The notes beneath the pieces were generated by a model. The model saw only the letters and a program-made list of their open reading frames with translations. It was not told the origin of the DNA and made no database searches. A stretch of 64,000 nt of DNA, from contig OZ241857.1 of assembly GCA_965203315.1 (NCBI GenBank), positions 480,001 through 544,000 of the forward strand, written 5' to 3'. Numbering within the stretch: the stretch's first letter is position 1; every line of letters begins with the position of its first letter. Position numbers and translations under genes: made by a program. This document shows, one piece after another, positions 1 through 64,000 of this stretch. This DNA is from Nitrosopumilus sp. GTDB taxonomy: Archaea; Thermoproteota; Nitrososphaeria; Nitrososphaerales; Nitrosopumilaceae.

Positions 1-361
1 TCACTGCCTTTTGATAGTTTAGACGCTCTCTGAGCATAGTTGACATCTTGTTTCTAAATCGATATAATTTGCCATGCTGTCTGTTGCTTATTGTTACTGT
101 ATTGCCAAGGTTTAATCGTAGTGCTTCTCGATATGTCTGATCAAGTGCAACTGTCTTTCCCTCAACAACTTTGGTGTTTCTAGAATACTTGTGACTGTTG
201 GATATACATACAGCATGTATTTTTAGTCCATTATACGTCAAGAGCACTTGGTCTCTCTCACGAATCTTTTCCTTATTCATGTCGTTTTTATGTAAGATTA
301 TTATAAAATCACACATAGGTTGAGTCGTAACATTTGTGTGCGTTACTGTTAGTTCTAGCAT
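1..361 (-). CDS. Partial ORF running off the window; CDC48/VAT N-terminal double-psi beta-barrel-like domain
   Basis: Manual translation MLELTVT...IIILHKNDMNKEKIRERDQVLLTYNG...TVALDQTYREALRLNLGNTVTI resembles the CDC48_N pattern; not in the ORF track because no stop is in the window. Confidence 0.5.
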   Translation of the reverse strand, partial: MLELTVTHTNVTTQPMCDFIIILHKNDMNKEKIRERDQVLLTYNGLKIHAVCISNSHKYSRNTKVVEGKTVALDQTYREALRLNLGNTVTISNRQHGKLYRFRNKMSTMLRERLNYQKAV

Positions 362-490
362 CGATTCATAGTTGGCACTATCTTTTAATATAGCATATCA
401 TGTTCAAAATTGACGATTTTGTCAAAAATACTAGACAATTGATATTAGCTCTAGTACCAGATGAACTAGGCATACAAGCGAATCTACACA

Positions 491-826
491 CTAGTCCAAG
501 AGATATGACTTTGTGAGTATGTCAGATGTCCGTACACCATCAGATTCATCGTTTGTTGTTACATTTGTATTGGATTGTGGTTTATCAACAGTTTTTTGTG
601 TATTTGTATAATCCTCTGGTTTGATACCGAGACGCAACATGTGTAGCTGCTCATCAAGATCAATTCCAAGTCTATCTAGTTTCTCTTTGTGTTCATACAA
701 GAATGCAATGTCTTGCGCAATCTCGTCTATTCGTTTACGTAAGCGATGTTTGTACGCGTATCGTTTTGTAGGCTCCAAAGTACGTGGCGATGTAATCACA
801 CGTTTTTCTTTGACACTTAGAGCCAT
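491..826 (-). CDS. Small basic protein, paralog 3 of the actin-associated triplet
   Basis: MALSVKEKRVITSP...YKHRLRKRIDEIAQDIAFL; GAGGTG RBS before ATG 826. Confidence 0.75.
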   Translation of the reverse strand: MALSVKEKRVITSPRTLEPTKRYAYKHRLRKRIDEIAQDIAFLYEHKEKLDRLGIDLDEQLHMLRLGIKPEDYTNTQKTVDKPQSNTNVTTNDESDGVRTSDILTKSYLLD

Positions 827-908
827 GTTGACCACCTCGACACATTCATGGTACAGACATGTGTTCTGATCTTTGCATCTGTTTCAAAGTTCAATAAACA
901 TCTCAAAT

Positions 909-1244
909 CTACCAACCTCCATTCTCCTGATATCGTCTACTCTTTGATGTGCTAGATTGTTCAATATTTGATACGGATTTGCTCTCCGTATCGGAATGTT
1001 GTGACTGAATCGTATGCGGTATGTGTAATTTATCTGGCATCTTGTATGTACAATTCAACATTGAATAGTCCTCAATCTTGATTCCAATGCCAGACAGTTG
1101 TTCAATATTATCATTTAAGAACGTCACGTCATCTTGTATCTCCTTTAGTCTTTTACGTAGGCGATGTTTGTACAGACTCTTGTTTGCAGGAGAAAATGTT
1201 GCAGGTGCGGTTACTATTTGTCTCTCTCTAATACTCAAACCCAT
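909..1244 (-). CDS. Small basic protein, paralog 2 of the actin-associated triplet
   Basis: Start reassigned to ATG 1244 (MGLSIRERQIVTAP...YKHRLRKRLKEIQDDVTFL) by alignment to paralogs. Confidence 0.75.
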   Translation of the reverse strand: MGLSIRERQIVTAPATFSPANKSLYKHRLRKRLKEIQDDVTFLNDNIEQLSGIGIKIEDYSMLNCTYKMPDKLHIPHTIQSQHSDTESKSVSNIEQSSTSKSRRYQENGGW

Positions 1245-1311
1245 CTCGACCACTCCATATTTACAGATATTGGCTCTGTATGTGTACCTGTCTTGTAGAT
1301 CAGCAAGGGTT

Positions 1312-1611
1312 TCAAGCAGATCGACTCCTGTTATCTCGTAATCGTTTATTGGTACATTTGCAGTTTCGTTCTTTGATGTGTACGACAGACTTTGAGTCTG
1401 TATCGGATTTATCATATTTTGATATTAAAAGATAGTCATCAATTTTAATCCCCAGACTAGCTAGATGCTCAATGTTATTACACAAGAATTCTAGATCATC
1501 TGCTATCTCTTTTAGTCTAGTTCGGATACGGCGCTTGTATAATTTCTTGTTTGCAGCAGACAAGACTCCTGGCGAACTGACCACTTGTCTCTCTATATCA
1601 CTTAGACACAT
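1312..1611 (-). CDS. Small basic protein, paralog 1 of the actin-associated triplet
   Basis: MCLSDIERQVVSSP...YKRRIRTRLKEIADDLEFL; start overlaps the end of the actin gene. Confidence 0.75.
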   Translation of the reverse strand: MCLSDIERQVVSSPGVLSAANKKLYKRRIRTRLKEIADDLEFLCNNIEHLASLGIKIDDYLLISKYDKSDTDSKSVVHIKERNCKCTNKRLRDNRSRSA

Positions 1612-2468
1612 TTTGCCTGCCTCAACATTCCTAGTGCGTTTGCAAATACTGGCTCTTTAGCTACTTGTAAATTGGATATCGTATCGTTTCTGATCTCTGA
1701 TATCAACTTTGGTATTAATGCTCCTCCGCCTGCACATATTACAGGTAGGTTTGAATAATTTAAAACGACCTTTTCTAATGCATTTGAAATCGTACCTGCT
1801 AAAACTTTACGATACTGTGCTAGCTCGTTATCTCGTCTCTGAAATACAGTACTGTCTAGATACTCTACCATCGAAGTAGATATGGCATCTGTGATATCTC
1901 CAACTCCGTTCATTATAGTCTGACCATACGCAATATCGTCTCCAATCACTACCATTATCTCGGTTGTACCGTGGCCGATATGACATACGATACCATTCTG
2001 TATATTCTCATGTATCAGAGTGGCGCGTGCTTGGTACATCATTCCAAAGAACTTTGGTTTGAATCTCTCTACAACTGCAGCCTTGATCTGTTTTGATTTA
2101 TGTCGAGCTACATAAGGTATACCTGCGACTATAATCAAATCTTCATAGCTCTTTGGAGCATTATAGATGGGTTCTGTATGCGCCTTGAGAACTCTGTCCA
2201 AGGCATGTTGTATCAGAGCTAGATAGTCTCTCATGGATGTAGGCGCACCTCTATACACGGGAGTCTTTAGAACTATGGAGCGAATCGGTTCTAGCTTTAC
2301 TGCCGCATCACCTACTGCATACACTTCACTAGATTGATTGAGATCTAGTTTGTGCCCTCTTGCAATAACTGATGGAAACTTGAACTGTTGTGTACTGGTT
2401 GCGACCTTGACAGTCCCAGTCCCAATGTCTAGTCCAACTGTATTCAGATTCAACAATCTATACAGCAA
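1602..2468 (-). CDS. Actin-like ATPase (ParM/StbA/MreB-like)
   Basis: Actin-fold motifs GLDIGTGTVK (phosphate 1), HIGHGTT (phosphate 2), AGGGA (adenosine), PVFANALG (connect 2). Confidence 0.88.
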   Translation of the reverse strand: MLYRLLNLNTVGLDIGTGTVKVATSTQQFKFPSVIARGHKLDLNQSSEVYAVGDAAVKLEPIRSIVLKTPVYRGAPTSMRDYLALIQHALDRVLKAHTEPIYNAPKSYEDLIIVAGIPYVARHKSKQIKAAVVERFKPKFFGMMYQARATLIHENIQNGIVCHIGHGTTEIMVVIGDDIAYGQTIMNGVGDITDAISTSMVEYLDSTVFQRRDNELAQYRKVLAGTISNALEKVVLNYSNLPVICAGGGALIPKLISEIRNDTISNLQVAKEPVFANALGMLRQAKCV

Positions 2469-2857
2469 GTTTTGAATTTAAAGCGAAAAAAATACTCCAA
2501 AGATCTTACATAATAGTAGATGAAAATCTTTGAGCATTGTGGAAGATATTTTTGCTCGCAAAACAACCATAACAAAAACCTCCTTAATACAACAAATACA
2601 CTACTAGGCGTAAAAACAGCAAAACACAGCTAACATTTGAACGATAACACGATTAACCTTATCGTCAAGATTAGACGACAAATCGATCTCTGCAAACCAA
2701 AATCAAACCATAGATCTACTATCACGGTGTAAGATTATTCTGGATTTCCTCCTTTGAAAAATGTCTCAATCCGCCAAGAATTCACAAAACTTTTGCAGCT
2801 GTCAAGTATCACCGTGTTTAGTTCAAGGTTAGCTTTTGCTGTCTCAATTGAAAAGAG

Positions 2858-3553
2858 ATGAATCGTACAAAAGAATCCAAACCACAACACAGCACGGACT
2901 GTCCGACATACACACCACCAAACTGTTCACGTGCACTTCCAACAGATACCGAACCAAAACGCAATCTAATAAAATACCTGCCAATCGGTCTGAGTATAAT
3001 TGCCCTAGTATGTGCAATCGTTCTCACATATCCGAACTGGAGCGACAGCGCAACATCTCTACTAGGTGAATTCAAAGAAGGCAGTGTCTCATTTGGAGAG
3101 AGGCTTGAATCATTTGGTAGAGGAACATCAACAGCTTTTCACAACTCTTTCCTACAAGATGAATCTACAGAGATAGAATCTCCAAATGTAGACATAATCC
3201 GTGTAGGTGCAGCTGTAGTAAAACACACAGACAAACCAATAACAAACACAACAGCAGCTAGTACACTAACAAACGCAACGACAGTCAACACAGAAATCCA
3301 AACCAACAATACAAAAAACAAACAATACACAGCATCTAGTACATTTGAACAAGAGATGTACAACTGTCTTTTGCGGACAGGTGGACTAGAAGCAGTTGTA
3401 ATGTGCGAACGAGAAGGTACCATGTACTTTGTTGTGGATGAGCCCCAAGATACAGCAGTTCGATATCAGACCAATCTAACCATTGCCGATGACAGATACT
3501 TTGTCATTTATGAGCAGGGTAGAGAACAACACATCCTCGAGTTGTATCCCTAG
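2858..3553 (+). CDS. Membrane-anchored hypothetical protein with Thr-rich linker
   Basis: 231-aa ORF, one hydrophobic segment (LPIGLSIIALVCAIVLTY). Confidence 0.7.
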   Translation: MNRTKESKPQHSTDCPTYTPPNCSRALPTDTEPKRNLIKYLPIGLSIIALVCAIVLTYPNWSDSATSLLGEFKEGSVSFGERLESFGRGTSTAFHNSFLQDESTEIESPNVDIIRVGAAVVKHTDKPITNTTAASTLTNATTVNTEIQTNNTKNKQYTASSTFEQEMYNCLLRTGGLEAVVMCEREGTMYFVVDEPQDTAVRYQTNLTIADDRYFVIYEQGREQHILELYP

Positions 3554-3631
3554 AGCTCAGCATGCCAGTAATGGCACATCCTCTCTTTTTTCTAATTTTA
3601 CAATACAATCTTGAAATTTTACGCTACCCAC

Positions 3632-3726
3632 AGGGGCGAGACAGGCGATGATTATTCACCCAGCACTGAGAGAGTTTGACCCCTCTCAATGATGAATCTG
3701 GCGTTGTATGAGTCCTCGAATCCCCT
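3632..3726 (+). ncRNA. C/D unit A1 (BHB-flanked)
   Basis: ATGATTA-ttcacccagca-CTGA-hairpin-ATGATGA-atctggcgttgt-ATGA. Confidence 0.75.
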
Positions 3727-3767
3727 ACTTTATAATTCTCACTTTTCGCCAGATTTGGCTTTTGTAA

Positions 3768-3834
3768 AGTGAGGGCGATGATGAGAGAAACGACGTCTGA
3801 CTCTGATGGGCGTTACGATAACTGAGCCCTCACT
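3768..3834 (+). ncRNA. C/D unit B1
   Basis: agtgagggc/gccctcact stem; ATGATGA-gagaaacgacgt-CTGA..CTGATGG-gcgttacgataa-CTGA. Confidence 0.85.
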
Positions 3835-3868
3835 GTATGTACATTTCTTCTAACTATTAACTGTAATC

Positions 3869-3960
3869 GGGCGAGACAGGCGATGATGAGACGGAGCTAT
3901 ATGAGAGGGCATAGCCCCCTCAATGATTAGAGCCTGTTAATCAGAGTCCTCGAATCCCCT
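3869..3960 (+). ncRNA. C/D unit A2 (BHB-flanked)
   Basis: ATGATGA-gacggagctat-ATGA-hairpin-ATGATTA-gagcctgttaat-CAGA. Confidence 0.7.
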
Positions 3961-4001
3961 ACTTAATAATTTTCACTTTCAGCCAGATTTGGCTTTTGTA
4001 A

Positions 4002-4070
4002 AGTGAGGGCGATGATGAGAGAAACGAAATCTGACTCCATGATGAGTTACGACTAGTCTGAGCCCTCACT
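4002..4070 (+). ncRNA. C/D unit B2
   Basis: 9-bp terminal stem; ATGATGA-gagaaacgaaat-CTGA..ATGATGA-gttacgactagt-CTGA, all four boxes consensus. Confidence 0.9.
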
Positions 4071-4105
4071 GTCTGTACATTTCTTCTAACTATTAACTGT
4101 AATCT

Positions 4106-4196
4106 GGCGAGACAGACGATGAAGAGTAAGAACTCCACTGAGAGTGTTTGACCCCTCTCAATGATGAATGAGTTGCACAGAGTCCTCGAATCCCCT
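4106..4196 (+). ncRNA. C/D unit A3 (BHB-flanked)
   Basis: ATGAAGA-gtaagaactcca-CTGA-hairpin-ATGATGA-atgagttgca-CAGA. Confidence 0.7.
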
Positions 4197-4236
4197 ACTT
4201 AATAATTCTCGCTTGTTGCCAGATTTGGCTTTGTAA

Positions 4237-4307
4237 AGTGAGGGCAATGATGAGTGAAACGACGTCTGACATCTAGTGATGAAAGATAACCTGTCTGAGC
4301 CCTCACT
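4237..4307 (+). ncRNA. C/D unit B3
   Basis: 9-bp terminal stem; ATGATGA-gtgaaacgacgt-CTGA..GTGATGA-aagataacctgt-CTGA, all four boxes consensus. Confidence 0.9.
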
Positions 4308-4343
4308 GTTTGTACATTTTGCTAGCTATTAACTGTACTTGGC

Positions 4344-4430
4344 CGCGACAGACGATGATTATTAACTCAACACTGAGAGAAGATACTCCTCTCATTGATG
4401 AATCTGGCGTTGTAAGTCATCGAATTCACC
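4344..4430 (+). ncRNA. C/D unit A4 (degenerate)
   Basis: ATGATTA-ttaactcaaca-CTGA-hairpin-TTGATGA-atctggcgttgt; D box and BHB helix decayed. Confidence 0.55.
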
Positions 4431-4470
4431 ATGTTAGAATTATCCCTTTTCGCCAGATTTGGCTTTGTAA

Positions 4471-4537
4471 AGTGAGGGCAATGATGAGTGAAACGACTTC
4501 TGACTCTGATGAGTTACGACTAGTTTGAGCCCTCGCT
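4471..4537 (+). ncRNA. C/D unit B4
   Basis: ATGATGA-gtgaaacgactt-CTGA..CTGATGA-gttacgactagt-TTGA within agtgagggc/gccctcgct stem. Confidence 0.8.
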
Positions 4538-4569
4538 TGCTGTACATTTCGTCGAGTTATTACATCTAC

Positions 4570-4666
4570 AGGGGCGAGACAGACGATGAGGATGGATAGG
4601 AAATCTGAGGGCGTTTGACCACCTCTCAATGATGAACGAATCACATTCCGAGTCCTCGAACCCCCT
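4570..4666 (+). ncRNA. C/D unit A5 (BHB-flanked)
   Basis: ATGAGGA-tggataggaaat-CTGA-loop-ATGATGA-acgaatcacatt-CCGA; perfect agggg-cgag-aca-gac / gtc-ctcg-aac-cccct. Confidence 0.75.
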
Positions 4667-4725
4667 CATACTTTCTCTACTTATTTAGGTTGAGAATGGA
4701 CACGCTTGAATCACAAAGCGCATAG

Positions 4726-5118
4726 TTGGTCATCGTAAGGACCAAAATTACAGTGAACATATTAAAACTGTTCATCTGTGTAGTCGACACAGCAAAAAAT
4801 CGTCCAAGTGTATGCAGAAATTCAAAGAGCAATGACGGATGTCTAGAATTTCTGCGACAAGATCTCAAGTATCGTGAGGCAAAGTTTGGTCTTACAGATG
4901 ACGAGCTCTACTGTATGAACTTTATCAAACTAGAGCGCAAATACTTTGAGAGAGAATCAAATTTCACACATACACGTAATGAATCTATTACGTCCTTCAA
5001 CGAGGAGTGTGCGAAATATTGTCCTACTCCCTCAGACGTTTATGGGAGTGTACGTCATTTTTACGAGCACTTGGACAAACTAGAGAGAATGCGAGAAGTT
5101 AATCGACAATTCGTATGA
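4726..5118 (+). CDS. Hypothetical protein directly downstream of the C/D array
   Basis: 130-aa ORF followed by a T-run; no recognisable domain; start uncertain. Confidence 0.5.
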   Translation: MVIVRTKITVNILKLFICVVDTAKNRPSVCRNSKSNDGCLEFLRQDLKYREAKFGLTDDELYCMNFIKLERKYFERESNFTHTRNESITSFNEECAKYCPTPSDVYGSVRHFYEHLDKLERMREVNRQFV

Positions 5119-5211
5119 TCTCAAATCACCTATTTTTTGGTGACTGGACAAAAATCTCATAACCACAATACTCTTGAAAAAGAGCCGACCAGCGGGTGGG
5201 TGTGGAGATAG

Positions 5212-5272
5212 TGAACCATATTGCATATCCTACTGTACGATCCTAGTTCAAGGAGTGTAGGCTGAGTGTAAC
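5212..5272 (+). promoter_or_regulatory. Pseudoknot leader motif copy 1
   Basis: tgaac-cat-long stem; hairpin tcct-agttca-agga whose loop pairs with tgaac. Confidence 0.6.
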
Positions 5273-5285
5273 AATTGAAAAAAGC

Positions 5286-5894
5286 ATGAGCGACGAAAAA
5301 ACCAACAGACTATCTCGTAGAGAACAGATTCGCAAGTCTCTCAGAGACAATACAAAGTATACGTCGATTCTAACTGCAGGTGTATCGGCACTTGTGATGG
5401 GAGTTATGGCACTACTTGTAACTCCACCAGAACAAGATGCATATGCGCTAGCAATCATGGGAATCGGCATATCCTTTATTATCGCAAGTATCGTAGGGCT
5501 GATAATGGCATCGCAGACAGATGAGATTGCAGCTCGTATTTATGAGCGATTCGACAGACAAGATGAATTAGCAGAGAGACGTCATCAAGAGATGATATCA
5601 GTACTCAAAGAGATATCCAATAAACTAGACGCATTAGACAAGCTAGACAAGCTAGATGTCATGGATAGTAAACTGGACGTCATAGTCAACAACACCACCA
5701 AACTGGATGTCATAGTCAACAAACTAGACACCATAGACAACAACACCACCACCAAACTGGATGTCATAGTCAACAAACTAGACACCATAGACAACAACAC
5801 CACCACCAAACTGGATGTCATAGTCAACAAACTAGACACCATAGACAGTAAACTAGACACCATAGACAACAACACTAGACCATCTAATGCGTAG
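5286..5894 (+). CDS. 2TM + coiled-coil repeat protein, tandem copy 1
   Basis: Two hydrophobic helices then KLDVIVNKLDTIDNNTTT repeats. Confidence 0.85.
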   Translation: MSDEKTNRLSRREQIRKSLRDNTKYTSILTAGVSALVMGVMALLVTPPEQDAYALAIMGIGISFIIASIVGLIMASQTDEIAARIYERFDRQDELAERRHQEMISVLKEISNKLDALDKLDKLDVMDSKLDVIVNNTTKLDVIVNKLDTIDNNTTTKLDVIVNKLDTIDNNTTTKLDVIVNKLDTIDSKLDTIDNNTRPSNA

Positions 5895-6003
5895 CAAAAA
5901 ACCCAAAATCTTTTTTCTCGACTGAGACGTAAATCCCAAACCCGCATGGAATTTCTAATTTCCCCACACACTAGACTCAGCTAGGCAGGGTGTGCGGATT
6001 AAC

Positions 6004-6066
6004 TGAACCATATCTCATATTCCTGTACGTATAATCTAGTTCAGAGAGTACCAGGTTGAGTGAGAC
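6004..6066 (+). promoter_or_regulatory. Pseudoknot leader motif copy 2 (repeated at 6768-6830 and 7478-7540)
   Basis: tgaac-cat-tctca..cctgtac / gtaccagg..tgaga stem with an agttca loop. Confidence 0.55.
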
Positions 6067-6079
6067 AATTGAAAAAAGC

Positions 6080-6658
6080 ATGAGCGACGAAAAAACCAAC
6101 AGACTATCTCGTAGAGAACAGATTCGCAAGTCTCTCAGAGACAATACAAAGTATACGTCGATTCTAACTGCAGGTGTATCGGCACTTGTGATGGGAGTTA
6201 TGGCACTACTTGTAACTCCACCAGAACAAGATGCATATGCGCTAGCAATCATGGGAATCGGCATATCCTTTATTATCGCAAGTATCGTAGGGCTGATAAT
6301 GGCATCGCAGACAGATGAGATTGCAGCTCGTATTTATGAGCGATTCGACAGACAAGATGAATTAGCAGAGAGACGTCATCAAGAGATGATATCAGTACTC
6401 AAAGAGATATCCAATAAACTAGACGCATTAGACAAGCTAGACAAGCTAGATGTCATGGATAGTAAACTGGATGTCATAGTCAACAAACTAGACACCATAG
6501 ACAACAACACCACCACCAAACTGGATGTCATAGTCAACAAACTAGACACCATAGACAACAACACCACCACCAAACTGGATGTCATAGTCAACAAACTAGA
6601 CACCATAGACAGTAAACTAGACACCATAGACAACAACACTAGACCATCTAATGCGTAG
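6080..6658 (+). CDS. 2TM + coiled-coil repeat protein, tandem copy 2
   Basis: Same N-terminus as copy 1 from ATG 6080; 192 aa. Confidence 0.85.
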   Translation: MSDEKTNRLSRREQIRKSLRDNTKYTSILTAGVSALVMGVMALLVTPPEQDAYALAIMGIGISFIIASIVGLIMASQTDEIAARIYERFDRQDELAERRHQEMISVLKEISNKLDALDKLDKLDVMDSKLDVIVNKLDTIDNNTTTKLDVIVNKLDTIDNNTTTKLDVIVNKLDTIDSKLDTIDNNTRPSNA

Positions 6659-6843
6659 CAAAAAACCCAAAATCTTTTTTCTCGACTGAGACGTAAATCC
6701 CAAACCCGCATGGAATTTCTAATTTCCCCACACACTAGACTCAGCTAGGCAGGGTGTGCGGATTAACTGAACCATATCTCATATTCCTGTACGTATAATC
6801 TAGTTCAGAGAGTACCAGGTTGAGTGAGACAATTGAAAAAAGC

Positions 6844-7368
6844 ATGAGCGACGAAAAAACCAACAGACTATCTCGTAGAGAACAGATTCGCAAGTCTCTC
6901 AGAGACAATACAAAGTATACGTCGATTCTAACTGCAGGTGTATCGGCACTTGTGATGGGAGTTATGGCACTACTTGTAACTCCACCAGAACAAGATGCAT
7001 ATGCGCTAGCAATCATGGGAATCGGCATATCCTTTATTATCGCAAGTATCGTAGGGCTGATAATGGCATCGCAGACAGATGAGATTGCAGCTCGTATTTA
7101 TGAGCGATTCGACAGACAAGATGAATTAGCAGAGAGACGTCATCAAGAGATGATATCAGTACTCAAAGAGATATCCAATAAACTAGACGCATTAGACAAG
7201 CTAGACAAGCTAGATGTCATGGATAGTAAACTGGATGTCATAGTCAACAAACTAGACACCATAGACAACAACACCACCACCAAACTGGATGTCATAGTCA
7301 ACAAACTAGACACCATAGACAGTAAACTAGACACCATAGACAACAACACTAGACCATCTAATGCGTAG
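6844..7368 (+). CDS. 2TM + coiled-coil repeat protein, tandem copy 3
   Basis: Same N-terminus from ATG 6844; one 54-bp repeat fewer than copy 2; 174 aa. Confidence 0.85.
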   Translation: MSDEKTNRLSRREQIRKSLRDNTKYTSILTAGVSALVMGVMALLVTPPEQDAYALAIMGIGISFIIASIVGLIMASQTDEIAARIYERFDRQDELAERRHQEMISVLKEISNKLDALDKLDKLDVMDSKLDVIVNKLDTIDNNTTTKLDVIVNKLDTIDSKLDTIDNNTRPSNA

Positions 7369-7533
7369 CAAAAAACCCAAAATCTTTTTTCTCGACTGAG
7401 ACGTAAATCCCAAACCCGCATGGAATTTCTAATTTCCCCACACACTAGACTCAGCTAGGCAGGGTGTGCGGATTAACTGAACCATATCTCATATTCCTGT
7501 ACGTATAATCTAGTTCAGAGAGTACCAGGTTGA

Positions 7534-7857
7534 GTGAGATATTTGGTGTATGGAATGCCATCCCAAATAGCAAGCGTAGGCGTGATTACGCATGACCGAG
7601 AGAACAAACTCGGTAAACAAATGTGCGCAGATATTCAAGTAGAATATCGGTGTAGAGTCAGCTGTGACGGTAGTTATGGAATGCTCGACATGTATGATAT
7701 CGAGTGTGATGACTGCATGACCAGATGCGAGTCTACATACACGATTCTCTTATTCGATGTGATAAGAGATGACGATTCAGCACTCCTAGCTCGATATCAA
7801 ACTAGAATCGAACTAGCACGACTAAGGCGCATACTAGATTTACTAGAACGAATATAG
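7534..7857 (+). CDS. Hypothetical Cys-containing protein
   Basis: CRVSC and CDDC motifs; follows leader copy 4; true start may be ATG 7555. Confidence 0.6.
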   Translation: MRYLVYGMPSQIASVGVITHDRENKLGKQMCADIQVEYRCRVSCDGSYGMLDMYDIECDDCMTRCESTYTILLFDVIRDDDSALLARYQTRIELARLRRILDLLERI

Positions 7858-8079
7858 TCTATGTAAATACTAGTCAAACCAATTTTTTCCTCTATTTTCT
7901 TTGAGGCTTGTACATCTGATGAGATATCATGTGAGTGGTTGTATATTGTTGATTCCACATTACATCTTTTGAAAGATCAGCGTGTTTACCAATCTTGTAG
8001 AACGAGATACAGATTGGTTATTTCATCTGATGATAAACTAGGACATCAAACAAGGTGTCAGTCCCAGAGGGACGAAAAA

Positions 8080-8138
8080 TAGCCATGTCTCATACTCCTA
8101 TCATTTCGAGCCAAGCTAGTGGCGATAGGTTGAGAGAG
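8080..8138 (+). promoter_or_regulatory. Pseudoknot leader motif copy 5
   Basis: tagc-cat-stem; hairpin gcca-agctag-tggc whose loop gcta pairs with tagc. Confidence 0.6.
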
Positions 8139-8155
8139 AAGTGCAGGTGATTGCT

Positions 8156-8326
8156 ATGCAGTTAGAAAGCGTAGATACACTCGTTTACGACGAGTATAAA
8201 CCGCTTGAGGGCTATGCCGTAACGTGCACGTCTTGTGGTTCTGAAGCAGAAGTACATACGCGCAAAAAGACGGGGCAGTCTTTTAGATGCTTTGTCTGTG
8301 AACCACGACGTACACGATTCGGCTAG
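8156..8326 (+). CDS. Small Zn-ribbon protein
   Basis: CTSC...CFVC; AGGTGA RBS before ATG 8156. Confidence 0.65.
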   Translation: MQLESVDTLVYDEYKPLEGYAVTCTSCGSEAEVHTRKKTGQSFRCFVCEPRRTRFG

Positions 8327-8534
8327 TTTCCGAGTTCACACATAGTGTGATGATTGACCAATACAAGATATTATATCTCGTAATTGTTACTACACATCTG
8401 TTAGTCACAAGTATAATATCACGTTTGGTTTAACCCATGTATTTTTTTAAAAATACAAAATAGTTTCCAAATCTACTATACCTAAATGGTTAGCTCGATG
8501 TAGATTTGAAACAGTCGTCTGAGATATCAGATAG

Positions 8535-8627
8535 AGAGACATGTGCCACAAGTATAGAAGGTACAAATGTACACGCGAGTCACCGCTGCTCGGCGGGCGT
8601 CTATACTGTGTGGATATAAAAAGGAGG
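8535..8627 (+). promoter_or_regulatory. Pseudoknot leader motif copy 6 plus RBS
   Basis: ccaca-agtataga / tctatact-gtgtgg stem; hairpin ccgc-tgctcg-gcgg; GGAGG at 8623. Confidence 0.65.
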
Positions 8628-8634
8628 AATCCAA

Positions 8635-9903
8635 ATGAGCAAATTACACACAATCGTTGGTTTCAAACAGACCAACAAAGTTGTTCATAAATTGAACAGC
8701 AAAGCTGTTTCCAATGGAAGCAGAATAGTCTTGAATAGAGACTATCAAAAGAGTACACGCAAAAACTATAAGAGAATTGGCAAGAAAGAGCAATTCGACA
8801 TACCTGAACAGAAACTGTTGCAAAAGATGCAAAAGTTTCTCTACCAAAATACAACGTACAGAGGCAAACCACGCAAGATCGTCTACAACAAGATAACCAA
8901 AGAGGATAGAATGGTCATAGTGTTTTCTATAAAGGTCACTCTACAGTATGATCCGCCATCGATATGGGCCATAAAGATATTTGATCAGAGTGATCACATA
9001 GTACACTATGAAGAAGAAAAGCCAGTAGAGACATTCAAGGTTATAGTAGGTGTATATGATCAAAGCAAGCTGTACTGTATGCGTACTAGAAAGTTTAGAA
9101 TGCCGACAAAATATGACAAAGTATATGATCCAAACGATCTAGTCAGTATACGTGACAGTCACTTATGTACATCCTGCAACAGATGGTACAAGAGTCCCGA
9201 TTCAGACAAGTGTTTCTGTGGCACTCCACTAAAAAAGATAGAAAGAGTATGTCACAAAGACAACATACAGTATGATGATGAATATTTGATCGAAAAGAGA
9301 TGTCTGCAAGAGATCGAGTATCAATCTGTCGCACCGCGTCGCAGATCATCTAATCGTAGAACAACTGATAGTGAGTTTGTACCACAGTACACAACAAATA
9401 CAGTACTAGACCACTTGGACATAGAACTAGAAGATGAACCACCAGTACCGCTAACAGTACAACAGAGTGCCGCACAGAACAAGCTAGATTACATCTGGAA
9501 CAAGAACTGCGTTCTAGGAAAGACGTGCATCATAAAGCAGTACGGCGAATACAAGATGTCACCTGATCCCGAAAATCAGCAAGCACTACGTTCGCACATA
9601 TACAACTGTACAAAAGATCCAAATCGCAATCTGTTCGATGTTGTAGTTGATGAGACCGAGTCTGTAAAAACGTCCACGATATCATCTACAGATTCACAAC
9701 CAGATCTATATCACAGAGACCCAGAAAAGATAAGAAACGATCTAGTTACACACGACTTTGAACTATCTCAAGATGAGATCGAACTGCTAGATGTACCATA
9801 CTGTACACTAGACTGTGATGGTAAAAACAGATTTTGGAACCTAGTCAACAAGGCTCGTCGCAACCAGAAACAGTTCAACGTTGTATACAAACTTGTACAA
9901 TAG
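8635..9903 (+). CDS. Hypothetical protein with internal Zn ribbon
   Basis: 422 aa, strong RBS, CTSC..CFCG motif. Confidence 0.75.
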   Translation: MSKLHTIVGFKQTNKVVHKLNSKAVSNGSRIVLNRDYQKSTRKNYKRIGKKEQFDIPEQKLLQKMQKFLYQNTTYRGKPRKIVYNKITKEDRMVIVFSIKVTLQYDPPSIWAIKIFDQSDHIVHYEEEKPVETFKVIVGVYDQSKLYCMRTRKFRMPTKYDKVYDPNDLVSIRDSHLCTSCNRWYKSPDSDKCFCGTPLKKIERVCHKDNIQYDDEYLIEKRCLQEIEYQSVAPRRRSSNRRTTDSEFVPQYTTNTVLDHLDIELEDEPPVPLTVQQSAAQNKLDYIWNKNCVLGKTCIIKQYGEYKMSPDPENQQALRSHIYNCTKDPNRNLFDVVVDETESVKTSTISSTDSQPDLYHRDPEKIRNDLVTHDFELSQDEIELLDVPYCTLDCDGKNRFWNLVNKARRNQKQFNVVYKLVQ

Positions 9904-9948
9904 AGATGGCGTGTATCTCAAACCCACATCCCATTTTTGAGGATAAAA

Positions 9949-10770
9949 ATGAGTCAAGTAAGAACCTCTGAGAAAGCCAGAGAGATACTAGTCGAACTAG
10001 CAGAAAAGTTCGGCAAGACCGAATTCGTAGACAGTTCGGCCAAGATGTTGATAGATGCTCGTACATATGCAAAGCCATCGAGCTCATGGTCATTGGGTAA
10101 TCAACTAGCAATGTACTTTGGTGGTACCATGGATGCAAGAGGATACAATCAATGGAACGCAGTAGGACGACATGTCAAGAAAGGAGCAAAGGCAATCTAC
10201 ATTCTAGGTCCAATGACTAGAAAGATCGAGCCCAAGGAGGGTGAAGACGAACGAATCATAATAACTGGATTTAGAGCGATACCCGTATTCCGATTCGAAG
10301 ATACAAAAGGTAAACCACTAAAAGAGTACAAACCCAAGACACTTCCACCGTTGTATCATCTAGCAGAAGAGAATGATATCAAGGTAGAGTATATCGAATC
10401 TAGACATGGTGAATATGGTTCGATACACATTCCAACAAAGAACATGACGCTGAGTACAGAGTCGCCGGATACGTTCTTGCACGAACTGATGCATCTATAC
10501 GACAACAAGAGTCAAGAACTGAAACCAGGACAAGACCCCATACAAGAGACTGTAGCACAGCTTGGTGCATGTGTTCTAGCCAAGATGTATGGATATGACG
10601 TAGAGGCACATACATGGAACTATATCTCAGCATATGCGGGTTCAAAAGATCCCAAAGCTGTTGGCAACATGTGCTTCAAGGTATTACAACGTGTTCAGCT
10701 AGCAATAAACAAGATACTAGATGATGCACAAGAACTGAAACCAATCGAGGCAAGTATAACAAAGATGTAG
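9949..10770 (+). CDS. ArdC-like ssDNA-binding/antirestriction protein with zincin-like domain
   Basis: WSLGNQL..RGYNQWNAVGRHVKKGAKAIYIL..FRAIPVFRFEDTKG (ArdC N-domain pattern) and HELMH. Confidence 0.85.
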   Translation: MSQVRTSEKAREILVELAEKFGKTEFVDSSAKMLIDARTYAKPSSSWSLGNQLAMYFGGTMDARGYNQWNAVGRHVKKGAKAIYILGPMTRKIEPKEGEDERIIITGFRAIPVFRFEDTKGKPLKEYKPKTLPPLYHLAEENDIKVEYIESRHGEYGSIHIPTKNMTLSTESPDTFLHELMHLYDNKSQELKPGQDPIQETVAQLGACVLAKMYGYDVEAHTWNYISAYAGSKDPKAVGNMCFKVLQRVQLAINKILDDAQELKPIEASITKM

Positions 10771-11133
10771 TGTATCATGTACTATATCTGATATTGTACA
10801 CACAATATCACAAAACATGATAGTGGTGTACGGCACACCATCTTTACAAAAAAATGTTGAGATACTTTTGATACCAAAAGTATACTCCAGGAAAATCCCC
10901 TGATGATTTCACCAATTATGTAATTGGTGAATGCTCAAAATGTCTTGTAATAACAAACATTTTGGGTTGGCTCTGTCCTGTATGGGCATTGCCGAAACTA
11001 TACTCGTTAGTACGAGTATGGTCGGGAAGATGGAATCAAAAAACATTTGAACATAAATTGTGCTGTATATCGAGTACACTAATTTCAAATGTAAACGATA
11101 TAATTCGCTGGTACGGCGAGTATTCATCTTTTC

Positions 11134-11214
11134 AGAGTCATGCGCCACAGATGCAGCTAGTACCATAGCGCTGCAACTCTGCAGAGCTGTATCGTGTGGT
11201 TTTCCAAAAGGAGG
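11134..11214 (+). promoter_or_regulatory. Pseudoknot leader motif copy 7 plus RBS
   Basis: agagt-cat; ccaca-gatgcagct / agctgtatc-gtgtgg; hairpin ctgc-aactct-gcag with loop complementary to agagt. Confidence 0.7.
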
Positions 11215-11220
11215 AATAGT

Positions 11221-11343
11221 ATGAGTACAAAATCTACAATAAAAGACACTAGATTGGAGCGCCGCGTAGATGGGCGTTATGAGACTCTGGTGCAGATCAA
11301 ATTGTTGAACAATTCAAACATTCTCATAAGATATGAGATATGA
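11221..11343 (+). CDS. 40-aa small protein
   Basis: GGAGG RBS; stop overlaps next start (ATGA). Confidence 0.55.
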   Translation: MSTKSTIKDTRLERRVDGRYETLVQIKLLNNSNILIRYEI

Positions 11344-11606
11344 GCCATGAAAAGTTCACGCCTAAAGACTTGACAATAATCCCAAAGGATTGTAGTGTAT
11401 GTGATGGGTGTAACAAACAACTTACGGATGAAAACTTTGTTGCGATTCAAGACTGTGTGTGGTTTGAAGGATATCTGTACTGTCAAGGTTGTGAACAGAG
11501 ATACAGGCCAAAAGATGTTGGCTTGTCACTAATTAAACGTATCTGTATGGGTGATGATCTATCCGATACAGAACTTGCAAAACCAATAGTGATAGAGTCA
11601 TGGTAA
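11340..11606 (+). CDS. Small Zn-finger protein
   Basis: CDGC...CQGC. Confidence 0.7.
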   Translation: MSHEKFTPKDLTIIPKDCSVCDGCNKQLTDENFVAIQDCVWFEGYLYCQGCEQRYRPKDVGLSLIKRICMGDDLSDTELAKPIVIESW

Positions 11607-11667
11607 TAGCACATAATGTCGTTGTAAACACAATCTACAAATCTAAAAACCAACTTGATACAACAGC

Positions 11668-11883
11668 TTGTACGTATACACAATGACTGCAGTAGAGAAG
11701 GCAATAGAGTTGCTAGAGGGGCACCCATTCTATAACGTCCTAGTTGAATATGTTGCAACAAAAGCCACAAGATATACTCAAGCAAAGATCATATTTGACA
11801 AGAGACTTGGAGCAAGTTCAGGAACAGAAAATATGATACGTGATGCAGTATTTGATGCATTAAAACAGAGGCATGTGAGATGA
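11668..11883 (+). CDS. Hypothetical protein
   Basis: Co-oriented; stop overlaps nuclease start. Confidence 0.6.
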   Translation: MYVYTMTAVEKAIELLEGHPFYNVLVEYVATKATRYTQAKIIFDKRLGASSGTENMIRDAVFDALKQRHVR

Positions 11884-12470
11884 GATTTCGATATGGGACT
11901 ATTGGTGTTGTTGTGTTGTGTATGGGGCTAGTATTATTTGCAGCTAGTGTATTACCAAACTATCAATCAAACATAGATAAAGCCACAAACGAGATATCTG
12001 GCATAGATAGAACAACACCAAACGTTGAATCAAGTCAGGATAAAACACCAAACACCAACATCAATATAGATAGAACAACAAACATCGAAACAGATATCAC
12101 AGAACGAGATACCAGCTGCTCAATGTGTTATACGGGTATCGTAACTAGAATAGTTGACGGAGATACAATTCATGTAGATGATAATATAATACGACTTGCG
12201 ATGGTCGATACTCCTGAACGAGGTGAGTCAAACTATGCTGCCGCAACTGCACATACTAGATCTACATGCCCTATTGGTACAACAGCACTAGTTGATATAG
12301 ATGATCTGCAGATACAAGATCGTTATGGCAGACAGATAGCAAAGGTGACTTGCAGCGGTACAATACTGAACGAATCACTACTAGTATCAAATCTCGCAGA
12401 CGTGTATCACTACTTTTGTTCAAGGTCAGAGTTTGCGAGTGAACCTTGGTTGAACAACGAATGCACATAG
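11880..12470 (+). CDS. Secreted/anchored thermonuclease (SNase family)
   Basis: N-terminal hydrophobic helix; VTRIVDGDTI, IRLAMVDTPE, DRYGR motifs. Confidence 0.92.
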   Translation: MRFRYGTIGVVVLCMGLVLFAASVLPNYQSNIDKATNEISGIDRTTPNVESSQDKTPNTNINIDRTTNIETDITERDTSCSMCYTGIVTRIVDGDTIHVDDNIIRLAMVDTPERGESNYAAATAHTRSTCPIGTTALVDIDDLQIQDRYGRQIAKVTCSGTILNESLLVSNLADVYHYFCSRSEFASEPWLNNECT

Positions 12471-12482
12471 GATCAGTATCAT

Positions 12483-12625
12483 AGACTGTATGCGTATTTC
12501 TTGTATCTTACGCACATTTTAAGATACAATAAAACACGGGTGTAATTTCTAGAGGCAAATTGATTCATTGTTATCGTGTTTGATGATTGGACATAGGCAC
12601 ACCCTTAATAATACGCATACAGTCT
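12483..12625. mobile_element. MITE, about 143 bp (family 1)
   Basis: TIR agactgtatgcgtatt; homologous copies at 21470, 47563, 55596. Confidence 0.85.
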
Positions 12626-12626
12626 C

Positions 12627-12938
12627 ATGAATGAGATAACTAGCATAGTCGAGATGATAAAACACAAGGCAACCACACATATCTTGAGTGAAGTCAATTG
12701 GTATGAGATATCTCAGAGATACAAAGATGACATTCAAGAGCTAACAGACAAAGTCAAAGAGGAACAAGAATCGCTCCGCGAAGATATAGAATATCAGACA
12801 AGAGAACTAGAAGATGTACTGGAACAGCTGTTAAACCTCTTTGCACATCAGAACAGATGGAATACAATACAACGTCAAGTAAAAAATGACTTGGAGAATA
12901 GTACACAGCGAGTCTACAATCTAGACCAAAAGGACTAG
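12627..12938 (+). CDS. Coiled-coil hypothetical protein
   Basis: 103 aa; 5' end abuts the MITE, so it may be truncated. Confidence 0.6.
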   Translation: MNEITSIVEMIKHKATTHILSEVNWYEISQRYKDDIQELTDKVKEEQESLREDIEYQTRELEDVLEQLLNLFAHQNRWNTIQRQVKNDLENSTQRVYNLDQKD

Positions 12939-13077
12939 CACGCCAAAGTGTAGAGACGCTATCTCTTGCGCAATCAGTATCCTACTGCATAATATCATAT
13001 GATATCACATGATATCGTACTAGGACTGCTGCTCGGCAGGATTGCATGCGAAGAGATTCTTACAAGGAGGTGAAAGT
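12922..13077 (+). repeat. Dispersed ~145-bp intergenic repeat / leader copy 8
   Basis: tagaccaaaaggactagcacgccaaagtg...ctgc-tgctcg-gcag...GGAGG. Confidence 0.9.
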
Positions 13078-13674
13078 ATGAGAATAAGAAAGAGTATCTC
13101 AAACAAGATACAATCCTTTAGCGAGTCTATTGCTAAAGAGACTGTATATAGGATCGTGATGTTTGCAGGAATAGCTCTAACTGGATATGGAATTTATCTA
13201 CAAGACATAGCAATAATCATATCTGGATCAGCTTTAATAACTGCAAGTGTCATAGGTATAGTAATGTCTATGCAGACCAACAAGATTGCACATACTATCT
13301 ATGAGCGATTTGATAGACAAGATAAATTGGCGGATATGCGCCACAAAGAGACAATATCAGTACTAAAAGAGATGATGTCAGTACTAAAAGAGATAGTTAC
13401 ACTGCTAAAAGATAGCAAAGAATGTAACGAAAGAATGAGTCAAACACTAGACAGAATCGACAAAAACACAAGTAAACTAGACAGAATCGACAAAAACACA
13501 AGTAAACTAGACAGAATCGACAAAAACACAAGTAAACTAGACAGAATCGACAAAAACACAAGTAAACTAGACAGAATCGACAAAAACACAAGTAAACTAG
13601 ACAGAATCGACAAAAACACAAGTAAACTAGACAGAATCGACAAAAACACAAGTAAACTAGCTGAGAAACTGTAA
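13078..13674 (+). CDS. 2TM + coiled-coil paralog with 7 x 30-bp tandem repeat (LDRIDKNTSK)
   Basis: GGAGG RBS; perfect 30-bp repeats at about 13447-13656. Confidence 0.85.
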   Translation: MRIRKSISNKIQSFSESIAKETVYRIVMFAGIALTGYGIYLQDIAIIISGSALITASVIGIVMSMQTNKIAHTIYERFDRQDKLADMRHKETISVLKEMMSVLKEIVTLLKDSKECNERMSQTLDRIDKNTSKLDRIDKNTSKLDRIDKNTSKLDRIDKNTSKLDRIDKNTSKLDRIDKNTSKLDRIDKNTSKLAEKL

Positions 13675-13817
13675 TAGACCAAAAGGACTACACGCCAAAG
13701 TGTAGAGACGTTATCTCTTGCGCAATCAATATCTTACTGTATAATATCGTATAATATCGTACTAGGACTGCTGCTCGGCAGGATTGCATGCGAAGAGATT
13801 CTTACAGGAGGTAAGAG
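13675..13817 (+). repeat. Dispersed intergenic repeat / leader copy 9
   Basis: Near-identical to 12922-13077. Confidence 0.9.
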
Positions 13818-13906
13818 ATGAAAGAAAAAGATACTGGCAAAGTGCCAGATTGGATAGGTATGCCAGAACGTGTACCTTGTAGGCAACTATATCGGAATAG
13901 AACAAG

Positions 13907-14335
13907 ATGAATCGAGAAAGAACGTTAGAGAACATCCGTCGTCTCGGTAATACGTTAGCAAAGAATCAACTGTATACCGCAATATTGATGATCGGTACTG
14001 GTATGCTCACATCAGCTCTTGTTATTGATGATACACTCTTGTTATCGATAGGAATATCCTTTATAATTGCGAGTGTCGTAGGAATAATAATGGCATGGCA
14101 GACCAAAGAGATTGCAGCTGATCTACATCAACGATTTGATAGAATAGAAGATATTCTAAAGTCGAACCATAAAGAAGCTATGCACAACCATAAAGAGACT
14201 ATGAATAATCATAAAGAAGCTATGCAAAAACACAACGAAACCATATCTATTCTGAACAAGATGGTTGTTGTACTTGAACAAATCAAGACAGAGCTTAGAG
14301 AGATCAAAGAATCAAGTAAACCAGAAAAGAGATAG
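13907..14335 (+). CDS. 2TM + coiled-coil paralog
   Basis: IGISFIIASVVGIIMAWQT..IA..RFD family motif; preceded by 30-aa ORF 13818-13910. Confidence 0.85.
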   Translation: MNRERTLENIRRLGNTLAKNQLYTAILMIGTGMLTSALVIDDTLLLSIGISFIIASVVGIIMAWQTKEIAADLHQRFDRIEDILKSNHKEAMHNHKETMNNHKEAMQKHNETISILNKMVVVLEQIKTELREIKESSKPEKR

Positions 14336-14478
14336 ACCAAAAGGACTAGCACGCCAAAGTGTAGAGCCGTTATCTCTTGCGCAATCAGTATCCTACTGTA
14401 TAATATTGTATAATATCGTACTAGGACTGCTGCTCGGCAGGATTGTATGCGAAGAGATTACCTATGGAGGTAGGAAAT
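14333..14478 (+). repeat. Dispersed intergenic repeat / leader copy 10
   Basis: Same repeat ending GGAGGtaggaaat-ATG. Confidence 0.9.
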
Positions 14479-14661
14479 ATGAAAACAAAGAGTATTCCGA
14501 GTGTAAAATCACTCTGGCGCTGCCCCATGTGTGCAGCAAAAACAGCCCTCGATATAGAGGGCAAATTAGGACAGACAAAGAGATTTGATTGTTCTAGATC
14601 AGATTGTTGGAACAAAGTCCAACATTGCGTAAAAAACAAAGAGATAGAAAATGTCGTATAG
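14479..14661 (+). CDS. Small Zn-finger protein
   Basis: CPMC...CSRSDC; RBS supplied by the repeat. Confidence 0.7.
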   Translation: MKTKSIPSVKSLWRCPMCAAKTALDIEGKLGQTKRFDCSRSDCWNKVQHCVKNKEIENVV

Positions 14662-14953
14662 TCATCTAACACTTGAGAATCTACCACAAGTGTGGGAGTA
14701 CATCAAGAAGACAAGAGACTGCAAAGATGCAATACTAGGTATTCATTTACCTTGCGAAAATGTTACTGAAATAGAGATAGATGACTTTGTAGACCTGTTA
14801 AAGATGGTCATGCAAAAGTATGATGACCACGCAAACATTACAGTCAATGCTTCGATTGGGGTCGATTGTGATTGTGGTACACAACATCTAGTTCCAATGA
14901 ATAACATTGTCGAGTACATAGAGAAATACTATAACAAGGCAATAGAGGCATGA
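14651..14953 (+). CDS. Hypothetical protein
   Basis: Overlapping operon-like gene string. Confidence 0.7.
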   Translation: MSYSHLTLENLPQVWEYIKKTRDCKDAILGIHLPCENVTEIEIDDFVDLLKMVMQKYDDHANITVNASIGVDCDCGTQHLVPMNNIVEYIEKYYNKAIEA

Positions 14954-15405
14954 AGATAAAATACTACAACCATACCGTATGTCTAGAAGACTATGACCCA
15001 GAATATAATGCAGTTGGAGAGTTATCAGATGGTCATCCAGATCCAAATCAAGAACATACTTGGGAATCAGAGAGAGATCTAATAGACTGGAACATGAATT
15101 GGATAGAAGGACTCTACAAAGAGATGTGGCGACTAACAAGTCTCTGTGATACCAAAAAAGCAATATGGAAGGCCTATACAAGTTGGCAAGATGCGATACA
15201 CTACACACAAGAGATAGTAAATCACATACGAGATGTAACAGCAAGTAGAGATCCAGACTATAAAGAAGACAATCCAGAACTAAAAGAGATCAATGACTGG
15301 TACACAATGTGCCAAAAATGTATGAAACAGACAACGTTCTACATGCAAGACGAGACCAACTGTGGAACTTGGTATTGCAGCGTATGCAAACACATGAAAA
15401 CATAG
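14950..15405 (+). CDS. Hypothetical protein with C-terminal Zn ribbon
   Basis: CQKC...CSVC; ATGA overlap. Confidence 0.7.
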   Translation: MKIKYYNHTVCLEDYDPEYNAVGELSDGHPDPNQEHTWESERDLIDWNMNWIEGLYKEMWRLTSLCDTKKAIWKAYTSWQDAIHYTQEIVNHIRDVTASRDPDYKEDNPELKEINDWYTMCQKCMKQTTFYMQDETNCGTWYCSVCKHMKT

Positions 15406-15416
15406 GAGGTAACAAA

Positions 15417-15635
15417 ATGACCAACGAATGTGTATCCTGGCATGTAAAGATAGAACGTGCTGGTGATGATAGAGAACCATGTACGCGATGTCATACACCA
15501 TTTGATGATCCAAATGGAGAGGCATGGGTACTAGTTGTAGAGCAAGATGGACTGTGTCAAGAGTCCAAAGCACAATGTGAGAAATGTATGAGAAAGTTCA
15601 TGAAAGAAGCCCAGGAAGCAGATGAACATGAATGA
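15417..15635 (+). CDS. Small Zn-finger protein
   Basis: GGAGG RBS; CTRC...CEKC. Confidence 0.7.
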   Translation: MTNECVSWHVKIERAGDDREPCTRCHTPFDDPNGEAWVLVVEQDGLCQESKAQCEKCMRKFMKEAQEADEHE

Positions 15636-15843
15636 GTTAGAAAAACTAGCAATCCAACTGGATCAGAAACTACGAGCGCTAGAATGGGAAGAGAATAGAT
15701 TTCAAGAACTCAAACTAGACTATCGTGCAGATAGTAAAGTAGCGAGTATATTTCTCAGACTACACCAAGTAAGAGACGAATTAGCAGAACTAACCCCTGA
15801 TGACTATGAATCATGCAACATACGGTGGAGAGATATAGAATGA
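15622..15843 (+). CDS. Small coiled-coil hypothetical protein
   Basis: Coupled ORF in operon. Confidence 0.65.
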   Translation: MNMNELEKLAIQLDQKLRALEWEENRFQELKLDYRADSKVASIFLRLHQVRDELAELTPDDYESCNIRWRDIE

Positions 15844-16058
15844 CATTCTCAAACCCATATTGGAATCTACGTGTATTACACGCCAAAGACGGATCAGGCT
15901 GGACAAACGTTGGATTTGAGAGCTATGATGAAGTTATAGAACATATGCACAAACTCAAAGAAAAACACGCACCTCTGATATACTGTATAGAGAGAATAGA
16001 CGATTACGGCACAGAATACGTAAAGAAAACGATCCTAGAGTGTGAGGAATTGCACTGA
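15840..16058 (+). CDS. Hypothetical protein
   Basis: ATGA overlap; further small coupled ORFs follow (16058-16156, 16156-16323). Confidence 0.6.
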   Translation: MTFSNPYWNLRVLHAKDGSGWTNVGFESYDEVIEHMHKLKEKHAPLIYCIERIDDYGTEYVKKTILECEELH

Positions 16059-16480
16059 TGAAATATATAGAATGTAAACAATGCGATAAATCTATGGAAG
16101 AACACTGTGATTTCGTAGAGTTCTGTTCAGAAATGCTGTCTAGAGTATATGGTTGATGAAAATAACGGACATGGACATCTGTTTTATCTCTCTTGATGAA
16201 TCAGGAGAGATCAAAACAAAAAACATAGATTTAGGCAAACTAGAAGACATCAAGACAGAACAAGAATTTAAAGACAAGATAAAGGCAGAACTCGAGTCAG
16301 ACATAGTAGATGATAATGACTGAACTCGAAAATATGTGTACCGAGCTAGAGTATAGCTTGAAAAACATAGGCTTCCAAAAAGATAGATTCTACAAAAAAG
16401 GGGATCTGATACAAAGAATGATGATAGGAATAGTATTCCAAAACATCGAACAATCTAGAGATACTTGTCAGGTCTAACAG

Positions 16481-16777
16481 GTGAATATCATGAATAAAAC
16501 CATGTCAATGCTCTTTGAAACAAGTATCAAAAAATGGCGACATCCAGTGAAACAAGACAAATTCTCCGATAGGTTTCAGGAATGGGTAAAAATTATAAAC
16601 CCTGATTATGTCTATCAAGAAATTCAACGACAGATAGCAATGTCTAATGAAAATATAGCAAATCGTCAAGAAGAACTAGAAACCGCATTAAAGAACTTGG
16701 ATACAGCCATTAGTGAGCGAGAATATTGGTTACATTGCAGATACATCTATGAAAACTCGGTGATGTGTAGTGACTGA
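16481..16777 (+). CDS. Hypothetical protein
   Basis: Co-oriented ORF overlapping the next gene. Confidence 0.6.
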   Translation: MNIMNKTMSMLFETSIKKWRHPVKQDKFSDRFQEWVKIINPDYVYQEIQRQIAMSNENIANRQEELETALKNLDTAISEREYWLHCRYIYENSVMCSD

Positions 16778-17102
16778 GTTAGACCTAACCAAACTCGGAT
16801 ACAGAGAGATAGCAATAGTAAGAGACTTGTTAGGTTGTGTAATGAATAACAGATACACACACCTTGCCAAAGCAAACTTTGATGACTCTCAAATCAAAAT
16901 AGGAATAGATATAGACAAATGTGTATTTCTGTTTAACGAAGATGGTAAAGTCCTAGTAGAATACAACAACAAACTACATCTGGTCGTAACATGTTCTGAA
17001 TGTGGTAACGAAGCAATAGAGACGGACTGGGTACCAGAAAAAAACTGCAAAACCTGTCAAGTGATATCTGAATTCTATGCACTGTATGACCACTATTCAT
17101 AA
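16770..17102 (+). CDS. Hypothetical protein with Zn ribbon
   Basis: CSEC...CKTC. Confidence 0.7.
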   Translation: MTELDLTKLGYREIAIVRDLLGCVMNNRYTHLAKANFDDSQIKIGIDIDKCVFLFNEDGKVLVEYNNKLHLVVTCSECGNEAIETDWVPEKNCKTCQVISEFYALYDHYS

Positions 17103-17114
17103 CACTTCAAGGCA

Positions 17115-17486
17115 ATGACTAAAAGTACATACAATAGATACAAAACTCTCAAAAACGTATTCATAAAGCAACCATTCTATACCATGATGCTTGCATTTGG
17201 TATATTTGGAATGTTTGCATCAGAGTGGAACATATACCAAGATCCAAATCTGCTACTCACGATTGGCATAGCTTTTATTAGTTCAAGTGTGGTAGGACTA
17301 GTTATGGCTTGGCACAGTGATAGAATAGCAAGTACATTGCATGAGCGATTTGATGAACAGAACGAGATCATGAAGTCAAATCACAAAGAGAGTATGTCTG
17401 TACTCAACAAGATGGTCGATGTACTTGAGCAAATCAAAACAGAGCTTAAAGAGATCAAAGAATCAAGTAAACCAGAAAATAGATAG
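17115..17486 (+). CDS. 2TM + coiled-coil paralog
   Basis: IGIAFISSSVVGLVMAWHS..IA..ERFD; C-terminus near-identical to 13907-14335. Confidence 0.85.
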   Translation: MTKSTYNRYKTLKNVFIKQPFYTMMLAFGIFGMFASEWNIYQDPNLLLTIGIAFISSSVVGLVMAWHSDRIASTLHERFDEQNEIMKSNHKESMSVLNKMVDVLEQIKTELKEIKESSKPENR

Positions 17487-17634
17487 ACCAAAAGGACTAG
17501 CACGCCAAAGTGTAGAGCCTTTATCTCTTGCGTAATCAATATTCTGTGTACAATATACGATATACGATATTGTACAACAGAACTGCTGCTCGGCAGGATT
17601 GTATGTGAAGAGATTCCCTATGGAGGTAGGAAAT
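17484..17634 (+). repeat. Dispersed intergenic repeat / leader copy 11
   Basis: Same repeat with different but still paired inner arm tgtacaatat/atattgtaca. Confidence 0.9.
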
Positions 17635-18540
17635 ATGAACAAAAATATGAATGGCTCATCAGAGCCAATACAGAACATTCGTGTTCTACCAATAAATCCG
17701 GTGGAGTTTATTCCAAGGAATGTCCCACGATTTATTGAGACTCGTAACGAGTCTGCAAGACTCCAAGTTGCAATGGAGTCAACTGATCCGCTACTTTTGG
17801 TTGGACCAAAAGGAATCGGAAAGACACTCTGCATTGATGCATTTGCAGCAAAGCTCAATGTACCGCTGATTCGATATGACTGTTCAGATGGTACGAAAAA
17901 GTTTGATCTCTATGGACGATTTACTATAATCGGACATGAGACGGTGTACAAACCCGGCATACTAGCTACTGCTATAGAGACAGCAAACCAGTTCGGTACA
18001 GCCGTTCTAGTACTAGAAGAGGTAAATGCGCTAAACGGTGCAATGCAAAAGGTACTGAACTCGCTATTAGATTATCGTCATTCGTTGATGATAGAAGAGT
18101 TGAACAAGGTGTATTCATTGAGAGATGGTGCCAATCTCTTGATATGTGCTACAATGAATCCCAGTACGTATGGTGGCACAAACGAACTGAACGAAGATCT
18201 AAAGTCTAGATTTGCCATCTGGAAGTGGAAGTATCCTGAAGAGAATGAAGAACGTGAAATACTCAACACACAAGGTATCCCAGAGTTGTTTGTAACTCGA
18301 ATGTTACAGTTTGCTCAAGATACGAGAAATACTGCAGCTGCAGGAAAGATAGAATATGCGCTATCACCACGTGATCTAGACATGTTCTTTAGACGATACC
18401 GCATATATCTTGGCAGACCAGAGTTTGGACTCGATACCGTATTTGAAGAGTGCATCTTGAACAAGTATGATGCGGCATCAGATATAGAGTATATCAACGA
18501 TCGAAGACAGTCTATATTTGGCAAGGATGTATCAAGATAA
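17635..18540 (+). CDS. MoxR/CbbQ-type AAA+ ATPase
   Basis: Walker A GPKGIGKT, Walker B VLEEVN, ATMNP sensor, DLKSRF Arg finger. Confidence 0.92.
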   Translation: MNKNMNGSSEPIQNIRVLPINPVEFIPRNVPRFIETRNESARLQVAMESTDPLLLVGPKGIGKTLCIDAFAAKLNVPLIRYDCSDGTKKFDLYGRFTIIGHETVYKPGILATAIETANQFGTAVLVLEEVNALNGAMQKVLNSLLDYRHSLMIEELNKVYSLRDGANLLICATMNPSTYGGTNELNEDLKSRFAIWKWKYPEENEEREILNTQGIPELFVTRMLQFAQDTRNTAAAGKIEYALSPRDLDMFFRRYRIYLGRPEFGLDTVFEECILNKYDAASDIEYINDRRQSIFGKDVSR

Positions 18541-20285
18541 TGTCTGTTATGATAGAGCGATATGAAAAAACTGCAAATATAGTAAACAACATCAAAGGTA
18601 CCAAGTTTACTCTACTGTGCGGTGATGGTAGAGATATCTTGTGGAAGAATAGCGAGATCATGATAACTGACAAAGATACACTGACCAATCTAGAGCACTC
18701 ACTAGCTCACATCATGTATGATTCTAGAGCACCAACAAACAGTACAATCATCGAGATAACAAAGACAGATCAAGGACATGATGGCTCGGCATTCTTTAAG
18801 GAGATATTCTATACACTAGAAGCAGAGCGAGTCGAGAGTAATTGGGGTGAGATATACTATGGTTCACATCAAGAGTTTGAACGACAGAGAAGTGAACGTG
18901 GTACAATGGATAGTGGTGAACTCGATCCAATGCGTGCAATACAGTTTGCTAGAAACGGTAGTATCGGCAAACTAGAGGGTACACAGTACGAGCAAGCCAT
19001 ACAATACATCAATACTGTACACGGTATGGACAGCAAGGTATCACTCAAGCTTGCCATAGAATACTATGAAAAATATGTCAAGGATTGGCTAGATGTACAA
19101 ATATCAAAGATACGAGAAGAGCATTTAGAGAAACTCGTACAGAGAATAAAAGATCACTTTGAAGAACAGATAGAGGAACAAAAGAGAGAGCTAGATAGAA
19201 CTGGAGATAAAAATGTACGGAAACGCATAAACGAGTTGTACAAAGACATGAGCAATACAATAGAGAACAAGACCATACATGACATACGCATATCTAGCTG
19301 GGATGTAGAAAATATCTTGAAAGACTATTCGACGAGAACACGTCAGGAATGTCATGAGAATAGTCCTAAAAAGTTGTCCAAGAGTACTGTACAAAGTATT
19401 CAAAAGAGAGATATGGACTCTTTGGTCAAACAAGGCAAGAAAGCAACTGCAAAGATCAATAGTAAGATCAAAGAGATCAATCGTCCTGTACAACCCAAAC
19501 TTGCAAACCTTGCAGAAAAGATACATGTCTCGAATAGACCTGAAGAAGAATATACCATAGATTATGAGACATCATACAGATTGCGCAAGTTGATCAACGA
19601 GGTTAAAGCAAGTCGTACACAAGTATACGACATGCAAGGAAATATGATAGATGTTGATGAGTATATCCAAGATATCATCAATACCAAACAAGGTATCTAT
19701 TGGGAAGACGAAGAACCTAGTAAGGGACTAGCTATTGTAATTGGCATAGATTGTTCAGGTTCTATGCCAGATGGTGCAATGCAGGCTTGTCGAGACATGT
19801 GTGCTACAATACTATACGCAACCCAGCGACTCAAAGATGTAGCAATAACATTTGTACCATGGAGTACAAGTAACAGTCGACACGATTTGTACGCCAACGA
19901 GTTTACGACACTAGACGAGATCAAATGCATATCAAAGAACTATGAGCCACAAAATGCCAATGATCTAGCACATCAATATCTAGACAGAGTCATCGCGAAG
20001 AGCAATGCCGTAAATAAAGTCATCATAATGATGACTGATGGTGAACCATACTGTCATGGAATAGATCCAAATGTGCTCTTTGCAAATACTGTAGAAGCAA
20101 TAAGACAGAGTAAGTTGAGAGGCAATCTAGTGTATGGCGTATTTCTGAACTTTGGCGCCAACGAAGATAGGGCAAAAAAGATGGCAGGCATGTATCGTAG
20201 TAACTTTGTATCGTGCAATACAATGAACGATGCAAGCAAGGCTGTCATCGAACTGACCCAGAATCACATCTTGAGAGCTATCTAG
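18540..20285 (+). CDS. vWA-domain partner of the MoxR ATPase
   Basis: MIDAS DCSGS...MTDGEP; N-terminal LEHSLAH/EAERVE metallopeptidase-like segment. Confidence 0.88.
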   Translation: MSVMIERYEKTANIVNNIKGTKFTLLCGDGRDILWKNSEIMITDKDTLTNLEHSLAHIMYDSRAPTNSTIIEITKTDQGHDGSAFFKEIFYTLEAERVESNWGEIYYGSHQEFERQRSERGTMDSGELDPMRAIQFARNGSIGKLEGTQYEQAIQYINTVHGMDSKVSLKLAIEYYEKYVKDWLDVQISKIREEHLEKLVQRIKDHFEEQIEEQKRELDRTGDKNVRKRINELYKDMSNTIENKTIHDIRISSWDVENILKDYSTRTRQECHENSPKKLSKSTVQSIQKRDMDSLVKQGKKATAKINSKIKEINRPVQPKLANLAEKIHVSNRPEEEYTIDYETSYRLRKLINEVKASRTQVYDMQGNMIDVDEYIQDIINTKQGIYWEDEEPSKGLAIVIGIDCSGSMPDGAMQACRDMCATILYATQRLKDVAITFVPWSTSNSRHDLYANEFTTLDEIKCISKNYEPQNANDLAHQYLDRVIAKSNAVNKVIIMMTDGEPYCHGIDPNVLFANTVEAIRQSKLRGNLVYGVFLNFGANEDRAKKMAGMYRSNFVSCNTMNDASKAVIELTQNHILRAI

Positions 20286-20308
20286 AATATACGAGTACGA
20301 GATCAGGA

Positions 20309-20430
20309 TAGACCAAAAGGACTAGCACGCCAAAGTGCAGAGCCGTTATCTCTTACGCAATCAATATCTCATTTGAGACCATGGCTCGATGGGATTGCGT
20401 ATGTGGAGATTCTCACAAGGAGGTGAAAGT
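20309..20430 (+). repeat. Dispersed intergenic repeat / leader copy 12 (divergent)
   Basis: Short inner arm; hairpin ccat-ggctcg-atgg replaces ctgc-tgctcg-gcag. Confidence 0.85.
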
Positions 20431-20826
20431 ATGAGAATAAGAAAGAGCATCTCAAACAAGATACAATCCTTTAGCGAGTCTATTGCTAAAGAGACTGTAT
20501 ACAGGATCGTAATGTTTGCAGGAATAGCTCTAACTGGATATGGGATTTATCTACAAGACATAGCAATAATCATATCTGGATCAGCTTTAATAGCTGCAAG
20601 TGTCATAGGTATAGTAATGTCTATGCAGACCAACAAGATTGCAGGTAATCTTTACAATCGAATTGACAAACAAACTGCACTCTTGGAATCAAGCCTCAAC
20701 AAGATGGTTGCTGTACTAGAACGAATGGACAAGAAACTGGACAAATTAGACACAATAGATACAAAGCTGGACAAATTAGACACAATAGATACAAAGCTGG
20801 ACAATATAGACAAGAAAATGGACTAG
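20431..20826 (+). CDS. 2TM + coiled-coil paralog
   Basis: First ~70 aa near-identical to 13078; LDKLDTIDTK repeats. Confidence 0.85.
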   Translation: MRIRKSISNKIQSFSESIAKETVYRIVMFAGIALTGYGIYLQDIAIIISGSALIAASVIGIVMSMQTNKIAGNLYNRIDKQTALLESSLNKMVAVLERMDKKLDKLDTIDTKLDKLDTIDTKLDNIDKKMD

Positions 20827-20953
20827 CACGCCAAAGTGTAGAGCCGTTATCTCTTGCACAATCAATATTCTGTGTACAGTATACCATACTGTACAACAGG
20901 ACTGCTGCTCGGCAGGATTACATGCGAAGAGATTCTTACAGGAGGTAAGAGAT
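20821..20953 (+). repeat. Dispersed intergenic repeat / leader copy 13
   Basis: gactagcacgccaaagtg...ctgc-tgctcg-gcag...GGAGG. Confidence 0.9.
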
Positions 20954-21343
20954 ATGGAAGCAATAACACAGCTACGCCCTAGTGGAGCAAAAAATAATGA
21001 TTGTACTCTAAGATCAAGTTTTCGGCTTGATCGTATACGCAAGCGTGCAATTAGTTATCTGACCCAGTCAGGTAAGAAGGATCAAGTAGCAAATGTACCA
21101 CGTGAATACCCTACACAACAGAGTCAATTACGTGGACTTGATCTGGTAGTACGAGGTAACATACTACGATCACATCTAAACGATGTGTTTGAGAATGTTT
21201 ACGTCAAGACTATCCGCAGAACAACTCCCCATACTATCAAAGTCGAACACGACCTACTAGATGACAGTATGCTGAGAGATATCTGCAAACTGTATGAAGA
21301 CTCGGACTTGCAAGTCGACATACGCAAAGTCTCGCGCTGGTAA
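20954..21343 (+). CDS. Hypothetical protein
   Basis: RBS supplied by the repeat; 129 aa. Confidence 0.7.
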   Translation: MEAITQLRPSGAKNNDCTLRSSFRLDRIRKRAISYLTQSGKKDQVANVPREYPTQQSQLRGLDLVVRGNILRSHLNDVFENVYVKTIRRTTPHTIKVEHDLLDDSMLRDICKLYEDSDLQVDIRKVSRW

Positions 21344-21469
21344 AAGCATGTACGAGAATAGTATCTCGCATGAGGTACTATTCTTGCAAGACTTTGTTTA
21401 ATACATCTAGGTATAATGCTTATCTAATTTGCATGGCTTTACTAGACATATTTGATATATTGATACTAT

Positions 21470-21610
21470 AGACTGTATGCGTATTTCTTATGGCTCATGT
21501 ATATTTTGAGGCACTGTAAAGCGTACATGGTATTTCTAGAGGCGAATTCATCAATTGTCACCATATTTGATAATGTGGGAAAGACGCTCTCAATAATACG
21601 CATACAGTCT
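21470..21610. mobile_element. MITE (family 1)
   Basis: TIR agactgtatgcgtatt. Confidence 0.85.
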
Positions 21611-21737
21611 TATATATGCACAGAAAAGTAAAACTCTTTTTTGGTAAAAACACACCATCACTTTCGACACATCATAAAGCATTTAAGATACATGTGTGCA
21701 ACTATGCATGTTGTTACAACAAAAGATCATCGAGGAT

Positions 21738-22807
21738 ATGTCAAGATCCCACAAACGTCAGAATGGTATATTTTATACAGCAAATAATCCATTTAAACTA
21801 GTACCATTCAAGAGATGGGCAAAGAAAGTATGTCTAACCGAGAATGCAATATTAGAACCATTTGCAGGAGCAAATAATATAATCAGGATGTTACAGCAAG
21901 AGAATCTATGCAACGATTTTCGTTCCTATGATGTTGAACCGAAGGATAAACTAGTTGAAAAGAGAGACACACTATATAATTTTCCTGTAGGATATAACGT
22001 ATGTATTACCAACCCTCCGTGGTTAACTAATTATTCGGCAAGACGAAATAATATATTTTTTCCTAAAATTGAGTACGATAACATATACAAGCATTGTTTG
22101 AAACTTGCGTTAAAAAACTGCGAAAATGTTTGTTTCATTATTCCTGCCACCTATTTGAGAACTGGTCTTTTTTTTTGATAGATTGAATAGTGTCATCTTT
22201 ATAAACAATAGAATGTTTATGGACACGGACAATCCTGTATGTTTGGCATTGTTTACACAAAAAAGTAACAGAATTAACATCTATAATGATAATACATTTA
22301 TTGGAACTTTTAAATATTTACACTCACTAGTGTCTAGTAAAAATCATAGTAATAAAAAAATTATATTTAATCATCCAAACGGTAAATTAGGCCTTATTGC
22401 ATTTGATAATACTAGAGCACCATCAATAAGGTTTTGTAGAGGCGACGAAATTAAACGGGCCATAAAACATAGTGACCGATTGATTACTAGAATTGATGGT
22501 GATTTCAAATGTAACGATACTATAATTAATAGATTAAATTTTGAGTTGAATAGAATTCGTAGGGAAACCCATGATGTATTCTTTGCTCCATTTAAAGGGT
22601 TACGTAAGGATGGTAAATATATAGTCGTGAACATAATAATTTTCTTAATGTTCAGTATCACAATTTGGTGTTATATGTTCTGCCAGAGGTAAATTCCGTC
22701 TATGACCCCACATGTGCGAGAGTAAACAAGAAAACAATTCCGTTCGTGACTATAGAAGACGAATAGATTATGAATTTGTGAGGAGATTGATAAATGAATA
22801 TACCTGA
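21738..22807 (+). pseudogene. Amino-DNA methyltransferase, frameshifted at a T9 tract and interrupted by a MITE
   Basis: EPFAG and NPPW motifs; T9 at 22168-22176; removing 22621-22753 restores ...KYRRRIDYEFVRRLINEYT*. Confidence 0.8.
22621..22753. mobile_element. MITE, about 133 bp (family 2)
   Basis: Imperfect TIR atagtcgtgaac/gttcgtgactat in a TA context; same end recurs at about 57544-57568. Confidence 0.7.
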
Positions 22808-23807
22808 CTTTGAAGGTGAACGTCATAAGCAACGAATAAAAAATTGGGAACAAAATGTAATATCAAAAACACAAATAAAGACTTTTTGTAAAAATACAGG
22901 AAAAGATTATGATGCAGTAATGAAGAAAATTGATGCAGATATGGATTTTAGATGGTTTTTTGTGATAGATCCCATAAGACAGAACATACATGAAAAAACA
23001 TTTGGAATGTTTATACGAAAAATTAAAAATACAAAAAACATAAAAAAATTTTGGCGATTGCTCATTTCGAGCCCCTAAGCGTGTATTGCATCAATAAATC
23101 AAACAGATCGCACTCTCGGTTCTTGCATCACCACTCCCTCTCTTTGAGATACAGTAAGAATTTCTTTGAGCTCACCCCACGATGCTTCACCATGTTTAAT
23201 TTTGTAAAGCCCCAGAACCCTTCCATTCCGTTGATGTGCACTTCGTCCCTAGCAAAGATATTCTGGTGATCAACTGATTCTCGCTGGTATCCATCAAAGA
23301 CCCGTGCATCATACACGTCATTTCCCACCTTAAGAAGAGATATCAAATATATCAAAACTTACATCTAAATTTGATCATATTTGGTTAGGGGCTCGAAATG
23401 AGCAATCGCCAAAATTTAATACATATGAAATGCAATTAATTAATGGTGCTGTGGTAAAAAAGTCTGATCTAGAAAAAATGGATTCTGATATAGTGCCCTC
23501 TTGTAAGAGTATTGACTTTTATCTAAAATGTAATAATAAAGATGTTTACATTTATCACAAATATACTAAAATCGGTGGTGGACATCAAGATAATCAATAT
23601 GATGACTTGAAACAATTCATTATGGCTGCAAACAGTTCCACAAATCGTAATATCATCTTCATCGCAGTGGCTGATGGTAATTTTTACAATTCCAAAAATG
23701 GTAAAGCAAACACCACTAAAATTCAAAGACTCAAAGATATCGCTAACGGGAAAACAACATTTGCAATGACAAGTAAAGAGTTACCTAACTTTTTAGAGAC
23801 GCTATGA
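22794..23807 (+). pseudogene. Putative Type II restriction endonuclease split by an IS1595 remnant
   Basis: Removing the insertion fuses ..KKF|NTYEMQL.. in frame; SIDF..YHKYT..GGHQDNQ nuclease-like motif; adjacent to the MTase. Confidence 0.7.
23053..23410 (-). mobile_element. Internally deleted IS1595-family element
   Basis: TIR ggcgattgctcatttcgagcccctaa; aaaattt duplication; HINGMEGFWG..K..HRGVS..YLKE remnant. Confidence 0.88.
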
Positions 23808-23908
23808 CCACGCATCACAAATATGATTACAAGTTTTTACATTTGGAGAGCAATCTGTTTATGAGGTAATTCTTAGGGAATGGCTACTATTGTTTGAGAT
23901 ATAACATA

Positions 23909-24825
23909 TAGTGTTCGGAAAAAGTAATTTTATGGTCAAATTTTCTTGACATTGTATTGTATTACTCAATTTCTGTACAGAATATCATGGTTCAGAAATA
24001 TGAGGATCTCTTTCAGGCCTGCAGAAGCAGTGAATACAAACAAATACGTGATAGGATCGTAGCTGTAAAGATGGTTTTGGTTCACAAACACACAAAAGTA
24101 CATGTGGCAGAAATCTTTGGAGTTAGCGAACCAACAATTTACATTTGGATCAACAAGTACAACAAAGACGGAATCACAGGTCTGAAAGACCAACCTCTTC
24201 TGGAAGACCACCAAAAGTATCAGACGAAATACTTGAAAAATTGATTGATGAACAAAAGCCTACATTTCCATTAGAGATGAAAAGCATAGTCAAAGAAAAG
24301 ACAGGTGTAGAGTATCATGGAGATAGTTTACGGTACAGGATGAGAAAGCTTGATCGGTCTTCCAAAGTTGCTCAAATATATTATGCGCATCGAGCTACAA
24401 CCAGAGAGATAAAGAAAGTACAAAGAGCACGTTCTAAAGAGATTTCACGTCTAAGAAAACGTGGTTACATTATATTTTCTATGGATCAGTCAACAACAAG
24501 TCGCGCAACTCTCAAAGGCAGAGTATTTTGGGCAGAACGAGGAGTAGAAATATTTGTGCCCACTACGAACTCTGGCAAAAAAATAGTAATCTTTGGAGCA
24601 ATAGGGGAGAATGGAGAACAATACTTTGAACTACATGAGAGAGCAAATAACCAAACAATGATGAAATTCATGGACGGTTTTATTAAGCGACACAAAAAAT
24701 CAGGTTGGATATTAGATCAGGCGCCGTGGCATACATCACCAAAAATTATAGCACATGCCAAAAAAATAGGTCTCGAGTTGCTGTTTTGTCAACAGCAGTA
24801 CCAGAACTTAATGCAATCGAAGAGT
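23909..24825 (+). mobile_element. IS630-family element, frameshifted and 3'-truncated
   Basis: HTH ORF 23957-24244, DDE ORF 24145 onward (MDQS, LDQAPWH); near-identical to 30200-31189. Confidence 0.88.
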
Positions 24826-25008
24826 GGTTCTTTTAACTTAACGGGGGGGGGGGTCGATGGTTTTCACGCAATATTCTCTAAAAATTTTACAAGTTATGAA
24901 AAATGGTTAGATTGCCCATTGCAGATTATTAATGTTTTAAATTGCATACAGGACGTTTCTTGAAATACATGCATCTTAATCTTAATCCCCCGATAAGTTA
25001 AAAGAACC
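24826..25008. mobile_element. MITE, 183 bp (family 3)
   Basis: TIR ggttcttttaactta-cggggg. Confidence 0.8.
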
Positions 25009-25219
25009 GTACCGAGTGTCGGGGTTGGTCTGGGATCTGACGCTGAATGTGTCTCGATCTATTTGGGAATAATGTCCTTCTGTGCTCTTGATCTCGATTG
25101 ATTTTTGAGTTCTTGCATTCATTGCGGGGACGAAGCGTTGTTTTTCAATATAAAGAGTTGGGAGATGCTGTTGTTTGTGTGGTTACTAACTATTCATATC
25201 GACCGTGATCTAGTATATA

Positions 25220-26499
25220 TACCAAAGTGCAAAAGTATTTTCCACGATTTGACAATAAATTACTCTAACCGAAACCTTTATCGATCAGATGTTTTTCTGT
25301 ATTTGTAATGGGCACACACTTTCAAGGATTAATGGAAGCGTTTCAAAAAGAAAAAGATGATACCAGTTTCTCAAAAAGAGCGTTGGCGGTAATACTAGTC
25401 AAAGTTAAAAAAATACCTATAGACGAAGTAGCAGAAATATTTGGTTGTGTACCAAAAACGATAAGGAACTGGTTAAATCGATACAAGGAAAGAGGCATCA
25501 ATGGCTTGAGAGATCGTCCAAAAACAGGTAGACCAAGAAAGATTTCCAAGTTGCAAATTTTAGCAATAGTTTTGCACATGCCCCAAAAACACCCAATCAT
25601 CATAAAACGAATTATCTATGATCTAACAAAAATCGAGTATTCTGTGTGGAGCATTAGAAGAGTATTACGTGAATTGAAGCTTACCCGAAAGAAGCCCAAG
25701 CCATATTACATAAATCGAGCTAGTGCAGAAGACACTCAAATATTTCAAGATAGAGTACTTTTAAAAATACAAAAAGCAAAAAGAAAAGGCATACCAGTAT
25801 TTGTTTGTGACGAAGTCCAAGCCAATTATGACGACAATTGTAACTATATGGTATGGGAGTTTAAATGGAAAGATGCACGTGTTCCATACGTAAACCAATA
25901 TGAAAGTGTCAGATACTTTGGAGCTCTTGATTCAGACGGCAATCTATTTACAATACAATATGAGGATAATTTTACAGCAGATATGTTTAGGATATGTTTG
26001 AACATGCTTTACGACAAATGCGGTAAATTTATGATAATAGCAGATGGAGCTAAAGCACATACTGCAAATAATGTCAAAGAGTTTTGTGAAAAGAAAGGAA
26101 TAGACCTAGAAATTCTTCCTGCTGGACGTCCAGAACTCAATGCAATAGAGACAATATGGTACATGGGGAAAAAGGAACACGTAAATGGCAAGTTTTATCC
26201 AGATCGTAGAGAATTAGTGTCAAAACTCAATGAATTTTTTAGTCAAAAATTCGATATTGACCTAGTAAAATACTTGAAAAGAAAGGTTGATGACTAGTAA
26301 ACAGTCGCAAATCGATCATAATATGGATATACAAGACAATTGCATGAACTTTAATAATTACAATCTCATCTTTCGTTTAAATTAACTAACTCTTTATCAA
26401 TTTCTTAGTTAAGTAATAGACAAACAGAGTGCTTGGAAACAAAATTTAGACCAATACGTTTTGGGACACAGTTTTGGAAAATACTTTTGCACTTTGGTA
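25220..26499 (+). mobile_element. IS630-family element, apparently intact
   Basis: TIR taccaaagtgcaaaagtattttcca flanked by TA. Confidence 0.9.
25308..26297 (+). CDS. IS630-family transposase
   Basis: HTH + GRPRK; CDE, ADGAKAH, PELNAIE. Confidence 0.92.
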   Translation: MGTHFQGLMEAFQKEKDDTSFSKRALAVILVKVKKIPIDEVAEIFGCVPKTIRNWLNRYKERGINGLRDRPKTGRPRKISKLQILAIVLHMPQKHPIIIKRIIYDLTKIEYSVWSIRRVLRELKLTRKKPKPYYINRASAEDTQIFQDRVLLKIQKAKRKGIPVFVCDEVQANYDDNCNYMVWEFKWKDARVPYVNQYESVRYFGALDSDGNLFTIQYEDNFTADMFRICLNMLYDKCGKFMIIADGAKAHTANNVKEFCEKKGIDLEILPAGRPELNAIETIWYMGKKEHVNGKFYPDRRELVSKLNEFFSQKFDIDLVKYLKRKVDD

Positions 26500-26524
26500 T
26501 ATCTGAGTCGAAATTTGAATAGAT

Positions 26525-27235
26525 ATGGACAATAAAGAAATTGAGATCATTGAGTTAAGATATCTTAATGAGATCAACTGGCACTTTACAAATGAAATGG
26601 ATAAAATCATTAAACTATTACAAACAAAAGATATCATAAAGGACCACTGGAAACATATATTCGATAGAAAAGACAAGAAAAGTCAGACAGGTGAAATGTC
26701 AAGAGGAGTAGAACGTGTATTTGGGGCATTTTTTCCAAATACATGGTTGCCAAACTCGACTCCTGTGGGTGCAGATTTCATGTTTGAGACAATCGATTCA
26801 ATAATACATGTTGATACAAAGACTGCTAAATTAGATAATGAAGTAGATCATAGAGGTAAGGTCGCTCTTAGTTTAAATCAAACCAGCTATTATCTAACTA
26901 TAGATGATAGAATTAGTGGTAATTTACCACAGTTTTATAATTTACCAAACAGCACAGTAAAGAAAAAACTAACAACAACGTATATGATTCATACTGTTTA
27001 TGATGAAAAAGATTATACTGTGTGTTGCATAGTACTGATTTGTGTTCCAAACGGTCAATTACATTCAGTGTATGGAGATGACATCATGGATAGAGGTAAA
27101 GCAAAAGATAATTCATTTAGATACAGGTATGGAGATCAAACATTTAGATTATTAAACGGACACATTCCTAGATACACAGTACCATTTTGTAAATCTAAAG
27201 AGATAAAACATAAAATCACATCTTTAAAACTGTAA
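26525..27235 (+). CDS. Putative Type II restriction endonuclease
   Basis: GADFMF..HVDTKT PD-(D/E)xK-like motif; convergent with the MTase. Confidence 0.7.
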   Translation: MDNKEIEIIELRYLNEINWHFTNEMDKIIKLLQTKDIIKDHWKHIFDRKDKKSQTGEMSRGVERVFGAFFPNTWLPNSTPVGADFMFETIDSIIHVDTKTAKLDNEVDHRGKVALSLNQTSYYLTIDDRISGNLPQFYNLPNSTVKKKLTTTYMIHTVYDEKDYTVCCIVLICVPNGQLHSVYGDDIMDRGKAKDNSFRYRYGDQTFRLLNGHIPRYTVPFCKSKEIKHKITSLKL

Positions 27236-28493
27236 CATCTTTACCAACTATTCTCTTAATTATATTAATGTATGTGGGATTTAATTCAATACCTATACTG
27301 TTGTTATGTAGTGATTGTGCTACTTTAAGTGTAGTTCCAGATCCACAGAATGGATCTAGTACAATTCCATTTTTAGGGCAACATGCTTTGATACACATCT
27401 CGGGTAATTTTTCAGGAAAAGGAGCAAAATGCTTCTCTTTAATTGATGATGTGGCCATCTCCCACACATCACTAGGATTCTTACCCTTTTCATGATGTCG
27501 AACTGTTTGCAATACATAATGTTGTTCGGTCATGATATTATCGTATTTCGTATTGCCTAATTCTAATATCTTTTTTAGTTTGTTCCATTGTATAGGATCA
27601 GGTAAAGAACTACCGCCATCATCTAATCGAAACCAATGCCCAGCTGTATGTGTGGTACCTAGTTTATAATCTATGTGTGGAATATCGACACCGATCTTTT
27701 TTCTCTGTGTACGAAGCATTTTAATAATTTCAATCTTTTCTTGTTTAGTAATGTGATGTTTACGTTGTAAAGAATAATATTCACCATTTATGTTTAGTCG
27801 ACCACCTGCACTTGCACCTACATTGATCGTTTGCTGACCCTTGAACTTACCATTATATTCTTTTGTGCGAATCATTTTTGAATATTTTTCAAAGTCTTTA
27901 ATAGATATTGTACGAGGTAGATAATCATTTAATGTTTTTTGTTGAGTTTTATGAGGTATACGTATTTTATCTAGATCAAAATAATAATCAGGCGTAGTAT
28001 AGTTATCAGTATCTTTCACAAACATGTAAATAACTTCATATGCATTAGTAAACCGATCTGTTATGGGACTTGGATTTGGATTTGTCTTATGCCAGATGAT
28101 CTTATTTCGTATTACGTATCCATTCTCAACCATCTTTATGGCTAGTCGCTCTGGGATCATCTGTAATGATTTACGATGGTATTTGTCACCTATGTTTAGA
28201 AAATATACCCCTGTATTCTTTAAGACCCGATACAATTCCATGTTTATTTCTAACAATTTTTCAATATATTCTTCTGGTGTGGATTCTTTTCCTAATTCAC
28301 CATTTGTTTGGTAGTCTCTTTGATTCCAATATGGTGGCGAGGTAACAGCCACATCAACTAACCCCGAGGGCATGTTTTGTAGTGCGTGTAATGCGTTTGT
28401 ATTCAATATGATTGGTGCATGTGTGTTGGAAAACAACTTGTTGATTGATAATTTGTTTATGGGCAATGAGTTTTTTAGTAATGTTTTTGTCAT
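27216..28493 (-). CDS. Beta-class N4-C/N6-A DNA methyltransferase with internal HTH-like insertion
   Basis: TSPPY, HFAPFP, VLDPFCGSGTT. Confidence 0.92.
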   Translation of the reverse strand: MTKTLLKNSLPINKLSINKLFSNTHAPIILNTNALHALQNMPSGLVDVAVTSPPYWNQRDYQTNGELGKESTPEEYIEKLLEINMELYRVLKNTGVYFLNIGDKYHRKSLQMIPERLAIKMVENGYVIRNKIIWHKTNPNPSPITDRFTNAYEVIYMFVKDTDNYTTPDYYFDLDKIRIPHKTQQKTLNDYLPRTISIKDFEKYSKMIRTKEYNGKFKGQQTINVGASAGGRLNINGEYYSLQRKHHITKQEKIEIIKMLRTQRKKIGVDIPHIDYKLGTTHTAGHWFRLDDGGSSLPDPIQWNKLKKILELGNTKYDNIMTEQHYVLQTVRHHEKGKNPSDVWEMATSSIKEKHFAPFPEKLPEMCIKACCPKNGIVLDPFCGSGTTLKVAQSLHNNSIGIELNPTYINIIKRIVGKDVTVLKM

Positions 28494-28496
28494 AAT

Positions 28497-28670
28497 TTAC
28501 ACCCGTTTTAAGAATCTGATTTGGATCTTAAACATATTATGATCTGGGACTAGATCCCATTCGATTTGATCACCTGCTAACAAATTAAACTGTTTAACTA
28601 TGTGTGATGGGATAGTGACCCGTAAAGAGTTACTTTTATTGGCATGTACTAGGTTTGTTTTTTCTCCCAT
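28497..28670 (-). CDS. AbrB/SpoVT-like regulator
   Basis: SLRVTIPSHIVKQFNLLAGDQIEW. Confidence 0.8.
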   Translation of the reverse strand: MGEKTNLVHANKSNSLRVTIPSHIVKQFNLLAGDQIEWDLVPDHNMFKIQIRFLKRV

Positions 28671-28948
28671 TCCATATGTAGTTATACATACCATAATATA
28701 ACCTATGTGATAACCTAACTGAAAGATTCTGTAAACTTGGCGGGTGGTGGTTTTTTCATAAAAACTCAGCTCTGTTCAATGAATATTTTTGCAATATGAT
28801 GGTTTAGGGATGGTCTACATGAAAACACACCATATGTACAATTCGGAATCAATTTCACATTAAAATTAAAGCTTGTTGTACTGAAATGTTGTTTTTTACT
28901 ACAAAATGAACAAGATTCTGACAATCAAAAGTTAGAAATCATTAAAAA

Positions 28949-30028
28949 TCAAAGGTTTGCAAGTATTTGTTTTTTAATTATTCGCAAGTTATGTGCGGCA
29001 ACCCTAAATAACAATTCTTGAACCATGTGTTCCCACAATATCGATTTTAGACCTTCGCCAAACAGACGCTTCATTGTAGAAAATACACCTTCCGATGCAG
29101 AGCGCTCACCATAACCGTTTTTTCTCCCCCATCTTGCTTGATTTTTTAATCTATCTTTTTTTGTGATCTTTGTTACATCTTTGCATTTTGAGCCAAAAGT
29201 TAACTGAATCTGAGCAGTTTTACTTCTAACAGTTTCAAGATATGTTTTGGCAGTGTATCTTATTGGAATTATTGGTTTAATCCCACGCTTTTTACAGTAC
29301 TCAAAGATTTCAACTGTGTCGTAGCCTTTATCAGCTAGAATTTTAATCTCTATGTCATTAATATTACAACATTTTTGGAGCATACCAAGCGCAAATTCAA
29401 CGAGTTCAATAAATTGAGATGAATCTGCTTCAGAATCGGTTGTAATGGTACATCCTAGTATTGCCTTTGTTTTTACGTCTATGATTGGGTGTAATTTAAC
29501 AAATCCTTTCTTCTTTACTTTGTCCTTTTCTTTCTCGAACCTAAACTCGATCCATCTACCGCCTGCGTGTTGTGTAAATCCAGAGGCATCCAGGGAAAGA
29601 ATGACTTCTTTAAAATGATCTGCAACTACGATATCATTTAAAATGTCTACCTCCTTGTCATTTATTCTAGTAAATAATGTAGTATAAGCTGGTATATCGA
29701 AATCAGGAAAAAATCGTTTTAATTCGTCTTCTAATTCTCTATATGATAATCCTCGCTTAGCTCTTATCATTGCAGCACATCTCAAAAAAGATTCCGAATA
29801 GGCGTATTGACCGCCACGTTTCTTTGCGTTCATCTTTTTTAATTCTTTACTAAACAGTTCTGCAAGTTCCTCAATATCGATTACTCCAAATTCAAATAAT
29901 AACAAAACATATCTGACTGTTGAACCATTACTAAGTTGCTTTGCTATTCTTCTTATTTTATTTCTTTCTTTATTTTGAACTTTTTTATCTTTTAAAACTT
30001 TGAATGTTGACTTGTTTTTACGTTTCAA
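28949..30028 (-). CDS. IS5-family (IS903-like) transposase
   Basis: LDASGF, GFVKLH, LADKGYD, YGERSASEGVFSTMK. Confidence 0.9.
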   Translation of the reverse strand: MKRKNKSTFKVLKDKKVQNKERNKIRRIAKQLSNGSTVRYVLLLFEFGVIDIEELAELFSKELKKMNAKKRGGQYAYSESFLRCAAMIRAKRGLSYRELEDELKRFFPDFDIPAYTTLFTRINDKEVDILNDIVVADHFKEVILSLDASGFTQHAGGRWIEFRFEKEKDKVKKKGFVKLHPIIDVKTKAILGCTITTDSEADSSQFIELVEFALGMLQKCCNINDIEIKILADKGYDTVEIFEYCKKRGIKPIIPIRYTAKTYLETVRSKTAQIQLTFGSKCKDVTKITKKDRLKNQARWGRKNGYGERSASEGVFSTMKRLFGEGLKSILWEHMVQELLFRVAAHNLRIIKKQILANL

Positions 30029-30199
30029 TATCTTGTAGAAAATAGATACCCTATATAGATCTTTTCATTTAATTTTAAAATTACATCACAAAAAATGAAA
30101 TCATAATTAAAAGCAAACTAACATGCAATTTAATTTCATAATCTCTAATCATCTTCGAATTTGACGCAGTTGAGTATCAACTAATGAGAAATTTTGCGG

Positions 30200-31189
30200 T
30201 TTTGTGCCTATTCATTGAACAGAGCATAATATATGCCAACTTTGATCTTTCTTTTTAGTTGATGCCAATACTCTTCGATTGCATTAAGTTCTGGTACTGC
30301 TGTTGACAAAACAGCAACTCGAGACCTATTTTTTTGGCATGTGCTATAATTTTTGGTGATGTATGCCACGGCGCCTGATCTAATATCCAACCTGATTTTT
30401 TGTGTCGCTTAATAAAACCGTCCATGAATTTCATCATTGTTTGGTTATTTGCTCTCTCATGTAGTTCAAAGTATTGTTCTCCATTCTCCCCTATTGCTCC
30501 AAAGATTACTATTTTTTTTTTGCCAGAGTTCGTAGTGGGCACAAATATTTCTACTCCTCGTTCTGCCCAAAATACTCTGCCTTTGAGAGTTGCGCGACTT
30601 GTTGTTGACTGATCCATAGAAAATATAATGTAACCACGTTTTCTTAGACGTGAAATCTCTTTAGAACGTGCTCTTTGTACTTTCTTTATCTCTCTGGTTG
30701 TAGCTCGATGCGCATAATATATTTGAGCAACTTTGGAAGACCGATCAAGCTTTCTCATCCTGTACCGTAAACTATCTCCATGATACTCTACACCTGTCTT
30801 TTCTTTGACTATGCTTTTCATCTCTAATGGAAATGTAGGCTTTTGTTCATCAATCAATTTTTCAAGTATTTCGTCTGATACTTTTGGCGGTCTTCCATAA
30901 GAGGTTGGTCTTTCAGACCTGTGATTCCGTCTTTGTTGTACTTGTTGATCCAAATGTAAATTGTTGGTTCGCTAACTCCAAAGATTTCTGCCACATGTAC
31001 TTTTGTGTGTTTGTGAACCAAAACCATCTTTACAGCTACAATCCTATCACGTATCTGTTTGTATTCACTGCTTCTGCAGGCCTGAAAGAGATCCTCATAT
31101 TTCTGAACCATGATATTCTGTATAGAAATTGAGTAATACAATACAATGTCAAGAAAATTTGACCATAAAATTACTTTTTCCGAACACTA
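30200..31189 (-). mobile_element. IS630-family element, frameshifted (second copy)
   Basis: Inverted near-identical copy of 23909-24825; distal end not resolved. Confidence 0.88.
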
Positions 31190-31587
31190 TATGAAGTCTA
31201 GGATTTATAAGTAATGTGTGTTGACTATACTTCATGTCTACATCAGATTGGAATGAACAGGATTTGGAAATCTGTAGAAGATATGACGAAAAAGTGAAAC
31301 AGGGGAAAATGGGATACACCAGAGTTAAAGTAAAATAGGTGTTCATTTTTCGGTTCTTTTAACTTATCGGGGGTATTTGAAATTTAGGAAATCTCTTGGA
31401 AATTTGCTGTCGGTGGCGACCCTACAAACGATTCACAAAAAATTACACATTATTAAACAATTCATCTTGAATTATTTAAATTTTCGATATTTGGGTTCTG
31501 TTGCATCTTCGAGACCTGCTAATTCAAACATAAAAGATCACAAGATCGGAATCAATCCAAGATCCCATATCAATTGAAACCCAGATC

Positions 31588-32775
31588 TTGAGCACTAGTT
31601 TGCATACCATTCATACTGTTCAGATTGACAAGATCGCATATGTTTATAAACACACACATCTCCCAAAAGTAAGAATGAAAATTCTAATCTTGAGTCTTAC
31701 TGCAGTATTGAGTATCATATCATTTGGTCTAGTAGATAGTGCGTATGCAGAACACCCAGCTGAAAATCCCAACGATAACATTGCAATAGATGTTAGAATC
31801 AACAACTGTACCAGCTTTACCATATTTGGAAATGCAGATGAACATGGATTACTTACTGCACACATGTATTTTGTTGAATATCTTGACAACAATCGTAGTT
31901 TTCAATACGCTTCTATATTTCCACTTAACATAGTAAATGGGGTTTTTGAACATACATACACATTACCAATATCAGTAAACCATTGGACAATGATGGACTA
32001 TAATCACAACGTAACAGAAACGTTTTCTACCATAGTGAAAACGGTAGATGAAATACATCAAGGAGAAATACAAATACGCCCTCAATACATATACCAAAAA
32101 CCACATAGAACATATTTAGTAACATATGAAACTAATTCACTACCAACTTTTTCCATTCTTGTTAGAACCAATCCAGATACTAATCAACTATGTTTTTACA
32201 ACGCACCAAAACTATCCAAACCTCTTGCTGATTTTGTAAAAGAAGATGATAATCCACAGACATATGTAGATCGATACAACGATGAAGAAGACCCATTTAA
32301 GAATTGGTTCGATGCAAACTATCCCCAGTACGACTCCATCTATGAAGCAGTTGGTTTACACCACCCTTCAGTTATACCACCTTTAACACCAATAGAACAA
32401 CCAAAGACCAAACTACAGATAGCTAATGAACAGATAGATGAATTAGAAACCAAGAAAGAGAAACAGAAAGACAAAAAAGACCAATGGAAACAACGAATGC
32501 AAGAATTCAAAGAGGATTTGAGAATGGCATTTGACACAGATACCAAGACTAAAGAACACTTGATACAATTAGCAGAATCATGCAAAGATGCCACAACCGA
32601 ACTATCTGATTTACAGTCTAGATTTACTATACTAGAATCAAACTCTACACAAACTCAATCTCAACTGAATGAAGCCTTGTTTACCATAGAGAAATTGACA
32701 ACAGAACTGAATGAAGCCAAAAAGAAGATAGAAGAAGTAGAGACCGAGAATCAAGAATTACGAGATGCAAGTTGA
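31588..32775 (+). CDS. Secreted protein with C-terminal coiled coil (passenger)
   Basis: Signal peptide from likely start MKILILSL (31675); DPQxYVDRY..WFD.NYP-like module; long heptad tail. Confidence 0.8.
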   Translation: MSTSLHTIHTVQIDKIAYVYKHTHLPKVRMKILILSLTAVLSIISFGLVDSAYAEHPAENPNDNIAIDVRINNCTSFTIFGNADEHGLLTAHMYFVEYLDNNRSFQYASIFPLNIVNGVFEHTYTLPISVNHWTMMDYNHNVTETFSTIVKTVDEIHQGEIQIRPQYIYQKPHRTYLVTYETNSLPTFSILVRTNPDTNQLCFYNAPKLSKPLADFVKEDDNPQTYVDRYNDEEDPFKNWFDANYPQYDSIYEAVGLHHPSVIPPLTPIEQPKTKLQIANEQIDELETKKEKQKDKKDQWKQRMQEFKEDLRMAFDTDTKTKEHLIQLAESCKDATTELSDLQSRFTILESNSTQTQSQLNEALFTIEKLTTELNEAKKKIEEVETENQELRDAS

Positions 32776-34708
32776 TCCCTTTCATCTCACTGATTAAAAT
32801 GAATAAATGTACAATAAAAACAAAATATTGTACAATGCCAACCAATAAACTACTTGCTGCATTAACCCCCGTAGCCATGAGAGATCATTCCAGATCATTC
32901 ATTAGATAAAGAAATTTTAATTGGGGGTGTCCCCCCTTAACAGCACATTCCGATAACAAGGAAAATGACATCAGACTCAATATTGTAAAATTCGTTGAAC
33001 GTCACAAAGATGACAAATATGAGATGGGTGAAGCTCAATTATTTCTATCCGAGTTTCTGCAATGTTTTGGAATCGATCCAAAAGAAGCCAAATTCGAGCA
33101 TCATCCCAAACAGGGATCCAAAGATCGCATAGACATGTTGTTGCCAGGCAAGCTTTTAGTCGAAATGAAATCAGCTAAAAAAGACATCATAGGTGCATTA
33201 AATCAGGCTGAAAGATACAACGGAATGCTACAACGAAGCGATCAACCTGATTTTTTACTTGCATGTAATTTTCAAGGATGGCGACTGCTAGATAAACGAG
33301 ACAATTCAGAATATCCGTTCAACATACATTGGTTGGTAGAGAACATTGGTCTTTTCTACTTTTTACTAGGTAAACCCATATTTGTAAAAACAGATCCAGT
33401 AAATGAAAAAGCTACCAAAATAATGTCCCAAATACATGAATCATTAAAAAAAGATACTGAAAAATCTGGAGAGGGTGCTATTGATTTTCTACTCACTAGA
33501 TTAGCGTTCTGTCTATTTGCAGATAATACAGGTATTTTTGAAACGAATAGTTTTCAAGAATATATCAAGAATGTTAAAAATGGTAGTGATGTTCGCATGA
33601 ATTTAGAGAGATTATTTGAGATATTAGATACACCAAAAGAAAAGAGATCCAAATCCATACGTGAACGATTTAATAAATTTCAATACATAGATGGTGATCT
33701 ATTTAATATGAAAAAAATGAATTTTGATAATCCTAAAGTAAAAATGCGAATTCCAGAGTTTACTGATAAAACACGAGAATTGCTTATTAAAGCAGGTGAA
33801 TATGATTGGTCCAAAGTCAGTCCAGCTATATTTGGTTCCATGTTTCAAAATGTTATTTCAGAAAATGATAAAAAAACTAACAGAGACAGTAGACGTGAGA
33901 TGGGTGCTCACTATACCACAGAAGAAAATATACGTAAGGTTATAGTACCATTGTTTCTCAAAGATCTAAATCATGAATTTAACAAGATTAATGAGTCTAA
34001 TTCTCAAGACAAATTAACAAAGTACAAAGAATTACGAGACAAAATGTCCAAATTAACATTTTTTGATCCTGCGTGTGGGTCGGGTAACTTTTTATCAATA
34101 ACATACAAAGAGTTGAGGCGTCTCGAAATGCGTATAATAACAGAAATGAGAATCATTAACCCTAAAACAAAAATAGAGTCCAAATTGGATGTGCATCAAT
34201 TTTATGGTATAGAGATAAATAGGTTTTCTTCTAAAATAGCAGAAGTATCAATATGGATGATGGATCATTTAATGAATCGTGAATTATCTGTACAGTTTGA
34301 GCTACCTGCGTATAGGTTTCCGCTCGAAAAGAAGCCACATATTCATAATGTGGACGCCCTTGGTGTAAATTGGAATGATATTTTACCTTCTGATAAATGT
34401 GATTATATTTTAGGGAATCCACCATTTGGTGGATATGCCACAATATCTGAAGAACAAAAAATTAGAATAGCATCATTATATAGTAAATATGATATCAAAG
34501 ATGTAAATAAATTAGATTTTGTATGCGGTTGGTTTATCAAATCTGGAGAATACTGCAATGATAAGAATAATACAAAAATAGGTTTAGTTTCTACAAATTC
34601 TATTACACAAGGTGAACAAGTATACCCATTATGGACAATTTTGCTTGATAAATTACAATTATATATAAATTTCGCATACAAATCATTTCCATGGTCATCC
34701 GAAACTAA

Positions 34709-36245
34709 GGAGTTCATGCGAAAGTCGTTTTGAAGACTCGGGACGCCTAGCAACAAAGACATTCCAAATTATAAAGTGATCTCAGGTTTGTGATCTGTGC
34801 AATTGTACAATTATACATGTAGAGTCAAAACAGTGAATTATACCTTGATATCTTACAATATCATTCTATAAATCACAATGTTGGTGCGTATTATTTACGC
34901 AACTATTCGGTGAGATAATTTCATCTTTTTTAGTTTAGCCTGTTTTTTACGGTTTATCTTTACTCTCCATGCTGCAACAAGCTCTTCTAATCTAGGACTA
35001 GGTCTGCCGTGTTCATGATCCCAAAGAACGTGATAGTTGACCAGTGTAGATGCCATCTTGAAGGCATCGTTGTATTGGTCGTCATCTCCTCGGAACATGT
35101 TGAACAAGAGTTTAAACTGCTTTACACATCCAACTACGTGTTCTACTGTGGCGCGTTCACTGTCTATCTTTTTGTTGTATATCTCTTGTTCTTTTGTGAG
35201 TTGCCCACCTTTGGGTTTCTTGTATTTTATGCCTATCTTGGCACCTACAAAGATATCTCGAATCCCTAGGAATCCCAGATCTACTAGAATGTACAGTCTT
35301 TGGCGAAGTGGAGTGTTTGGATCTGTTAACGACATGGACCACTTGCCAAGATTCAGTTTGAGCTCTTTGAATATGCTGAAATCGTGTGTCTTACCAGGAA
35401 ACGTAGGAGACACATGTACTATCAGTCTCTCTTTTGTACACATCAATAGAGTATTTACCGTATGCATCTTTTTTTTGCCTGATTTGTAGTCATTGCGTAT
35501 CTCTCTATCTACGGGTGTTGGAACACGAGTGTGTGATCCATCGAACAAGAATGTATGATCCTTTACCCATTTTGCAAGCTCTTTCTTTGTCTTGCATTTA
35601 CTTATCGCATTTGCCAACTCGTCTGGCGAAAAACCCAAACTTTGAAAAAACTGATTCATGTATGTACAGTACCGGGACACATTACTCTGATCTATACCAA
35701 ATCTACTGGCAAGATGGCACTGACTGTGACCACTTACCAGTCTCAGAATTGCCAAGAGCATGGCATACTCGGGAGTTAGTTTGGATATTCTTCCACGCAC
35801 TATGAGAACATTACGAAACTGTCTGTGAACATCTGCTGCCGGTATCCATTCTATAAACAGGCCGAGCAAAAAGTTAAACATGTCAAAATCCAGCTTTGTA
35901 TGCTCCCATAGAGTCTTTTCATTGCTAAGAATATTCTTACATGGAGGGAGCTCGAGTTCTTTTTTTGCTGCTTTGAGCTGTTCTTCTGCTATATCTGCAC
36001 GTTCTTCGGCTGCTTTGAGTCGTTGTTCAAGCACTAGTTCCTTGTTCGAGTTAGCCATACTCTTGTTTATTCAAATTGGTATTTACCATAGAGTGTCTTA
36101 AAAAATTGTCTTGTTGCGTATTCTATTTTTGGTTAATTTTTTACTCCTCCTCAGATACACGAAACCCGCAATAACTCGGAGAATTTAGTCAGATTTGACC
36201 CATCACACATCATATGTGCCTGAAAATGACTTTCGCATGAACTCC
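34709..36245 (-). mobile_element. IS5-family (ISL2/Harbinger-like) element
   Basis: TIR ggagttcatgcgaaagtc; TAA target duplication. Confidence 0.93.
34895..36058 (-). CDS. IS5-family transposase (HTH + DDE)
   Basis: FDGS, YKSGKKKMH, DLGFLG, ERATVEH. Confidence 0.92.
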   Translation of the reverse strand: MANSNKELVLEQRLKAAEERADIAEEQLKAAKKELELPPCKNILSNEKTLWEHTKLDFDMFNFLLGLFIEWIPAADVHRQFRNVLIVRGRISKLTPEYAMLLAILRLVSGHSQCHLASRFGIDQSNVSRYCTYMNQFFQSLGFSPDELANAISKCKTKKELAKWVKDHTFLFDGSHTRVPTPVDREIRNDYKSGKKKMHTVNTLLMCTKERLIVHVSPTFPGKTHDFSIFKELKLNLGKWSMSLTDPNTPLRQRLYILVDLGFLGIRDIFVGAKIGIKYKKPKGGQLTKEQEIYNKKIDSERATVEHVVGCVKQFKLLFNMFRGDDDQYNDAFKMASTLVNYHVLWDHEHGRPSPRLEELVAAWRVKINRKKQAKLKKMKLSHRIVA

Positions 36246-37321
36246 TAAGAACAAGGCTGCGGTATCAGTTATCATATTGGGTTTGTCCAAAATAAATGAG
36301 CCAATAAAATATCTTTATGATAACGGATCGAATAAAAATTGTACATATATTACACCATATCTTAATAATACAAATAAAAAAAGACCAATTGTTCAATTAA
36401 GTAAAAAAATAAACAAATTACCAGAAATGGTTTTAGGAATATCACCATTAGATGAAGGTCATTACATTTTTTCTAAAGAAGAAAGAGATGAATTTTTAAA
36501 GAAAGAACCAAAAGCCAAAAAATATATGATGCCATTCTTAGATGGTAGGACATTCATTAATGGAGGAATGAGATATATTTTGGCATTGCAAGATTGTCCT
36601 CCTAATGAACTACGAAAAATGTCACATGTTGTGGAGCGAGTAAAATTAGTTAAAGAGTTTCGCTCAAAGAGTAAACGCAACAGAACAAAAAAACTGGCAG
36701 ATACTCCTTTACTATACGATACTAATAACAAATTACCTGACAAATCATTTTTAGTTATACCACGAGTTAGTTCTGAGCATAGAAAGTATGTACCAATTGA
36801 TTTTATAGAACCACCAACAATTCCAATGGAAAAGCTTAGAATTATACCAAATGCTACTTTAGAGATCTTTGGACTATTAACTAGTAAAATGCACATGATT
36901 TGGTTGGCAAGTATAGGTGGTAGATTAGGTACTGGATTTAGTTATTCAACAAGCGTATATAACACATTTCCTGTTCCAAATGGAAACTGGTGTAAATTAA
37001 AAAAATATGCACAAGACATATTGGATATTCGTGATCAATATGAAAAATCCACAATGGCAGATCTATACGACCCAGACACAATGCCACATGAATTGCTTAA
37101 AGCCCATCATACATTAGATAAAATAGTAGAAAAACTATATCGTGACAAACCATTTAAAGACGATGATGAGAGACTAGAATTCTTATTAAATGAATATGTT
37201 AGAATAGTTGGGACAGAAACAACAATAGAAGAATATCCAACATAAATCCAAAATATACTAATCACACAAACAACAGTATCTCCCAACTCTTTATATTATA
37301 TCACGACGCTTCGTCCCCGCA

Positions 37322-38443
37322 ATGAACGCAAGAACTCAGAAATCGATAGAGATCATGAACACGGAAGGACATTGTTCCCAGATCGATAGAGACACGTTTA
37401 GTGTCAGATCTCAGACCAACCACGACATACGGTACAACGTATCAAGAACGGATCGCGGTCTAGTATGTGAGTGTCCCGATCACCGATACCGCAAAGCAGA
37501 TTGCAAACACATCAAGGTTGTTCTACACATTATAAAAAAGAACAAGTGTTGGCAGAATAACACTGTTCGAGTCATGGAACGATCTCAACTACTCTTATGT
37601 AAGAAATGCGATTCTGGTAGAACAATCAAAAAGGGATTCCGAAACACAAAGAGAGGCAAAGTACAATTGTTTTGGTGCAAAGATTGCAAAAGTCGTTTTA
37701 CCCCCAATCACGGCTTTGAGAAAAAACAGTTTGATGATGAAATCATAACTGACACAATGCAGATATACAATCAGGGGAACTCTGTAAGAGACATTGCAAA
37801 CCACTTTGAGATGAAGGGAATCAATGTAAACCCTAGTACCATATATCGCTGGGTATCAGAGTATGGCAAAGAATCATGTGTGTATCTTGATAGTATCATA
37901 CCGCGAGTTGGTAAATGGTATCGAGCCGACGAGTTATACCTCAAGATATCGGGACAGCAACGACACTTGTACAGTTCCATGGACGATGATACCAGATACT
38001 GGATCACTCACGAACTAGCTGATTCCAAGTACATGCATAACACAGATCAGTTTCTACATCAGACTCTGGAACAAACTGGCAAACGACCAACTAATTTCAT
38101 AACTGATGGTCTACCTGCATACGAAAAGTCTAGCAAACGTGTATTCGGCAAAGAGACACGACACATCAAACACATTCACTTGACAGGCAAACGATCAAGA
38201 GATAACAACAACAAGATGGAACGATTGAATGGTACAATCCGAGATCGAGAGGTAGCATTTCGAGGACTCAAGAACGACGATACAAACCTCATCGATGGAT
38301 TCAGAACATTCTACAACTGTACCAAAAAACATGAGGGTCTGGGAGGCAAGACTCCAGCTGAAGAAGCACTGATCTTGATCGATGGACCCAACAAGTGGAA
38401 GACGATCATTCAGAATGCGAGTCTGTACAAGAGATCGTTTTAA
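37322..38443 (+). CDS. IS6-family transposase with N-terminal SWIM and Zn ribbon
   Basis: CECPD..CKH; ADELY, ITDG, NNKMERLNG. Confidence 0.9.
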   Translation: MNARTQKSIEIMNTEGHCSQIDRDTFSVRSQTNHDIRYNVSRTDRGLVCECPDHRYRKADCKHIKVVLHIIKKNKCWQNNTVRVMERSQLLLCKKCDSGRTIKKGFRNTKRGKVQLFWCKDCKSRFTPNHGFEKKQFDDEIITDTMQIYNQGNSVRDIANHFEMKGINVNPSTIYRWVSEYGKESCVYLDSIIPRVGKWYRADELYLKISGQQRHLYSSMDDDTRYWITHELADSKYMHNTDQFLHQTLEQTGKRPTNFITDGLPAYEKSSKRVFGKETRHIKHIHLTGKRSRDNNNKMERLNGTIRDREVAFRGLKNDDTNLIDGFRTFYNCTKKHEGLGGKTPAEEALILIDGPNKWKTIIQNASLYKRSF

Positions 38444-38702
38444 CCTTTCTTTTTTATACACAAACGTTAAGGTAGATTTCATAATCATTCGTCTAAAATT
38501 CGCAGGTCTCGAAGATGCAACAGAACCGATATTTGGAGTATAAATTATGTAATTTTTTAGTTTTTTATCATGATAATTTTGCTGAGTATAATTCCACGAA
38601 CTCCCCCAAATTCCAAATACCCCCAGATAAGTTAAAAGAACCTATTGATCTATGGCGTTGTTCATGTTCACATAATATTCTGATCTTTTGTTTAATGTTT
38701 AT

Positions 38703-39650
38703 CTAATTTGTACTTGACTGATCTATGATTTTACGCAAGACTCGAATATGTTCTGGTGTTGTTCCACAACAACCACCTATGATACGAATCTTTCTGTAGC
38801 GTTTAACAAAGTCTCTTAAAATCTCACCCATGCTCTCTGGAGTCATAGCGTATATTGCAGTTCCTCCATCATTCTCAGGCATTCCTGCATTTGGTACCAC
38901 GAGGATACCGTGCTCATCTTGCTCATCGAGCCATGCTACACTGGGTGTCATCTCTACCGGACCTGTAGAACAGTTTAAGCCAAAGATATCTATTCCCATA
39001 TCGGATACGGTGGTATATGCAGCTTGAATAGTTGTTCCAAGCAACATCTTGCCATATTGATCTAGTGTAACATTTGCAATGATCGGCACTTTGCTATCTG
39101 TCTCTGACATGGCTTGTTGTGATGACTCGATCGCAAGTTTTACTTCTAGTATATCTTGACTGGTCTCGATCAGTAGTGCATCTACGCCTCCGAGAATTAG
39201 ACCTTTGGCTTGTAGTTTGAATGCATCACGAATATCATCTAGTGTTATCTGACCCAAATCTGGATCATCAGAACTAGGTAAGAATCCTGTTGGTCCCATA
39301 GAGCCAATCACATAACGATCAGCGTACTTGTCAGCTGTGTCACGTGCAAGTTTTGCAATATCGTGATTGATCTCTACAGTTCTATCGCCAAATCCGTACT
39401 CGTCTAGCTTTATCTTGTTTGATCCAAAAGAGTTTGTCTCGATGCAATCTGCTCCCGCAGCTAGATAACTATCATGAATTGCGGTAATCCATTCTGGATG
39501 TGTCAATACTAGTCCATCGTTAAAGCCAGCCTGATCATTTGGAAAGTCTCGTGGTTCTGGATTGTATCTCTGTATCTCTGTTCCCATCGCTCCGTCGAAT
39601 AACAACACTCTGGACTCTAGCGCAGATAGGAATGGTGTCTTGTTTGGCAA
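38703..39650 (-). CDS. Homocysteine S-methyltransferase domain (split methionine synthase)
   Basis: DGAMGT, IETNSFG, GLNC, PNAG, IGGCCGTTP. Confidence 0.93.
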   Translation of the reverse strand: MPNKTPFLSALESRVLLFDGAMGTEIQRYNPEPRDFPNDQAGFNDGLVLTHPEWITAIHDSYLAAGADCIETNSFGSNKIKLDEYGFGDRTVEINHDIAKLARDTADKYADRYVIGSMGPTGFLPSSDDPDLGQITLDDIRDAFKLQAKGLILGGVDALLIETSQDILEVKLAIESSQQAMSETDSKVPIIANVTLDQYGKMLLGTTIQAAYTTVSDMGIDIFGLNCSTGPVEMTPSVAWLDEQDEHGILVVPNAGMPENDGGTAIYAMTPESMGEILRDFVKRYRKIRIIGGCCGTTPEHIRVLRKIIDQSSTN

Positions 39651-39870
39651 GTTGATCTAGAGTGATTTGTATATGATTTAATTTTTATGTATATTGTGCT
39701 TCACTAGATCGACTCTTTTATAGCAGAGATAGTTCTAGTAATATCGATCTACAACCATGACGTTGTAAAACAGAATTCTAGAACGCACATATAACTCGAC
39801 AGACCACAAGTACATCAAGTATACCGAATCTATTGATTCACAGAATCTAGAATGTTGAAATTAGCCTACA

Positions 39871-40989
39871 ATGTCACGAATTGTAACATTAATGCAACAT
39901 GTTCAAGTTAACAACCTAATTCGAGCTGCAACGTTCTTTCAGAATGCTGGTATCGCCATAGTCTTTGTATTTATGCCAATAATTGCACGTGACGTTACTA
40001 GTTCGATACTAGAGATTGGTCTAGTAGTGGCATCTTTTAGTTTTGCACAAATTCTAGCAGAGATGTATTTTGGTAGGTACTCTGACAAGCTGGGAGTCCG
40101 ACTATTGTTTATACGGGTGGGCTTTATTGGCTGCGCAATAGCGTTTGGCCTACACATATTTGCAGATGATCTCACTACCTTGTTTCTTGCAAGAGTCGGT
40201 GCAGGAATAGCAAGTGGCATAATGATTCCGGCTCTGATAGCATATGCATATGAAGCAAACATTCAAGCAAAACGAGCCGCGACCATAGTGTCTTTTCATG
40301 CACTAGGGTGGCTAGTAGGTATTGGAGCAGGAGGTTTTGTAACCGAACTAGATATGATCTTTTTGATCAGTGCGGCTGCGTTTCTAGTGGGTTTGGCGTT
40401 TACTGCTAGATTGCCTAGCCCAAAACAGCAGATCGAAGAGTCGGGTGCAACTAGACGCATAATCAGAGAGAACAAGTTCCTCTTTCTATCTCTGTTACTG
40501 CGTCATACTGGCGCAACATCTGTCTGGACGATCCTTCCTATAATGATAGTTGAAGAGCTGGGCGGTCAAATATTTCACATCTCTGTAGTGTATGTCGCAA
40601 ACACGCTAACTGCTTTCATACTGATGAATCTGATGGCAAGTAGAATAAAGATATCTGATGTAACAAAGTTCAAGATTGGAATAGGCTGTACTGCGTTTGT
40701 CTTTGTAGGATTGTCATTTGCAACAGAGTGGTGGATGACTATGCCGTTTATGTCTCTGGTCGGCGCAACGTGGGCATTTCTGTTTATTGGTGGCAACTTT
40801 TATCTCATGGCAAACAATCCTCACTCTACATCTACGGGAATATTCAGTTCAACCATATCTATTGCAACTGTTATCGGCCCTGTGATATCTGGGATGATAG
40901 CATTTGCGTATGGATATACGTGGGTCATGTACTTTGCAATTGCAGTGATCGTCTGTGCCTTTATGATATCGCTCAAGATAAAGGGTTAG
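39871..40989 (+). CDS. MFS transporter
   Basis: Many TM helices; GRYSDKLG motif A. Confidence 0.9.
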   Translation: MSRIVTLMQHVQVNNLIRAATFFQNAGIAIVFVFMPIIARDVTSSILEIGLVVASFSFAQILAEMYFGRYSDKLGVRLLFIRVGFIGCAIAFGLHIFADDLTTLFLARVGAGIASGIMIPALIAYAYEANIQAKRAATIVSFHALGWLVGIGAGGFVTELDMIFLISAAAFLVGLAFTARLPSPKQQIEESGATRRIIRENKFLFLSLLLRHTGATSVWTILPIMIVEELGGQIFHISVVYVANTLTAFILMNLMASRIKISDVTKFKIGIGCTAFVFVGLSFATEWWMTMPFMSLVGATWAFLFIGGNFYLMANNPHSTSTGIFSSTISIATVIGPVISGMIAFAYGYTWVMYFAIAVIVCAFMISLKIKG

Positions 40990-41086
40990 GCTAGATGATG
41001 ATACAGTAAATTTAAGTTGAACCTTTATGATATCGCTCAAAGGTTAGGTTAGACATTATCATGTTCTAAAACTTTATGATATCTGT

Positions 41087-41848
41087 CTAGCCTAGACCCC
41101 ATCTACGCATGACCTTGTTCTCGACTCGCTTGAATACAATGCCGTCGATCGTCAAGCCGATTCCCATTATCACCAACATTATGGCAATGACTTGTGATAC
41201 ATCTACTAGTGATCGTGCAGCATATAGTAACTGGCCTAGACCCAAGAAAGCAAAGAGCATCTCTGCACCAATTACACCACGCCACGCAAATGCCCAACCT
41301 TGTTTAAATCCTGATATCATGTATGGAAACGCGGCTGGAATCAGAACTGATGTGATCAGCTGGCTACCTTTGGCACCCATATTTCTGGCTGCTTCGATAT
41401 AGTGAGGATCAATGTTTCTCACTCCTGTGTATGTGTTTATAGTAACTGCAAATATCGCTCCAATTGCTACCACGAATATTATTCCTAGATCGGTTAGTCC
41501 ATACCAGAGTATTGCTAGTGGTACCCATGCAATAGATGGTATCGATTGGAGACCAAGTACTAGCGAGCCGAGTGTCTGGTTTATTACCTCTTTACGAGCC
41601 ATCAGTATGCCTAGTGTGATTCCGCCTACGATTGCTATCGCTAGTCCTATCAACAGTCTGGCCATACTGGTCGCAACACCATACACTAGACTGCCATCCA
41701 TGATACCATGTGCCAGATCTTCAGCTACCTCGTACGGAGATGGAAAGACATTGCTAGGCCAGATATTTATCATGGCAATAGTCTGCCAGACTAGAACCAC
41801 ACCAATATAGAATGCAATCCTGTACAGCAAGTATCGTGCCATGATCAT
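41087..41848 (-). CDS. ABC transporter permease (nitrate/sulfonate type)
   Basis: EAARNMGA loop, IGAEM. Confidence 0.92.
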   Translation of the reverse strand: MIMARYLLYRIAFYIGVVLVWQTIAMINIWPSNVFPSPYEVAEDLAHGIMDGSLVYGVATSMARLLIGLAIAIVGGITLGILMARKEVINQTLGSLVLGLQSIPSIAWVPLAILWYGLTDLGIIFVVAIGAIFAVTINTYTGVRNIDPHYIEAARNMGAKGSQLITSVLIPAAFPYMISGFKQGWAFAWRGVIGAEMLFAFLGLGQLLYAARSLVDVSQVIAIMLVIMGIGLTIDGIVFKRVENKVMRRWGLG

Positions 41849-42600
41849 CGACCTGTCTCTGGTCTTAGCTCAGCACGAATCTCTTGTTGGATAGATTCAA
41901 ACGACCCGTCGCCTGCGGTTCTTGGCCATGGCAATGTGTTGATCATCTCACGTTTGATGCGCGATGGTCTACCGGTAAATACGGCAATCTTTGTAGCCAG
42001 AGTTGCAGCTTCTGCAACATTGTGTGTTACAAAGAGGATCGTCTTCTTTGTCTTCTTCCAGATCAACTGCATCTCCATCAGTAACAACTCCCTCGTCTGA
42101 TCGTCTAGTGCTGCAAACGGTTCATCCATCAATAATACGTCTGGATCCATGGCCAATGCTCTTGCGATTGCAACACGTTGCTTCATTCCGGTTGATAGTT
42201 GATATGTATCCGAGTCTGCAAACTTTGTCAACTGCATCATGTCTAGATATCTACGGGATATCTTTGCACGCTCTTGTTTCGGAATGTTTGCCATGCGCAA
42301 TCCAAACTCAACATTATCTTGGACTTTAAGCCAGGGGAATAGCGCCCCTTCTTGAAAGACCATGATCCTCTCTGGACTAGGTTCTACAACCGGGTGACCG
42401 TCAAAGAGTATCTCACCTTCATCAGGACTATCTAGTCCTGCTACAATTCGTAGAAATGTAGATTTACCACAACCTGACGGACCCACCAAACATACAAAGT
42501 CGCCTGCAGCAACCTTGATATCTATGCCACCTAGTGCTTTGAGATTATGACTGCCATGTGAAAAATATTTTGATATCCCTCTCGCCTCAAGTTTCGTCAT
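41845..42600 (-). CDS. ABC transporter ATP-binding protein
   Basis: GPSGCGKST, LSTGMKQR, LLMDEPF. Confidence 0.95.
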   Translation of the reverse strand: MTKLEARGISKYFSHGSHNLKALGGIDIKVAAGDFVCLVGPSGCGKSTFLRIVAGLDSPDEGEILFDGHPVVEPSPERIMVFQEGALFPWLKVQDNVEFGLRMANIPKQERAKISRRYLDMMQLTKFADSDTYQLSTGMKQRVAIARALAMDPDVLLMDEPFAALDDQTRELLLMEMQLIWKKTKKTILFVTHNVAEAATLATKIAVFTGRPSRIKREMINTLPWPRTAGDGSFESIQQEIRAELRPETGR

Positions 42601-43586
42601 ACTAGATCACCTGCCTCGTAAAAGATTTTATCAATGTTATATCCGTCTCTACCTAGATAACCTAACGCGTCTGCTTGTCTAGCAAATTCATGCACAGATT
42701 CTGATAGCGGATCTGACGTTACTATGATATTTGATAGGGCGATATCCACAATATGGTCGGACAGGGGCTGTCCTAGATATGATTTAAGGAATCTGTTGAA
42801 TGTGTCTCTGGTCTCTATGGGTTTCTCATTGATCCATGCAATTGCATCATTATGTGCAGATATAAAATTCGACACTGTTGATGGATTTGCACGAATATAC
42901 CTTATATCGCCTACAAGTAACACAGACGCAAACCTTTCATTGGCCCACAACTCTTCTTCATAGAATAACCGTTTACCTCCAAGTTCAATCTCTAGTATGG
43001 TTGCCCACGGCTCTGCAACCCACGCTCCATCTATATCTCCCTTTGCAAACAGAGTATAGATATCTGGATTTGGAATATTGTATATTATAACTGAGCCGCC
43101 TCTCTCTGCTGGGAACAAGCCATATGACTTTAGTGCATTACGTAGTGATACATCTTGTGTATTTCCTATCTGAGGAGCAGCTATTCGTTTTCCATCAAAG
43201 TCAGATATATCTAGTATGGCCGAGTCGGACTGCACTACAAAACTGGCTCCTCCACTAGCCGATCCTGATAGAATTCTGATGTTTTCATTAGAGTTTAGGA
43301 ATCCATTGATTGCAGGTCCTGGCCCAACATATGCTAGATCAATAGATCCTGCAAAGAGAGACTCTATGGTCTGTGGCCCACTATCGAATATTCGAGCTTC
43401 TAGAGTTACATTGCCCATCTTTTTTTCAAAAAGTCCTTGCTCAACACCAACTATTGGTGCTATATGACCAATGTTTGGAAAGTATGCTACTCGAAGCGTC
43501 TCGTTTTTTGTATCCTCTTGACTCAGAGATACTATCACACCTATGGTTATACATATGCCTGTCAATATGCCTAATATGATCTTCAT
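42597..43586 (-). CDS. ABC transporter substrate-binding protein (SsuA-like)
   Basis: LRVAYFPN, DLAYVGPGP, PQIGNTQD, EPW. Confidence 0.9.
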   Translation of the reverse strand: MKIILGILTGICITIGVIVSLSQEDTKNETLRVAYFPNIGHIAPIVGVEQGLFEKKMGNVTLEARIFDSGPQTIESLFAGSIDLAYVGPGPAINGFLNSNENIRILSGSASGGASFVVQSDSAILDISDFDGKRIAAPQIGNTQDVSLRNALKSYGLFPAERGGSVIIYNIPNPDIYTLFAKGDIDGAWVAEPWATILEIELGGKRLFYEEELWANERFASVLLVGDIRYIRANPSTVSNFISAHNDAIAWINEKPIETRDTFNRFLKSYLGQPLSDHIVDIALSNIIVTSDPLSESVHEFARQADALGYLGRDGYNIDKIFYEAGDLV

Positions 43587-44090
43587 AAAACAGCGTTATG
43601 TCTGGAGGTTAAAAAATCATCTAGTTTTTAGCTCAAGCTATAACAGATATCAAATCATATTTGACGCAAATCATCTATCGATGATCTATATTCATGATAA
43701 CATACAAGATAGGCAAAGTCAAATCGATGACTCTATCTATGTTGGAACAAAACACAACAACAAAAGAAGGCGATTGATTATAATATTTACAAGTCTATAG
43801 AACCAGACATGACAAACAAACTCTTGTTTTGATCATTTGGATCAAGTAGAGATTGTGGGAACGTGAACGGTCTATGCCATGTGCAGAAAAAGTTTACATT
43901 CACATCTATCGATTAAGACGTTTCTTGACTAGTTCACTACCTATATACACGATCAAATAGTAAAAAATATTCGATGTTATAAGAAATTATGAAATAGTAA
44001 AGTTATTTCTGAACATGGCTGTAGAACTATATTATAAGACAAAGTATGACTCATTGTTTTACTTGTTGCGTCCATGTTGAGCAGCTGTAC

Positions 44091-44171
44091 AGATCCCAAA
44101 TGTGAGATCATTTTATAATTTGGAATGTCTTTGCCACTAGTCGTCATCAAAATGACTTTTGCACGAACTCC
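44091..44171 (+). mobile_element. Degenerate end of an IS5-type element
   Basis: Similar to 57184-57271 (gagatca..tataatttggaatgtctttg..gaactcc). Confidence 0.6.
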
Positions 44172-44575
44172 ATATTTTGATAACCAAAATGTCTTCATAC
44201 TTTTAAGATGCAGAGACACAATAAGGAATAATCTTACTGAAATAAGAAAAAATAGAAAAACACTATCCAGATTATTTTTTTTCGTAAATATAATCATGTA
44301 TATTAAAACTAGTATGTGAAATAATTGGAACCTTTATCAAATCATAAATGTGTACTAGCAGAGATCTGTCTTCGATGTGATTTTGATTGTAAAGAATTTA
44401 TCAATGATATTGGTATAAAACAGGCAAATGTAAGAAGAGCTAGCATGTTGACAGACATTCTGGCATTGGTAAATAACAACAATAGTGAGCCAAAGAGAAT
44501 AGTATCGCCTGACCTGATAGATACAGTGTTTGCAATAAGTGATTTCACAGTCAAATTTTTTTAACAACACAATTT

Positions 44576-44992
44576 ATGAACTTGTATGTTTCTGCTAGCA
44601 ATATGAACAAAAAGTATAGGGATCTTTCTCAGGCATGCAAAGATCGAAAGTTAGGACACGTGCAAGTCAAAAGTACAGCTGTAAAGATGGTCCTTGTGAA
44701 TGGATATACGAGGGAACAAGTTGCAAAAGTTTTTGAAGTTACTGAACGTACAGTGTACTTTTGGATCGCACAGTACAAAAAAGACGGAATTGCAGGCCTA
44801 AAAGACCAACCTCGTTCTGGAAGACCACCAAAAGTATCAGATGAGATACTTGAAAAGTTGATTGATGAACAAAAGCCTACATTTCCATTAGAGATGAAAA
44901 GTATAGTCAAAGAAAAGACAGGTGTAGAGTATCATGGAGATAGTTTACGGTACAGGATGAGAAAGCTTGATCGGTCTTCCAAAGTTGCTTAA
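44576..44992 (+). pseudogene. Truncated IS630 transposase (HTH region)
   Basis: DQPRSGRPPKVSDEILEK matches the other IS630 copies; DDE domain missing. Confidence 0.85.
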
Positions 44993-45658
44993 CACCTTGT
45001 GTTCGCCGAGCGGATCTATTTGGTTTACGTGGGATGAACGATTGCAGAAAAACACACCAGATTCTATAGATGAAAATTATCGAAAAACAATCCCAAACAA
45101 ATCGAAGAGATCCATTTGGCTAATGCTAGTTTGATCTACCTTGCTATCGGTGTGTTGAGGTCACGATCTTTGTATATATTTTATGTTGTTTTAAAAACTA
45201 CCCGTCTCTGATCGACTTTTTTTTGTACAACACATCCAGTTGATACTCTTTTCTGGATCATACAATCGCCTTAATTTTTATATCCGTATTGTCTAATACT
45301 GTTGTGGCTAAGAGTAAACATGTCTGTCCATACTGCGAATCAATCTTTGATAATATGGACGATATGTCCGTCCATATTGATCGCATACATGGCGACTCTG
45401 GATTCTTGGAAGGTAGCACTAAAAAGTTTCCATAGAACTACAAGTGTTACTATACAAACGTCAACTTGTTTTAGAATTTTTATTTTTATTAACCGATTTG
45501 AGACCAATCTACTCTGATTGTTCAAATACGTGAAAACCTATACAACTGGATTTATGTGTCGATTGACTAGATAACGTGCTACAAAAAGATCCATGACTGT
45601 CTGTACAGATAAACATCCAAGACAAAGACTAAATTACACTGCATTATGATCTGCTCTG

Positions 45659-47335
45659 ATGATATCTAGTAGAAATGTCGTGTCTGGTACATCTAGAGCC
45701 CCACAACGTGCAATGTACAAGGCCATGGGTTTAGATGATGATGATCTAGCAAAGTCGTTTGTAGGAGTCTGTCATACTGGAAATGAGGCCACTCCATGTA
45801 ATATACACTTGCCAACTTTGGCATTAAAGGCAAAAGAGGGAGTAAGAGATGGGGGAGCCACTCCTAGAGAGTTTTCAACTATTGCTGTGAGTGATGGCAT
45901 CGCAATGGGTCATGAAGGCATGAAATCGTCGCTGATATCGCGTGAAGTCATAGCTGACTCGATCGAACTGATGGTTCGAGCACATCAATATGATGCCCTA
46001 GTTGGAATAGCCGGATGCGATAAGAGTCTTCCTGGAACAATGATGGCGATGGCACGCTTGAACGTTCCTTCGATATTCGTGTATGGTGGCACAATAATGC
46101 CAGGAATGTTAGATGGACGTGAATTGACAATAGTCGATGTATATGAAGCAGTAGGATCGTATGACGCAGGCAAGATATCACTAAACGAGCTCAAAAATAT
46201 AGAAGACACTGCATGTCCTAACGCTGGATCTTGTGGTGGAATGTTTACTGCAAACACGATGGCATCAATATCTGAAGCGATTGGACTTGCCCTTCCAGGT
46301 AGTGCGAGTCCTCCTGCTGAAGATATGCGCAGACAAGAGATCGTACACGATACAGGCGTTGCAGTCGTACGTTTATTGAAGAGTGGAATACGTCCAAGTG
46401 ACATTCTAACATTTGAGGCATTTGAGAATGCAATCACAATACTAAACTCTGTGGGCGGTTCCACAAATGGCATACTTCATCTACTTGCCCTAGCAAACGA
46501 GTCAGACATTACTCTGACATACGACGACTTTGAGAGGATCAGAAGAAAGACTCCTCATCTCGCAGATATGAAACCTGGTGGTAGCTATGTGATGAACTCG
46601 TTGGACAAGATTGGTGGAATTCCATTCATCATAAAACGACTGCTTGAGAGGGGACTAATTCACGCTGACTGTCTTACCGTCACAGGAAAGACCATCAAGC
46701 AGAATATAGATTCCATGACAATCCCTGAACCTGAACAAAAGATTGTACGACCTATCTCAGATCCTATACACAGTACTGGAACAGCTGTGATTCTTAAGGG
46801 AAGTCTCGCACCCGAAGGAGCAGTAATAAAGACGGCTGGAGTTGACATTAGCAGATTTGTTGGCAAGGCGCGTGTATTTGATCGAGAAGAAGAGGCATTT
46901 GCAGCAGTGTCTCAAGGTGAGATAGATGAAGGTACTGTTTTGATTATACGATACGAGGGACCAAAAGGCGGTCCAGGAATGCGCGAAATGCTTGCGACTA
47001 CAGCAGCTCTAGTAGGACAAGGACTAGGAAGAAAGGTAGCAATGGTGACGGATGGTAGATTCTCTGGTGGTACACGTGGATTTATGGTTGGACATGTAGC
47101 TCCAGAGGCATTTGTTGGTGGACCAATTGCACTTGTACAAGACGACGACGAAATTGTGATAGACATCGAAACAAACAGTATAGATATCAACATATCTGAG
47201 AGCGAGTTACAGACAAGACGCTCTATGTGGCAACAACCAAAACCAAACTATTCTGGTGGAGCACTAGCCAAGTTTGCAAAACTAGTTGGCTCTGCTGCAC
47301 ACGGTGCCATAACCAATACAAAATCATCTGACTAG
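45659..47335 (+). CDS. ilvD: Dihydroxy-acid dehydratase
   Basis: [43 protein letters not shown]. Confidence 0.97.
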
Positions 47336-47562
47336 TAATTCTGTCATATGTGTTTTGAAATCATAATGTGGTGTTATCATATGCTGCAATAGTATTTCGA
47401 GTTAGACAAGATGATCATAATTATCAAAATTTCACAACTAGTATACGAGTATCGTTTTTTAATTAACTAGGACTAGCCTAATTCTAGAATACAAGATATT
47501 CTTGAATTATGTGTGTTATCTTGCCATCCAGAATCAGAGTTACCGCAAACACACTCAACTAT

Positions 47563-47703
47563 AGACTATATGCGTATTTCTTACATCATACCCCAAGTTT
47601 TAAGGTACAATAAAACACAGGTGTAATTTCTAGAGGCAAATTGATTCATTGTTGTCATGTTTGATGATTGGTGTGGGCATTCTTAATAATACGCATACAG
47701 TCT
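47563..47703. mobile_element. MITE (family 1)
   Basis: TIR and interior match 12483-12625. Confidence 0.85.
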
Positions 47704-47771
47704 TATGTCGTGTCCATAATTATAACATATCTCAACTGTCTTGATATGTTTATCGATAAATTCTTATTTTA

Positions 47772-48062
47772 TTAGAAACTATGATTCATATATTCTATAA
47801 ATTGTTGACAATACGACTCGTAAGCGTGGAATAATGAATAAGACATCTTTTCATATGTATGATGTCCAATAGTTTGTTGATTCGTGTGATGGATTCCAAT
47901 CACATGACAATACCGTACTATTTTACGACTGCTTTTTTGAGGAACACTCTCTAGTTCTTCATAGGTTACGTCTAGTATTGTGCTGTCAATGGTACAGTAT
48001 AGAGGTGCCTTGTAGAATGACAACTCGCAGTCTTGCATTACATCTAGCCAGAGTGTAGCCAT
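47772..48062 (-). CDS. Hypothetical protein
   Basis: 96-aa ORF, no motif. Confidence 0.4.
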   Translation of the reverse strand: MATLWLDVMQDCELSFYKAPLYCTIDSTILDVTYEELESVPQKSSRKIVRYCHVIGIHHTNQQTIGHHTYEKMSYSLFHAYESYCQQFIEYMNHSF

Positions 48063-48307
48063 CTAGTCAAACAACGATAGAAACTATGACATGGTGATCT
48101 CTCGTTCTGACACAACCACTACCAATGTAGATACAAACTCTGGATTTAGAGGTACTAGTTGAAACGAATTGATGTGTACAGACTTTGCCACACTTGTGAA
48201 AACTGTATAAAAGTAGAAATTAATAGATCGAGTTTTTGAGTAGTAAGTATAGATGCTTTTTGTAATACATAATTTTTATATCTAGATCGATAGTAAGATG
48301 ATATACA

Positions 48308-49156
48308 TTGGCAGTCGTATACAAACAAAAGAGCAGATACAAAAAGTCCTCGAGCACGCTTTTGCTTGGAGACTGTCTAGAAAAACTCAATCAAGTTAAA
48401 TCAAACTCTGTTGATCTAATCTTTACTTCTCCACCATACGCAGATCGTAGATCATCAACTTATGGAGGGATCAAACCAGATGCTTATGTGGATTGGTTTA
48501 TACCAATTACCGACGAATTGTATCGAGTACTCAAACCTAGCGGTACATTTGTACTCAACATTAAAGAATGTGCCATAGCTGGCGAGCGTCATACATACGT
48601 CCTCGAGTTGATAATTGAGATGCGTAAACGTGGATGGCTTTGGACAGAAGAATTCATCTGGCACAAAAAGAACTCATATCCAGGCAAATGGCCTAACCGT
48701 TTCAGAGATTCTTGGGAACGGTTACTGCAATTTAATAAACAACGGAAATTCAAGATGAATCAAGATGCCGTACGTGTTCCAGTTGGTGATTGGTACGACA
48801 ACCGGATGCGAAATCTGAGTGATACTGATCGCATACGCGACGTATCCAAGGTAGGTAGTGGATTTGGAAAAAAGGTAGAGAATTGGGTGGGTAGAGATAA
48901 AGTACATCCTACAAATGTATTACACGGTGCAACTGAACGCAACAACAAAAGTCATAGTGCCACATTTCCTTATTGGTTGCCCGAATGGTTTATCGACCTA
49001 TTTACTGATCCTGGCGACACAGTACTTGATCCATTTATTGGCTCTGGAACAACCGCATTTGCGTCACTAGACAAAGGTCGCAATATCATTGGAATTGAAA
49101 TGTACAAACCATATTATACAATATTAAGACAGAAACTCAAAAATGGAAGATCATAA
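48308..49156 (+). CDS. Beta-class N4-C/N6-A DNA methyltransferase
   Basis: TSPPY, HSATFP, VLDPFIGSGTT. Confidence 0.93.
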   Translation: MAVVYKQKSRYKKSSSTLLLGDCLEKLNQVKSNSVDLIFTSPPYADRRSSTYGGIKPDAYVDWFIPITDELYRVLKPSGTFVLNIKECAIAGERHTYVLELIIEMRKRGWLWTEEFIWHKKNSYPGKWPNRFRDSWERLLQFNKQRKFKMNQDAVRVPVGDWYDNRMRNLSDTDRIRDVSKVGSGFGKKVENWVGRDKVHPTNVLHGATERNNKSHSATFPYWLPEWFIDLFTDPGDTVLDPFIGSGTTAFASLDKGRNIIGIEMYKPYYTILRQKLKNGRS

Positions 49157-49748
49157 TGTACTATATTAGTGACGAACAAATTACTTTATACGTACAAGCA
49201 AATATCAAAAGTTTTCATGATAAACGATCGAAATAGCTTATAAGTCACGGTTGGAAGAATTATTGCTTCGTAAGAATCCATACTTGTTTAAGAGTAAGGG
49301 TATCGACACGGGCATTGATCTAGTTAAATCGCTACTAGACGCTCACCTCAGCTCACAAGAAGAGACCTTGTTTGGAGCATTTCTTGAAGGTTTAGCAATA
49401 CATGCAGCTAAAATTGTACATGATGGTTGGAAATCTAGTGCAATAGGAATAGATTTAGAGTTCAATAAATCGGATACGCGATACATAATATCTATAAAAT
49501 CGAGCCCAGATTGGGGCAACAGTTCTCAAGTTAGCAAGATGTGTGACAATTTCAAAATTGCATCTCGTATAATTCGACAAGGAGATGCCAAAGTTACTAT
49601 AAAAGCAGTGAATGGTTGCTGTTATGGACGCGACAAAAAACCCGACAAGGGCGATTATTTCAAGTATTGTGGTCAACAGTTCTGGGAGCTTGTCTCAAAC
49701 GATTCAGAGTTTTATACTCGAATTATAAAACCACTAGGACATGATGTC

Positions 49749-51014
49749 CAGTTTACCCAATTGTGTATTCAACACGCCACCACAGGTTTTGGCGGTGGCT
49801 CTGGTTCGATATCTGGGTCAATAAACGATTTGATGTATTCGTATGTCATTTCTAGAAAAACAAGTGCGGTAATTTGATTGCAATAATCAAAGAGATCGTC
49901 TTCACATTGTATGTTTCGTGCCAGAATCCATGCGTTGTAAAACAATACACTGAAAATAAACATCAATTCTCGTACTCTGTGATCATAGCTAGAAGTCTTT
50001 AATCTCATATCGTTAATGTCACGATATCCAGTTTCAATGACCCATCTCTTTCTATATTTTTCAACATCTATTCTAGGATTGTTTGTTGCAAATACAAGAT
50101 ACTCTTTTTTGAATTTCTTTTTGATCTCTATTATGATCACATAATAACTAGAACGCAATCCATCCTTATTAGAAATATGATGCTGTGATACTCTACTACG
50201 CTTTCCTTGTTTAAATTCTTTGATCATTTTTTTGATTGGATTGGTATGTACACAGGGCATCAGAAATGTTCGATTCATCTGTCTAAAGAGTTCAAATATC
50301 TCTGCCGTATAGAACTCCCGATCAAGCAAAAACACGCCTAGGATTAGTCTCTGCTGGTGGCAGGTTTTGATGATTTTACGTATAAGATCTGGGTTTCCAG
50401 CACCTTTTTTTACTTGTAATTTAGCTACGGTTAACGTTGCTCCAACGTTTACAATCTGTGCAGTCATGTACTCTTCGCATAGTTTTACACTCTTCTTGAA
50501 CATGGTCTTTACAGTGTATTTGGTTTGTTCTTTGTCGTATCTCTGATAGCAGTGCATGTCTATTGCAATGTCTACTACTTTTGGTAATTTACCAGCTCGT
50601 CTTAACGCATTGAGATGTTGCCTAACTATTCTGTTAAACATACGATCAACATCATACTCTACAATCTCTTTGAATAATTTTCTAAACCACTCATCACAAG
50701 GTACTCTTATTTTGGTATATTTTTGAACGGATCTTTTAGCGCGAGTAACATCTGCAATACCAGATTTGCTCATTGCAGCTGAAAACAAAATAGACAGAAC
50801 AGAGATTTTACCATACAGCGCATTATAATTTTCTGATACTGGAATTATCAAACATAATAACCATTTTATGTAATCGTAATTCTCAATACTCTTTTTCAAT
50901 TTGTTAGGATTTTCCTTAACTCTTTTACCCATTAATTTCTCATTTTTGAGCCCCTTTATAGATCTTTCTATTTTACATAATTTGCGTATTTTAGGCACAC
51001 AATTGGGTAAACTG
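49749..51014 (-). mobile_element. ISH3/IS4-like element
   Basis: TIR cagtttacccaattgtgt; 5-bp TSD atgtc. Confidence 0.92.
49769..50932 (-). CDS. ISH3/IS4-like transposase
   Basis: IAIDMH, LLDREFY, YRKRWVIETGYR; start moved inside the TIR. Confidence 0.9.
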   Translation of the reverse strand: MGKRVKENPNKLKKSIENYDYIKWLLCLIIPVSENYNALYGKISVLSILFSAAMSKSGIADVTRAKRSVQKYTKIRVPCDEWFRKLFKEIVEYDVDRMFNRIVRQHLNALRRAGKLPKVVDIAIDMHCYQRYDKEQTKYTVKTMFKKSVKLCEEYMTAQIVNVGATLTVAKLQVKKGAGNPDLIRKIIKTCHQQRLILGVFLLDREFYTAEIFELFRQMNRTFLMPCVHTNPIKKMIKEFKQGKRSRVSQHHISNKDGLRSSYYVIIIEIKKKFKKEYLVFATNNPRIDVEKYRKRWVIETGYRDINDMRLKTSSYDHRVRELMFIFSVLFYNAWILARNIQCEDDLFDYCNQITALVFLEMTYEYIKSFIDPDIEPEPPPKPVVAC

Positions 51015-51501
51015 ATGTCAAGATACATAATGAGGAATTTGTCAAAAAATACAATAAAACAATTGAAAAATTTTCAATAGAATTTACCAAAAAAATCTGC
51101 GATGACCACGGTACAATAAATTGGAATAAATTGGTTACTTTTAGCTCATCTGAAGATTTGGATTTCTAGATAATATTCTAGTCGTAACGTTTGTACGTTG
51201 ATCTGTCAAGTGATCTCACACTCTTGAAAAGAATCACCCGTCTCTAGCTTTGGGCGTTTTATCACCTGTCAAGTTCTTGATTGCTTTCTCCCCCGTACCA
51301 TGTATCGTACATTTTGCATCATCTATGTCGATTCTATGCATGATGCGTCTATGTGAAACCCATATGAACTAGTGTGTGCCATCACTTTCATCGTGTATCT
51401 GTCTGCATGATCATACTAGTCATTTGGCAGAAAGCTAACGACTTGTTGTATTGATCGCTAGAGTCCTATATTTTAAATATCAGTACCAAAAAATCATAGT
51501 A

Positions 51502-51927
51502 ATGAATGATATCAAAAAAATTCTAGTTCCACTCGATGGTTCAAAAAACTCCAAAAGGGGCTTAGAGGTTGCAATAACACTAGCAAAACAGTGTGATGCT
51601 GCACTTACTGGAATGTATTCGATTTCTGCACCATCTCCTAGTGGTTTTGAAGGAGTTGGTTCGAGAGACAAACGGATGGATGACGAGATCGAGAAGATTC
51701 TGAATGAGGCCGTTAGTACAGCTGCAAATGGTGGAGTCAAACTAGAGATCATAAAGATGCATGGGGATATTGGTTATAACATCATAAAGCTGGCTCATGA
51801 ACAGGACAAATTTGACATGATTGTGATCGGATCTAGAGGTCAGAGTGCAACAAAATCTCTATTCTTTGGAAGCGTATCCAACTATGTCATACACTCATCA
51901 AAGATACCTGTAGTGATAGTAAAATAA
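51502..51927 (+). CDS. Universal stress protein
   Basis: KILVPLDGS, IVIGSRG, GSVS. Confidence 0.95.
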   Translation: MNDIKKILVPLDGSKNSKRGLEVAITLAKQCDAALTGMYSISAPSPSGFEGVGSRDKRMDDEIEKILNEAVSTAANGGVKLEIIKMHGDIGYNIIKLAHEQDKFDMIVIGSRGQSATKSLFFGSVSNYVIHSSKIPVVIVK

Positions 51928-52422
51928 CTGCTGATTTGACGTGCGTATCTCTTTGATTTACATGAGATGGAGTTTTTACATATAAATTGCTACAAGACTT
52001 TGGAAAAAGTCTTGTAAAATTACATTCCATGTAAATCGAAGAGATCTTTACGTTGCATCATTATGAAAAACAATATAATAAAATACTGGACAATCAATAT
52101 CACATATCTAATCTACAGGCTTGTCCATAACAGACATAAACACCCCAATACGACAATATGAAAAAAGATGGATAACAAGACAATGATGCGATATCACTAG
52201 TTTTGTTATTGGAAAATTGTTTTAGAATTAAAAAAATCCAAATTGGAAAGCTAATAACAAACACAATAAACCGAAGATCATAAAAAACAGCAATTGTACC
52301 TGAAAAAGAAGCAAAAATATTGAAAAAAATTCCATTTAATAAAATTAGACTAAGGCAAACACCTTTTAGTTTACGTAAATAAAAAGAGAGTCGGTCAGTA
52401 GAGAGCATGTCGATACATCCTA

Positions 52423-52941
52423 CTATCTATGCCAGTATGCAAGCCAAGAATAAACTAGTGCTTTGGGATCGAGTTCTGGACGTTGTGAATTATGATGGTT
52501 GCTACCCATACTTGTAAATTTGAAAGATTGATTTTGCATATGGCCATTATTGTAACCATGGCGTGTTACATTTTTAACATAATCAACATCGTGCGAATGT
52601 ACAACATGCAGCACAATTCTTCGGTATTCGTTAGAGACTGGTGATGATTTTATTGTTGATGACAAAGTATAACCGACACTAACGACTATGAAATGCACAA
52701 TATAATGATCACTGAATCCTCCACAACATACAGCATCTAACTCGTCATGGTGTATGGTAACAATACTGCTCATACTAAAAACAGTCACAATTGGTGTTTG
52801 AGAGTAATCCGAGGGCGCCAGAGCCATATCATCTGTAGAATCAATTGTGGAGTTGGCAGATGGTGTCTTGAATCTTTCATGCCTCAACTCTTGTAGTGTG
52901 CGGTCTGATTCTTTTGTTTGTCTGCTAATCAGTTCGATCAT
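52423..52941 (-). CDS. Hypothetical protein, possibly degenerate
   Basis: 172-aa ORF without recognisable motif. Confidence 0.35.
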   Translation of the reverse strand: MIELISRQTKESDRTLQELRHERFKTPSANSTIDSTDDMALAPSDYSQTPIVTVFSMSSIVTIHHDELDAVCCGGFSDHYIVHFIVVSVGYTLSSTIKSSPVSNEYRRIVLHVVHSHDVDYVKNVTRHGYNNGHMQNQSFKFTSMGSNHHNSQRPELDPKALVYSWLAYWHR

Positions 52942-53474
52942 CTTTTATGCCTCTTTAGTTTAATATATAATTGTGATTGGTTAGATACACTTGTACTGAT
53001 ACTGTCCCTAGTACTGAGAGTATGACACTCATGTCCAGTATGGTAATTCGTATCTTATTCACGTTCTAGTTGTTGTTTGTTTGTTATATGTCAGAGGCGT
53101 ATCTATTGTACGTAATAATCGCCTATTTTTTTATATGCGCTCTAGACGAGCCGAGTCTATCAATTGATCTTGACATGTCTACCAATCATCAATAAATTTT
53201 GTAATCGCGTGCACTTGTGCTGATCTTGACATGTGTTGTCAAACCAAACATGACAACGAAAACAAATTTTGACATGAATAGCATGATCAAATCTTTATGA
53301 AGCAAAAAAGTTTCAAATCCTTTTTTAGCTTGTGATGATGTTTTAGTTAATCAATATGGCTGCTGATGGCATTGATGCATGGTTTGTATCAGAACTTGTT
53401 TTTGGTAGCACAGTAATCTAAAATCATGAATTCATCAAGCATGTTGAGATCTTGATGTGGTGACAACATTATCT

Positions 53475-53936
53475 CTACTTTACATTCATCTTTTCATAAT
53501 ATCTTTGGTGATACTCTTCAGCAGGATAGAATGTAGGCGCAGGCACGATTTGAGTAACTATGGGTTTATCATACGCTCCTGATGATGATAGTGATCTCAT
53601 CTTGTCTTCTGCTATCTTTTGCTGTTCTTTATCGTGATAAAATATTGCAGAACGGTATTGAGTTCCAACATCAAAACCTTGTCGATTTAACGTAGTTGGA
53701 TTGTGATTATCCCAAAAGATATCTAGTATCTCTTCAAAAGAGATTTTATCTGGCTCATACTCGATCTGAACTGCTTCAGCATGTCCAGTTCGATCAGTAC
53801 ATACATCTTCATATGTTGGATCGGAAATACTTCCTCCAATATAGCCAACTTTGGTAGATTTTACGCCATCTGTCTTACGAAACAGCGCTTCGACATGCCA
53901 AAAGCACCCTGCTGCAAGTGTTGCTCTCACACCCAA
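53475..53936 (-). CDS. msrA: Peptide methionine sulfoxide reductase A
   Basis: GCFW, GHAEAV, QYRSAIF, AEEYHQ. Confidence 0.96.
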   Translation of the reverse strand: MGVRATLAAGCFWHVEALFRKTDGVKSTKVGYIGGSISDPTYEDVCTDRTGHAEAVQIEYEPDKISFEEILDIFWDNHNPTTLNRQGFDVGTQYRSAIFYHDKEQQKIAEDKMRSLSSSGAYDKPIVTQIVPAPTFYPAEEYHQRYYEKMNVK

Positions 53937-53974
53937 ATACTGACATGTGTGGATTAAAAACTATTGCATATACT

Positions 53975-54352
53975 TTATCTGTGATCCATAAAGATTCCGA
54001 CCACCTTTTTTGCCAGAGTCTCAATGTTTGTAGTGGGCTCTGCAGAGATTAACAACAGTATCTTTGTTATCGGAAAAGGAAAACTTACTAGAACTGCTTT
54101 GTCCCGCCTTGCTGCCAGATAGTTTATTGGACCAAGCGTCTCATCATACTCTTTTCGGAGTGAGATCTTTGAGACAAACTCCAAGAATGTATTCAATCTA
54201 GTCTCATCACCTTCATGTGGGACAACTCCTTCTCGGAATCCACCTGCAATCAACTTGCCATCTTGGTCAACTATACCTGCAAAACGAATCTCTTCTTCCT
54301 GCAAAATATGGTGACACTTTAAATCATAGATCTTGAGTGTTTCATCAGACAC
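53975..54352 (-). CDS. Conserved thaumarchaeal roadblock-like protein
   Basis: IRFAGIVDQDGKLIAGG..LGPINY. Confidence 0.75.
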   Translation of the reverse strand: MSDETLKIYDLKCHHILQEEEIRFAGIVDQDGKLIAGGFREGVVPHEGDETRLNTFLEFVSKISLRKEYDETLGPINYLAARRDKAVLVSFPFPITKILLLISAEPTTNIETLAKKVVGIFMDHR

Positions 54353-54393
54353 ACTTTTAATCTAAATCCCAAAAATAAAAACCTAGCCCTATG

Positions 54394-55221
54394 CTACTCT
54401 TTACTACATTTTATCAGTAGATAGTCTATCAACTTTGAGTCAGCGGCCGATTTCATCTTTGCGAGTGACCGGCACAACAGCTTTTCAATCATAGAAGAGT
54501 AGCGAGTCAGTATCTTCTCTCTAAGTCTAGTCCGGTTTGCAAAGTAATAGTCTGCAAGTGGAACATATACTGATGAACCGATCATGTGTTTATCATGTAT
54601 GATGAAACCAGATCTCTTGATCATCTCTTCAACCTTGATTAGCGAATAGTGCTCTGATGACCAAGTTAGATGTAATATACCTAGACCGAGAGACGATCTA
54701 GCATCTAAAACTATTGGGATCGCCATGACCAATAGGCCTGATGAGCTTAGTGTCTGTCTAGACTGGGTTAAAAAATTCAAGAGAGGTCTAAAGTGTTGAG
54801 CAGACTCTAATGCCAATATGCGATCAAACGTACCTTCCGCAAATGGCAATCTTGTGGATGTTGCATTGATGTGATCTATGTTGTCAGATCTTCCTCTATG
54901 TAACTGTGCATAATTAAGATTGAGGCAAGTTATGTCTGTCTGATATCTAGATCGCCATATCTGTGCAGGGGCAGATAGTCCACTACCCACATCGAGAACT
55001 TTGGTGGCTGTATCGAGTTGAGCATAATCTCCAAAATATTCACACATGTTGGTTTGAGCGGATTGTGGGTCTGCATGTTCTGAATCCCAATAGCCAAAGT
55101 TTAGCATATCGCCACCTGTGGTGATTTGCATCAATGGGGACATTACATCGTATAATCGAATTACGTCGCGCTCGCTACGTCGCAGCGTCCATAACAATAC
55201 ATCAATGGGATTTATCATCAC
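54394..55221 (-). CDS. SAM-dependent methyltransferase
   Basis: LNFGYW, VLDVGSG, LPF..FD..ALES. Confidence 0.9.
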   Translation of the reverse strand: MMINPIDVLLWTLRRSERDVIRLYDVMSPLMQITTGGDMLNFGYWDSEHADPQSAQTNMCEYFGDYAQLDTATKVLDVGSGLSAPAQIWRSRYQTDITCLNLNYAQLHRGRSDNIDHINATSTRLPFAEGTFDRILALESAQHFRPLLNFLTQSRQTLSSSGLLVMAIPIVLDARSSLGLGILHLTWSSEHYSLIKVEEMIKRSGFIIHDKHMIGSSVYVPLADYYFANRTRLREKILTRYSSMIEKLLCRSLAKMKSAADSKLIDYLLIKCSKE

Positions 55222-55595
55222 ATGGTACTTTGTCTATCTTTAGTATAATTGTATGAGCCACACCACATCATTTATCCTGGGATAGAATCGGACTCGCACA
55301 TAGTACATGTGTATGGTAGTCTAGTTGCCTCTAGAAACCACAAGAACGCTGTAAACTTTAACAAACAGTTGTTTCCGAGTCTAAATAGCCAATCTAAAAT
55401 AACATCAAATTGCAACAAAAAGGTTTTCTTAAACTAGACTTGGTAGAGTTTCTGTCTATTTTGTAGTCACAAATGTTCTTTGAATCTGGTGTCTTTTTAC
55501 CTCTAGTCTTTTATGCGGATCTTTATGTTGTTCAACATACAAATACCAAGTAATTGTATACACACGTCACACTCGATGCTGGCCAATCTCTACTA

Positions 55596-55733
55596 AGACT
55601 GTATGCGTATTATTAAGAATGCCCACACCAATCATCAAACATGAGAACAATGAATCAATTTGCCTCTAGAAATTACCTCTGTGTTTTATTGTACCTTAAA
55701 ATGTGTGCATGATGTAAGAAATACACATACAGT
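55596..55733. mobile_element. MITE (family 1, inverted), end abutted by IS5
   Basis: Reverse complement of 47563-47703. Confidence 0.8.
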
Positions 55734-57271
55734 GGAGTTCATGCGAAAGTCATTTTCAGGCACATATGATGCGTGATGGGTCAAATCTGACTAAATTCTC
55801 CGAGTTATTGCAGGTTTCGTGTATCTGAGGAGTAAAAAATTAACCAAAAATAGAATACGCAACAAGACAATTTTTTAAGACACTCTATGGTAAATACCAA
55901 TTTGAATAAACAAGAGTATGGCTAACTCGAACAAGGAACTAGTGCTTGAACAACGACTCAAAGCAGCCGAAGAACGTGCAGATATAGCAGAAGAACAGCT
56001 CAAAGCAGCAAAAAAAGAACTCGAGCTCCCTCCATGTAAGAATATCCTTAGCAATGAAAAGACTCTATGGGAGCATACAAAGCTGGATTTTGACATGTTT
56101 AACTTTTTGCTCGGCCTGTTTATAGAATGGATACCGGCAGCAGATGTTCACAGACAGTTTCGTAATGTTCTCATAGTACGTGGAAGAATATCCAAACTAA
56201 CTCCCGAGTATGCCATGCTCTTGGCAATTCTGAGACTGGTGAGTGGTCACAGTCAGTGCCATCTTGCCAGTAGATTTGGCATAGATCAGAGTAATGTATC
56301 CCGGTACTGTACATACATGAATCAGTTTTTTCAGAGTTTGGGTTTTTCGCCAGACGAGTTGGCAAATGCGATAAGTAAATGCAAGACAAAGAAAGAGCTT
56401 GCAAAATGGGTAAAGGATCACACATTCGTGTTCGATGGATCACACACTCGTGTTCCGACGCCCGTAGATAGAGAGATACGCAATGACTACAAATCAGGCA
56501 AAAAAAAGATGCATACGGTAAATACGCTATTGATGTGTACAAAAGAGAGACTGATAGTACATGTGTCTTCTACGTTTCCTGGTAAGACACACGATTTCAG
56601 CATATTCAAAGAGCTCAAACTGAATCTTGGCAAGTGGTCCATGTCGTTAACAGATCCAAACACTCCACTTCGTCAAAGACTGTACATTCTAGTAGATCTG
56701 GGATTCCTAGGGATTCGAGATATCTTTGTAGGTGCCAAGATAGGCATAAAATACAAGAAACCCAAAGGTGGGCAACTCACAAAAGAACAAGAGATATACA
56801 ACAAAAAGATAGACAGTGAACGCGCCACAGTAGAACACGTAGTTGGATGTGTAAAGCAGTTTAAACTCTTGTTCAACATGTTCCGAGGAGATGACGACCA
56901 ATACAACGATGCCTTCAAGATGGCATCCACACTGGTCAACTATCACGTTCTTTGGGATCATGAACACGGCAGACCTAGTCCTAGATTAGAAGAGCTTGTT
57001 GCAGCGTGGAGAGTAAAGATAAATCGTAAAAAACAGACTAAACTAAAAAAGATGAAATTATCTCACCGCATAGTTGCGTAAATAATACGCACCAACATTG
57101 TGATTTATAGAATGATATTGTAAGATATCAAGGTATAATTCACTGTTTTGACTCTGCGTACATGCATAATCGTACAATTCCACAGATCACAAGCCTGAGA
57201 TCACTTTATAATTTGGAATGTCTTTGTTGCTAGGTGTCCAGAGTCTTCAAAACGACTTTCGCATGAACTCC
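55734..57271 (+). mobile_element. IS5-family element, second copy
   Basis: TIR ggagttcatgcgaaagtc; no clear TSD. Confidence 0.92.
55918..57081 (+). CDS. IS5-family transposase
   Basis: Near-identical to 34895-36058. Confidence 0.92.
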   Translation: MANSNKELVLEQRLKAAEERADIAEEQLKAAKKELELPPCKNILSNEKTLWEHTKLDFDMFNFLLGLFIEWIPAADVHRQFRNVLIVRGRISKLTPEYAMLLAILRLVSGHSQCHLASRFGIDQSNVSRYCTYMNQFFQSLGFSPDELANAISKCKTKKELAKWVKDHTFVFDGSHTRVPTPVDREIRNDYKSGKKKMHTVNTLLMCTKERLIVHVSSTFPGKTHDFSIFKELKLNLGKWSMSLTDPNTPLRQRLYILVDLGFLGIRDIFVGAKIGIKYKKPKGGQLTKEQEIYNKKIDSERATVEHVVGCVKQFKLLFNMFRGDDDQYNDAFKMASTLVNYHVLWDHEHGRPSPRLEELVAAWRVKINRKKQTKLKKMKLSHRIVA

Positions 57272-57568
57272 TATGAAAATCATGAAATGCAACGCAAATG
57301 TCATGGGTTGTCTTAAGAGAAAGATAATTACGCCAAAAATATAGCTTGAAATTACAAAAATCATTGTGTCGTGCAAGAATAAATCATGCAGACGACCATA
57401 AAATTTTGATTGTTTTGTGTATTGGCGTGAATATCTTTACAACAAATCAAAATTTATCTGACTTTTTTCGTATTTTATGATAATCGTTGTGATTTGAACT
57501 ACACAATTAGCAAAAGGCAACAAGATTGCTTAGCAACAAACCGGAAAATAATTATGTTCGTGACTATA

Positions 57569-58246
57569 TAATTGGATTGCACAATACTCTGATGAATCAT
57601 GTGCATACATGGATAGTATCATACCGCGAGTTGGTAAATGGTATAGGGCTGACGAGTTGTACCTCAAAATAAGTGGAAAACAACGATACTTGTACAGTTC
57701 CATGGATGATGACACTCGGTACCGGATTACGCATGAACTAGCAGATTCCAAGTACATGCATAACACCGATCAGTTTCTACAACAGACTCTGGAACAGACT
57801 GGTAAACGACCAACCAATTTTATCACTGATGGTCTACCAGCATACGAAAAGTCCAACAAACATGTATTTGGCAAAGAGACCAGACACATCAAGCACATTC
57901 ACTTGACTGGTAAGCGATCCCGTGATAATAACAACAAGATGGAGCGTCTAAATGGTACCATACGAGATCGAGAGGTCGCATTTCGAGGACTCAAGAAAGA
58001 TGACACAAGATTCATTGGTGGATTTCGTACATTCTACAACTGTACAAAAAAGCACGAGGGTCTGGGTGGCAAGACCCCAGCTGAAGAAGCATTGATACTG
58101 ATCGATGGACCCAACAAGTGGAAGACGATCATCCAGAATGCGAGTCTCTACAAGAGATCGCTTTAACCTTTTTTATACACAAGCGTTAAGGTAGATTTCA
58201 TAACCGTTCGTCTAAAATTCTCAGATCTCGAAGATGCAACAGAACC
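57569..58246 (+). mobile_element. 5'-truncated IS6-family element
   Basis: ORF 57609-58166 matches the C-terminal half of 37322-38443; right TIR tctcgaagatgcaacagaacc. Confidence 0.88.
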
Positions 58247-58265
58247 CCTAATAGTTTTATATAAA

Positions 58266-58484
58266 ATGACTTTTACTCTATGTATGATGCAAAAAGAATC
58301 AAAGATCGAGAAAGACTTAGAATGTGTTGTATGTAATAAAATGTTCAGGGAATTAGCTCTTCCTAAAGAGACAGAGACTATTTGTATGGACTGTTTACCC
58401 ACATATGACAAAGCAGTGGGGGATTATGTCAAATATCTTGATGAGCAAGAAGCAAAAGAAAAAGCCATGGAAAACACGGCATGA
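58266..58484 (+). CDS. Small Zn-finger protein
   Basis: CVVC...CMDC; overlaps the TIR gene start. Confidence 0.6.
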   Translation: MTFTLCMMQKESKIEKDLECVVCNKMFRELALPKETETICMDCLPTYDKAVGDYVKYLDEQEAKEKAMENTA

Positions 58485-59188
58485 TGAATATGGATGATCG
58501 TATACCACGTTTTATTCAAAATAGTACAATCGAGGTGTTTCTAAGCTACAGTAGTGGTGGTGACAGCGAGTCTGAAAAGTATATTGATAACCTAAAAACA
58601 GGTCTTGCATCACACAAAATAAAAGTGATTACAGCACCACATGACCAGATTGGAGGTGACGATGCTAACGAATACATTCTATCAAAGATACGGGCGTGTG
58701 ATGTATTTTTGGTACTACATACCGAGTCATGTAAATCGTCAGACTATTTTGATCAAGAGATTGGTATGGCATTCGCGTCCAATATTCCAATAATTCCAAT
58801 ATGTGTTAAACAACTCCCGTATGGATTTATTGTCGGCAGAAAATGTATTCGCTGTGATGATTCCATCACTGACAAAATACAAACAATAGCATATGCAATA
58901 AGAAGACAATACTGGAATCAAAGAACAAACCAACCAAAAATGTTGTTTAGACTAAATATGATTGACACAAAAATAAAAGCGTCACGATTATTGTTCCTGA
59001 TGAATAATATTATTCTTGAAAGACATACTATAGATCAACTAGCAGTAATGTATCTGAGTAATAAATTTTCAGATCAAAAATCAACTACCTATACCATAGA
59101 AAGAATTTTAACAAAAAATAGAGACGACTTGTCTTCTAGACTGAGTTCAGCATTGCAGAAATATAATAACAAGAATCTCAAAGTTTGA
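58481..59188 (+). CDS. TIR-domain protein
   Basis: VFLSYS..IRACDVFLVL..SDYFDQEIGMA..IPIIPI. Confidence 0.88.
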   Translation: MMNMDDRIPRFIQNSTIEVFLSYSSGGDSESEKYIDNLKTGLASHKIKVITAPHDQIGGDDANEYILSKIRACDVFLVLHTESCKSSDYFDQEIGMAFASNIPIIPICVKQLPYGFIVGRKCIRCDDSITDKIQTIAYAIRRQYWNQRTNQPKMLFRLNMIDTKIKASRLLFLMNNIILERHTIDQLAVMYLSNKFSDQKSTTYTIERILTKNRDDLSSRLSSALQKYNNKNLKV

Positions 59189-59438
59189 GACGAGACTGGT
59201 AGACATAGTCACCAAACACATCATACAAATCATCCACCGAGAACGACAAGATTGAGATATGGTTAAGATTCATGTAAATTATCTCTGACAATCATATGGA
59301 GAACTGCAGATTCTACAGGTATATAACGGTGTGATTATGTGATATTTGTGTAATTGGACGATCTTTCAAATCCTAATTCCCAGCTCCCCAGGATTACGTA
59401 GAACCCACGCGCCTAACCTTAAAATATTAGATTACTTT

Positions 59439-60053
59439 GATTCTGTAAACTTGGCGGGTGGTGGAGGTTTTATCAAACAAAATTTTCTAAATCTCTCAAA
59501 TTGTTTTCATCTAAGTTCAAACACAAAATTAACAATATGCAGGATCTTTATTAAACAAGATGTTATTTATCAACTAGAGTTTAAAACTCACTTTTTTAAA
59601 CTTGAATTTTGAATTAATGTGTCCAATATATTGTCTCCAAGTATTACGATTTCGTCCATGGTACAAGGTATTTCACCATCTAAACTCATATGCCGTGTAA
59701 TAAAATTTCGAGTTATCACCAGTCTAGAAATAATTGTACTGTTCGATTTTTTCATACCTCTGTATACTTTAAAATTGTCTTGGAGTCATCCATTAAAACG
59801 CTCTTCTATGTTGTTAGATCGTTGATTGTGCAGAGAAGTTTCTTTTATGTGTTTGACACGTTTGTTTGTGGGATTTTTCTCGAGGAATTCTTTTCTAAAT
59901 GCTTTAGCAAATGAACGTGATGAATCAGATACAAATATTTTTGCTACTGTCTTTGCAACTCGTTTAGCTTTTCTAAATAGTCTTGTAGGGGCATCACCAT
60001 ATTTTTGTGGTTTTATTTCATGTGCAATATAAAATCTTGTATCATGATCCATT
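59439..60053 (-). pseudogene. IS6-family transposase remnant
   Basis: MDHDTRF..VSD..NNIEERFNG*; end gattctgtaaacttggcgggtggtgg also present at 28725. Confidence 0.75.
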
Positions 60054-60294
60054 AGACTGTATGCGTATTGGATCTTTTCGGTTTACGTGGGATGGCTTTT
60101 CGCAAGGCTTTTTCTATAATTTTCACTGATAGAATTTTGTCGTGCTTTTTCTATAACCATTCATCCCACGTAAACCGAAAAGATCCTGTTCGCTAATTCA
60201 GACAAATCTTTGTGTATTTGAAACAAAACAACGTAAATCTCTGTCAAAGTCTCATCATGTTAAGACGTGTTGAGATGAAATACGCATACAGTCT
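60054..60294. mobile_element. MITE with family-1 TIRs and a different interior
   Basis: agactgtatgcgtatt ends; inner inverted repeat 60070-60186. Confidence 0.8.
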
Positions 60295-60718
60295 CTAGTC
60301 TGAAAATCTTTGAGTCAATAATTCATTCATGTAACGTTTGAAAGAGCACCGAAACACAACAACAAAAGTCAATCAAATGCGTAACAGATCTCTTTGACCA
60401 TATTGTAGAGGCTAGTAGAGTTTTTCTGTAAAATTTCATCTACACAAATTGGTGATATCCTACACGCCGACTAAATTTTGTTTATCGTTGTTTTGTCAAT
60501 AGTGAATGTGTAATTATTACAAAATATATTAAAATGCATATCAAATCTATGTGATATACACTATGGTGTTGATCTACGACAACGAATCCCCCATAGACAC
60601 CAACTTTAGTCTGAGTATGTCGCCTCGATTATCTGTCTCTATACTTTGATCGTACCTGATCATTAGTGTATGACCATTAGTCAAATGGTTTTATATGATG
60701 AGTTACTAACAGGTACTG

Positions 60719-61420
60719 TTGAAAGATATAGATGTCAAACAGGTTGTAGTGAGAAGCAATATTGACGAATCAAAGGCAGAAAAGATCGTTGAACAAAAAA
60801 AGACATCAATGTTTCGTTCTGTCCTATCTAAACCTAAAAAAGAAGACGTCCACGTCCATTCGTTGAATTTGAGGTACGAGTGTATAACACGTGTATCTGG
60901 CAAATATGCGGCTGACTATTATAGGATGACAACACATACGATATCTGTTGACCACAATGTCCGAGAGATAATCTTTGGCGAAGGTGTATTTCCAATACGT
61001 GACAAGTCTAAACTCTCAAAGACCCTTGCAGGAAAACATTCAAAGAACAAAGTTGATCTACCACTAGAAGAACATGTATTTGTACAAAAATCTGACGAGA
61101 TCTACTTTGACCATCATGGCGAACAGACAGACTTTGCAATCAAACTGAAATCAGAGAACCTTGAAAACTATCCAAAAAAGATACTAGAAGATGATAACAT
61201 AAAAATATTCAAGCCAGAGCGTACACATGATGAACTTGTTGACGAATTGATCAGAGTTCTCAAGATACAACTCGAAGATGACGCACACGATATAAACGAT
61301 GAACTTGTTTTGGATGGTATTATGGAGATATACGTACCTGTCTTTGAAGCACGCCTCGTTGGTCCAAAGAAAAAGATAAAGATAATGAGAATCGACGCAG
61401 CTCGAATCAAGATCATTTAA
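60719..61420 (+). CDS. Hypothetical protein
   Basis: 233-aa ORF convergent with the TPR gene. Confidence 0.75.
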   Translation: MKDIDVKQVVVRSNIDESKAEKIVEQKKTSMFRSVLSKPKKEDVHVHSLNLRYECITRVSGKYAADYYRMTTHTISVDHNVREIIFGEGVFPIRDKSKLSKTLAGKHSKNKVDLPLEEHVFVQKSDEIYFDHHGEQTDFAIKLKSENLENYPKKILEDDNIKIFKPERTHDELVDELIRVLKIQLEDDAHDINDELVLDGIMEIYVPVFEARLVGPKKKIKIMRIDAARIKII

Positions 61421-62237
61421 TCTTGGTAATCTTTCTAAATTCTGGATTATCGTGTAGTGGATTAAATACCGTCTCTTCTTTTACCCAAGCTCGTATGGTC
61501 TTTGCGTCTTTTGATACAGCTTGCTTTAAGAGATCTAGTGACTCGATATATTGACCTAGTGCAGCCTTACTTCGTGACTTTGCATATAGGATATTTGGAT
61601 TCTCTTTATGTGTATTGAGAATGTCATCGAATATCTCTATGGCTCTTTCATGTTTATTCAATTCTGCAAGTTCTATGCCTCTATGAAACAATGCATCCAT
61701 ATTGGTCTTGTCTCTCTTGTAGACTTTATCAAAACATGCTAATGCATCTGCATGTTGTTTCATCTTGCCAAGTACTATTCCTTTGTAAAACAGTACGTTA
61801 AGTTTTTTAGGATCATGCGATATTGCTGTATCTAGGAGTTTTATTGCCTCTTCCTGATCTCCTAACTTGTCTAACAGTACACCTTTGTTAAAGTATGCAG
61901 CTGTGTTTTTTGGATCTATTTTGATTGCCATAGAGTACATGTCAGCGGCACCTTGCAAATCACCCATCTCTGCCCTTGCAATCCCCTTGTTGTTGAGTGC
62001 TTGAGCATTGTCTGGTTCAAGATCTAACAGCCTATCAAACGTAGTTACTGAATCTGTATATTTTTTGATCTGATTCTGTGCGATTCCCTTCTTCAACAGC
62101 GCTCTAGTGTTATGAGGATCTTGCTTTAGAACTTGGTTCAATAGCGAGATGGCTATCTTTTGTTGCCCTCGCTCTAATCGCTCTTCTGCATCTGCCAAGA
62201 GGTCAGTGGGATCACGATCTCTGCCAAAGAATCTCAT
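61413..62237 (-). CDS. TPR-repeat protein
   Basis: Multiple 34-aa repeats (ALNNKG, AYFNKG, ALFHRG). Confidence 0.93.
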   Translation of the reverse strand: MRFFGRDRDPTDLLADAEERLERGQQKIAISLLNQVLKQDPHNTRALLKKGIAQNQIKKYTDSVTTFDRLLDLEPDNAQALNNKGIARAEMGDLQGAADMYSMAIKIDPKNTAAYFNKGVLLDKLGDQEEAIKLLDTAISHDPKKLNVLFYKGIVLGKMKQHADALACFDKVYKRDKTNMDALFHRGIELAELNKHERAIEIFDDILNTHKENPNILYAKSRSKAALGQYIESLDLLKQAVSKDAKTIRAWVKEETVFNPLHDNPEFRKITKIK

Positions 62238-62531
62238 AATATGTTAGATGTTTGAAGGTATAATCAAAGGTTTAGTTTTGGTTTCTAGATAAGATAACGA
62301 TTAGATGGAGGCACTAGAGTACTCTAGCGAATAGTAGATAATACAGGAGGCGCCTATAGATCGTATGTATGATATCATGCCACAATATGGACTGACACTT
62401 GTGGATAACGGAAACGGCACTGCAGACATTACTATACACGGTTCAAATCTTGAAATAGGAACGTATCTGTTCTGGGTACAGGTATCTGACGAAACAGACT
62501 CTGATAGAGAGCCATTTGCGGTGTATGTGCA

Positions 62532-63938
62532 ATGAATGTAATAGTGCCTACCATATCTTTGATCCTTGTAGTATCGATATCTATGCTCTATGCTCAACTT
62601 GATACCTCAAATGATTCGATCATCTATCAGATGGCATTTGCTGACAATACATGTAAATCAGACATGGTGTACACACAACGACCAAGCGGAACGTTAGCGT
62701 GTGTCACACCAGAGACCAGAGATGTACTGATTATGCGTGGATGGCTACCGCACTCAGATACAAAGATAACATCGACCACAGATAGACCAGATTATACGCC
62801 CAAAGATATCATATCTACAAACAATGATTTTGCCATAAACTTTTACAAAACCATCTACAACGATACTGATTACAAGGACAAAAATATCTTCTTCTCACCA
62901 ACCAGTATGATTGTTGCATTCTCTATGTTGTATGAGGGAGCGCGTGAAGATACTGCAACACAGATAGAGGATGTATTTGGATTTGATCCTGATACTCAAA
63001 GTCGCCATGACACTATCACAGAACTAATGACATCACTGAACCCTCAAGATCAAAGGGTAACATTAACTCTGGCAAATGCCTTGTGGGTTGCAAAACAGTA
63101 TGAACTGTACGAATCATATACAGATACAATACGTAATGTATATCTAGCAGATGTCGAAAACGTAGACTTTATAGATCCTACAGATGGTGTCGCAAAGATC
63201 AACAGCTGGGCAGACGACAAAACAAACGGCAAGATTAAAAAAGTGATTGACCCACAGGATGTTAATGTTTTAACACTTGCTGTACTAAACAATGCAATAT
63301 ATTTTCAAGGAAATTGGTTGACGCCATTCTCTGAAGATGATACAGTAAAAAAGAACTTTTGGACAGGTACAAGTTATGTGGGAGCAGACTTTATGAATCA
63401 TCTTTACCCTGTCTCGTTCAAATATGTCGCAATAGATGATGTTCAATTATTGCAATTACCGTATGAAGGAGATAGATTTTCAATGCTGATAATACTGCCT
63501 AATGATCCTGATGGCATTGCTACTCTGGAAGAGTCGATCTCATCAGATATGATCAAAGAATGGAGAGATGCGTTATATTATGATACAGTACTTGTATCGC
63601 TTCCAAAGTTTGAGACAAGTACAAAATATGAATTGAACAAACCACTCAAAGAGATGGGAATGCCTGACGCATTTGATAAAGTCGAATCTAATCTACTTGG
63701 TATTGCAGATGTTAGTGGATTACCAGGTAACATATATGTTTCCAACGCAACTCAAGATGCGTATGTTAAAGTAAATGAGAAAGGAACAGAAGCTGCAGGG
63801 CTCACTACAATGACACTGACTATCGAGTCTGCTCCTTATCACTTTAACGCTAATCATCCATTTATCTTTCTAATACAGGATGATCAGAGCGGTGCGATAC
63901 TATTCATGGGTAAGATAGTCGATCCGACTTTGGGTTGA
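62532..63938 (+). CDS. Secreted serpin
   Basis: Signal peptide; NIFFSP, NAIYFQGNW, VNEKGTEAAG hinge, FNANHPFIF. Confidence 0.95.
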   Translation: MNVIVPTISLILVVSISMLYAQLDTSNDSIIYQMAFADNTCKSDMVYTQRPSGTLACVTPETRDVLIMRGWLPHSDTKITSTTDRPDYTPKDIISTNNDFAINFYKTIYNDTDYKDKNIFFSPTSMIVAFSMLYEGAREDTATQIEDVFGFDPDTQSRHDTITELMTSLNPQDQRVTLTLANALWVAKQYELYESYTDTIRNVYLADVENVDFIDPTDGVAKINSWADDKTNGKIKKVIDPQDVNVLTLAVLNNAIYFQGNWLTPFSEDDTVKKNFWTGTSYVGADFMNHLYPVSFKYVAIDDVQLLQLPYEGDRFSMLIILPNDPDGIATLEESISSDMIKEWRDALYYDTVLVSLPKFETSTKYELNKPLKEMGMPDAFDKVESNLLGIADVSGLPGNIYVSNATQDAYVKVNEKGTEAAGLTTMTLTIESAPYHFNANHPFIFLIQDDQSGAILFMGKIVDPTLG

Positions 63939-64000
63939 TCTAGCAATTAGTCGTTTGTATTGGTGGTTGTCCGGTCTGTATTGTTGTGGATATTGAACGT

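Follow-up and report, generated by a model that had tools for sequence, protein, structure and literature searches.

A window of 64,000 nucleotides from a Nitrosopumilus genome probably carries nine genuine archaeal box C/D sRNA genes on a plasmid-like element, whose RNAs would work through the host RNP and at least some of whose guides would methylate host rRNA. On our reading, the units are archaeal box C/D sRNA genes of the ordinary kind that are unusual in their location and their number, and they are not TIGR-like. The first-pass annotation of the window had described a tandem array of nine guide RNAs at 3632..4666, with a period of about 235 bp and two unit types. This description was confirmed. 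The + strand of 3633-4665 consists of nine units in the order A1-B1-A2-B2-A3-B3-A4-B4-A5 with a 234-bp period, and Tandem Repeats Finder reported a single array at 3666-4636 (period 234, 4.1 copies, 75% matches, score 984). The units were called by reading the sequence, by box and stem anchors, and by two covariance models, of which R2 scores the A units and R1 the B units (Table 1).

Table 1. Features of the array and of the surrounding element, in window positions.
Feature	Position	Strand	Remarks
ParM/actin-like partition gene	1602..2468	-	Pfam MreB_Mbl/ALP_N; PHROG partition protein
ORF, 231 aa, with hydrophobic stretch	2858..3553	+	Between ParM-like gene and array; no family match
Unit A1, type-A box C/D sRNA gene	3633..3725	+	93 nt; R2 106.5 bits; boxes located
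A-to-B spacer	3726..3768	+	TATA-like box 3729-3735; small hairpin
Unit B1, type-B box C/D sRNA gene	3769..3833	+	65 nt; strict four-box match; R1 80.3 bits; fold z -3.0
Unit A2	3868..3959	+	R2 89.9 bits; D' box AUGA; C' box off consensus
Unit B2	4003..4069	+	Four consensus boxes; 12-nt guides; R1 89.3 bits; strict four-box match
Unit A3	4104..4195	+	R2 93.9 bits
Unit B3	4238..4306	+	Four consensus boxes; R1 87 bits; strict four-box match
Unit A4	4340..4429	+	R2 77 bits, lowest; alignment
Unit B4	4472..4536	+	D box UUGA; R1 82.5 bits; alignment
Unit A5	4571..4665	+	R2 93.9 bits
ArdC-like anti-restriction gene	9937..10770	+	Pfam ArdcN, weak; PHROG anti-restriction protein; 59% identity to L043 ORF
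SNase-like nuclease gene	11880..12470	+	Pfam SNase; PHROG endonuclease

The non-unit DNA between the units is 35-43 nt long, and no ORF of at least 80 aa was found to overlap 3554-4725. The A-to-B spacer recurs behind A2, A3 and A4 and is conserved; the B segments have a mean column identity of 87%. The TATA-like box of the first spacer stands about 34 nt 5' of B1 and is a putative promoter. A4 is the most degenerate copy, with a D box lacking GA and a weakened terminal stem. Contigs from four DNA runs were compared with the array; no base differences were listed, with patchy cover in three of the runs. In run X4, one contig (depth 47) passes directly from 3747 to 3982 and so has one 234-bp period fewer. 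Since 46 letters fit both sides of this junction, the shorter form may reflect a collapse during assembly rather than real variation.

Both unit types follow the plan of stem, C box, guide, D' box, C' box, guide, D box and stem, with guides of 10-12 nt, as had been proposed, and the archaeal C/D sRNA architecture attributed to them was borne out by the boxes and stems. The B units (65-69 nt) have an 8-bp terminal stem, an RUGAUGA C box, a 12-nt guide, CUGA, a loop of 2-6 nt, a C' box, a second 12-nt guide and CUGA. Their ends carry the consensus C and D boxes and the 8-bp stem of archaeal C/D sRNAs, and their internal D' and C' boxes come with two guides of 12 nt. B2 and B3 have four consensus boxes with 12-nt guides, as first noted, and the off-consensus boxes among the B units are the C' box of B1 and the D box of B4. 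Across the full 2.47-Mb genome, only B1, B2 and B3 matched the strict four-box pattern; besides these array units, one conserved core sRNA was found. In the A units (90-95 nt), the terminal stem is split and the C box is degenerate; the D' box reads CUGA, the C' box AUGAUGA and the D box NNGA, and a 5-bp hairpin separates D' from C'. The GA core of the C and D boxes is kept in four of the five A units, the D box of A4 being the one without GA. Guide lengths of 10-12 nt in the A units assume that the C box is the AUGA-containing heptamer conserved in relatives; placing the C box 3 nt further upstream instead would lengthen the D' guides to 14-15 nt.

The guides are the most variable part of the units. 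Within the array, all 24 guide columns of the A units vary, against 47 of the 91 other columns; the corresponding counts for the B units are 15/24 and 37/123. Across 42 parsed units, the boxes hold 1.5-1.9 bits per position and the guides 0.25-0.29, so that the boxes are more conserved than the guides in these units; the first-pass annotation had named the opposite outcome across homologous arrays as a refutation. Its statement that the guides vary as spacers do needs correction: the B D' guide is almost constant, with variation in 3 of its 12 columns, the D guide is identical in B2 and B4, and A1 and A4 likewise have a common D guide. The 18 guides thus comprise 13 distinct full-length (11-nt) words. 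The picture of free spacers was also not supported across genomes, where several guides recur in different genomes and on different scaffolds, with common rRNA sites on which they converge.

The B units fold better than shuffled sequences (z -3.0 to -3.8), and for four of the five A units folding shows no advantage over shuffles (z -1.3 to +0.3). Across relatives, 92% of the cells in the A-type alignment are paired and 8 of 13 pairs changed on both sides, a score reached by 0 of 500 shuffles. For the B type plus core, 92.2% are paired and 5 of 8 pairs changed on both sides. No Rfam family matched at its gathering score. Below that threshold, the region 3550-4750 gave 98 matches, all on the + strand and nearly all to C/D-box snoRNA or sRNA families (two rows belong to a microRNA family), and many of the archaeal ones cover the full model. 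The best match was sR1 (E 1.8e-4, 26.7 bits against a cut-off of 45). Because these Rfam families are guide-specific, the missing match to a curated family says little.

The proteins that such RNAs would use are present in the host. The genome encodes L7Ae (two L7Ae-family matches), one Nop5 and an adjacent fibrillarin. A six-frame search of the whole genome with the PF01798 profile found the host Nop5 as the sole match (C1:1871476-1872108, about 1.39 Mb from the array) and no second Nop-domain gene at the level of sequence profiles. The earlier observation of no Nop-domain ORF near the array therefore holds genome-wide apart from the host Nop5, and no candidate was found for the Tas-like effector that had been suggested to be encoded elsewhere. 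The other suggestion, that the element borrows the host C/D RNP to methylate host RNA, is compatible with the presence of L7Ae, Nop5 and fibrillarin and with the rRNA enrichment of the window guides described below.

It is very improbable that the array is a guide library, TIGR-like or other, for a non-fibrillarin effector such as a distant Tas-like protein or the SNase-like nuclease, aimed at competitors or viruses. Such a library would account for tandem dual-guide units on a mobile element, for the many guides without an rRNA match, and for the SNase homologue that begins 42-86 nt past the last C/D unit in four related loci (L039, L040, L043, and L044). However, SNase-like nucleases are common genes of plasmid backbones, the genome has a single Nop-domain gene, and the flanking ORFs (2858-3553 and 4726-5118) gave no Pfam, PHROG or Atlas match. 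The longest exact guide complements elsewhere in the genome, outside the array, are 10-12 nt, which is the length expected by chance. In viral contigs, the full scaffold pattern had 0 matches; two looser patterns occurred in 9 contigs and 1 contig, none of which matches either covariance model, and in the one that was read the pattern falls in coding sequence. A viral origin of the units was thus rejected by pattern and covariance models. Unit size, K-turn boxes and spacing also do not fit the TIGR definition as given in the available part of PMC12045711: these are K-turn RNAs of 65-95 nt with spacers of 35-43 nt and no Tas, and the initial label 'TIGR-like' was dropped. The TIGR/Tas reading was rejected on unit anatomy together with the lack of a second Nop-domain gene.

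Targets in rRNA were predicted by the N+5 rule, as the nucleotide paired to the fifth nucleotide upstream of D or D', and are given in E. coli numbering. As the first-pass annotation had advised, the guides were compared with host rRNA and tRNA. Five of the 13 distinct guides of the array reach ≥10/11 matches to host rRNA, compared with a shuffled mean of 0.59 and 0 of 300 shuffles reaching five; the control counts were 0 for reversed rRNA and 1 for antisense rRNA. The other eight have no rRNA match at this level. The best rRNA matches are just 9-10/11, with the mismatch mostly at position 1. For tRNA, nothing exceeded 9.5/11.

Several predicted sites lie in 16S rRNA. The A1 D guide is directed at C970 in h31 (10/11 at SSU 921), the D' guides of B1 and B3 at C1407 in h44 (10/11 for B3), and the B2 D guide at G1494 (9/11 at SSU 1437). 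The B D' and D guides target opposite strands of upper h44. In 23S rRNA, the A2 D guide is directed at A2451 in the peptidyl-transferase centre (9 Watson-Crick pairs and 1 G-U pair of 11, LSU 2540), the A3 guides at two sites 24 nt apart (LSU 835 and 859; 10/11 and 9.5/10), the B3 D guide at LSU 2215 (10/11), and the A5 D' guide at C2515 (10/11 at LSU 2604). The A5 site adjoins a site predicted for the genus-wide core sRNA. Methylation of A2451 could damage the ribosome rather than benefit it. A guide in the A2 register is also present in G145, and a closely related guide in L070 (G036).

Guides of both scaffold types, at the D' as well as the D position, address the 16S h31 stretch at SSU 917-933 in four different registers. 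Related guides on one site in the same register may share descent and so are not independent. Both best matches of a unit lie within 100 nt of each other in just two of the nine units, which is only suggestive. The h31, h44 5' strand and 530-loop stretches of 16S rRNA are identical in this genome (G000) and four readable related genomes, with the h44 3' strand readable in two of the related genomes only. The predicted regions resemble the modification hot spots around the peptidyl-transferase and decoding centres, as far as these are described in the accessible part of PMC7994747.

The array holds a fixed position on the plasmid-like element. The ParM-like gene runs divergent from the array and marks the element backbone, and its homologues (45-56% identity) adjoin C/D units in relatives. 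The same divergent arrangement was present in the window and in seven other Nitrosopumilus genomes (loci L039, L040, L041, L044, L045, L052, and L056), where the unit copy number ranges from 1 to about 12. In the relatives, the ORF at 2858..3553 is missing at this position, and only 283-445 nt separate ParM from the units. In other genomes, the synteny of the ParM-like, ArdC-like and SNase-like genes is retained at differing chromosomal locations; the array had been assigned to a mobile element, and this synteny supports the assignment. A weak R1 match at window positions 37154-37202 was discarded as spurious, lying inside the MmeI C-terminal ORF, and a metagenome scan gave just 3 contigs with weak covariance-model scores.

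Plasmid centromeres are tandem repeats, and the array adjoins a ParM-like gene. The repeat might thus act as DNA, as a centromere, as iterons or as another protein-binding array beside the partition gene, and not as RNA genes. We consider this extremely unlikely, because single-copy versions hold the same position, the stems covary in a way that a DNA-binding site does not need, and units of the same kind precede a transposase gene where ParM is absent. In addition, G172 has a separate 20-nt palindromic repeat in 5 copies between the array and ParM, which is a better centromere candidate than the C/D units; in the window, the interval from ParM to the array has no iterons of this kind.

Single copies of both scaffolds are also found, at the left end of an IS6/IS240-like insertion sequence. 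Twelve co-oriented units of A or B type lie 30-110 nt upstream of an intact IS6/IS240-like transposase gene, inside a mobile segment of about 1.27 kb. Single A-type units of the insertion sequence are likewise followed by the TATA-like motif of the spacer, which stands about 25 nt 5' of the ATG of the transposase gene. The placement of the units within the mobile segment would suit guide RNAs of the insertion sequence itself, with a bridge RNA-like or omega RNA-like part in transposition and the array as a by-product. This interpretation is highly unlikely. For the 12 units, the longest words that the guides share with the 80-nt upstream flank or the right end are 4-10 nt, within the range of shuffled flanks (mean about 6, maxima 8-12), copies of the same transposase family within the window have no C/D unit, and there is a 16S rRNA match for the D guide of the insertion-sequence units.

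The single units also bear on whether the RNAs have any use. The C/D units may be selfish or neutral MITE-like passengers of the insertion sequence and the element, multiplied in tandem, with mostly orphan guides and with RNAs useless to host and element. Many single units are flanked by a 7-9-nt inverted repeat, yet they occur in 1-2 copies per genome and are accompanied by the transposase gene. A MITE-like sRNA element is known in Pyrobaculum calidifontis, according to the accessible part of PMC6009581. Decay of A4 and B4 and the duplicated guides within the array are in line with passengers, as are the guides of other elements, which were not enriched when compared with the rRNA of this genome (6 of 65 at ≥10/11, 3.2 expected, reached by 27 of 300 shuffles). 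Against this stand the compensatory changes that keep boxes and stems across genomes, the enrichment of window guides for rRNA matches, the convergence of different scaffolds on the same rRNA stretches in differing registers, and the ParM-adjoining position conserved in eight loci. We therefore regard passengers as an unlikely explanation of the array.

Under the preferred explanation of functional C/D sRNA genes, the array would have arisen by about 4.5 tandem duplications of a 234-bp module of one A and one B unit, with the IS6/IS240-like insertion sequence as the likely vehicle and source of the module and with its position fixed on the plasmid-like integrated element, divergent from the ParM-like partition gene. 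Transcription would proceed from the + strand, followed by trimming to the K-turn-protected stems. The RNAs would then assemble with L7Ae, Nop5 and fibrillarin, of which the host has one set, and at least some guides would direct 2'-O-methylation of host rRNA, with 16S C970, C1407 and G1494 and 23S A2451 and C2515 as candidate sites. Duplication followed by guide change would yield a small set of differing specificities, with some copies redundant (the B D' guide and the pairs B2/B4 and A1/A4) and with A4 in decay.

Box C/D guide RNAs are regarded as chromosomal housekeeping genes that are many in thermophiles and few in mesophiles. In this mesophilic ammonia oxidiser, most recognisable C/D guides come from mobile DNA, in two forms: an expandable array at a fixed site of a plasmid-like element, and cargo placed terminally on an insertion sequence. 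If the RNAs are active, the patterns of rRNA modification in these abundant marine archaea would differ from strain to strain and could be transferred horizontally, mobile elements would gain a simple and programmable means of altering host ribosomes, and the units would offer a natural case for the birth, movement and target change of guide RNA genes. Since several guides match key sites of the host ribosome, the mobile element may be re-tuning host ribosomes. In a broader and speculative form, to which we assign a low probability, mobile elements of ammonia-oxidising archaea would carry and diversify rRNA-modification guides that re-program the catalytic and decoding centres of the host through its own machinery and in the service of the element, and the module would spread as insertion-sequence cargo. 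The benefit to the element would be, for example, shielding from ribosome-targeting toxins or antibiotics of competitors, or biased translation. This would amount to programmable, horizontally transferred ribosome modification.

Eukaryotic snoRNA gene clusters (plants, yeast, trypanosomatids) lie on chromosomes, usually combine unrelated snoRNAs and are not on mobile elements. The array resembles them (see also the available part of PMC12045711) in its head-to-tail C/D guides, which are probably co-transcribed. According to the same part of PMC12045711, TIGR units are about 36 nt long, with two alternating repeats of 8-12 nt, spacers of about 9 nt and an adjacent Tas gene with a Nop domain. 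The array shares with TIGR-Tas the tandem dual-guide units, the box C/D-like motifs and the location on mobile DNA, and it differs in its longer units closed by K-turn and stem, its 234-bp period and its non-unit spacers. Its guides are 10-12 nt long, several of them with rRNA matches, and there is no Tas/Nop gene adjacent to it or, beyond the host Nop5, elsewhere in the genome. The array thus forms a contrast to TIGR-Tas, because a tandem C/D-type array is predicted here to use the cellular RNP.

Searches of the open literature turned up no account of C/D sRNAs from ammonia oxidisers, or from plasmids or insertion sequences of archaea. The units are like archaeal box C/D sRNAs (the sR families of Pyrococcus and Sulfolobus, and those of Pyrobaculum; PMC6009581, accessible part) in their four boxes, K-turn stem and guides of about 12 nt. 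They also share with them dual guides with predicted sites near each other in rRNA functional centres, a host with the three core proteins, and evolution via duplication and guide change. The archaeal genes described in that part of PMC6009581 are mostly independent, with few polycistrons or dicistrons, unlike the nine genes of this single tandem array. Further differences are the carriers (a plasmid-like element and an insertion sequence), the mesophilic ammonia-oxidising host, and the A units with their D'-C' hairpin and degenerate C and D boxes. The MITE-like element of P. calidifontis, of which the same part of PMC6009581 reports about 15 dispersed copies, differs in that the units here are amplified in tandem, and in their carriers, which are an autonomous insertion sequence that has its transposase and bears the unit at one end, and an element with ParM. 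Both cases have a C/D sRNA within mobile DNA with short inverted repeats, and this shared feature points to a transposon-like spread of guide RNA genes.

Tandem Repeats Finder reported a single tandem array at 3666-4636 (period 234, 4.1 copies, 75% matches). Sequence reading, box/stem anchors, and two covariance models, R1 built from the B units and R2 from the A units, resolved nine plus-strand box C/D units of these two alternating types over 3633-4665, which confirmed the nine-unit array proposed in the first-pass annotation. No ORF of at least 80 aa overlapped 3554-4725. In the B units (65-69 nt), an 8-bp terminal stem encloses, in this order, the C box (consensus), the D' box (CUGA), the C' box, and the D box (CUGA); 12-nt guides separate C from D' and C' from D, a loop of 2-6 nt separates D' from C', and folding exceeded that of shuffles (z -3.0 to -3.8). 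In the A units (90-95 nt), the terminal stem is split, the C box is off consensus, a 5-bp hairpin comes after the D' box, the C' box is close to consensus, and the D box reads NNGA; only one of the five folded better than shuffles. A4 was the weakest copy: its D box lacks GA, its stem is weakened, and its model score was the lowest. A contig of DNA run X4 joined 3747 to 3982, one 234-bp period fewer, through either array copy-number variation or assembly collapse.

Units of the array, each identified by boxes/stems and covariance models, with the rRNA sites predicted for their guides
Unit	Position	Strand	Predicted site (N+5)
A1	3633-3725	+	D guide, 16S C970 (h31)
B1	3769-3833	+	D' guide, 16S C1407
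A2	3868-3959	+	D guide, 23S A2451
B2	4003-4069	+	D guide, 16S G1494 (opposite strand of upper h44)
A3	4104-4195	+	D' and D guides, 23S sites 24 nt apart
B3	4238-4306	+	D' guide, 16S C1407; D guide, 23S 2116
A4	4340-4429	+	
B4	4472-4536	+	D' guide, 16S C1407; D guide, 16S G1494 (opposite strand of upper h44)
A5	4571-4665	+	D' guide, 23S C2515 (adjoining the core sRNA's predicted C2510)

The strict four-box pattern occurred at three places in the 2.47-Mb genome, all of which were B1-B3. Relaxing the pattern to a C box, a D box, and a stem of at least 5 bp gave 13 places, including three array units; the only other plausible place was a candidate chromosomal C/D sRNA between two tRNA-Pro genes (contig C1 of the source genome G000, 182993-183042, minus strand). 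The Rfam search gave no match at gathering score. The 98 sub-threshold Rfam matches in 3550-4750 were all on the plus strand and nearly all to C/D-box families, including archaeal sR families and snoPyro_CD, and many covered the whole model.

R1 matched 82 of the 151 genomes of the genus. In most small genomes the single weak match was to a separate core sRNA, which has invariant guides, is conserved across Nitrosopumilus, and lies at C5:253433-253496 in G000. Strict box scans miss this sRNA because its D box reads AUGA or UUGA; its D' guide predicts 23S C2510. B-scaffold units were present in at least 15 genomes and formed arrays in G172 (two loci, 7 and 6 units), G145 (about 12), G163 (4), G169 (3), and G150 (2). 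R2 detected A-type units in 11 of the 151 genomes, always single outside G000.

The terminal and internal stems covaried among relatives. In alignments that were fitted to the covariance models, which somewhat favours the structure, 92% of A-type cells were paired, both sides had changed in 8 of 13 pairs, and the covariation score was reached by 0 of 500 shuffles; for the B-type plus core alignment, 92.2% were paired and both sides had changed in 5 of 8 pairs. Pairing in slid controls was 26-61%. The parser could split 42 of 52 distinct non-core units, and in these, boxes carried 1.5-1.9 bits per position compared to 0.25-0.29 for guides; the parser requires box-like motifs, which partly predetermines the box figure. 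Within the array, varying columns were 24/24 in guides and 47/91 elsewhere for A units, and 15/24 and 37/123 for B units. Therefore, the result named beforehand as counter-evidence, boxes no more conserved than guides, was not observed. The guides do not, however, behave as free spacers: the B D' guide was nearly fixed, and D guides were common to B2 and B4 and to A1 and A4.

The array is divergent from a ParM/actin-like gene (1602-2468, minus strand). The same arrangement was found at related loci L039, L040, L041, L044, L045, L052, and L056, with ParM-to-unit gaps of 283-445 nt and ParM proteins 45-56% identical. These ParM-linked elements also carry an SNase-like nuclease, a small 71-aa protein, and a coiled-coil paralogue family, and in one case an ArdC-like gene is common to a related element. 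The element loci occupy differing chromosomal places, with two copies in G172, which agrees with the earlier placement of the array on a mobile element. Since no capsid or terminase family was detected among the 31 ORFs of window 1-24 kb, the element was called plasmid-like. A role of the array as a DNA-level centromere is unlikely, because some relatives have a single copy in this position, stem pairs covary, and in G172 palindromic repeats distinct from the array adjoin ParM. These repeats comprise five copies of a 20-nt sequence located between the array and ParM (L039, 6951-7232), a candidate centromere or iteron set; no similar repeats were found in window 2440-3640.

In L039, L040, L043, and L044, 42-86 nt separate the last C/D unit from the start of the SNase-like gene; the window copy of this gene (11880-12470) is 7.2 kb downstream of the array. 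Paralogous coiled-coil-like ORFs were located at 5286-7368, 13042-14335, 17115-17486, and 20389-20826; three paralogues are in tandem with 54-, 21-, and 9-bp coding repeats, and homologues of the family are present on related elements. A perfect 30-bp tandem repeat (7.2 copies, 13446-13660) lies inside ORF 13042-13674. Further genes of the element encode a MoxR-like AAA_5 ATPase and, next in order, a VWA-domain protein (17599-20285). The element lies in a wider island with many insertion sequences and restriction-modification genes. An MmeI-like restriction-modification gene (33024-37245) is apparently split into N-terminal, helicase-spacer, and methylase parts (33024-34733) and target-recognition and C-terminal parts (36277-37245), with a DDE_Tnp_4 transposase between them (34895-36058, minus strand). 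The left flank of the window (L058, G000:C1:460001-480000) belongs to the same variable island and contains two restriction-modification systems, a TBP paralogue, a ParB-HTH protein, a DUF5131 protein, and four transposase genes of three families. The chromosomal part of the window contains genes for a TIR-domain protein (58481-59188) and a serpin (62532-63938).

Twelve single units of either scaffold precede intact IS6/IS240-like DDE transposases of about 370 aa, at a distance of 30-110 nt and in the same orientation (L008, L012, L013, L023, L061, L063, L064, L065, L066, L069, L070, L072). In G073, two copies are 91.7% identical across 1,270 bp, from 9 nt before the unit to about 30 nt past the transposase stop, and the extent of this segment places the RNA gene inside the mobile unit. 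A short inverted repeat flanks many of these units at the left end of the insertion sequence, and a TATA-like box lies 3' of the units, about 25 nt before the transposase ATG. The same motif occurs 3' of A1-A3 in the window, where the next feature downstream is a B unit, not a transposase. These sequence features suggest that the array module descends from an insertion sequence left end, whose TATA-like box, a putative promoter, would now drive the B units. Same-family transposase copies in the window were without a C/D unit, the guides did not match insertion-sequence flanks, and viral contigs contained no real units.

To assess guide targets, the 11 nt adjoining each D or D' box were compared to the genome's own 16S and 23S rRNA. 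Five of 13 distinct window guides matched at 10 or more of 11 positions, a count reached in 0 of 300 shuffles (mean 0.59, maximum 3) and by 1 of 100 random genome segments (mean 0.79; that segment's count was 13); reversed rRNA gave 0 and antisense rRNA 1. The guides of other elements showed no significant excess (6 of 65 distinct versus 3.2 expected; 27 of 300 shuffles reached 6). Sites were numbered by alignment to an annotated E. coli operon and assigned by N+5, with +1 on 23S sites for a record that we take to be 1 nt shorter than the usual numbering. The listed rRNA matches cover 9-10 of 11 positions, and both best matches lie within 100 nt in only 2 of 9 units. Across the four readable related genomes, the 16S stretches checked showed no differences. 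The h31 stretch was matched in four registers by A units, B-scaffold units of G145, G172, and G007, and one metagenome-assembled contig (L049). The A2451 stretch was matched by A2 and G145 units, and L070 has a closely related guide. Same-register guides may be related by descent. Against other genomic places, guide matches were of chance length only. According to PMC7994747, predicted methylation hot spots surround the peptidyl-transferase centre, H68-71, and the decoding region.

G000 is a 99.98% complete archaeal genome in 7 contigs (window, G000:C1:480001-544000). It contains one Nop-domain gene (Nop5), with fibrillarin adjoining, about 1.39 Mb from the window, and L7Ae. A six-frame search of the whole genome detected no second Nop-domain frame at E <=0.001, extending the initial observation of no Nop-domain ORF genome-wide, except for host Nop5. 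The array comprises nine genes with C/D anatomy, kept by compensatory change; its site on the mobile element is fixed, the host has the full C/D RNP, and the window guides are enriched for host rRNA complementarity. In the most likely scheme, the array would be transcribed from the plus strand and processed to stem-protected RNAs, which would assemble with host L7Ae, Nop5, and fibrillarin and direct 2'-O-methylation at the predicted rRNA sites. The beneficiary could be the element, through ribosome protection or tuning, the host, or nobody.

TIGR arrays are characterised by two alternating 8-12-nt repeats, spacers of about 9 nt, products of 36 nt, and an adjoining Tas gene with a Nop domain (PMC12045711). 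The window array has none of these four features, and the TIGR-like label was abandoned. Searches of the open literature gave no report of C/D sRNAs in ammonia oxidisers, archaeal plasmids, or insertion sequences, and the words sRNA, ParM, actin, SWIM, and non-coding are all absent from the text of a thaumarchaeal integrated-element survey (PMC6563490). The closest precedents are ordinary archaeal C/D sRNAs, a few polycistrons, and a MITE-like sRNA element of Pyrobaculum calidifontis (PMC6009581).

What the first reader, a model, noticed from the sequence alone, without database searches (positions are those of the whole stretch)
3632..4666. Type A units are closed by canonical bulge-helix-bulge motifs, a built-in processing signal
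Seen: A1 reads agggg-CGAG-aca-ggc ... gtc-CTCG-aat-cccct and A5 reads agggg-CGAG-aca-gac ... gtc-CTCG-aac-cccct. That is a 4-bp helix with a 3-nt bulge 3' of it on each strand. A2 and A3 keep it with shorter outer stems; A4 has decayed. Known: this is the substrate of the archaeal tRNA splicing endonuclease, excised introns are circularised, and an intron-encoded C/D RNA occurs in euryarchaeal pre-tRNA-Trp. Inference: host EndA cuts the array, releasing A guides as circles and freeing the B guides between them, so no dedicated nuclease is needed.
Basis: partly seen in the sequence, partly recalled or inferred. Interest (0 to 1): 0.85.

Follow-up and report, generated by a model that had tools for sequence, protein, structure and literature searches.

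The report
Splice-motif-flanked methylation guide RNAs
A tandem array of small rRNA-methylation guide RNAs in an ammonia-oxidising archaeon has every second unit enclosed in the exact RNA fold that the tRNA-splicing enzyme cuts, and the fold is kept in relatives, so these guides are probably cut out and circularised like introns.

Summary
Units A1, A2, A3 and A5 of the 234-nt-period array (3632-4666) are box C/D sRNAs. Their ends fold into a canonical hBHBh' motif: outer helix, 4-bp helix, a 3-nt bulge 3' of it on each strand, and a 3-bp inner helix abutting boxes C and D. A4 has decayed.

The motif is not an artefact of tandem duplication. A covariance model found the same RNA in other genomes of the family. 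Of 36 hits examined, 23 have a strict in-register BHB and 5 are near-canonical. On 25 aligned rows, 15 of 17 pairs show compensatory change. All 24 A-type rows keep 3+3-nt bulges.

The genome encodes two EndA paralogues, RtcB, fibrillarin, Nop5 and L7Ae. A search with the model I recall as the Pab1020-type ligase found nothing. Guides match conserved 16S and 23S sites.

The best reading is excision by EndA and circularisation by RtcB, giving 77-80-nt circles. No RNA data were available, so cleavage is inferred, not shown.

The claim that cleavage frees the B units is unsupported. B-like sRNAs exist without any BHB.

One unexpected point: in 14 of 24 related loci the BHB-flanked sRNA lies directly upstream of an IS6/IS240-type transposase gene, probably in its 5' leader. 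I rate this a new variant of a known kind.

The parts
3632..3726 (+). Unit A1: box C/D sRNA enclosed in hBHBh'. Outer helix 3632-3636/3722-3726, central helix 3637-3640/3715-3718, bulges 3641-3643 and 3719-3721, inner helix 3644-3646/3712-3714. The predicted excised piece is 3643-3720 (78 nt).
   Evidence: the D guide has a 10-nt match to 16S position 922
3768..3834 (+). Unit B1: box C/D sRNA with a perfect 9-bp terminal stem (3768-3776/3826-3834) and no bulges.
   Evidence: the D' guide has a 9-nt match to 16S position 1361
3869..3958 (+). Unit A2: BHB with a 3-bp outer helix (3869-3871/3956-3958), central helix 3872-3875/3949-3952, bulges 3876-3878 and 3953-3955, inner helix 3879-3881/3946-3948. 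The predicted excised piece is 3878-3954 (77 nt).
   Evidence: the D guide pairs with 23S position 2540 (10 Watson-Crick + 1 G-U of 12)
4002..4070 (+). Unit B2: box C/D sRNA with a 9-bp terminal stem.
   Evidence: (best Rfam sub-threshold hit, sR1, 26.7 bits against a gathering score of 45)
4106..4193 (+). Unit A3: BHB with a 2-bp outer helix (4106-4107/4192-4193), central helix 4108-4111/4185-4188, bulges 4112-4114 and 4189-4191, inner helix 4115-4117/4182-4184. The predicted excised piece is 4114-4190 (77 nt).
   Evidence: the minimum-free-energy fold does not return the BHB here
4237..4307 (+). Unit B3: box C/D sRNA with a 9-bp terminal stem.
   Evidence: the D' guide pairs with 16S position 1360 (10 Watson-Crick + 1 G-U of 12)
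4340..4430 (+). Unit A4: decayed copy. The central helix is broken (CGCG/ATCG), box D is lost and there is no outer helix. It shares its D guide with A1.
4471..4537 (+). Unit B4: box C/D sRNA; one stem position is changed and box D reads TTGA.
4570..4666 (+). Unit A5: BHB with a 5-bp outer helix (4570-4574/4662-4666), central helix 4575-4578/4655-4658, bulges 4579-4581 (ACA) and 4659-4661 (AAC), inner helix 4582-4584/4652-4654. The predicted excised piece is 4581-4660 (80 nt).
   Evidence: the D' guide has a 10-nt match to 23S position 2605
3729..3737 (+). TATA-like TTTATAATT just after A1. The same element follows A2 (3963-3971) and A3 (4199-4207). It is homologous to the element that follows the sRNA in relatives.
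   Evidence: its function as promoter or terminator is inferred

Best explanation
The A units belong to a conserved family of long box C/D methylation-guide sRNAs of ammonia-oxidising archaea. The excised form is about 73-80 nt. The RNA has a terminal K-turn and an internal C'/D' K-turn closed by a 5-bp stem.

In this family the 3-bp stem under boxes C and D continues into a canonical bulge-helix-bulge: 3-nt bulge, 4-bp helix, 3-nt bulge on the other strand, then an outer helix.

The most likely mechanism has three steps:
1. The host splicing endonuclease, a two-subunit EndA, cuts between the second and third nucleotide of each bulge.
2. RtcB joins the ends of the excised piece, giving a circular C/D sRNA: 3643-3720 for A1, 3878-3954 for A2, 4114-4190 for A3 and 4581-4660 for A5.
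3. RtcB may also join the flanks.

Shown: the fold, its conservation and covariation, the presence of the enzymes, and rRNA complementarity of the guides. Inferred: cleavage, circularisation, and that the array is read as one or several multi-unit transcripts.
For: 1. Geometry. A1, A2, A3 and A5 carry a strict hBHBh' in register with boxes C and D.

2. Homologues. Covariance model R1 was built from the five A units.
- It found full-length matches with E-values from 1e-13 to 7e-7 in 11 further places in 10 other genomes, out of 150 genomes of the genus.
- It also matched in 9 of 150 genomes of the family, in 5 other genera, at E<=0.001; 7 of those genomes carry BHB-type copies.
- Model R2 found three more copies.

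3. Motif counts. Of 36 distinct hits examined, 23 have the strict motif, 5 are near-canonical, 1 (A4) has decayed and 7 more distant relatives lack it.

4. Covariation on 25 rows.
- 93.5% of cells are paired, against 28-51% when partners are slid by 1-3 columns.
- 15 of 17 pairs show change on both sides.
- 0 of 500 shuffles reach the observed score.
- Compensatory change occurs in 5/5 outer, 3/4 central and 3/3 inner pairs.
- Central helix variants are CGAG/CTCG, CAAG/CTTG, CGAG/CTTG, CGGG/CCCG, TGAG/CTCG, TGAG/CTCA and TAAG/CTTG.

5. Bulges. All 24 A-type rows have 3+3 nt with no indel, and the first nucleotide is always A.

6. Enzymes in the genome: two EndA-domain genes, RtcB, fibrillarin, Nop5 and L7Ae. 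TIGR01209, which I recall as the Pab1020-type RNA ligase family, gave no match in a genome that is 99.98% complete.

7. Guides match conserved rRNA sites, so these are working C/D guides.

8. The cut rule (between the second and third bulge nucleotide) reproduces the 37/38 exon ends of the genome's own intron-containing tRNA-Tyr (sequence, my reading).

9. Literature passages. EndA plus RtcB make circular introns from BHB sites in tRNA, rRNA and one 5' UTR (PMC7714728; PMC9014305).
Against: - No RNA evidence of any kind was available. No RNA run was listed, and contigs of four runs showed no informative joint.
- As far as my searches show, the substrate range of an ammonia-oxidiser EndA is not characterised.
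- The outer helices of A2 and A3 are only 3 and 2 bp, and A3's minimum-free-energy fold is different.
- The K-turn, with L7Ae, Nop5 and fibrillarin bound, sits 3 bp from the cut sites and might hinder the enzyme.
- Archaeal C/D sRNAs in general mature without a BHB. [quoted passage not shown]
- Seven related sRNAs and all B-type units do without the motif, so it is not needed for guide function.
- The alignments used for pair counts were fitted to the model structure, and related genomes are not independent.
Confidence: 0.68

Rival explanations
1. The helices and bulges are only an extended closing stem. It helps the terminal K-turn fold, or stops exonucleases that trim the precursor. EndA plays no part, and the mature sRNA is linear.
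For: This is the default route for archaeal C/D sRNAs (passages of PMC7994747). B units and seven related sRNAs have closing stems without a BHB. No RNA data contradict it.
Against: A mere stem would tolerate changes in bulge size and position. Here all 24 A-type rows keep 3+3 nt exactly 4 bp apart, while the helices change sequence by compensation. That pattern is the defining specification of the EndA substrate.
Confidence: 0.17
2. The motif is cut by EndA, but its main role is to control a downstream gene. In relatives the sRNA is an intron in the 5' leader of an IS6/IS240-type transposase mRNA, and splicing tunes transposase expression. The guide RNA is cargo or a by-product, and the array in this window is a transposase-less relic.
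For: - In 14 of 24 BHB-type loci outside the window a transposase gene starts directly downstream. The gap is about 20-35 nt in 13 loci and about 110 nt in one.
- A GAGGTG-like ribosome-binding site lies in that gap.
- A TATA-like 8-mer starts 39-43 nt before the central helix in 18 of 23 relatives, which fits a transcript that begins at the outer helix.
- The two copies in G055 share exactly the stretch from the sRNA start to the transposase stop.
- A spliced 5' UTR is known in Haloferax (HVO_1309; PMC7714728).
Against: - In the window itself no transposase follows any A unit.
- Ten of 24 related loci lack one directly downstream.
- The guides match conserved rRNA sites, and the D guide CTGGCGTT recurs in most relatives of the genus, which argues that the guide itself is under selection.
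- Co-transcription is inferred from spacing only.
Confidence: 0.12
3. The resemblance to a BHB arose by chance in one unit and was copied by tandem duplication.
For: Within the array the flanks are near-identical copies, as are the spacers.
Against: The same geometry, with different helix sequences, occurs in 19 strict copies outside the window, in 15 genomes of four genera. Slid-partner and shuffle controls fail to reach the observed values.
Confidence: 0.02

Closest known systems
Box C/D RNA inside the BHB intron of euryarchaeal pre-tRNA-Trp
   Same: A C/D guide RNA whose ends lie in a bulge-helix-bulge. It is excised by the splicing endonuclease and circularised (passages of PMC7714728; PMC9014305; PMC12558985).
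   Different: Here no tRNA hosts it: ARAGORN finds no tRNA in the window. The outer helix is a free-standing stem, not an anticodon stem. The guides match rRNA, not the host tRNA. The organism is an ammonia oxidiser with a two-subunit EndA. The units form an array, or in relatives sit before a transposase gene.
BHB introns outside tRNA and rRNA: the 5' UTR of HVO_1309 in Haloferax and the cbf5 mRNA in Crenarchaeota
   Same: A BHB-flanked piece in a non-tRNA transcript. For HVO_1309 it lies in the 5' leader of a protein gene and is cut in vitro (PMC7714728 passages).
   Different: As far as those passages say, those introns carry no guide RNA. Here the excised piece is itself a C/D sRNA.
Circular C/D box sRNAs of Pyrococcus, Thermococcus, Sulfolobus and Nanoarchaeum
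   Same: C/D sRNAs that exist as circles (PMC9014305 abstract and passages; PMC3491384 passages).
   Different: Those termini usually lack a BHB (PMC7994747 passage). In T. kodakarensis they depend on an ATP-dependent RNA ligase, not on EndA and RtcB (PMC9014305 abstract). No match to TIGR01209 was found in this genome.
BHB processing stems of archaeal 16S and 23S rRNA, and the permuted SRP RNA of Thermoproteus
   Same: The 5' and 3' flanks of a functional RNA pair to form a BHB, followed by excision and circularisation (PMC7994747 passage; PMC4731332, search listing only).
   Different: Those are large, essential single-copy RNAs. Here the RNA is a small, multi-copy, patchily distributed guide.
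Eukaryotic intron-encoded and polycistronic snoRNAs
   Same: Guide RNAs released from a host transcript or from clusters (PMC7994747 passage).
   Different: Those are released by spliceosomal splicing with debranching, or by endo- and exonucleases. They are not released by the tRNA splicing endonuclease at a BHB.

Membership tests
Archaeal box C/D sRNA | Box C (RUGAUGA-like) near the 5' end and box D (CUGA-like, GA kept) near the 3' end, brought together by a short terminal stem, plus internal D' and C' boxes | tested here: met
   The boxes were read in all units. The boxes of the A units are relaxed: C is GATGATTA, GATGAAGA or GATGAGGA; D is ATGA, CAGA or CCGA. Position 6 of box C and position 1 of box D co-vary in A1 (T with A). 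No Rfam family reached its gathering score. Of 93 sub-threshold matches nearly all are C/D families and most fall on B units.
Archaeal box C/D sRNA | A guide of about 10-12 nt upstream of D or D' that is complementary to rRNA or tRNA | tested here: met
   The matches are: A1 D guide, 10 nt to 16S position 922; A2 D guide, 11 of 12 to 23S position 2540; A5 D' guide, 10 nt to 23S position 2605; B D' guides, 9-11 nt to 16S position 1360; B2 D guide (identical in B4), 9 nt to 16S position 1440. Several guides have no match of 8 nt or more.
Archaeal box C/D sRNA | The partner proteins L7Ae, Nop5 and fibrillarin are encoded | tested here: met
Canonical hBHBh' substrate of the archaeal splicing endonuclease | Two 3-nt bulges on opposite strands, separated by a 4-bp helix | tested here: met
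   Met in A1, A2, A3 and A5. All 24 aligned A-type rows have 3+3 nt.
Canonical hBHBh' substrate of the archaeal splicing endonuclease | Flanking helices h and h' of at least 2 Watson-Crick pairs (definition in PMC7714728) | tested here: met
   The outer helix is 5, 3, 2 and 5 bp in A1, A2, A3 and A5, and 7-13 bp in most relatives. The inner helix is 3 bp.
Canonical hBHBh' substrate of the archaeal splicing endonuclease | Cleavage in both bulges by EndA; a circular intron and ligated exons in vivo | not testable with these tools
   No RNA run was listed. Contigs of four runs gave no such joint.
Canonical hBHBh' substrate of the archaeal splicing endonuclease | The host encodes EndA and RtcB | tested here: met
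   Two matches to PF01974 above the cut-off and one to PF01139.
tRNA intron (pre-tRNA-Trp type) | The BHB is formed with exon sequences of a tRNA | tested here: not met
   ARAGORN finds no tRNA gene in the window. The outer helices are short free-standing stems.
IS6/IS240-type insertion sequence (relatives only) | A DDE transposase of the IS240 type next to the RNA, and terminal inverted repeats | tested here: inconclusive
   PF13610 matches at 9e-13 and 3e-12, and a transposase lies directly downstream in 14 of 24 loci. No consistent terminal inverted repeats were found. In the window no transposase adjoins the array.

The most novel reading that the evidence does not exclude
The BHB-flanked C/D sRNA is an archaeal counterpart of an intron-encoded snoRNA carried by a mobile element. 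It is transcribed from its own TATA box as the first ~100 nt of an IS6/IS240-type transposase mRNA. The tRNA splicing endonuclease cuts it out and it is circularised. It therefore spreads rRNA-methylation guides through genomes together with the transposase. The array in this window, which lies on what looks like an integrated plasmid-like element, would be a transposase-less amplification of such cassettes, in which A-type and B-type units were joined.
Probability: 0.3. Interest if true: 0.85.

Novelty: new variant of a known kind. Interest (0 to 1): 0.72.

Why it matters
How archaeal C/D sRNAs are released from precursors and circularised is an open question. A 2021 review says their termini usually lack BHB motifs and that the route of circularisation is unclear (PMC7994747). 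A 2022 study shows a dedicated ligase at work in Thermococcus (PMC9014305).

This family offers a second, fully specified route (EndA plus RtcB) in a mesophilic lineage where circular sRNAs have not been reported. Searches found no such paper.

The route is directly testable by inverse RT-PCR or circRNA-seq, with predicted junctions to the nucleotide.

It would also widen the short list of splicing-endonuclease substrates outside tRNA and rRNA. The link to a transposase gene bears on the stated open problem of C/D sRNA mobility in archaea (PMC3491384 passage).

Tried and rejected
- RNA evidence. The look-up of sequencing runs listed no RNA holder. Read laying on X6, X4, X5 and X3 laid contigs only. 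X6 laid nothing, no letter differences were seen, and one X4 contig skips one 234-nt unit (3747 to 3982). That is a copy-number variant or an assembly collapse. None of this bears on expression.

- BLAST of the whole array against 40 relatives found only one B-like sRNA, in G009. The RNA evolves too fast for BLAST, so I turned to covariance models.

- The genome-contig scan with a 16-nt pattern returned chance matches; the 80 rows listed are bacterial apart from two archaeal records.

- The metagenome scan with a gapped pattern reported 117 stretches. The 80 listed loci gave 0 matches to R2.

- The viral scan reported 118 stretches. The 80 listed loci gave 0 matches to R2.

- MAFFT misaligned the 5' flanks of four homologues (alignment A3). 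I did not use that alignment for pair counts.

- Other copies of the A-type flank in the own genome: the nine matches to CGAGAC...TGATGA are coding or repeated-element sequence, not sRNAs.

- The own-genome transposase copies have no sRNA upstream. Eight were inspected out of 26 matches.

- Terminal inverted repeats around the sRNA-transposase unit: nothing consistent was found. One 24-nt pair at 79% occurs in L133.

- BHB motifs of the own rRNA processing stems and tRNA introns as a comparison set. The relaxed scan gave many ambiguous candidates, so I draw no conclusion from it. The exception is tRNA-Tyr, read by hand.

- My first regex for promoter spacing failed on most rows. It was replaced by fixed offsets.

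- Supplementary files of papers were not consulted. Circular-RNA tables in the supplements of PMC7714728, PMC9014305 and PMC12558985 could hold relevant cases.
Full report
**What is there**

The stretch 3632-4666 is a tandem array with a period of 234 nt and 4.1 copies. It holds nine units in alternating order: A1, B1, A2, B2, A3, B3, A4, B4, A5.

Both kinds of unit are box C/D sRNAs.
- They carry C, D', C' and D boxes.
- No Rfam family reaches its gathering score. Nearly all of the 93 sub-threshold matches are C/D families, mostly on B units.
- Several guides are complementary to conserved rRNA sites of the same genome (16S at C1:295869-297355 and 23S at C1:297496-300486).

The guide matches are:
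- A1 D guide: 10 nt to 16S position 922.
- A2 D guide: 11 of 12 to 23S position 2540.
- A5 D' guide: 10 nt to 23S position 2605.
- B D' guides: 16S position 1360-1361.
- B2 D guide (identical in B4): 16S position 1440.
- Other guides have no match of 8 nt or more.

The genome is archaeal and carries amoA. It encodes fibrillarin, Nop5 and two L7Ae-family proteins.

**The observation**

The 5' side reads AGGGG-CGAG-ACA-GGC (GAC in A5). The 3' side reads GTC-CTCG-AAT (AAC in A5)-CCCCT.

This gives an outer helix, a 4-bp helix, a 3-nt bulge 3' of that helix on each strand, and a 3-bp inner helix. The inner helix directly abuts box C and box D, so it is also the stem of the terminal K-turn.

- A2 keeps the motif with a 3-bp outer helix and A3 with 2 bp.
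- A4 has lost two central pairs, box D and the outer helix.
- RNAfold returns the motif for A2 and A5, and nearly so for A1, but not for A3.

By the published definition this is a canonical hBHBh' (PMC7714728 passages).

**Is it more than chance?**

Inside the array the copies are duplicates, so I looked elsewhere.

The A-type flanks are unique to the array in this genome. BLAST found no homologous array in 40 relatives.

A covariance model of the five A units (R1) found homologues.
- It found full-length matches in 11 further places in 10 of 150 genomes of the genus, with E-values from 1e-13 to 7e-7.
- It matched in 9 of 150 genomes sampled across 27 genera of the family at E<=0.001; 7 of them carry BHB-type copies.
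- A second model (R2) added three copies in another genus.
- At order level R2 hit only the own family: 3 of 23 genomes, against 0 of 127 genomes of 19 other families.

Of the 36 distinct hits I examined:
- 23 carry the strict motif in register with the boxes;
- 5 are near-canonical, with one mismatch or one extra nucleotide in the outer helix;
- A4 has decayed;
- 7 more distant relatives have other termini.

**Covariation**

On 16 rows, 93.6% of cells pair, against 29-54% for slid partners, and 10 of 17 pairs change on both sides.

On 25 rows (24 A-type plus one B unit that the search let in) the figures are as follows:
- 93.5% of cells pair, against 28-51% for slid partners.
- 15 of 17 pairs change on both sides.
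- 0 of 500 shuffles reach the observed score.
- Compensatory change occurs in 5/5 outer, 3/4 central and 3/3 inner pairs.
- It also occurs in 4/5 pairs of the internal stem that closes the C'/D' K-turn.

The central helix occurs as CGAG/CTCG, CAAG/CTTG, CGAG/CTTG, CGGG/CCCG, TGAG/CTCG, TGAG/CTCA and TAAG/CTTG. The inner helix occurs as GAC/GTC, GGC/GTC, AAC/GTT, GCA/TGC, GGC/GCC, GTT/GAC and AGC/GCT.

The bulges never change length in the 24 A-type rows, and both always begin with A.

Two caveats apply. These alignments are fitted to the model, and related genomes are not independent. However, the flanks contain no indels, and the slid-partner control keeps relatedness.

**Mechanism**

The genome has two EndA-domain genes, the two-subunit form, and RtcB. 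A search with TIGR01209 found nothing in a genome that is 99.98% complete. I recall that model as the Pab1020-type ligase family, which circularises C/D sRNAs in Thermococcales.

The rule that EndA cuts between the second and third bulge nucleotide reproduces the 37/38 exon borders of this genome's own tRNA-Tyr (sequence, my reading). Applied to the array it predicts excised pieces of 78, 77, 77 and 80 nt: 3643-3720, 3878-3954, 4114-4190 and 4581-4660.

Cleavage, circularisation and exon joining are inferred from the known pathway (PMC7714728, PMC9014305). No RNA data were to be had.

**The array claim**

This is not supported.
- B units have a perfect 9-bp stem and no bulges.
- B-like sRNAs occur singly in relatives.
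- Each of A1-A3 is followed by TT(T/A)ATAATT about 40 nt before the next B stem. This could be a promoter for B or a terminator for A.

In relatives a TATA-like 8-mer starts 39-43 nt before the central helix in 18 of 23 loci. That places the expected start of transcription at the first nucleotides of the outer helix, which is an inference from usual archaeal promoter spacing, recalled. A2, A3 and A5 of the window have only a degenerate TGTATGTA-like word at that place. How the array is transcribed is therefore open.

**Context found on the way**

In 14 of 24 BHB-type loci outside the window, an IS6/IS240-type DDE transposase gene (PF13610) starts directly downstream on the same strand. The gap is about 20-35 nt in 13 loci and about 110 nt in one, with a GAGGTG-like ribosome-binding site in between.

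Hits with non-BHB termini, most of them B-like, sit in the same position in at least seven further loci.

The two copies in G055 share exactly the stretch from the first nucleotides of the sRNA to the transposase stop codon, with unrelated sequence on both sides. The sRNA is therefore probably part of the 5' leader of the transposase mRNA and moves with it. No consistent terminal inverted repeats were found.

The own genome has 26 matches to this transposase. None of the eight inspected has an sRNA in front.

The array lies among ORFs without family matches, near several genes that suggest an integrated plasmid-like element:
- a ParM/actin-like partition gene;
- a weak ArdC-like ORF, a nuclease, and an AAA_5/VWA pair.

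**Comparison with what is known**

The nearest case is the C/D RNA in the BHB intron of euryarchaeal pre-tRNA-Trp. Here no tRNA is involved.

Other EndA substrates outside tRNA and rRNA are the cbf5 mRNA intron and the 5' UTR of HVO_1309 (PMC7714728).

Circular C/D sRNAs are known from thermophiles. A review says their termini usually lack a BHB (PMC7994747), and in T. kodakarensis they depend on another ligase (PMC9014305, abstract and passages).

My searches found no paper on C/D sRNAs of Nitrosopumilus ('box sRNA' + 'Nitrosopumilus': 0 papers). They also found none on BHB-flanked sRNAs in Thaumarchaeota or on circular sRNAs in ammonia oxidisers, and none linking C/D sRNAs to transposases (12 of 79 listed).

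**Verdict**

- The fold is real and under selection (confidence about 0.95).
- That it is an EndA substrate giving a circular guide is the best explanation (about 0.68).
- The 'frees the B units' part is unsupported.
- This is a new variant of a known kind, with exact, cheap experimental tests.

Noticed in passing
L128, L130-L133, L136, L137, L148, L171-L173, L427, L428, L430 (sRNA at about 1501-1605, transposase gene from about 1620): In relatives the BHB-flanked C/D sRNA lies directly upstream of an IS6/IS240-type DDE transposase gene. The gap is about 20-35 nt in 13 loci and about 110 nt in L172. A GAGGTG-like ribosome-binding site sits in between. This holds for 14 of 24 BHB-type loci. The two copies in G055 share exactly the stretch from the sRNA start to the transposase stop.
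   Followed up: partly
L002 1497-1575; also L139, L144, L149, L151, L154, L155: CM hits with non-BHB termini, most of them B-like C/D sRNAs with a plain terminal stem, sit in the same position upstream of the same transposase family. A-type and B-type guides therefore look like alternative 5' modules of this gene.
   Followed up: partly
upstream 60 nt of the sRNA in L128, L129, L131, L134, L136, L137, L148 and others: The TATA-like box before the sRNA is flanked by short repeated or palindromic words that differ from genome to genome, for example ATAACCT, TTACCTAC and ATAGGCAT..ATGCCTAT. A small divergent ORF (69 aa in L131, no Pfam or PHROG match) lies next to them. This looks like an operator with its regulator.
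   Followed up: no
window 1-24000: The array lies in a run of same-strand ORFs without family matches. Nearby are a ParM/actin-like partition gene (1602-2468, minus strand), a weak ArdC-like ORF (9937-10770), a nuclease (11880-12470), and an AAA_5 ATPase plus VWA protein (17599-20285). This is possibly an integrated plasmid-like element.
   Followed up: partly
window 37322-38437, 57561-58160, 59591-60124: One full and two broken copies of the same IS6/IS240-type transposase lie in the window, out of 26 matches in the genome. None of the eight copies inspected has an sRNA upstream.
   Followed up: partly
window 3747 to 3982: One contig of run X4 skips exactly one 234-nt repeat unit. This is either a strain with one unit fewer or an assembly collapse.
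   Followed up: no
window 3689-3711 and 4394-4415: A1 and the decayed A4 share the same D guide (ATCTGGCGTTGT) and have similar D' guides. The D-guide core CTGGCGTT also recurs in most relatives of the genus. It is the best-conserved guide, with its target at 16S position 922.
   Followed up: partly
window 5687-5847: There are three exact copies of a 54-nt repeat (99% matches) inside ORF 5286-5894, with further 21-nt and 9-nt repeats nearby.
   Followed up: no
G000 whole genome: ARAGORN tRNA genes, but none for tryptophan. Several calls have implausible introns of 1600-1800 nt.
   Followed up: no
G000:C1 at 62492, 744190, 809995, 1069824, 1278938, 1762576: Six near-identical copies of another repeated element turned up by chance in a motif search. 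Each contains CGAGACGGATGATGA inside what looks like coding sequence.
   Followed up: no
L175, about 30-90 nt after the sRNA: At least three tandem copies of a 19-nt unit (CCAATATAGGACCGACTGT) directly follow a BHB-type sRNA in G245.
   Followed up: no

Follow-up and report, generated by a model that had tools for sequence, protein, structure and literature searches.

Messenger RNAs of phages and bacteria carry 5' stabiliser and intercistronic processing hairpins, for example the ompA 5' hairpin and the T7 RNase III sites, which are simple structures that either are substrates of bacterial RNase E or RNase III or give protection from these enzymes. Neither enzyme is known in the archaea considered here. 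The xrRNAs of flaviviruses and plant viruses, which in these RNA viruses are found between genes or in 3' UTRs, pair their 5' end with junction bases and thereby form a ring around it. Among repeated elements of mobile DNA, the enterobacterial STAXI RNA motif (Rfam RF01728; Weinberg et al. 2010, PMC2864571) consists of two or three tandem pseudoknots, and the authors who described it raise the question of RNA versus single-stranded DNA (PMC2864571).

From the sequence of a 64,000-nt stretch of a Nitrosopumilus genome (the window), we propose that a shared leader fold before 13 genes of one island looks real. The host is an ammonia-oxidising archaeon, and the island is mobile-element-like. Like the ompA and T7 hairpins, the element places a stable helix directly 5' of the ribosome-binding site and is repeated in front of many genes within a single mobile genome, each time in sense orientation; it differs from them in an added, predicted 5'-tail pseudoknot and three-way junction. 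With xrRNAs it would share, as predicted from DNA, a pseudoknot-held 5' tail inside a helix-closed fold, but here the tail pairs with a hairpin loop and not with junction bases. Like the island element, with its predicted pseudoknot, STAXI is a repeated pseudoknotted motif of mobile DNA that lies beside DNA-handling genes, including anti-restriction genes, and the RNA-or-single-stranded-DNA question arises for both; the island element occurs as single units, one per gene, in an archaeon, whereas STAXI is tandem and enterobacterial (PMC2864571). Rfam gave no match, either at gathering score or, for positions 3500–21500, at E<=10; the element is not a member of STAXI and at most works alike. The original prediction had likewise failed to match it to a known ribozyme or riboswitch.

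The 13 copies (c1 to c13) were located by reading the sequence and by scripted coordinates. All lie on the coding strand 5' of a start codon, at the positions originally given, with a 5-nt segment, S1, starting at 5212, 6004, 6768, 7478, 8079, 8535, 11134, 12952, 13704, 14363, 17514, 20339 and 20840, respectively. The layout that had been described was also recovered: S1 and a C-N-T linker lead into a long bulged stem, P1, that encloses P3, a hairpin of 3–4 bp with a loop of 6–7 nt, and optionally an arm. When the 13 copies were each folded with their flanks, the MFE structures contained the long stem around the short hairpin. In every copy the 3' end of P1 is spaced 14–21 nt from the start codon. 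There is one element per cistron, apparent operon interiors included, and a P-family gene adjoins 10 of the 13. The copies form three sequence families (the A type with c5, c6 with c7, and six E repeats), which share the C-N-T linker, a bulged G and little else among their unpaired bases.

Of the A type, c1 (5212–5271, + strand) has S1 TGAAC, linker CAT, helices P1a TTGCA/TGTAA and P1b CCTAC/GTAGG, and P3 TCCT-AGTTCA-AGGA, and precedes a P-family gene with its start codon at 5286. In c2, also A type (6004–6065, +; ATG 6080), S1 (C)TGAAC matches GTTCA(G), P1a is TCTCA/TGAGA and P1b CCTGTAC/GTACCAGG; P3 is reduced to 3 bp with a 7-nt loop in c2 to c4. Copy c3 (6768–6829, +; ATG 6844), the result of a tandem gene duplication, equals c2 exactly, and c4 (7478–7546, +) departs from both at its 3' edge only, with an extended P1 (ATATCTCA/TGAGATAT) before a Cys-rich ORF with an in-frame ATG at 7555. 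In c5 (8079–8139, +), which precedes a zinc-ribbon-like ORF of 56 aa (ATG 8156), S1 (A)TAGC matches GCTA, P1b is CCTATC/GATAGG and P3 is GCCA-AGCTAG-TGGC. Copy c6 (8535–8613, +) has S1 AGAGA, with only 3 bp to the loop, P1 CCACAAGTATAG/CTATAC-T-G-TGTGG with a bulged G, an arm GTAC-AAAT-GTAC and P3 CCGC-TGCTCG-GCGG; AGGAGG and a 422-aa ORF (ATG 8635) follow. In c7 (11134–11199, +), S1 (C)AGAGT matches ACTCT(G), P1 has 13 bp and a bulged G, P3 is CTGC-AACTCT-GCAG, and AGGAGG again precedes the ATG (11221).

The E repeats begin at the stop codon of the gene before them, about 30 nt ahead of S1. The first, c8 (12922–13077, +; ATG 13078), contains a small hairpin in its upstream conserved part, followed by S1 AGAGA, P1 ATCTCTTGCGCAATC/GATTGCATGCGAAGAGAT ending at 13057, a palindromic A/T-rich arm, P3 CTGC-TGCTCG-GCAG and a Shine-Dalgarno hairpin, TTAC-AAGGAG-GTGA. 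The latter is CTTAC-AGGAG-GTAAG in both c9 (13675–13817, +; S1 AGAGA, P1 end 13799, ATG 13818) and c13 (20821–20953, +; P1 end 20933, ATG 20954), and CCTAT-GGAG-GTAGG in c10 (14333–14478, +; S1 AGAGC, P1 end 14458, ATG 14479). Copy c11 (17484–17634, +; P1 end 17614) has three G-U pairs in P1 and precedes a gene for a MoxR-like ATPase (ATG 17635). In c12 (20309–20430, +), which precedes a P-family gene (ATG 20431), TCTCA-TT-TGAGA stands in place of the arm, and P3 (CCAT-GGCTCG-ATGG) has three pairs changed on both sides relative to the other E copies.

Within the E family 96.4% of 168 alignment cells are paired, and both sides change in 8 of 28 pairs versus 2.8 ± 1.4 in shuffles; the observed value was reached by one of 500 shuffles, and slid controls gave 0–1. 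All P3 stems for which covariation had been claimed (TCCT/AGGA, GCCA/TGGC, CCGC/GCGG, CTGC/GCAG and CCAT/ATGG) are present, as are the loop:S1 pairs TGAAC:GTTCA, TAGC:GCTA, AGAGT:ACTCT and GAGC:GCTC. These bring the five bases 5' of the linker against P3 loop positions 2–6 in a fixed register, with 21 of 25 cells Watson-Crick over five lineages and both-side changes between lineages at four of the five pairs; the score was matched by 2 of 120 permutations and by none of 20,000 random 5-mers from the window. In the AGAGA copies c6, c8 and c9 the pseudoknot is limited to 3 internal bp, as first described. The inner P1 sequences of c6 and c7 differ and both pair, while c1 and c2, whose coding sequences are 99% alike (family D2), match in 44 of 67 aligned columns of the leader with P1a and P1b pairing kept. 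Covariation is thus shown in P3, the base of the arm and part of P1, together with S1-loop complementarity, and the leader is probably pseudoknotted.

Changes of this kind bear on whether these are double-stranded DNA control regions, comprising a promoter and operators whose inverted repeats would be bound by an island regulator. The A/T-rich palindromes of c8–c11 and c13 and the TATAAT of c2–c4 do resemble host TATA words, and in relatives the conserved blocks before P-family genes flank a palindrome that varies. A protein site is, however, expected to conserve sequence and not pairing, whereas the stems change sequence yet stay complementary (P3 in five versions, P1 in three), and G-U pairs would be mismatches in duplex DNA; we consider such a control region very unlikely.

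Other aspects of the structural signal are less distinctive. Single-sequence folding energies are unremarkable (z +0.29 to -4.07). A loose descriptor, defined as a 4-bp hairpin within an enclosing stem of at least 9 pairs, matched the window 140 times on the + and 121 times on the - strand, with an upstream complement of at least 4 nt in 26 and 20 cases, respectively. Since such matches are frequent on both strands, the layout by itself is not beyond chance; the covariation and the loop/S1 complementarity are. The proposal that G-T pairs favour the mRNA-sense strand found weak support in raw energies, which favoured + in 11 of 12 copies, and in the 7 G-U versus 3 A-C or C-A cells of the E family, but by z-score + was the better strand in no more than 7 of 12. 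As S1 lies 3–6 nt from the base of P1, the loop lies beyond 13–15 bp of P1 plus P3, and the 3' strand of P3 continues straight into P1, we estimate that a coaxial P1–P3 stack is incompatible with the pseudoknot unless sharply bent or partly melted.

Two covariance models were built, R1 on the six E copies and R2 on c1, c2, c4 and c5. R1 detected c7 (24.1 bits, E 7e-4) but none of c1–c5, and its match to c6 was weak and out of register (14 bits, E 0.31); R2 detected nothing beyond c1–c5 among the 13 copies. Objective detection therefore gives two groups, with the A type not cross-detected with the rest. Searched against the remaining genome, the two models yielded no further copy; across 150 genomes of the genus, R2 had no match and R1 one weak, chance-like match. 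No catalogued RNA family corresponds to the fold, and it was found in one island only. Of the claim of 13 covarying copies, the covariation stands but the independence does not, since about 11 copies are distinct, these are paralogues within one island, and the models do not unify the three families.

Perhaps no RNA function is needed, and what we see is duplicated leader DNA that spread with P-family genes by recombination, its inverted repeats being maintained or re-made at the DNA level by quasi-palindrome correction or hairpin-mediated template switching. The former could mimic compensatory change in a hairpin. The frequent P-family neighbours would fit this, as would the chance frequency of the loose layout, the several arms that are perfect palindromes without G-U pairs, and breakpoints of identity at the 3' edge of P1 (c1 and c2 are 99% identical from 5259, and c2 and c4 split at about 7540). 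It would not predict a single orientation and constant start-codon spacing in 13 of 13 copies, the G-U cells in the E helices, or an S1-loop complementarity that crosses other helices in one register in five lineages. The Shine-Dalgarno hairpin covaries as well, and its four stem variants (TTAC/GTGA, TCAC/GTGA, CTTAC/GTAAG and CCTAT/GTAGG) argue for selection on the mRNA that reaches as far as the start codon. We regard duplication without RNA function as unlikely.

Complementarity alone fits RNA and single-stranded DNA equally, and the + strand might fold during transfer or rolling-circle replication to serve as an Frpo-like promoter, or as a priming or recombination site; the STAXI authors raise the same alternative for their motif (PMC2864571). 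The island has mobile-element traits, namely an ArdC-like N-terminal match (PHROG E 7e-10; Pfam 20.9 bits versus a cut-off of 22.6), SNase, MoxR-VWA, methylases and an actin/ParM-like gene, but a non-exhaustive scan of 40 ORFs against Pfam revealed no relaxase, rolling-circle Rep or transfer gene. Neither an origin nor priming needs 13 sites at 14–21 nt from start codons with Shine-Dalgarno sequences. The TATA-like arm is missing from c1, c5, c7 and c12, and an Frpo-like promoter would leave the constant spacing, the Shine-Dalgarno sequences and the covarying hairpin that displays them unexplained. A single-stranded DNA element is in our view highly improbable.

GGAGG is found in the P1-to-start spacer of 8 of the 13 copies (the host 16S rRNA 3' end is ...GGATCACCTCCTTTG) but, of 1228 long ORFs of the host, only 20 have it at -22 to -3. 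TATA-like hexamers of the host are most frequent at -28 to -30 from the ATG, so most host mRNAs are leaderless. Upstream of c1, a block at 5119–5211 (+) comprises GACTGGACA..., the palindrome CTCTT-GAAA-AAGAG, CCGACCAGCGGGT and GGGTGTGGAGAT, with equivalents before c2–c4 at about 5895–6003, 6659–6767 and 7369–7477. It is homologous to promoter/leader blocks that precede P-family genes elsewhere in the genus, in genomes with homologous gene arrays; two contigs with proteins of 50–66% identity represent orthologous islands. Some paralogues have an ATG at the place of the conserved GGGTGTG block, suggesting that transcription starts there, which for c1 and c2 would be 12–16 nt before S1. In the E copies an upstream promoter is not obvious; some arms contain a TATA-like TATAATAT, but a start from it would put half the fold outside the RNA.

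The leaders of these relatives are among the closest known counterparts. Their upstream blocks (...CCAAACC, a palindrome, GACTCAGCGGAT or CTGACAGGCAG, and GGGTGTGAGAT) and their location before an A-run and ATG agree with those in the island. In four of them (G468, G410, G308 and G009) the place of the A-type fold is taken by a shorter hairpin, the stems of which covary; the covarying stems of such leaders are ATGC/GCAT, GTGC/GCAC, GTGT/ACAC and GATGC/GTATC around TTGCG. These hairpins are single and short (about 15–20 nt), whereas the A type of the window is about 47 nt longer (P1a, P1b and P3), and inspection by eye revealed no S1-loop pairing in them save a possible UGUGA:UCACA in G382.

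If the element acts as RNA, it might be catalytic or blocking: a small self-cleaving ribozyme, a nuclease processing site at which polycistronic transcripts are cut, or an xrRNA-like stop to 5'-3' exonucleases through the pseudoknot-held 5' tail. A tail that pairs into a P1-enclosed loop, elements before each cistron even inside apparent operons, and E copies that start at the preceding stop codon would all suit this, and the lack of a match to known families leaves room for a new class. Conserved unpaired bases confined to the linker and bulged G offer little for a catalytic core, however, and the Rfam ribozyme models gave nothing at E<=10, so that we think this role quite unlikely.

The original interpretation is partly supported as a whole, and its structured element on the mRNA-sense strand directly 5' of start codons is supported. 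We give an even chance to the element being a cis-acting structured leader or intergenic module that stabilises mRNA and organises translation of Shine-Dalgarno-dependent messages; its action as RNA, the coexistence of pseudoknot and P1, and each functional step are what we infer from sequence. S1 and the C-N-U linker would be followed by the long bulged P1 closing the optional arm and P3, and pairing of P3 loop positions 2–6 with S1 would tie the 5' tail into the fold. Ending 14–21 nt before the start codon, the fold would leave the ribosome-binding region free, and in the E copies a second small covarying hairpin would display it. Each transcription unit or cistron would thus receive a stable, standardised 5' structure, which may protect the mRNA against 5'-end-dependent decay and insulate translation initiation, and which an RNA-binding protein encoded by the element possibly uses as a shared operator. 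Such a module would serve the leadered Shine-Dalgarno mRNAs of the island in a cell where most mRNAs of the host itself are leaderless.

All 13 leader copies of the original prediction (c1 to c13) were confirmed in place by reading the window sequence. They share one order of parts. A 5-nt segment at the 5' end (S1) is followed by a C-N-T linker and then by the 5' half of a long bulged helix (P1); next come an arm, which some copies lack, and a short hairpin (P3), and the 3' strand of P1 starts directly after P3 with no intervening bases. The linker reads CAT in c1-c7, and the six E repeats (c8-c13) have CGT, CGC or CTT; P3 has 4 bp with a 6-nt loop, or 3 bp with a 7-nt loop in c2-c4; and the end of P1 lies 14–21 nt from the start codon. 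The copies are single units spaced 450–3300 nt, one ahead of each gene, and minimum-free-energy folds reproduce the long stem and hairpin in all of them. What did not stand is their independence as 13 witnesses of covariation, since c2 and c3 are the same in sequence, c4 deviates at the 3' edge alone, and the set falls into three sequence families (A, c1-c4 together with c5; c6 and c7; and E, c8-c13). Covariance models were built as the prediction had proposed, and these recovered copies within groups, but not across family A and the rest. The model of the six E copies (R1) finds c7 over its full length (24.1 bits, E 7e-4), gives c6 a weak match in the wrong register, and misses c1-c5 altogether; that of c1, c2, c4 and c5 (R2) matches c1-c5 only. 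RNAalifold on alignment A5 recovered P3 only, and since MAFFT gave no structure-consistent alignment of all three families, pairs were registered across families by structure, using a script.

Layout or folding energy alone does not set the copies beyond chance; the evidence is the covariation among homologous copies. Folding z-scores for the + strand lay between +0.29 and -4.07, with similar values for the - strand, and a loose structural descriptor, too permissive to serve as a test, had 140 plus-strand and 121 minus-strand matches in the whole window. In the E family, pairing is kept in 96.4% of 168 cells and both sides have changed in 8 of 28 pairs, a count matched in one of 500 column shuffles; sliding the partners by 1–3 columns left 0–1 double-changed pairs. 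These double changes are located in P3, where c12 has CCAT/ATGG against CTGC/GCAG, and at the arm base, with one in P1 next to several G-U pairs, so that the predicted covariation of the hairpin stem holds. The inner P1 sequences of c6 and c7 are unrelated and both pair, with a bulged G at the same place. Copies c1 and c2 have the same base in just 44 of the 67 columns of their alignment (A9), the coding sequence that follows being 99% identical; P1a pairs in both (TTGCA/TGTAA and TCTCA/TGAGA, respectively), as does P1b. Near-identity between the tandem paralogues breaks at 5259 and 7540, that is, at the 3' edge of P1, and we therefore infer that leader and gene recombined as separate modules. 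For a paralogue set, the structural support is good.

The P3 loop had also been claimed to covary with S1, giving a pseudoknot. The register was anchored on structure, the base before the linker being set against loop position 2, the next against position 3, and onward. Pairing is complete (5/5) in c1, c2 and c7, 4/5 in c5 and c10-c13, and just 3/5 in c6, c8 and c9. Over five lineages, 21 of 25 cells are Watson-Crick, a score reached by 2 of 120 loop permutations and by none of 20,000 random 5-mers drawn from the window, and at four of the five pair positions both sides change between lineages. When a looser span of 10 nt is allowed, the chance value of a single copy is 0.003–0.07 for c1, c2, c5, c7 and c10-c13, and 0.30 for c6, c8 and c9. 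All of these chance figures are somewhat optimistic because the register was picked after the data were seen; despite this, the complementarity is real. By our estimate of the geometry, S1 lies 3–6 nt from the base of P1 and the loop lies beyond 13–15 bp of P1 plus P3. Given this, and the linkerless join of P3 to P1, the pseudoknot would require the fold to bend sharply at its bulges or at the junction, or else would alternate with the outer part of P1.

The copies do not fit the attC sites of integrons, in which conserved R'' and R' core sites (RYYYAAC and GTTRRRY) pair at the base of the fold next to an integron integrase gene. Here AAC/GTT occurs in the A type alone, where its partner is the loop instead of the base of the fold; TAGC/GCTA, AGAGT/ACTCT and GAGC/GCTC stand in the other lineages, and an integrase domain is absent among the 40 ORFs scanned against Pfam. 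For an exonuclease block like that of exonuclease-resistant RNAs (xrRNAs), defined by resistance to a 5'-3' exonuclease, or a ribozyme, defined by site-specific self-cleavage, what the DNA shows of the motif is the topology, namely a 5' tail paired to an enclosed loop; by-eye inspection revealed no bulge-helix-bulge, k-turn, hammerhead, HDV-like or pistol topology.

The original prediction could match the motif to no known ribozyme or riboswitch, and the Rfam search bears this out. At gathering score Rfam 15 had no match in the whole window, and at E<=10 there were 38 weak matches over 3500–21500, none covering a copy as such; mir-7360 (E 8.8) falls on the palindromic arm of c11, and most of the others are C/D-box models at 3774–4696. 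Those models lie on four tandem units of about 235 nt (3630–4700) with a total of eight genes resembling C/D-box sRNAs, which show terminal stems, the boxes C, D', C' and D, and guides of 12 nt; all score under the gathering thresholds of Rfam, the best being sR1 with 26.7 bits where 45 are required. For 5 of the 15 guides the rRNA operon (C1:295869-300486) contains an 11-nt complement with one mismatch or none, and between 4701 and 23000 there is no guide target site with at most one mismatch on either strand, which dismisses the leaders as guide targets. The closest catalogued analogue is STAXI (RF01728), which PMC2864571 describes as an enterobacterial pseudoknot unit standing in tandem two or three times near Ssb, topoisomerase, anti-restriction or integrase genes, with doubt as to whether it acts as RNA or as single-stranded DNA. 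Both are repeated elements of mobile or mobile-like DNA, pseudoknotted in STAXI and probably so here, with the same doubt between RNA and single-stranded DNA, and an ArdC-like match below the Pfam cut-off is a candidate anti-restriction neighbour in the window; the difference is that STAXI is tandem and enterobacterial, whereas the units in the window are single, one per gene, archaeal and without an Rfam match. A description of the motif was not found in article texts on Thaumarchaeota mobile elements or structured RNAs of ammonia-oxidising archaea. In PMC6563490, on integrated Thaumarchaeota elements, there is no mention of MoxR, von Willebrand, ParM, ArdC or stem-loop, and "intergenic" appears for integration sites only.

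The genome holding the window (2.47 Mb, GC 0.386) encodes archaeal AmoA and lacks McrA, from which it follows that the host is an ammonia-oxidising archaeon, as had been assumed. Between about 4.7 and 23 kb of the window almost every ORF lies on the + strand, and this region, rich in small cysteine-rich ORFs and with small zinc-ribbon proteins (for example from 8156, 11340 and 14479), looks like a mobile element. It contains an ArdC-like N-terminal match (9937–10770; PHROG anti-restriction E 7e-10, Pfam 20.9 bits and so below the 22.6 cut-off), a staphylococcal-nuclease homologue (11880–12470), a MoxR-type AAA ATPase with a VWA protein (17599–20285, the VWA protein at 18540–20285), and pieces of an Eco57I-like DNA methyltransferase in two adjacent ORFs (21696–22178 and 22183–22692; region 21696–22692), the gene having probably been broken by a stop or frameshift. 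An actin/ParM-like gene lies at 1602–2468 on the - strand, and IS630-like and IS4/5-like transposases lie past 24 kb of the window. The Pfam scan, which covered 40 ORFs, revealed no Ssb, topoisomerase or integrase, nor any transfer gene. Further along, two pairs of direct repeats about 20 kb apart (24061–24375 with 44677–44992, and 37842–38549 with 57565–58268) are 74–97% identical, which suggests a larger segmental duplication or two related elements. For 5000–14900 of the window, four DNA contig runs and no RNA run came up among the sequencing runs. Contigs from four DNA runs (X1, X2, X4 and X7) covering 7440–21500 match the window identically across the motif copies.

Nor do the copies fit a MITE or other small palindromic mobile repeat, which would have conserved terminal inverted repeats, target-site duplication, insertion in either orientation and genome-wide dispersal. 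All 13 are in the sense orientation at a near-constant distance from the ATG, their stems differ between families and covary, no flanking duplication was seen, and there is no copy outside the island in the genome. In contrast, the same island does carry a dispersed, MITE-like repeat bounded by terminal inverted repeats of 16 bp (12482–12625, and again at 21468–21574 and 47562–47668). In three DNA runs its contig depth exceeds that of the flanks about 30-fold; one X1 contig joins 12600 to 21470, between two of these copies.

The motif may instead work in the mRNA. G-T pairs had been said to favour folding of the sense strand, and this was weakly borne out, with raw energy lower on the + strand in 11 of 12 cases and the z-score better there in just 7 of 12; the E family has 7 G-U cells against 3 A-C or C-A cells. 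Better grounds for a role at the mRNA level are the constant position before the start codon, the GGAGG in the spacer of 8 of the 13 copies, which matches the 3' end of the host 16S rRNA (ending CCUCC), and a second small hairpin carrying the Shine-Dalgarno sequence in or beside its loop, on a stem that exists in four versions (TTAC/GTGA, TCAC/GTGA, CTTAC/GTAAG and CCTAT/GTAGG). The sense 5' or intercistronic position and the compensatory changes in the DNA are those of a structured cis-acting mRNA leader, a generic kind and not a family. An alternative is an Frpo-like single-stranded DNA promoter; in conjugative elements this is a long imperfect hairpin of the leading region, whose stem rebuilds the promoter elements. 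In the window, TATA-like words are present in some arms only. Host mRNAs appear to be mostly leaderless, since TATA-like hexamers peak at -28 to -30 from the ATG and GGAGG is rare, being found at -22 to -3 of 20 of the 1228 long ORFs in the whole genome.

Many copies flank genes of the P family, whose small protein products combine two membrane helices with a repetitive coiled coil; the island has seven paralogues (5286–7368, 13078–14335, 17115–17486 and 20431–20826). No Pfam family matches them above its cut-off. Inside these genes are in-frame tandem DNA repeats (13446–13660 and 5648–5880, the latter again at 6442–6644 and 7206–7354) and these code for coiled-coil repeats of the LD-x-ID type. 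One unit is 30 nt long, with seven copies that are full or nearly so, and another is about 54 nt long; their copy number varies among the three tandem paralogues. Of 150 other genomes of the genus, 15 have P-family arrays, with up to 13 copies, and most of the 15 are among the larger genomes (2.0–2.8 Mb). Upstream of the relatives' genes (loci L053-L069), a T-run is followed by GACCTGACAATCC..CCAAACC, then by a palindromic hairpin of variable sequence, then by (C)CGACTCAGCGGAT or CTGACAGGCAG, and then by GGGTGTGAGAT; several leaders (G468, G410, G308 and G009) next have a short hairpin with covarying stems around TTGCG, and an A-run and the ATG come last. In these loci and at 5119–5211 and 5895–6003 of the window, GACTCAGCGGAT or CTGACAGGCAG precedes GGGTGTGAGAT and the upstream palindrome covaries. 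Copies c1 and c2 have the same upstream blocks, and the A-type fold, about 47 nt longer, occupies the exact place of the relatives' short hairpin. Copies c5 and c6 have a weaker GGGTGTG-type block upstream, and in the E repeats GTGTAGAGC resembles that block by eye. In some paralogues the ATG stands at the position of this last block; together with the TATA-to-ATG spacing of the host, this suggests that transcription may start at the GGGTGTG block, which would place S1 of c1 and c2 12–16 nt inside the RNA. The last upstream block of G382 contains UGUGA, a possible pairing partner for the loop (UCACA) of its leader hairpin.

The original prediction proposed a search of related genomes and viruses, and this yielded no convincing further copy. 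Neither model finds a copy elsewhere in the host genome outside the island, and in 150 genomes of the genus there was no convincing copy, R2 having no match and R1 one weak match (G419, E 0.035) in apparent coding sequence, which looks like chance. Over the P-family loci L053-L069 the two models revealed nothing significant of the motif; the best match (L067, 19.4 bits, E 0.009) and recurring matches of 11–14 bits are to the promoter/leader block. The 422-aa protein encoded after c6 (8635–9903) and the VWA protein have close relatives at 50% and 66% identity, apparently on the same two contigs, and scans for these loci in genomes, metagenomes, viral contigs and phages were empty. Among 400 genomes of the family there was no match besides the window's own genome, and distant VWA homologues in six genomes of the genus have unrelated local repeats and no motif (best R1 E 0.82). 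An 18-nt core of the E repeats matches five viral contigs, presumably by chance, the fold being absent from all of them (best R1 14 bits, E 0.17).

We conclude that the copies represent a real, structured, probably pseudoknotted and uncatalogued leader module, so far of one island. Its likeliest role, at about even odds, is a cis effect on the stability of the mRNA and on the initiation of translation. It is a long shot that the module represents a new class of small pseudoknot capturing its own 5' tail, either an archaeal counterpart of xrRNAs or a new self-cleaving or processing motif, and serves as a standard "expression cassette head" for leadered, Shine-Dalgarno-dependent mRNAs in a leaderless-type host.

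To our knowledge, almost nothing is known of post-transcriptional control in ammonia-oxidising archaea and their mobile elements, and few catalogued structured RNAs come from this phylum. The reach of the finding is narrow, being one island among the data examined. The fold brings its own hairpin for display of the Shine-Dalgarno sequence, and occupies the position of a plain hairpin in the leaders of several related islands. A leader fold before 13 genes of one island would offer a compact and testable way into three questions: by what means a leaderless host stabilises and translates foreign mRNAs that have leaders, whether RNA operators are shared within archaeal mobile elements, and whether pseudoknots protecting 5' ends exist beyond eukaryotic RNA viruses.
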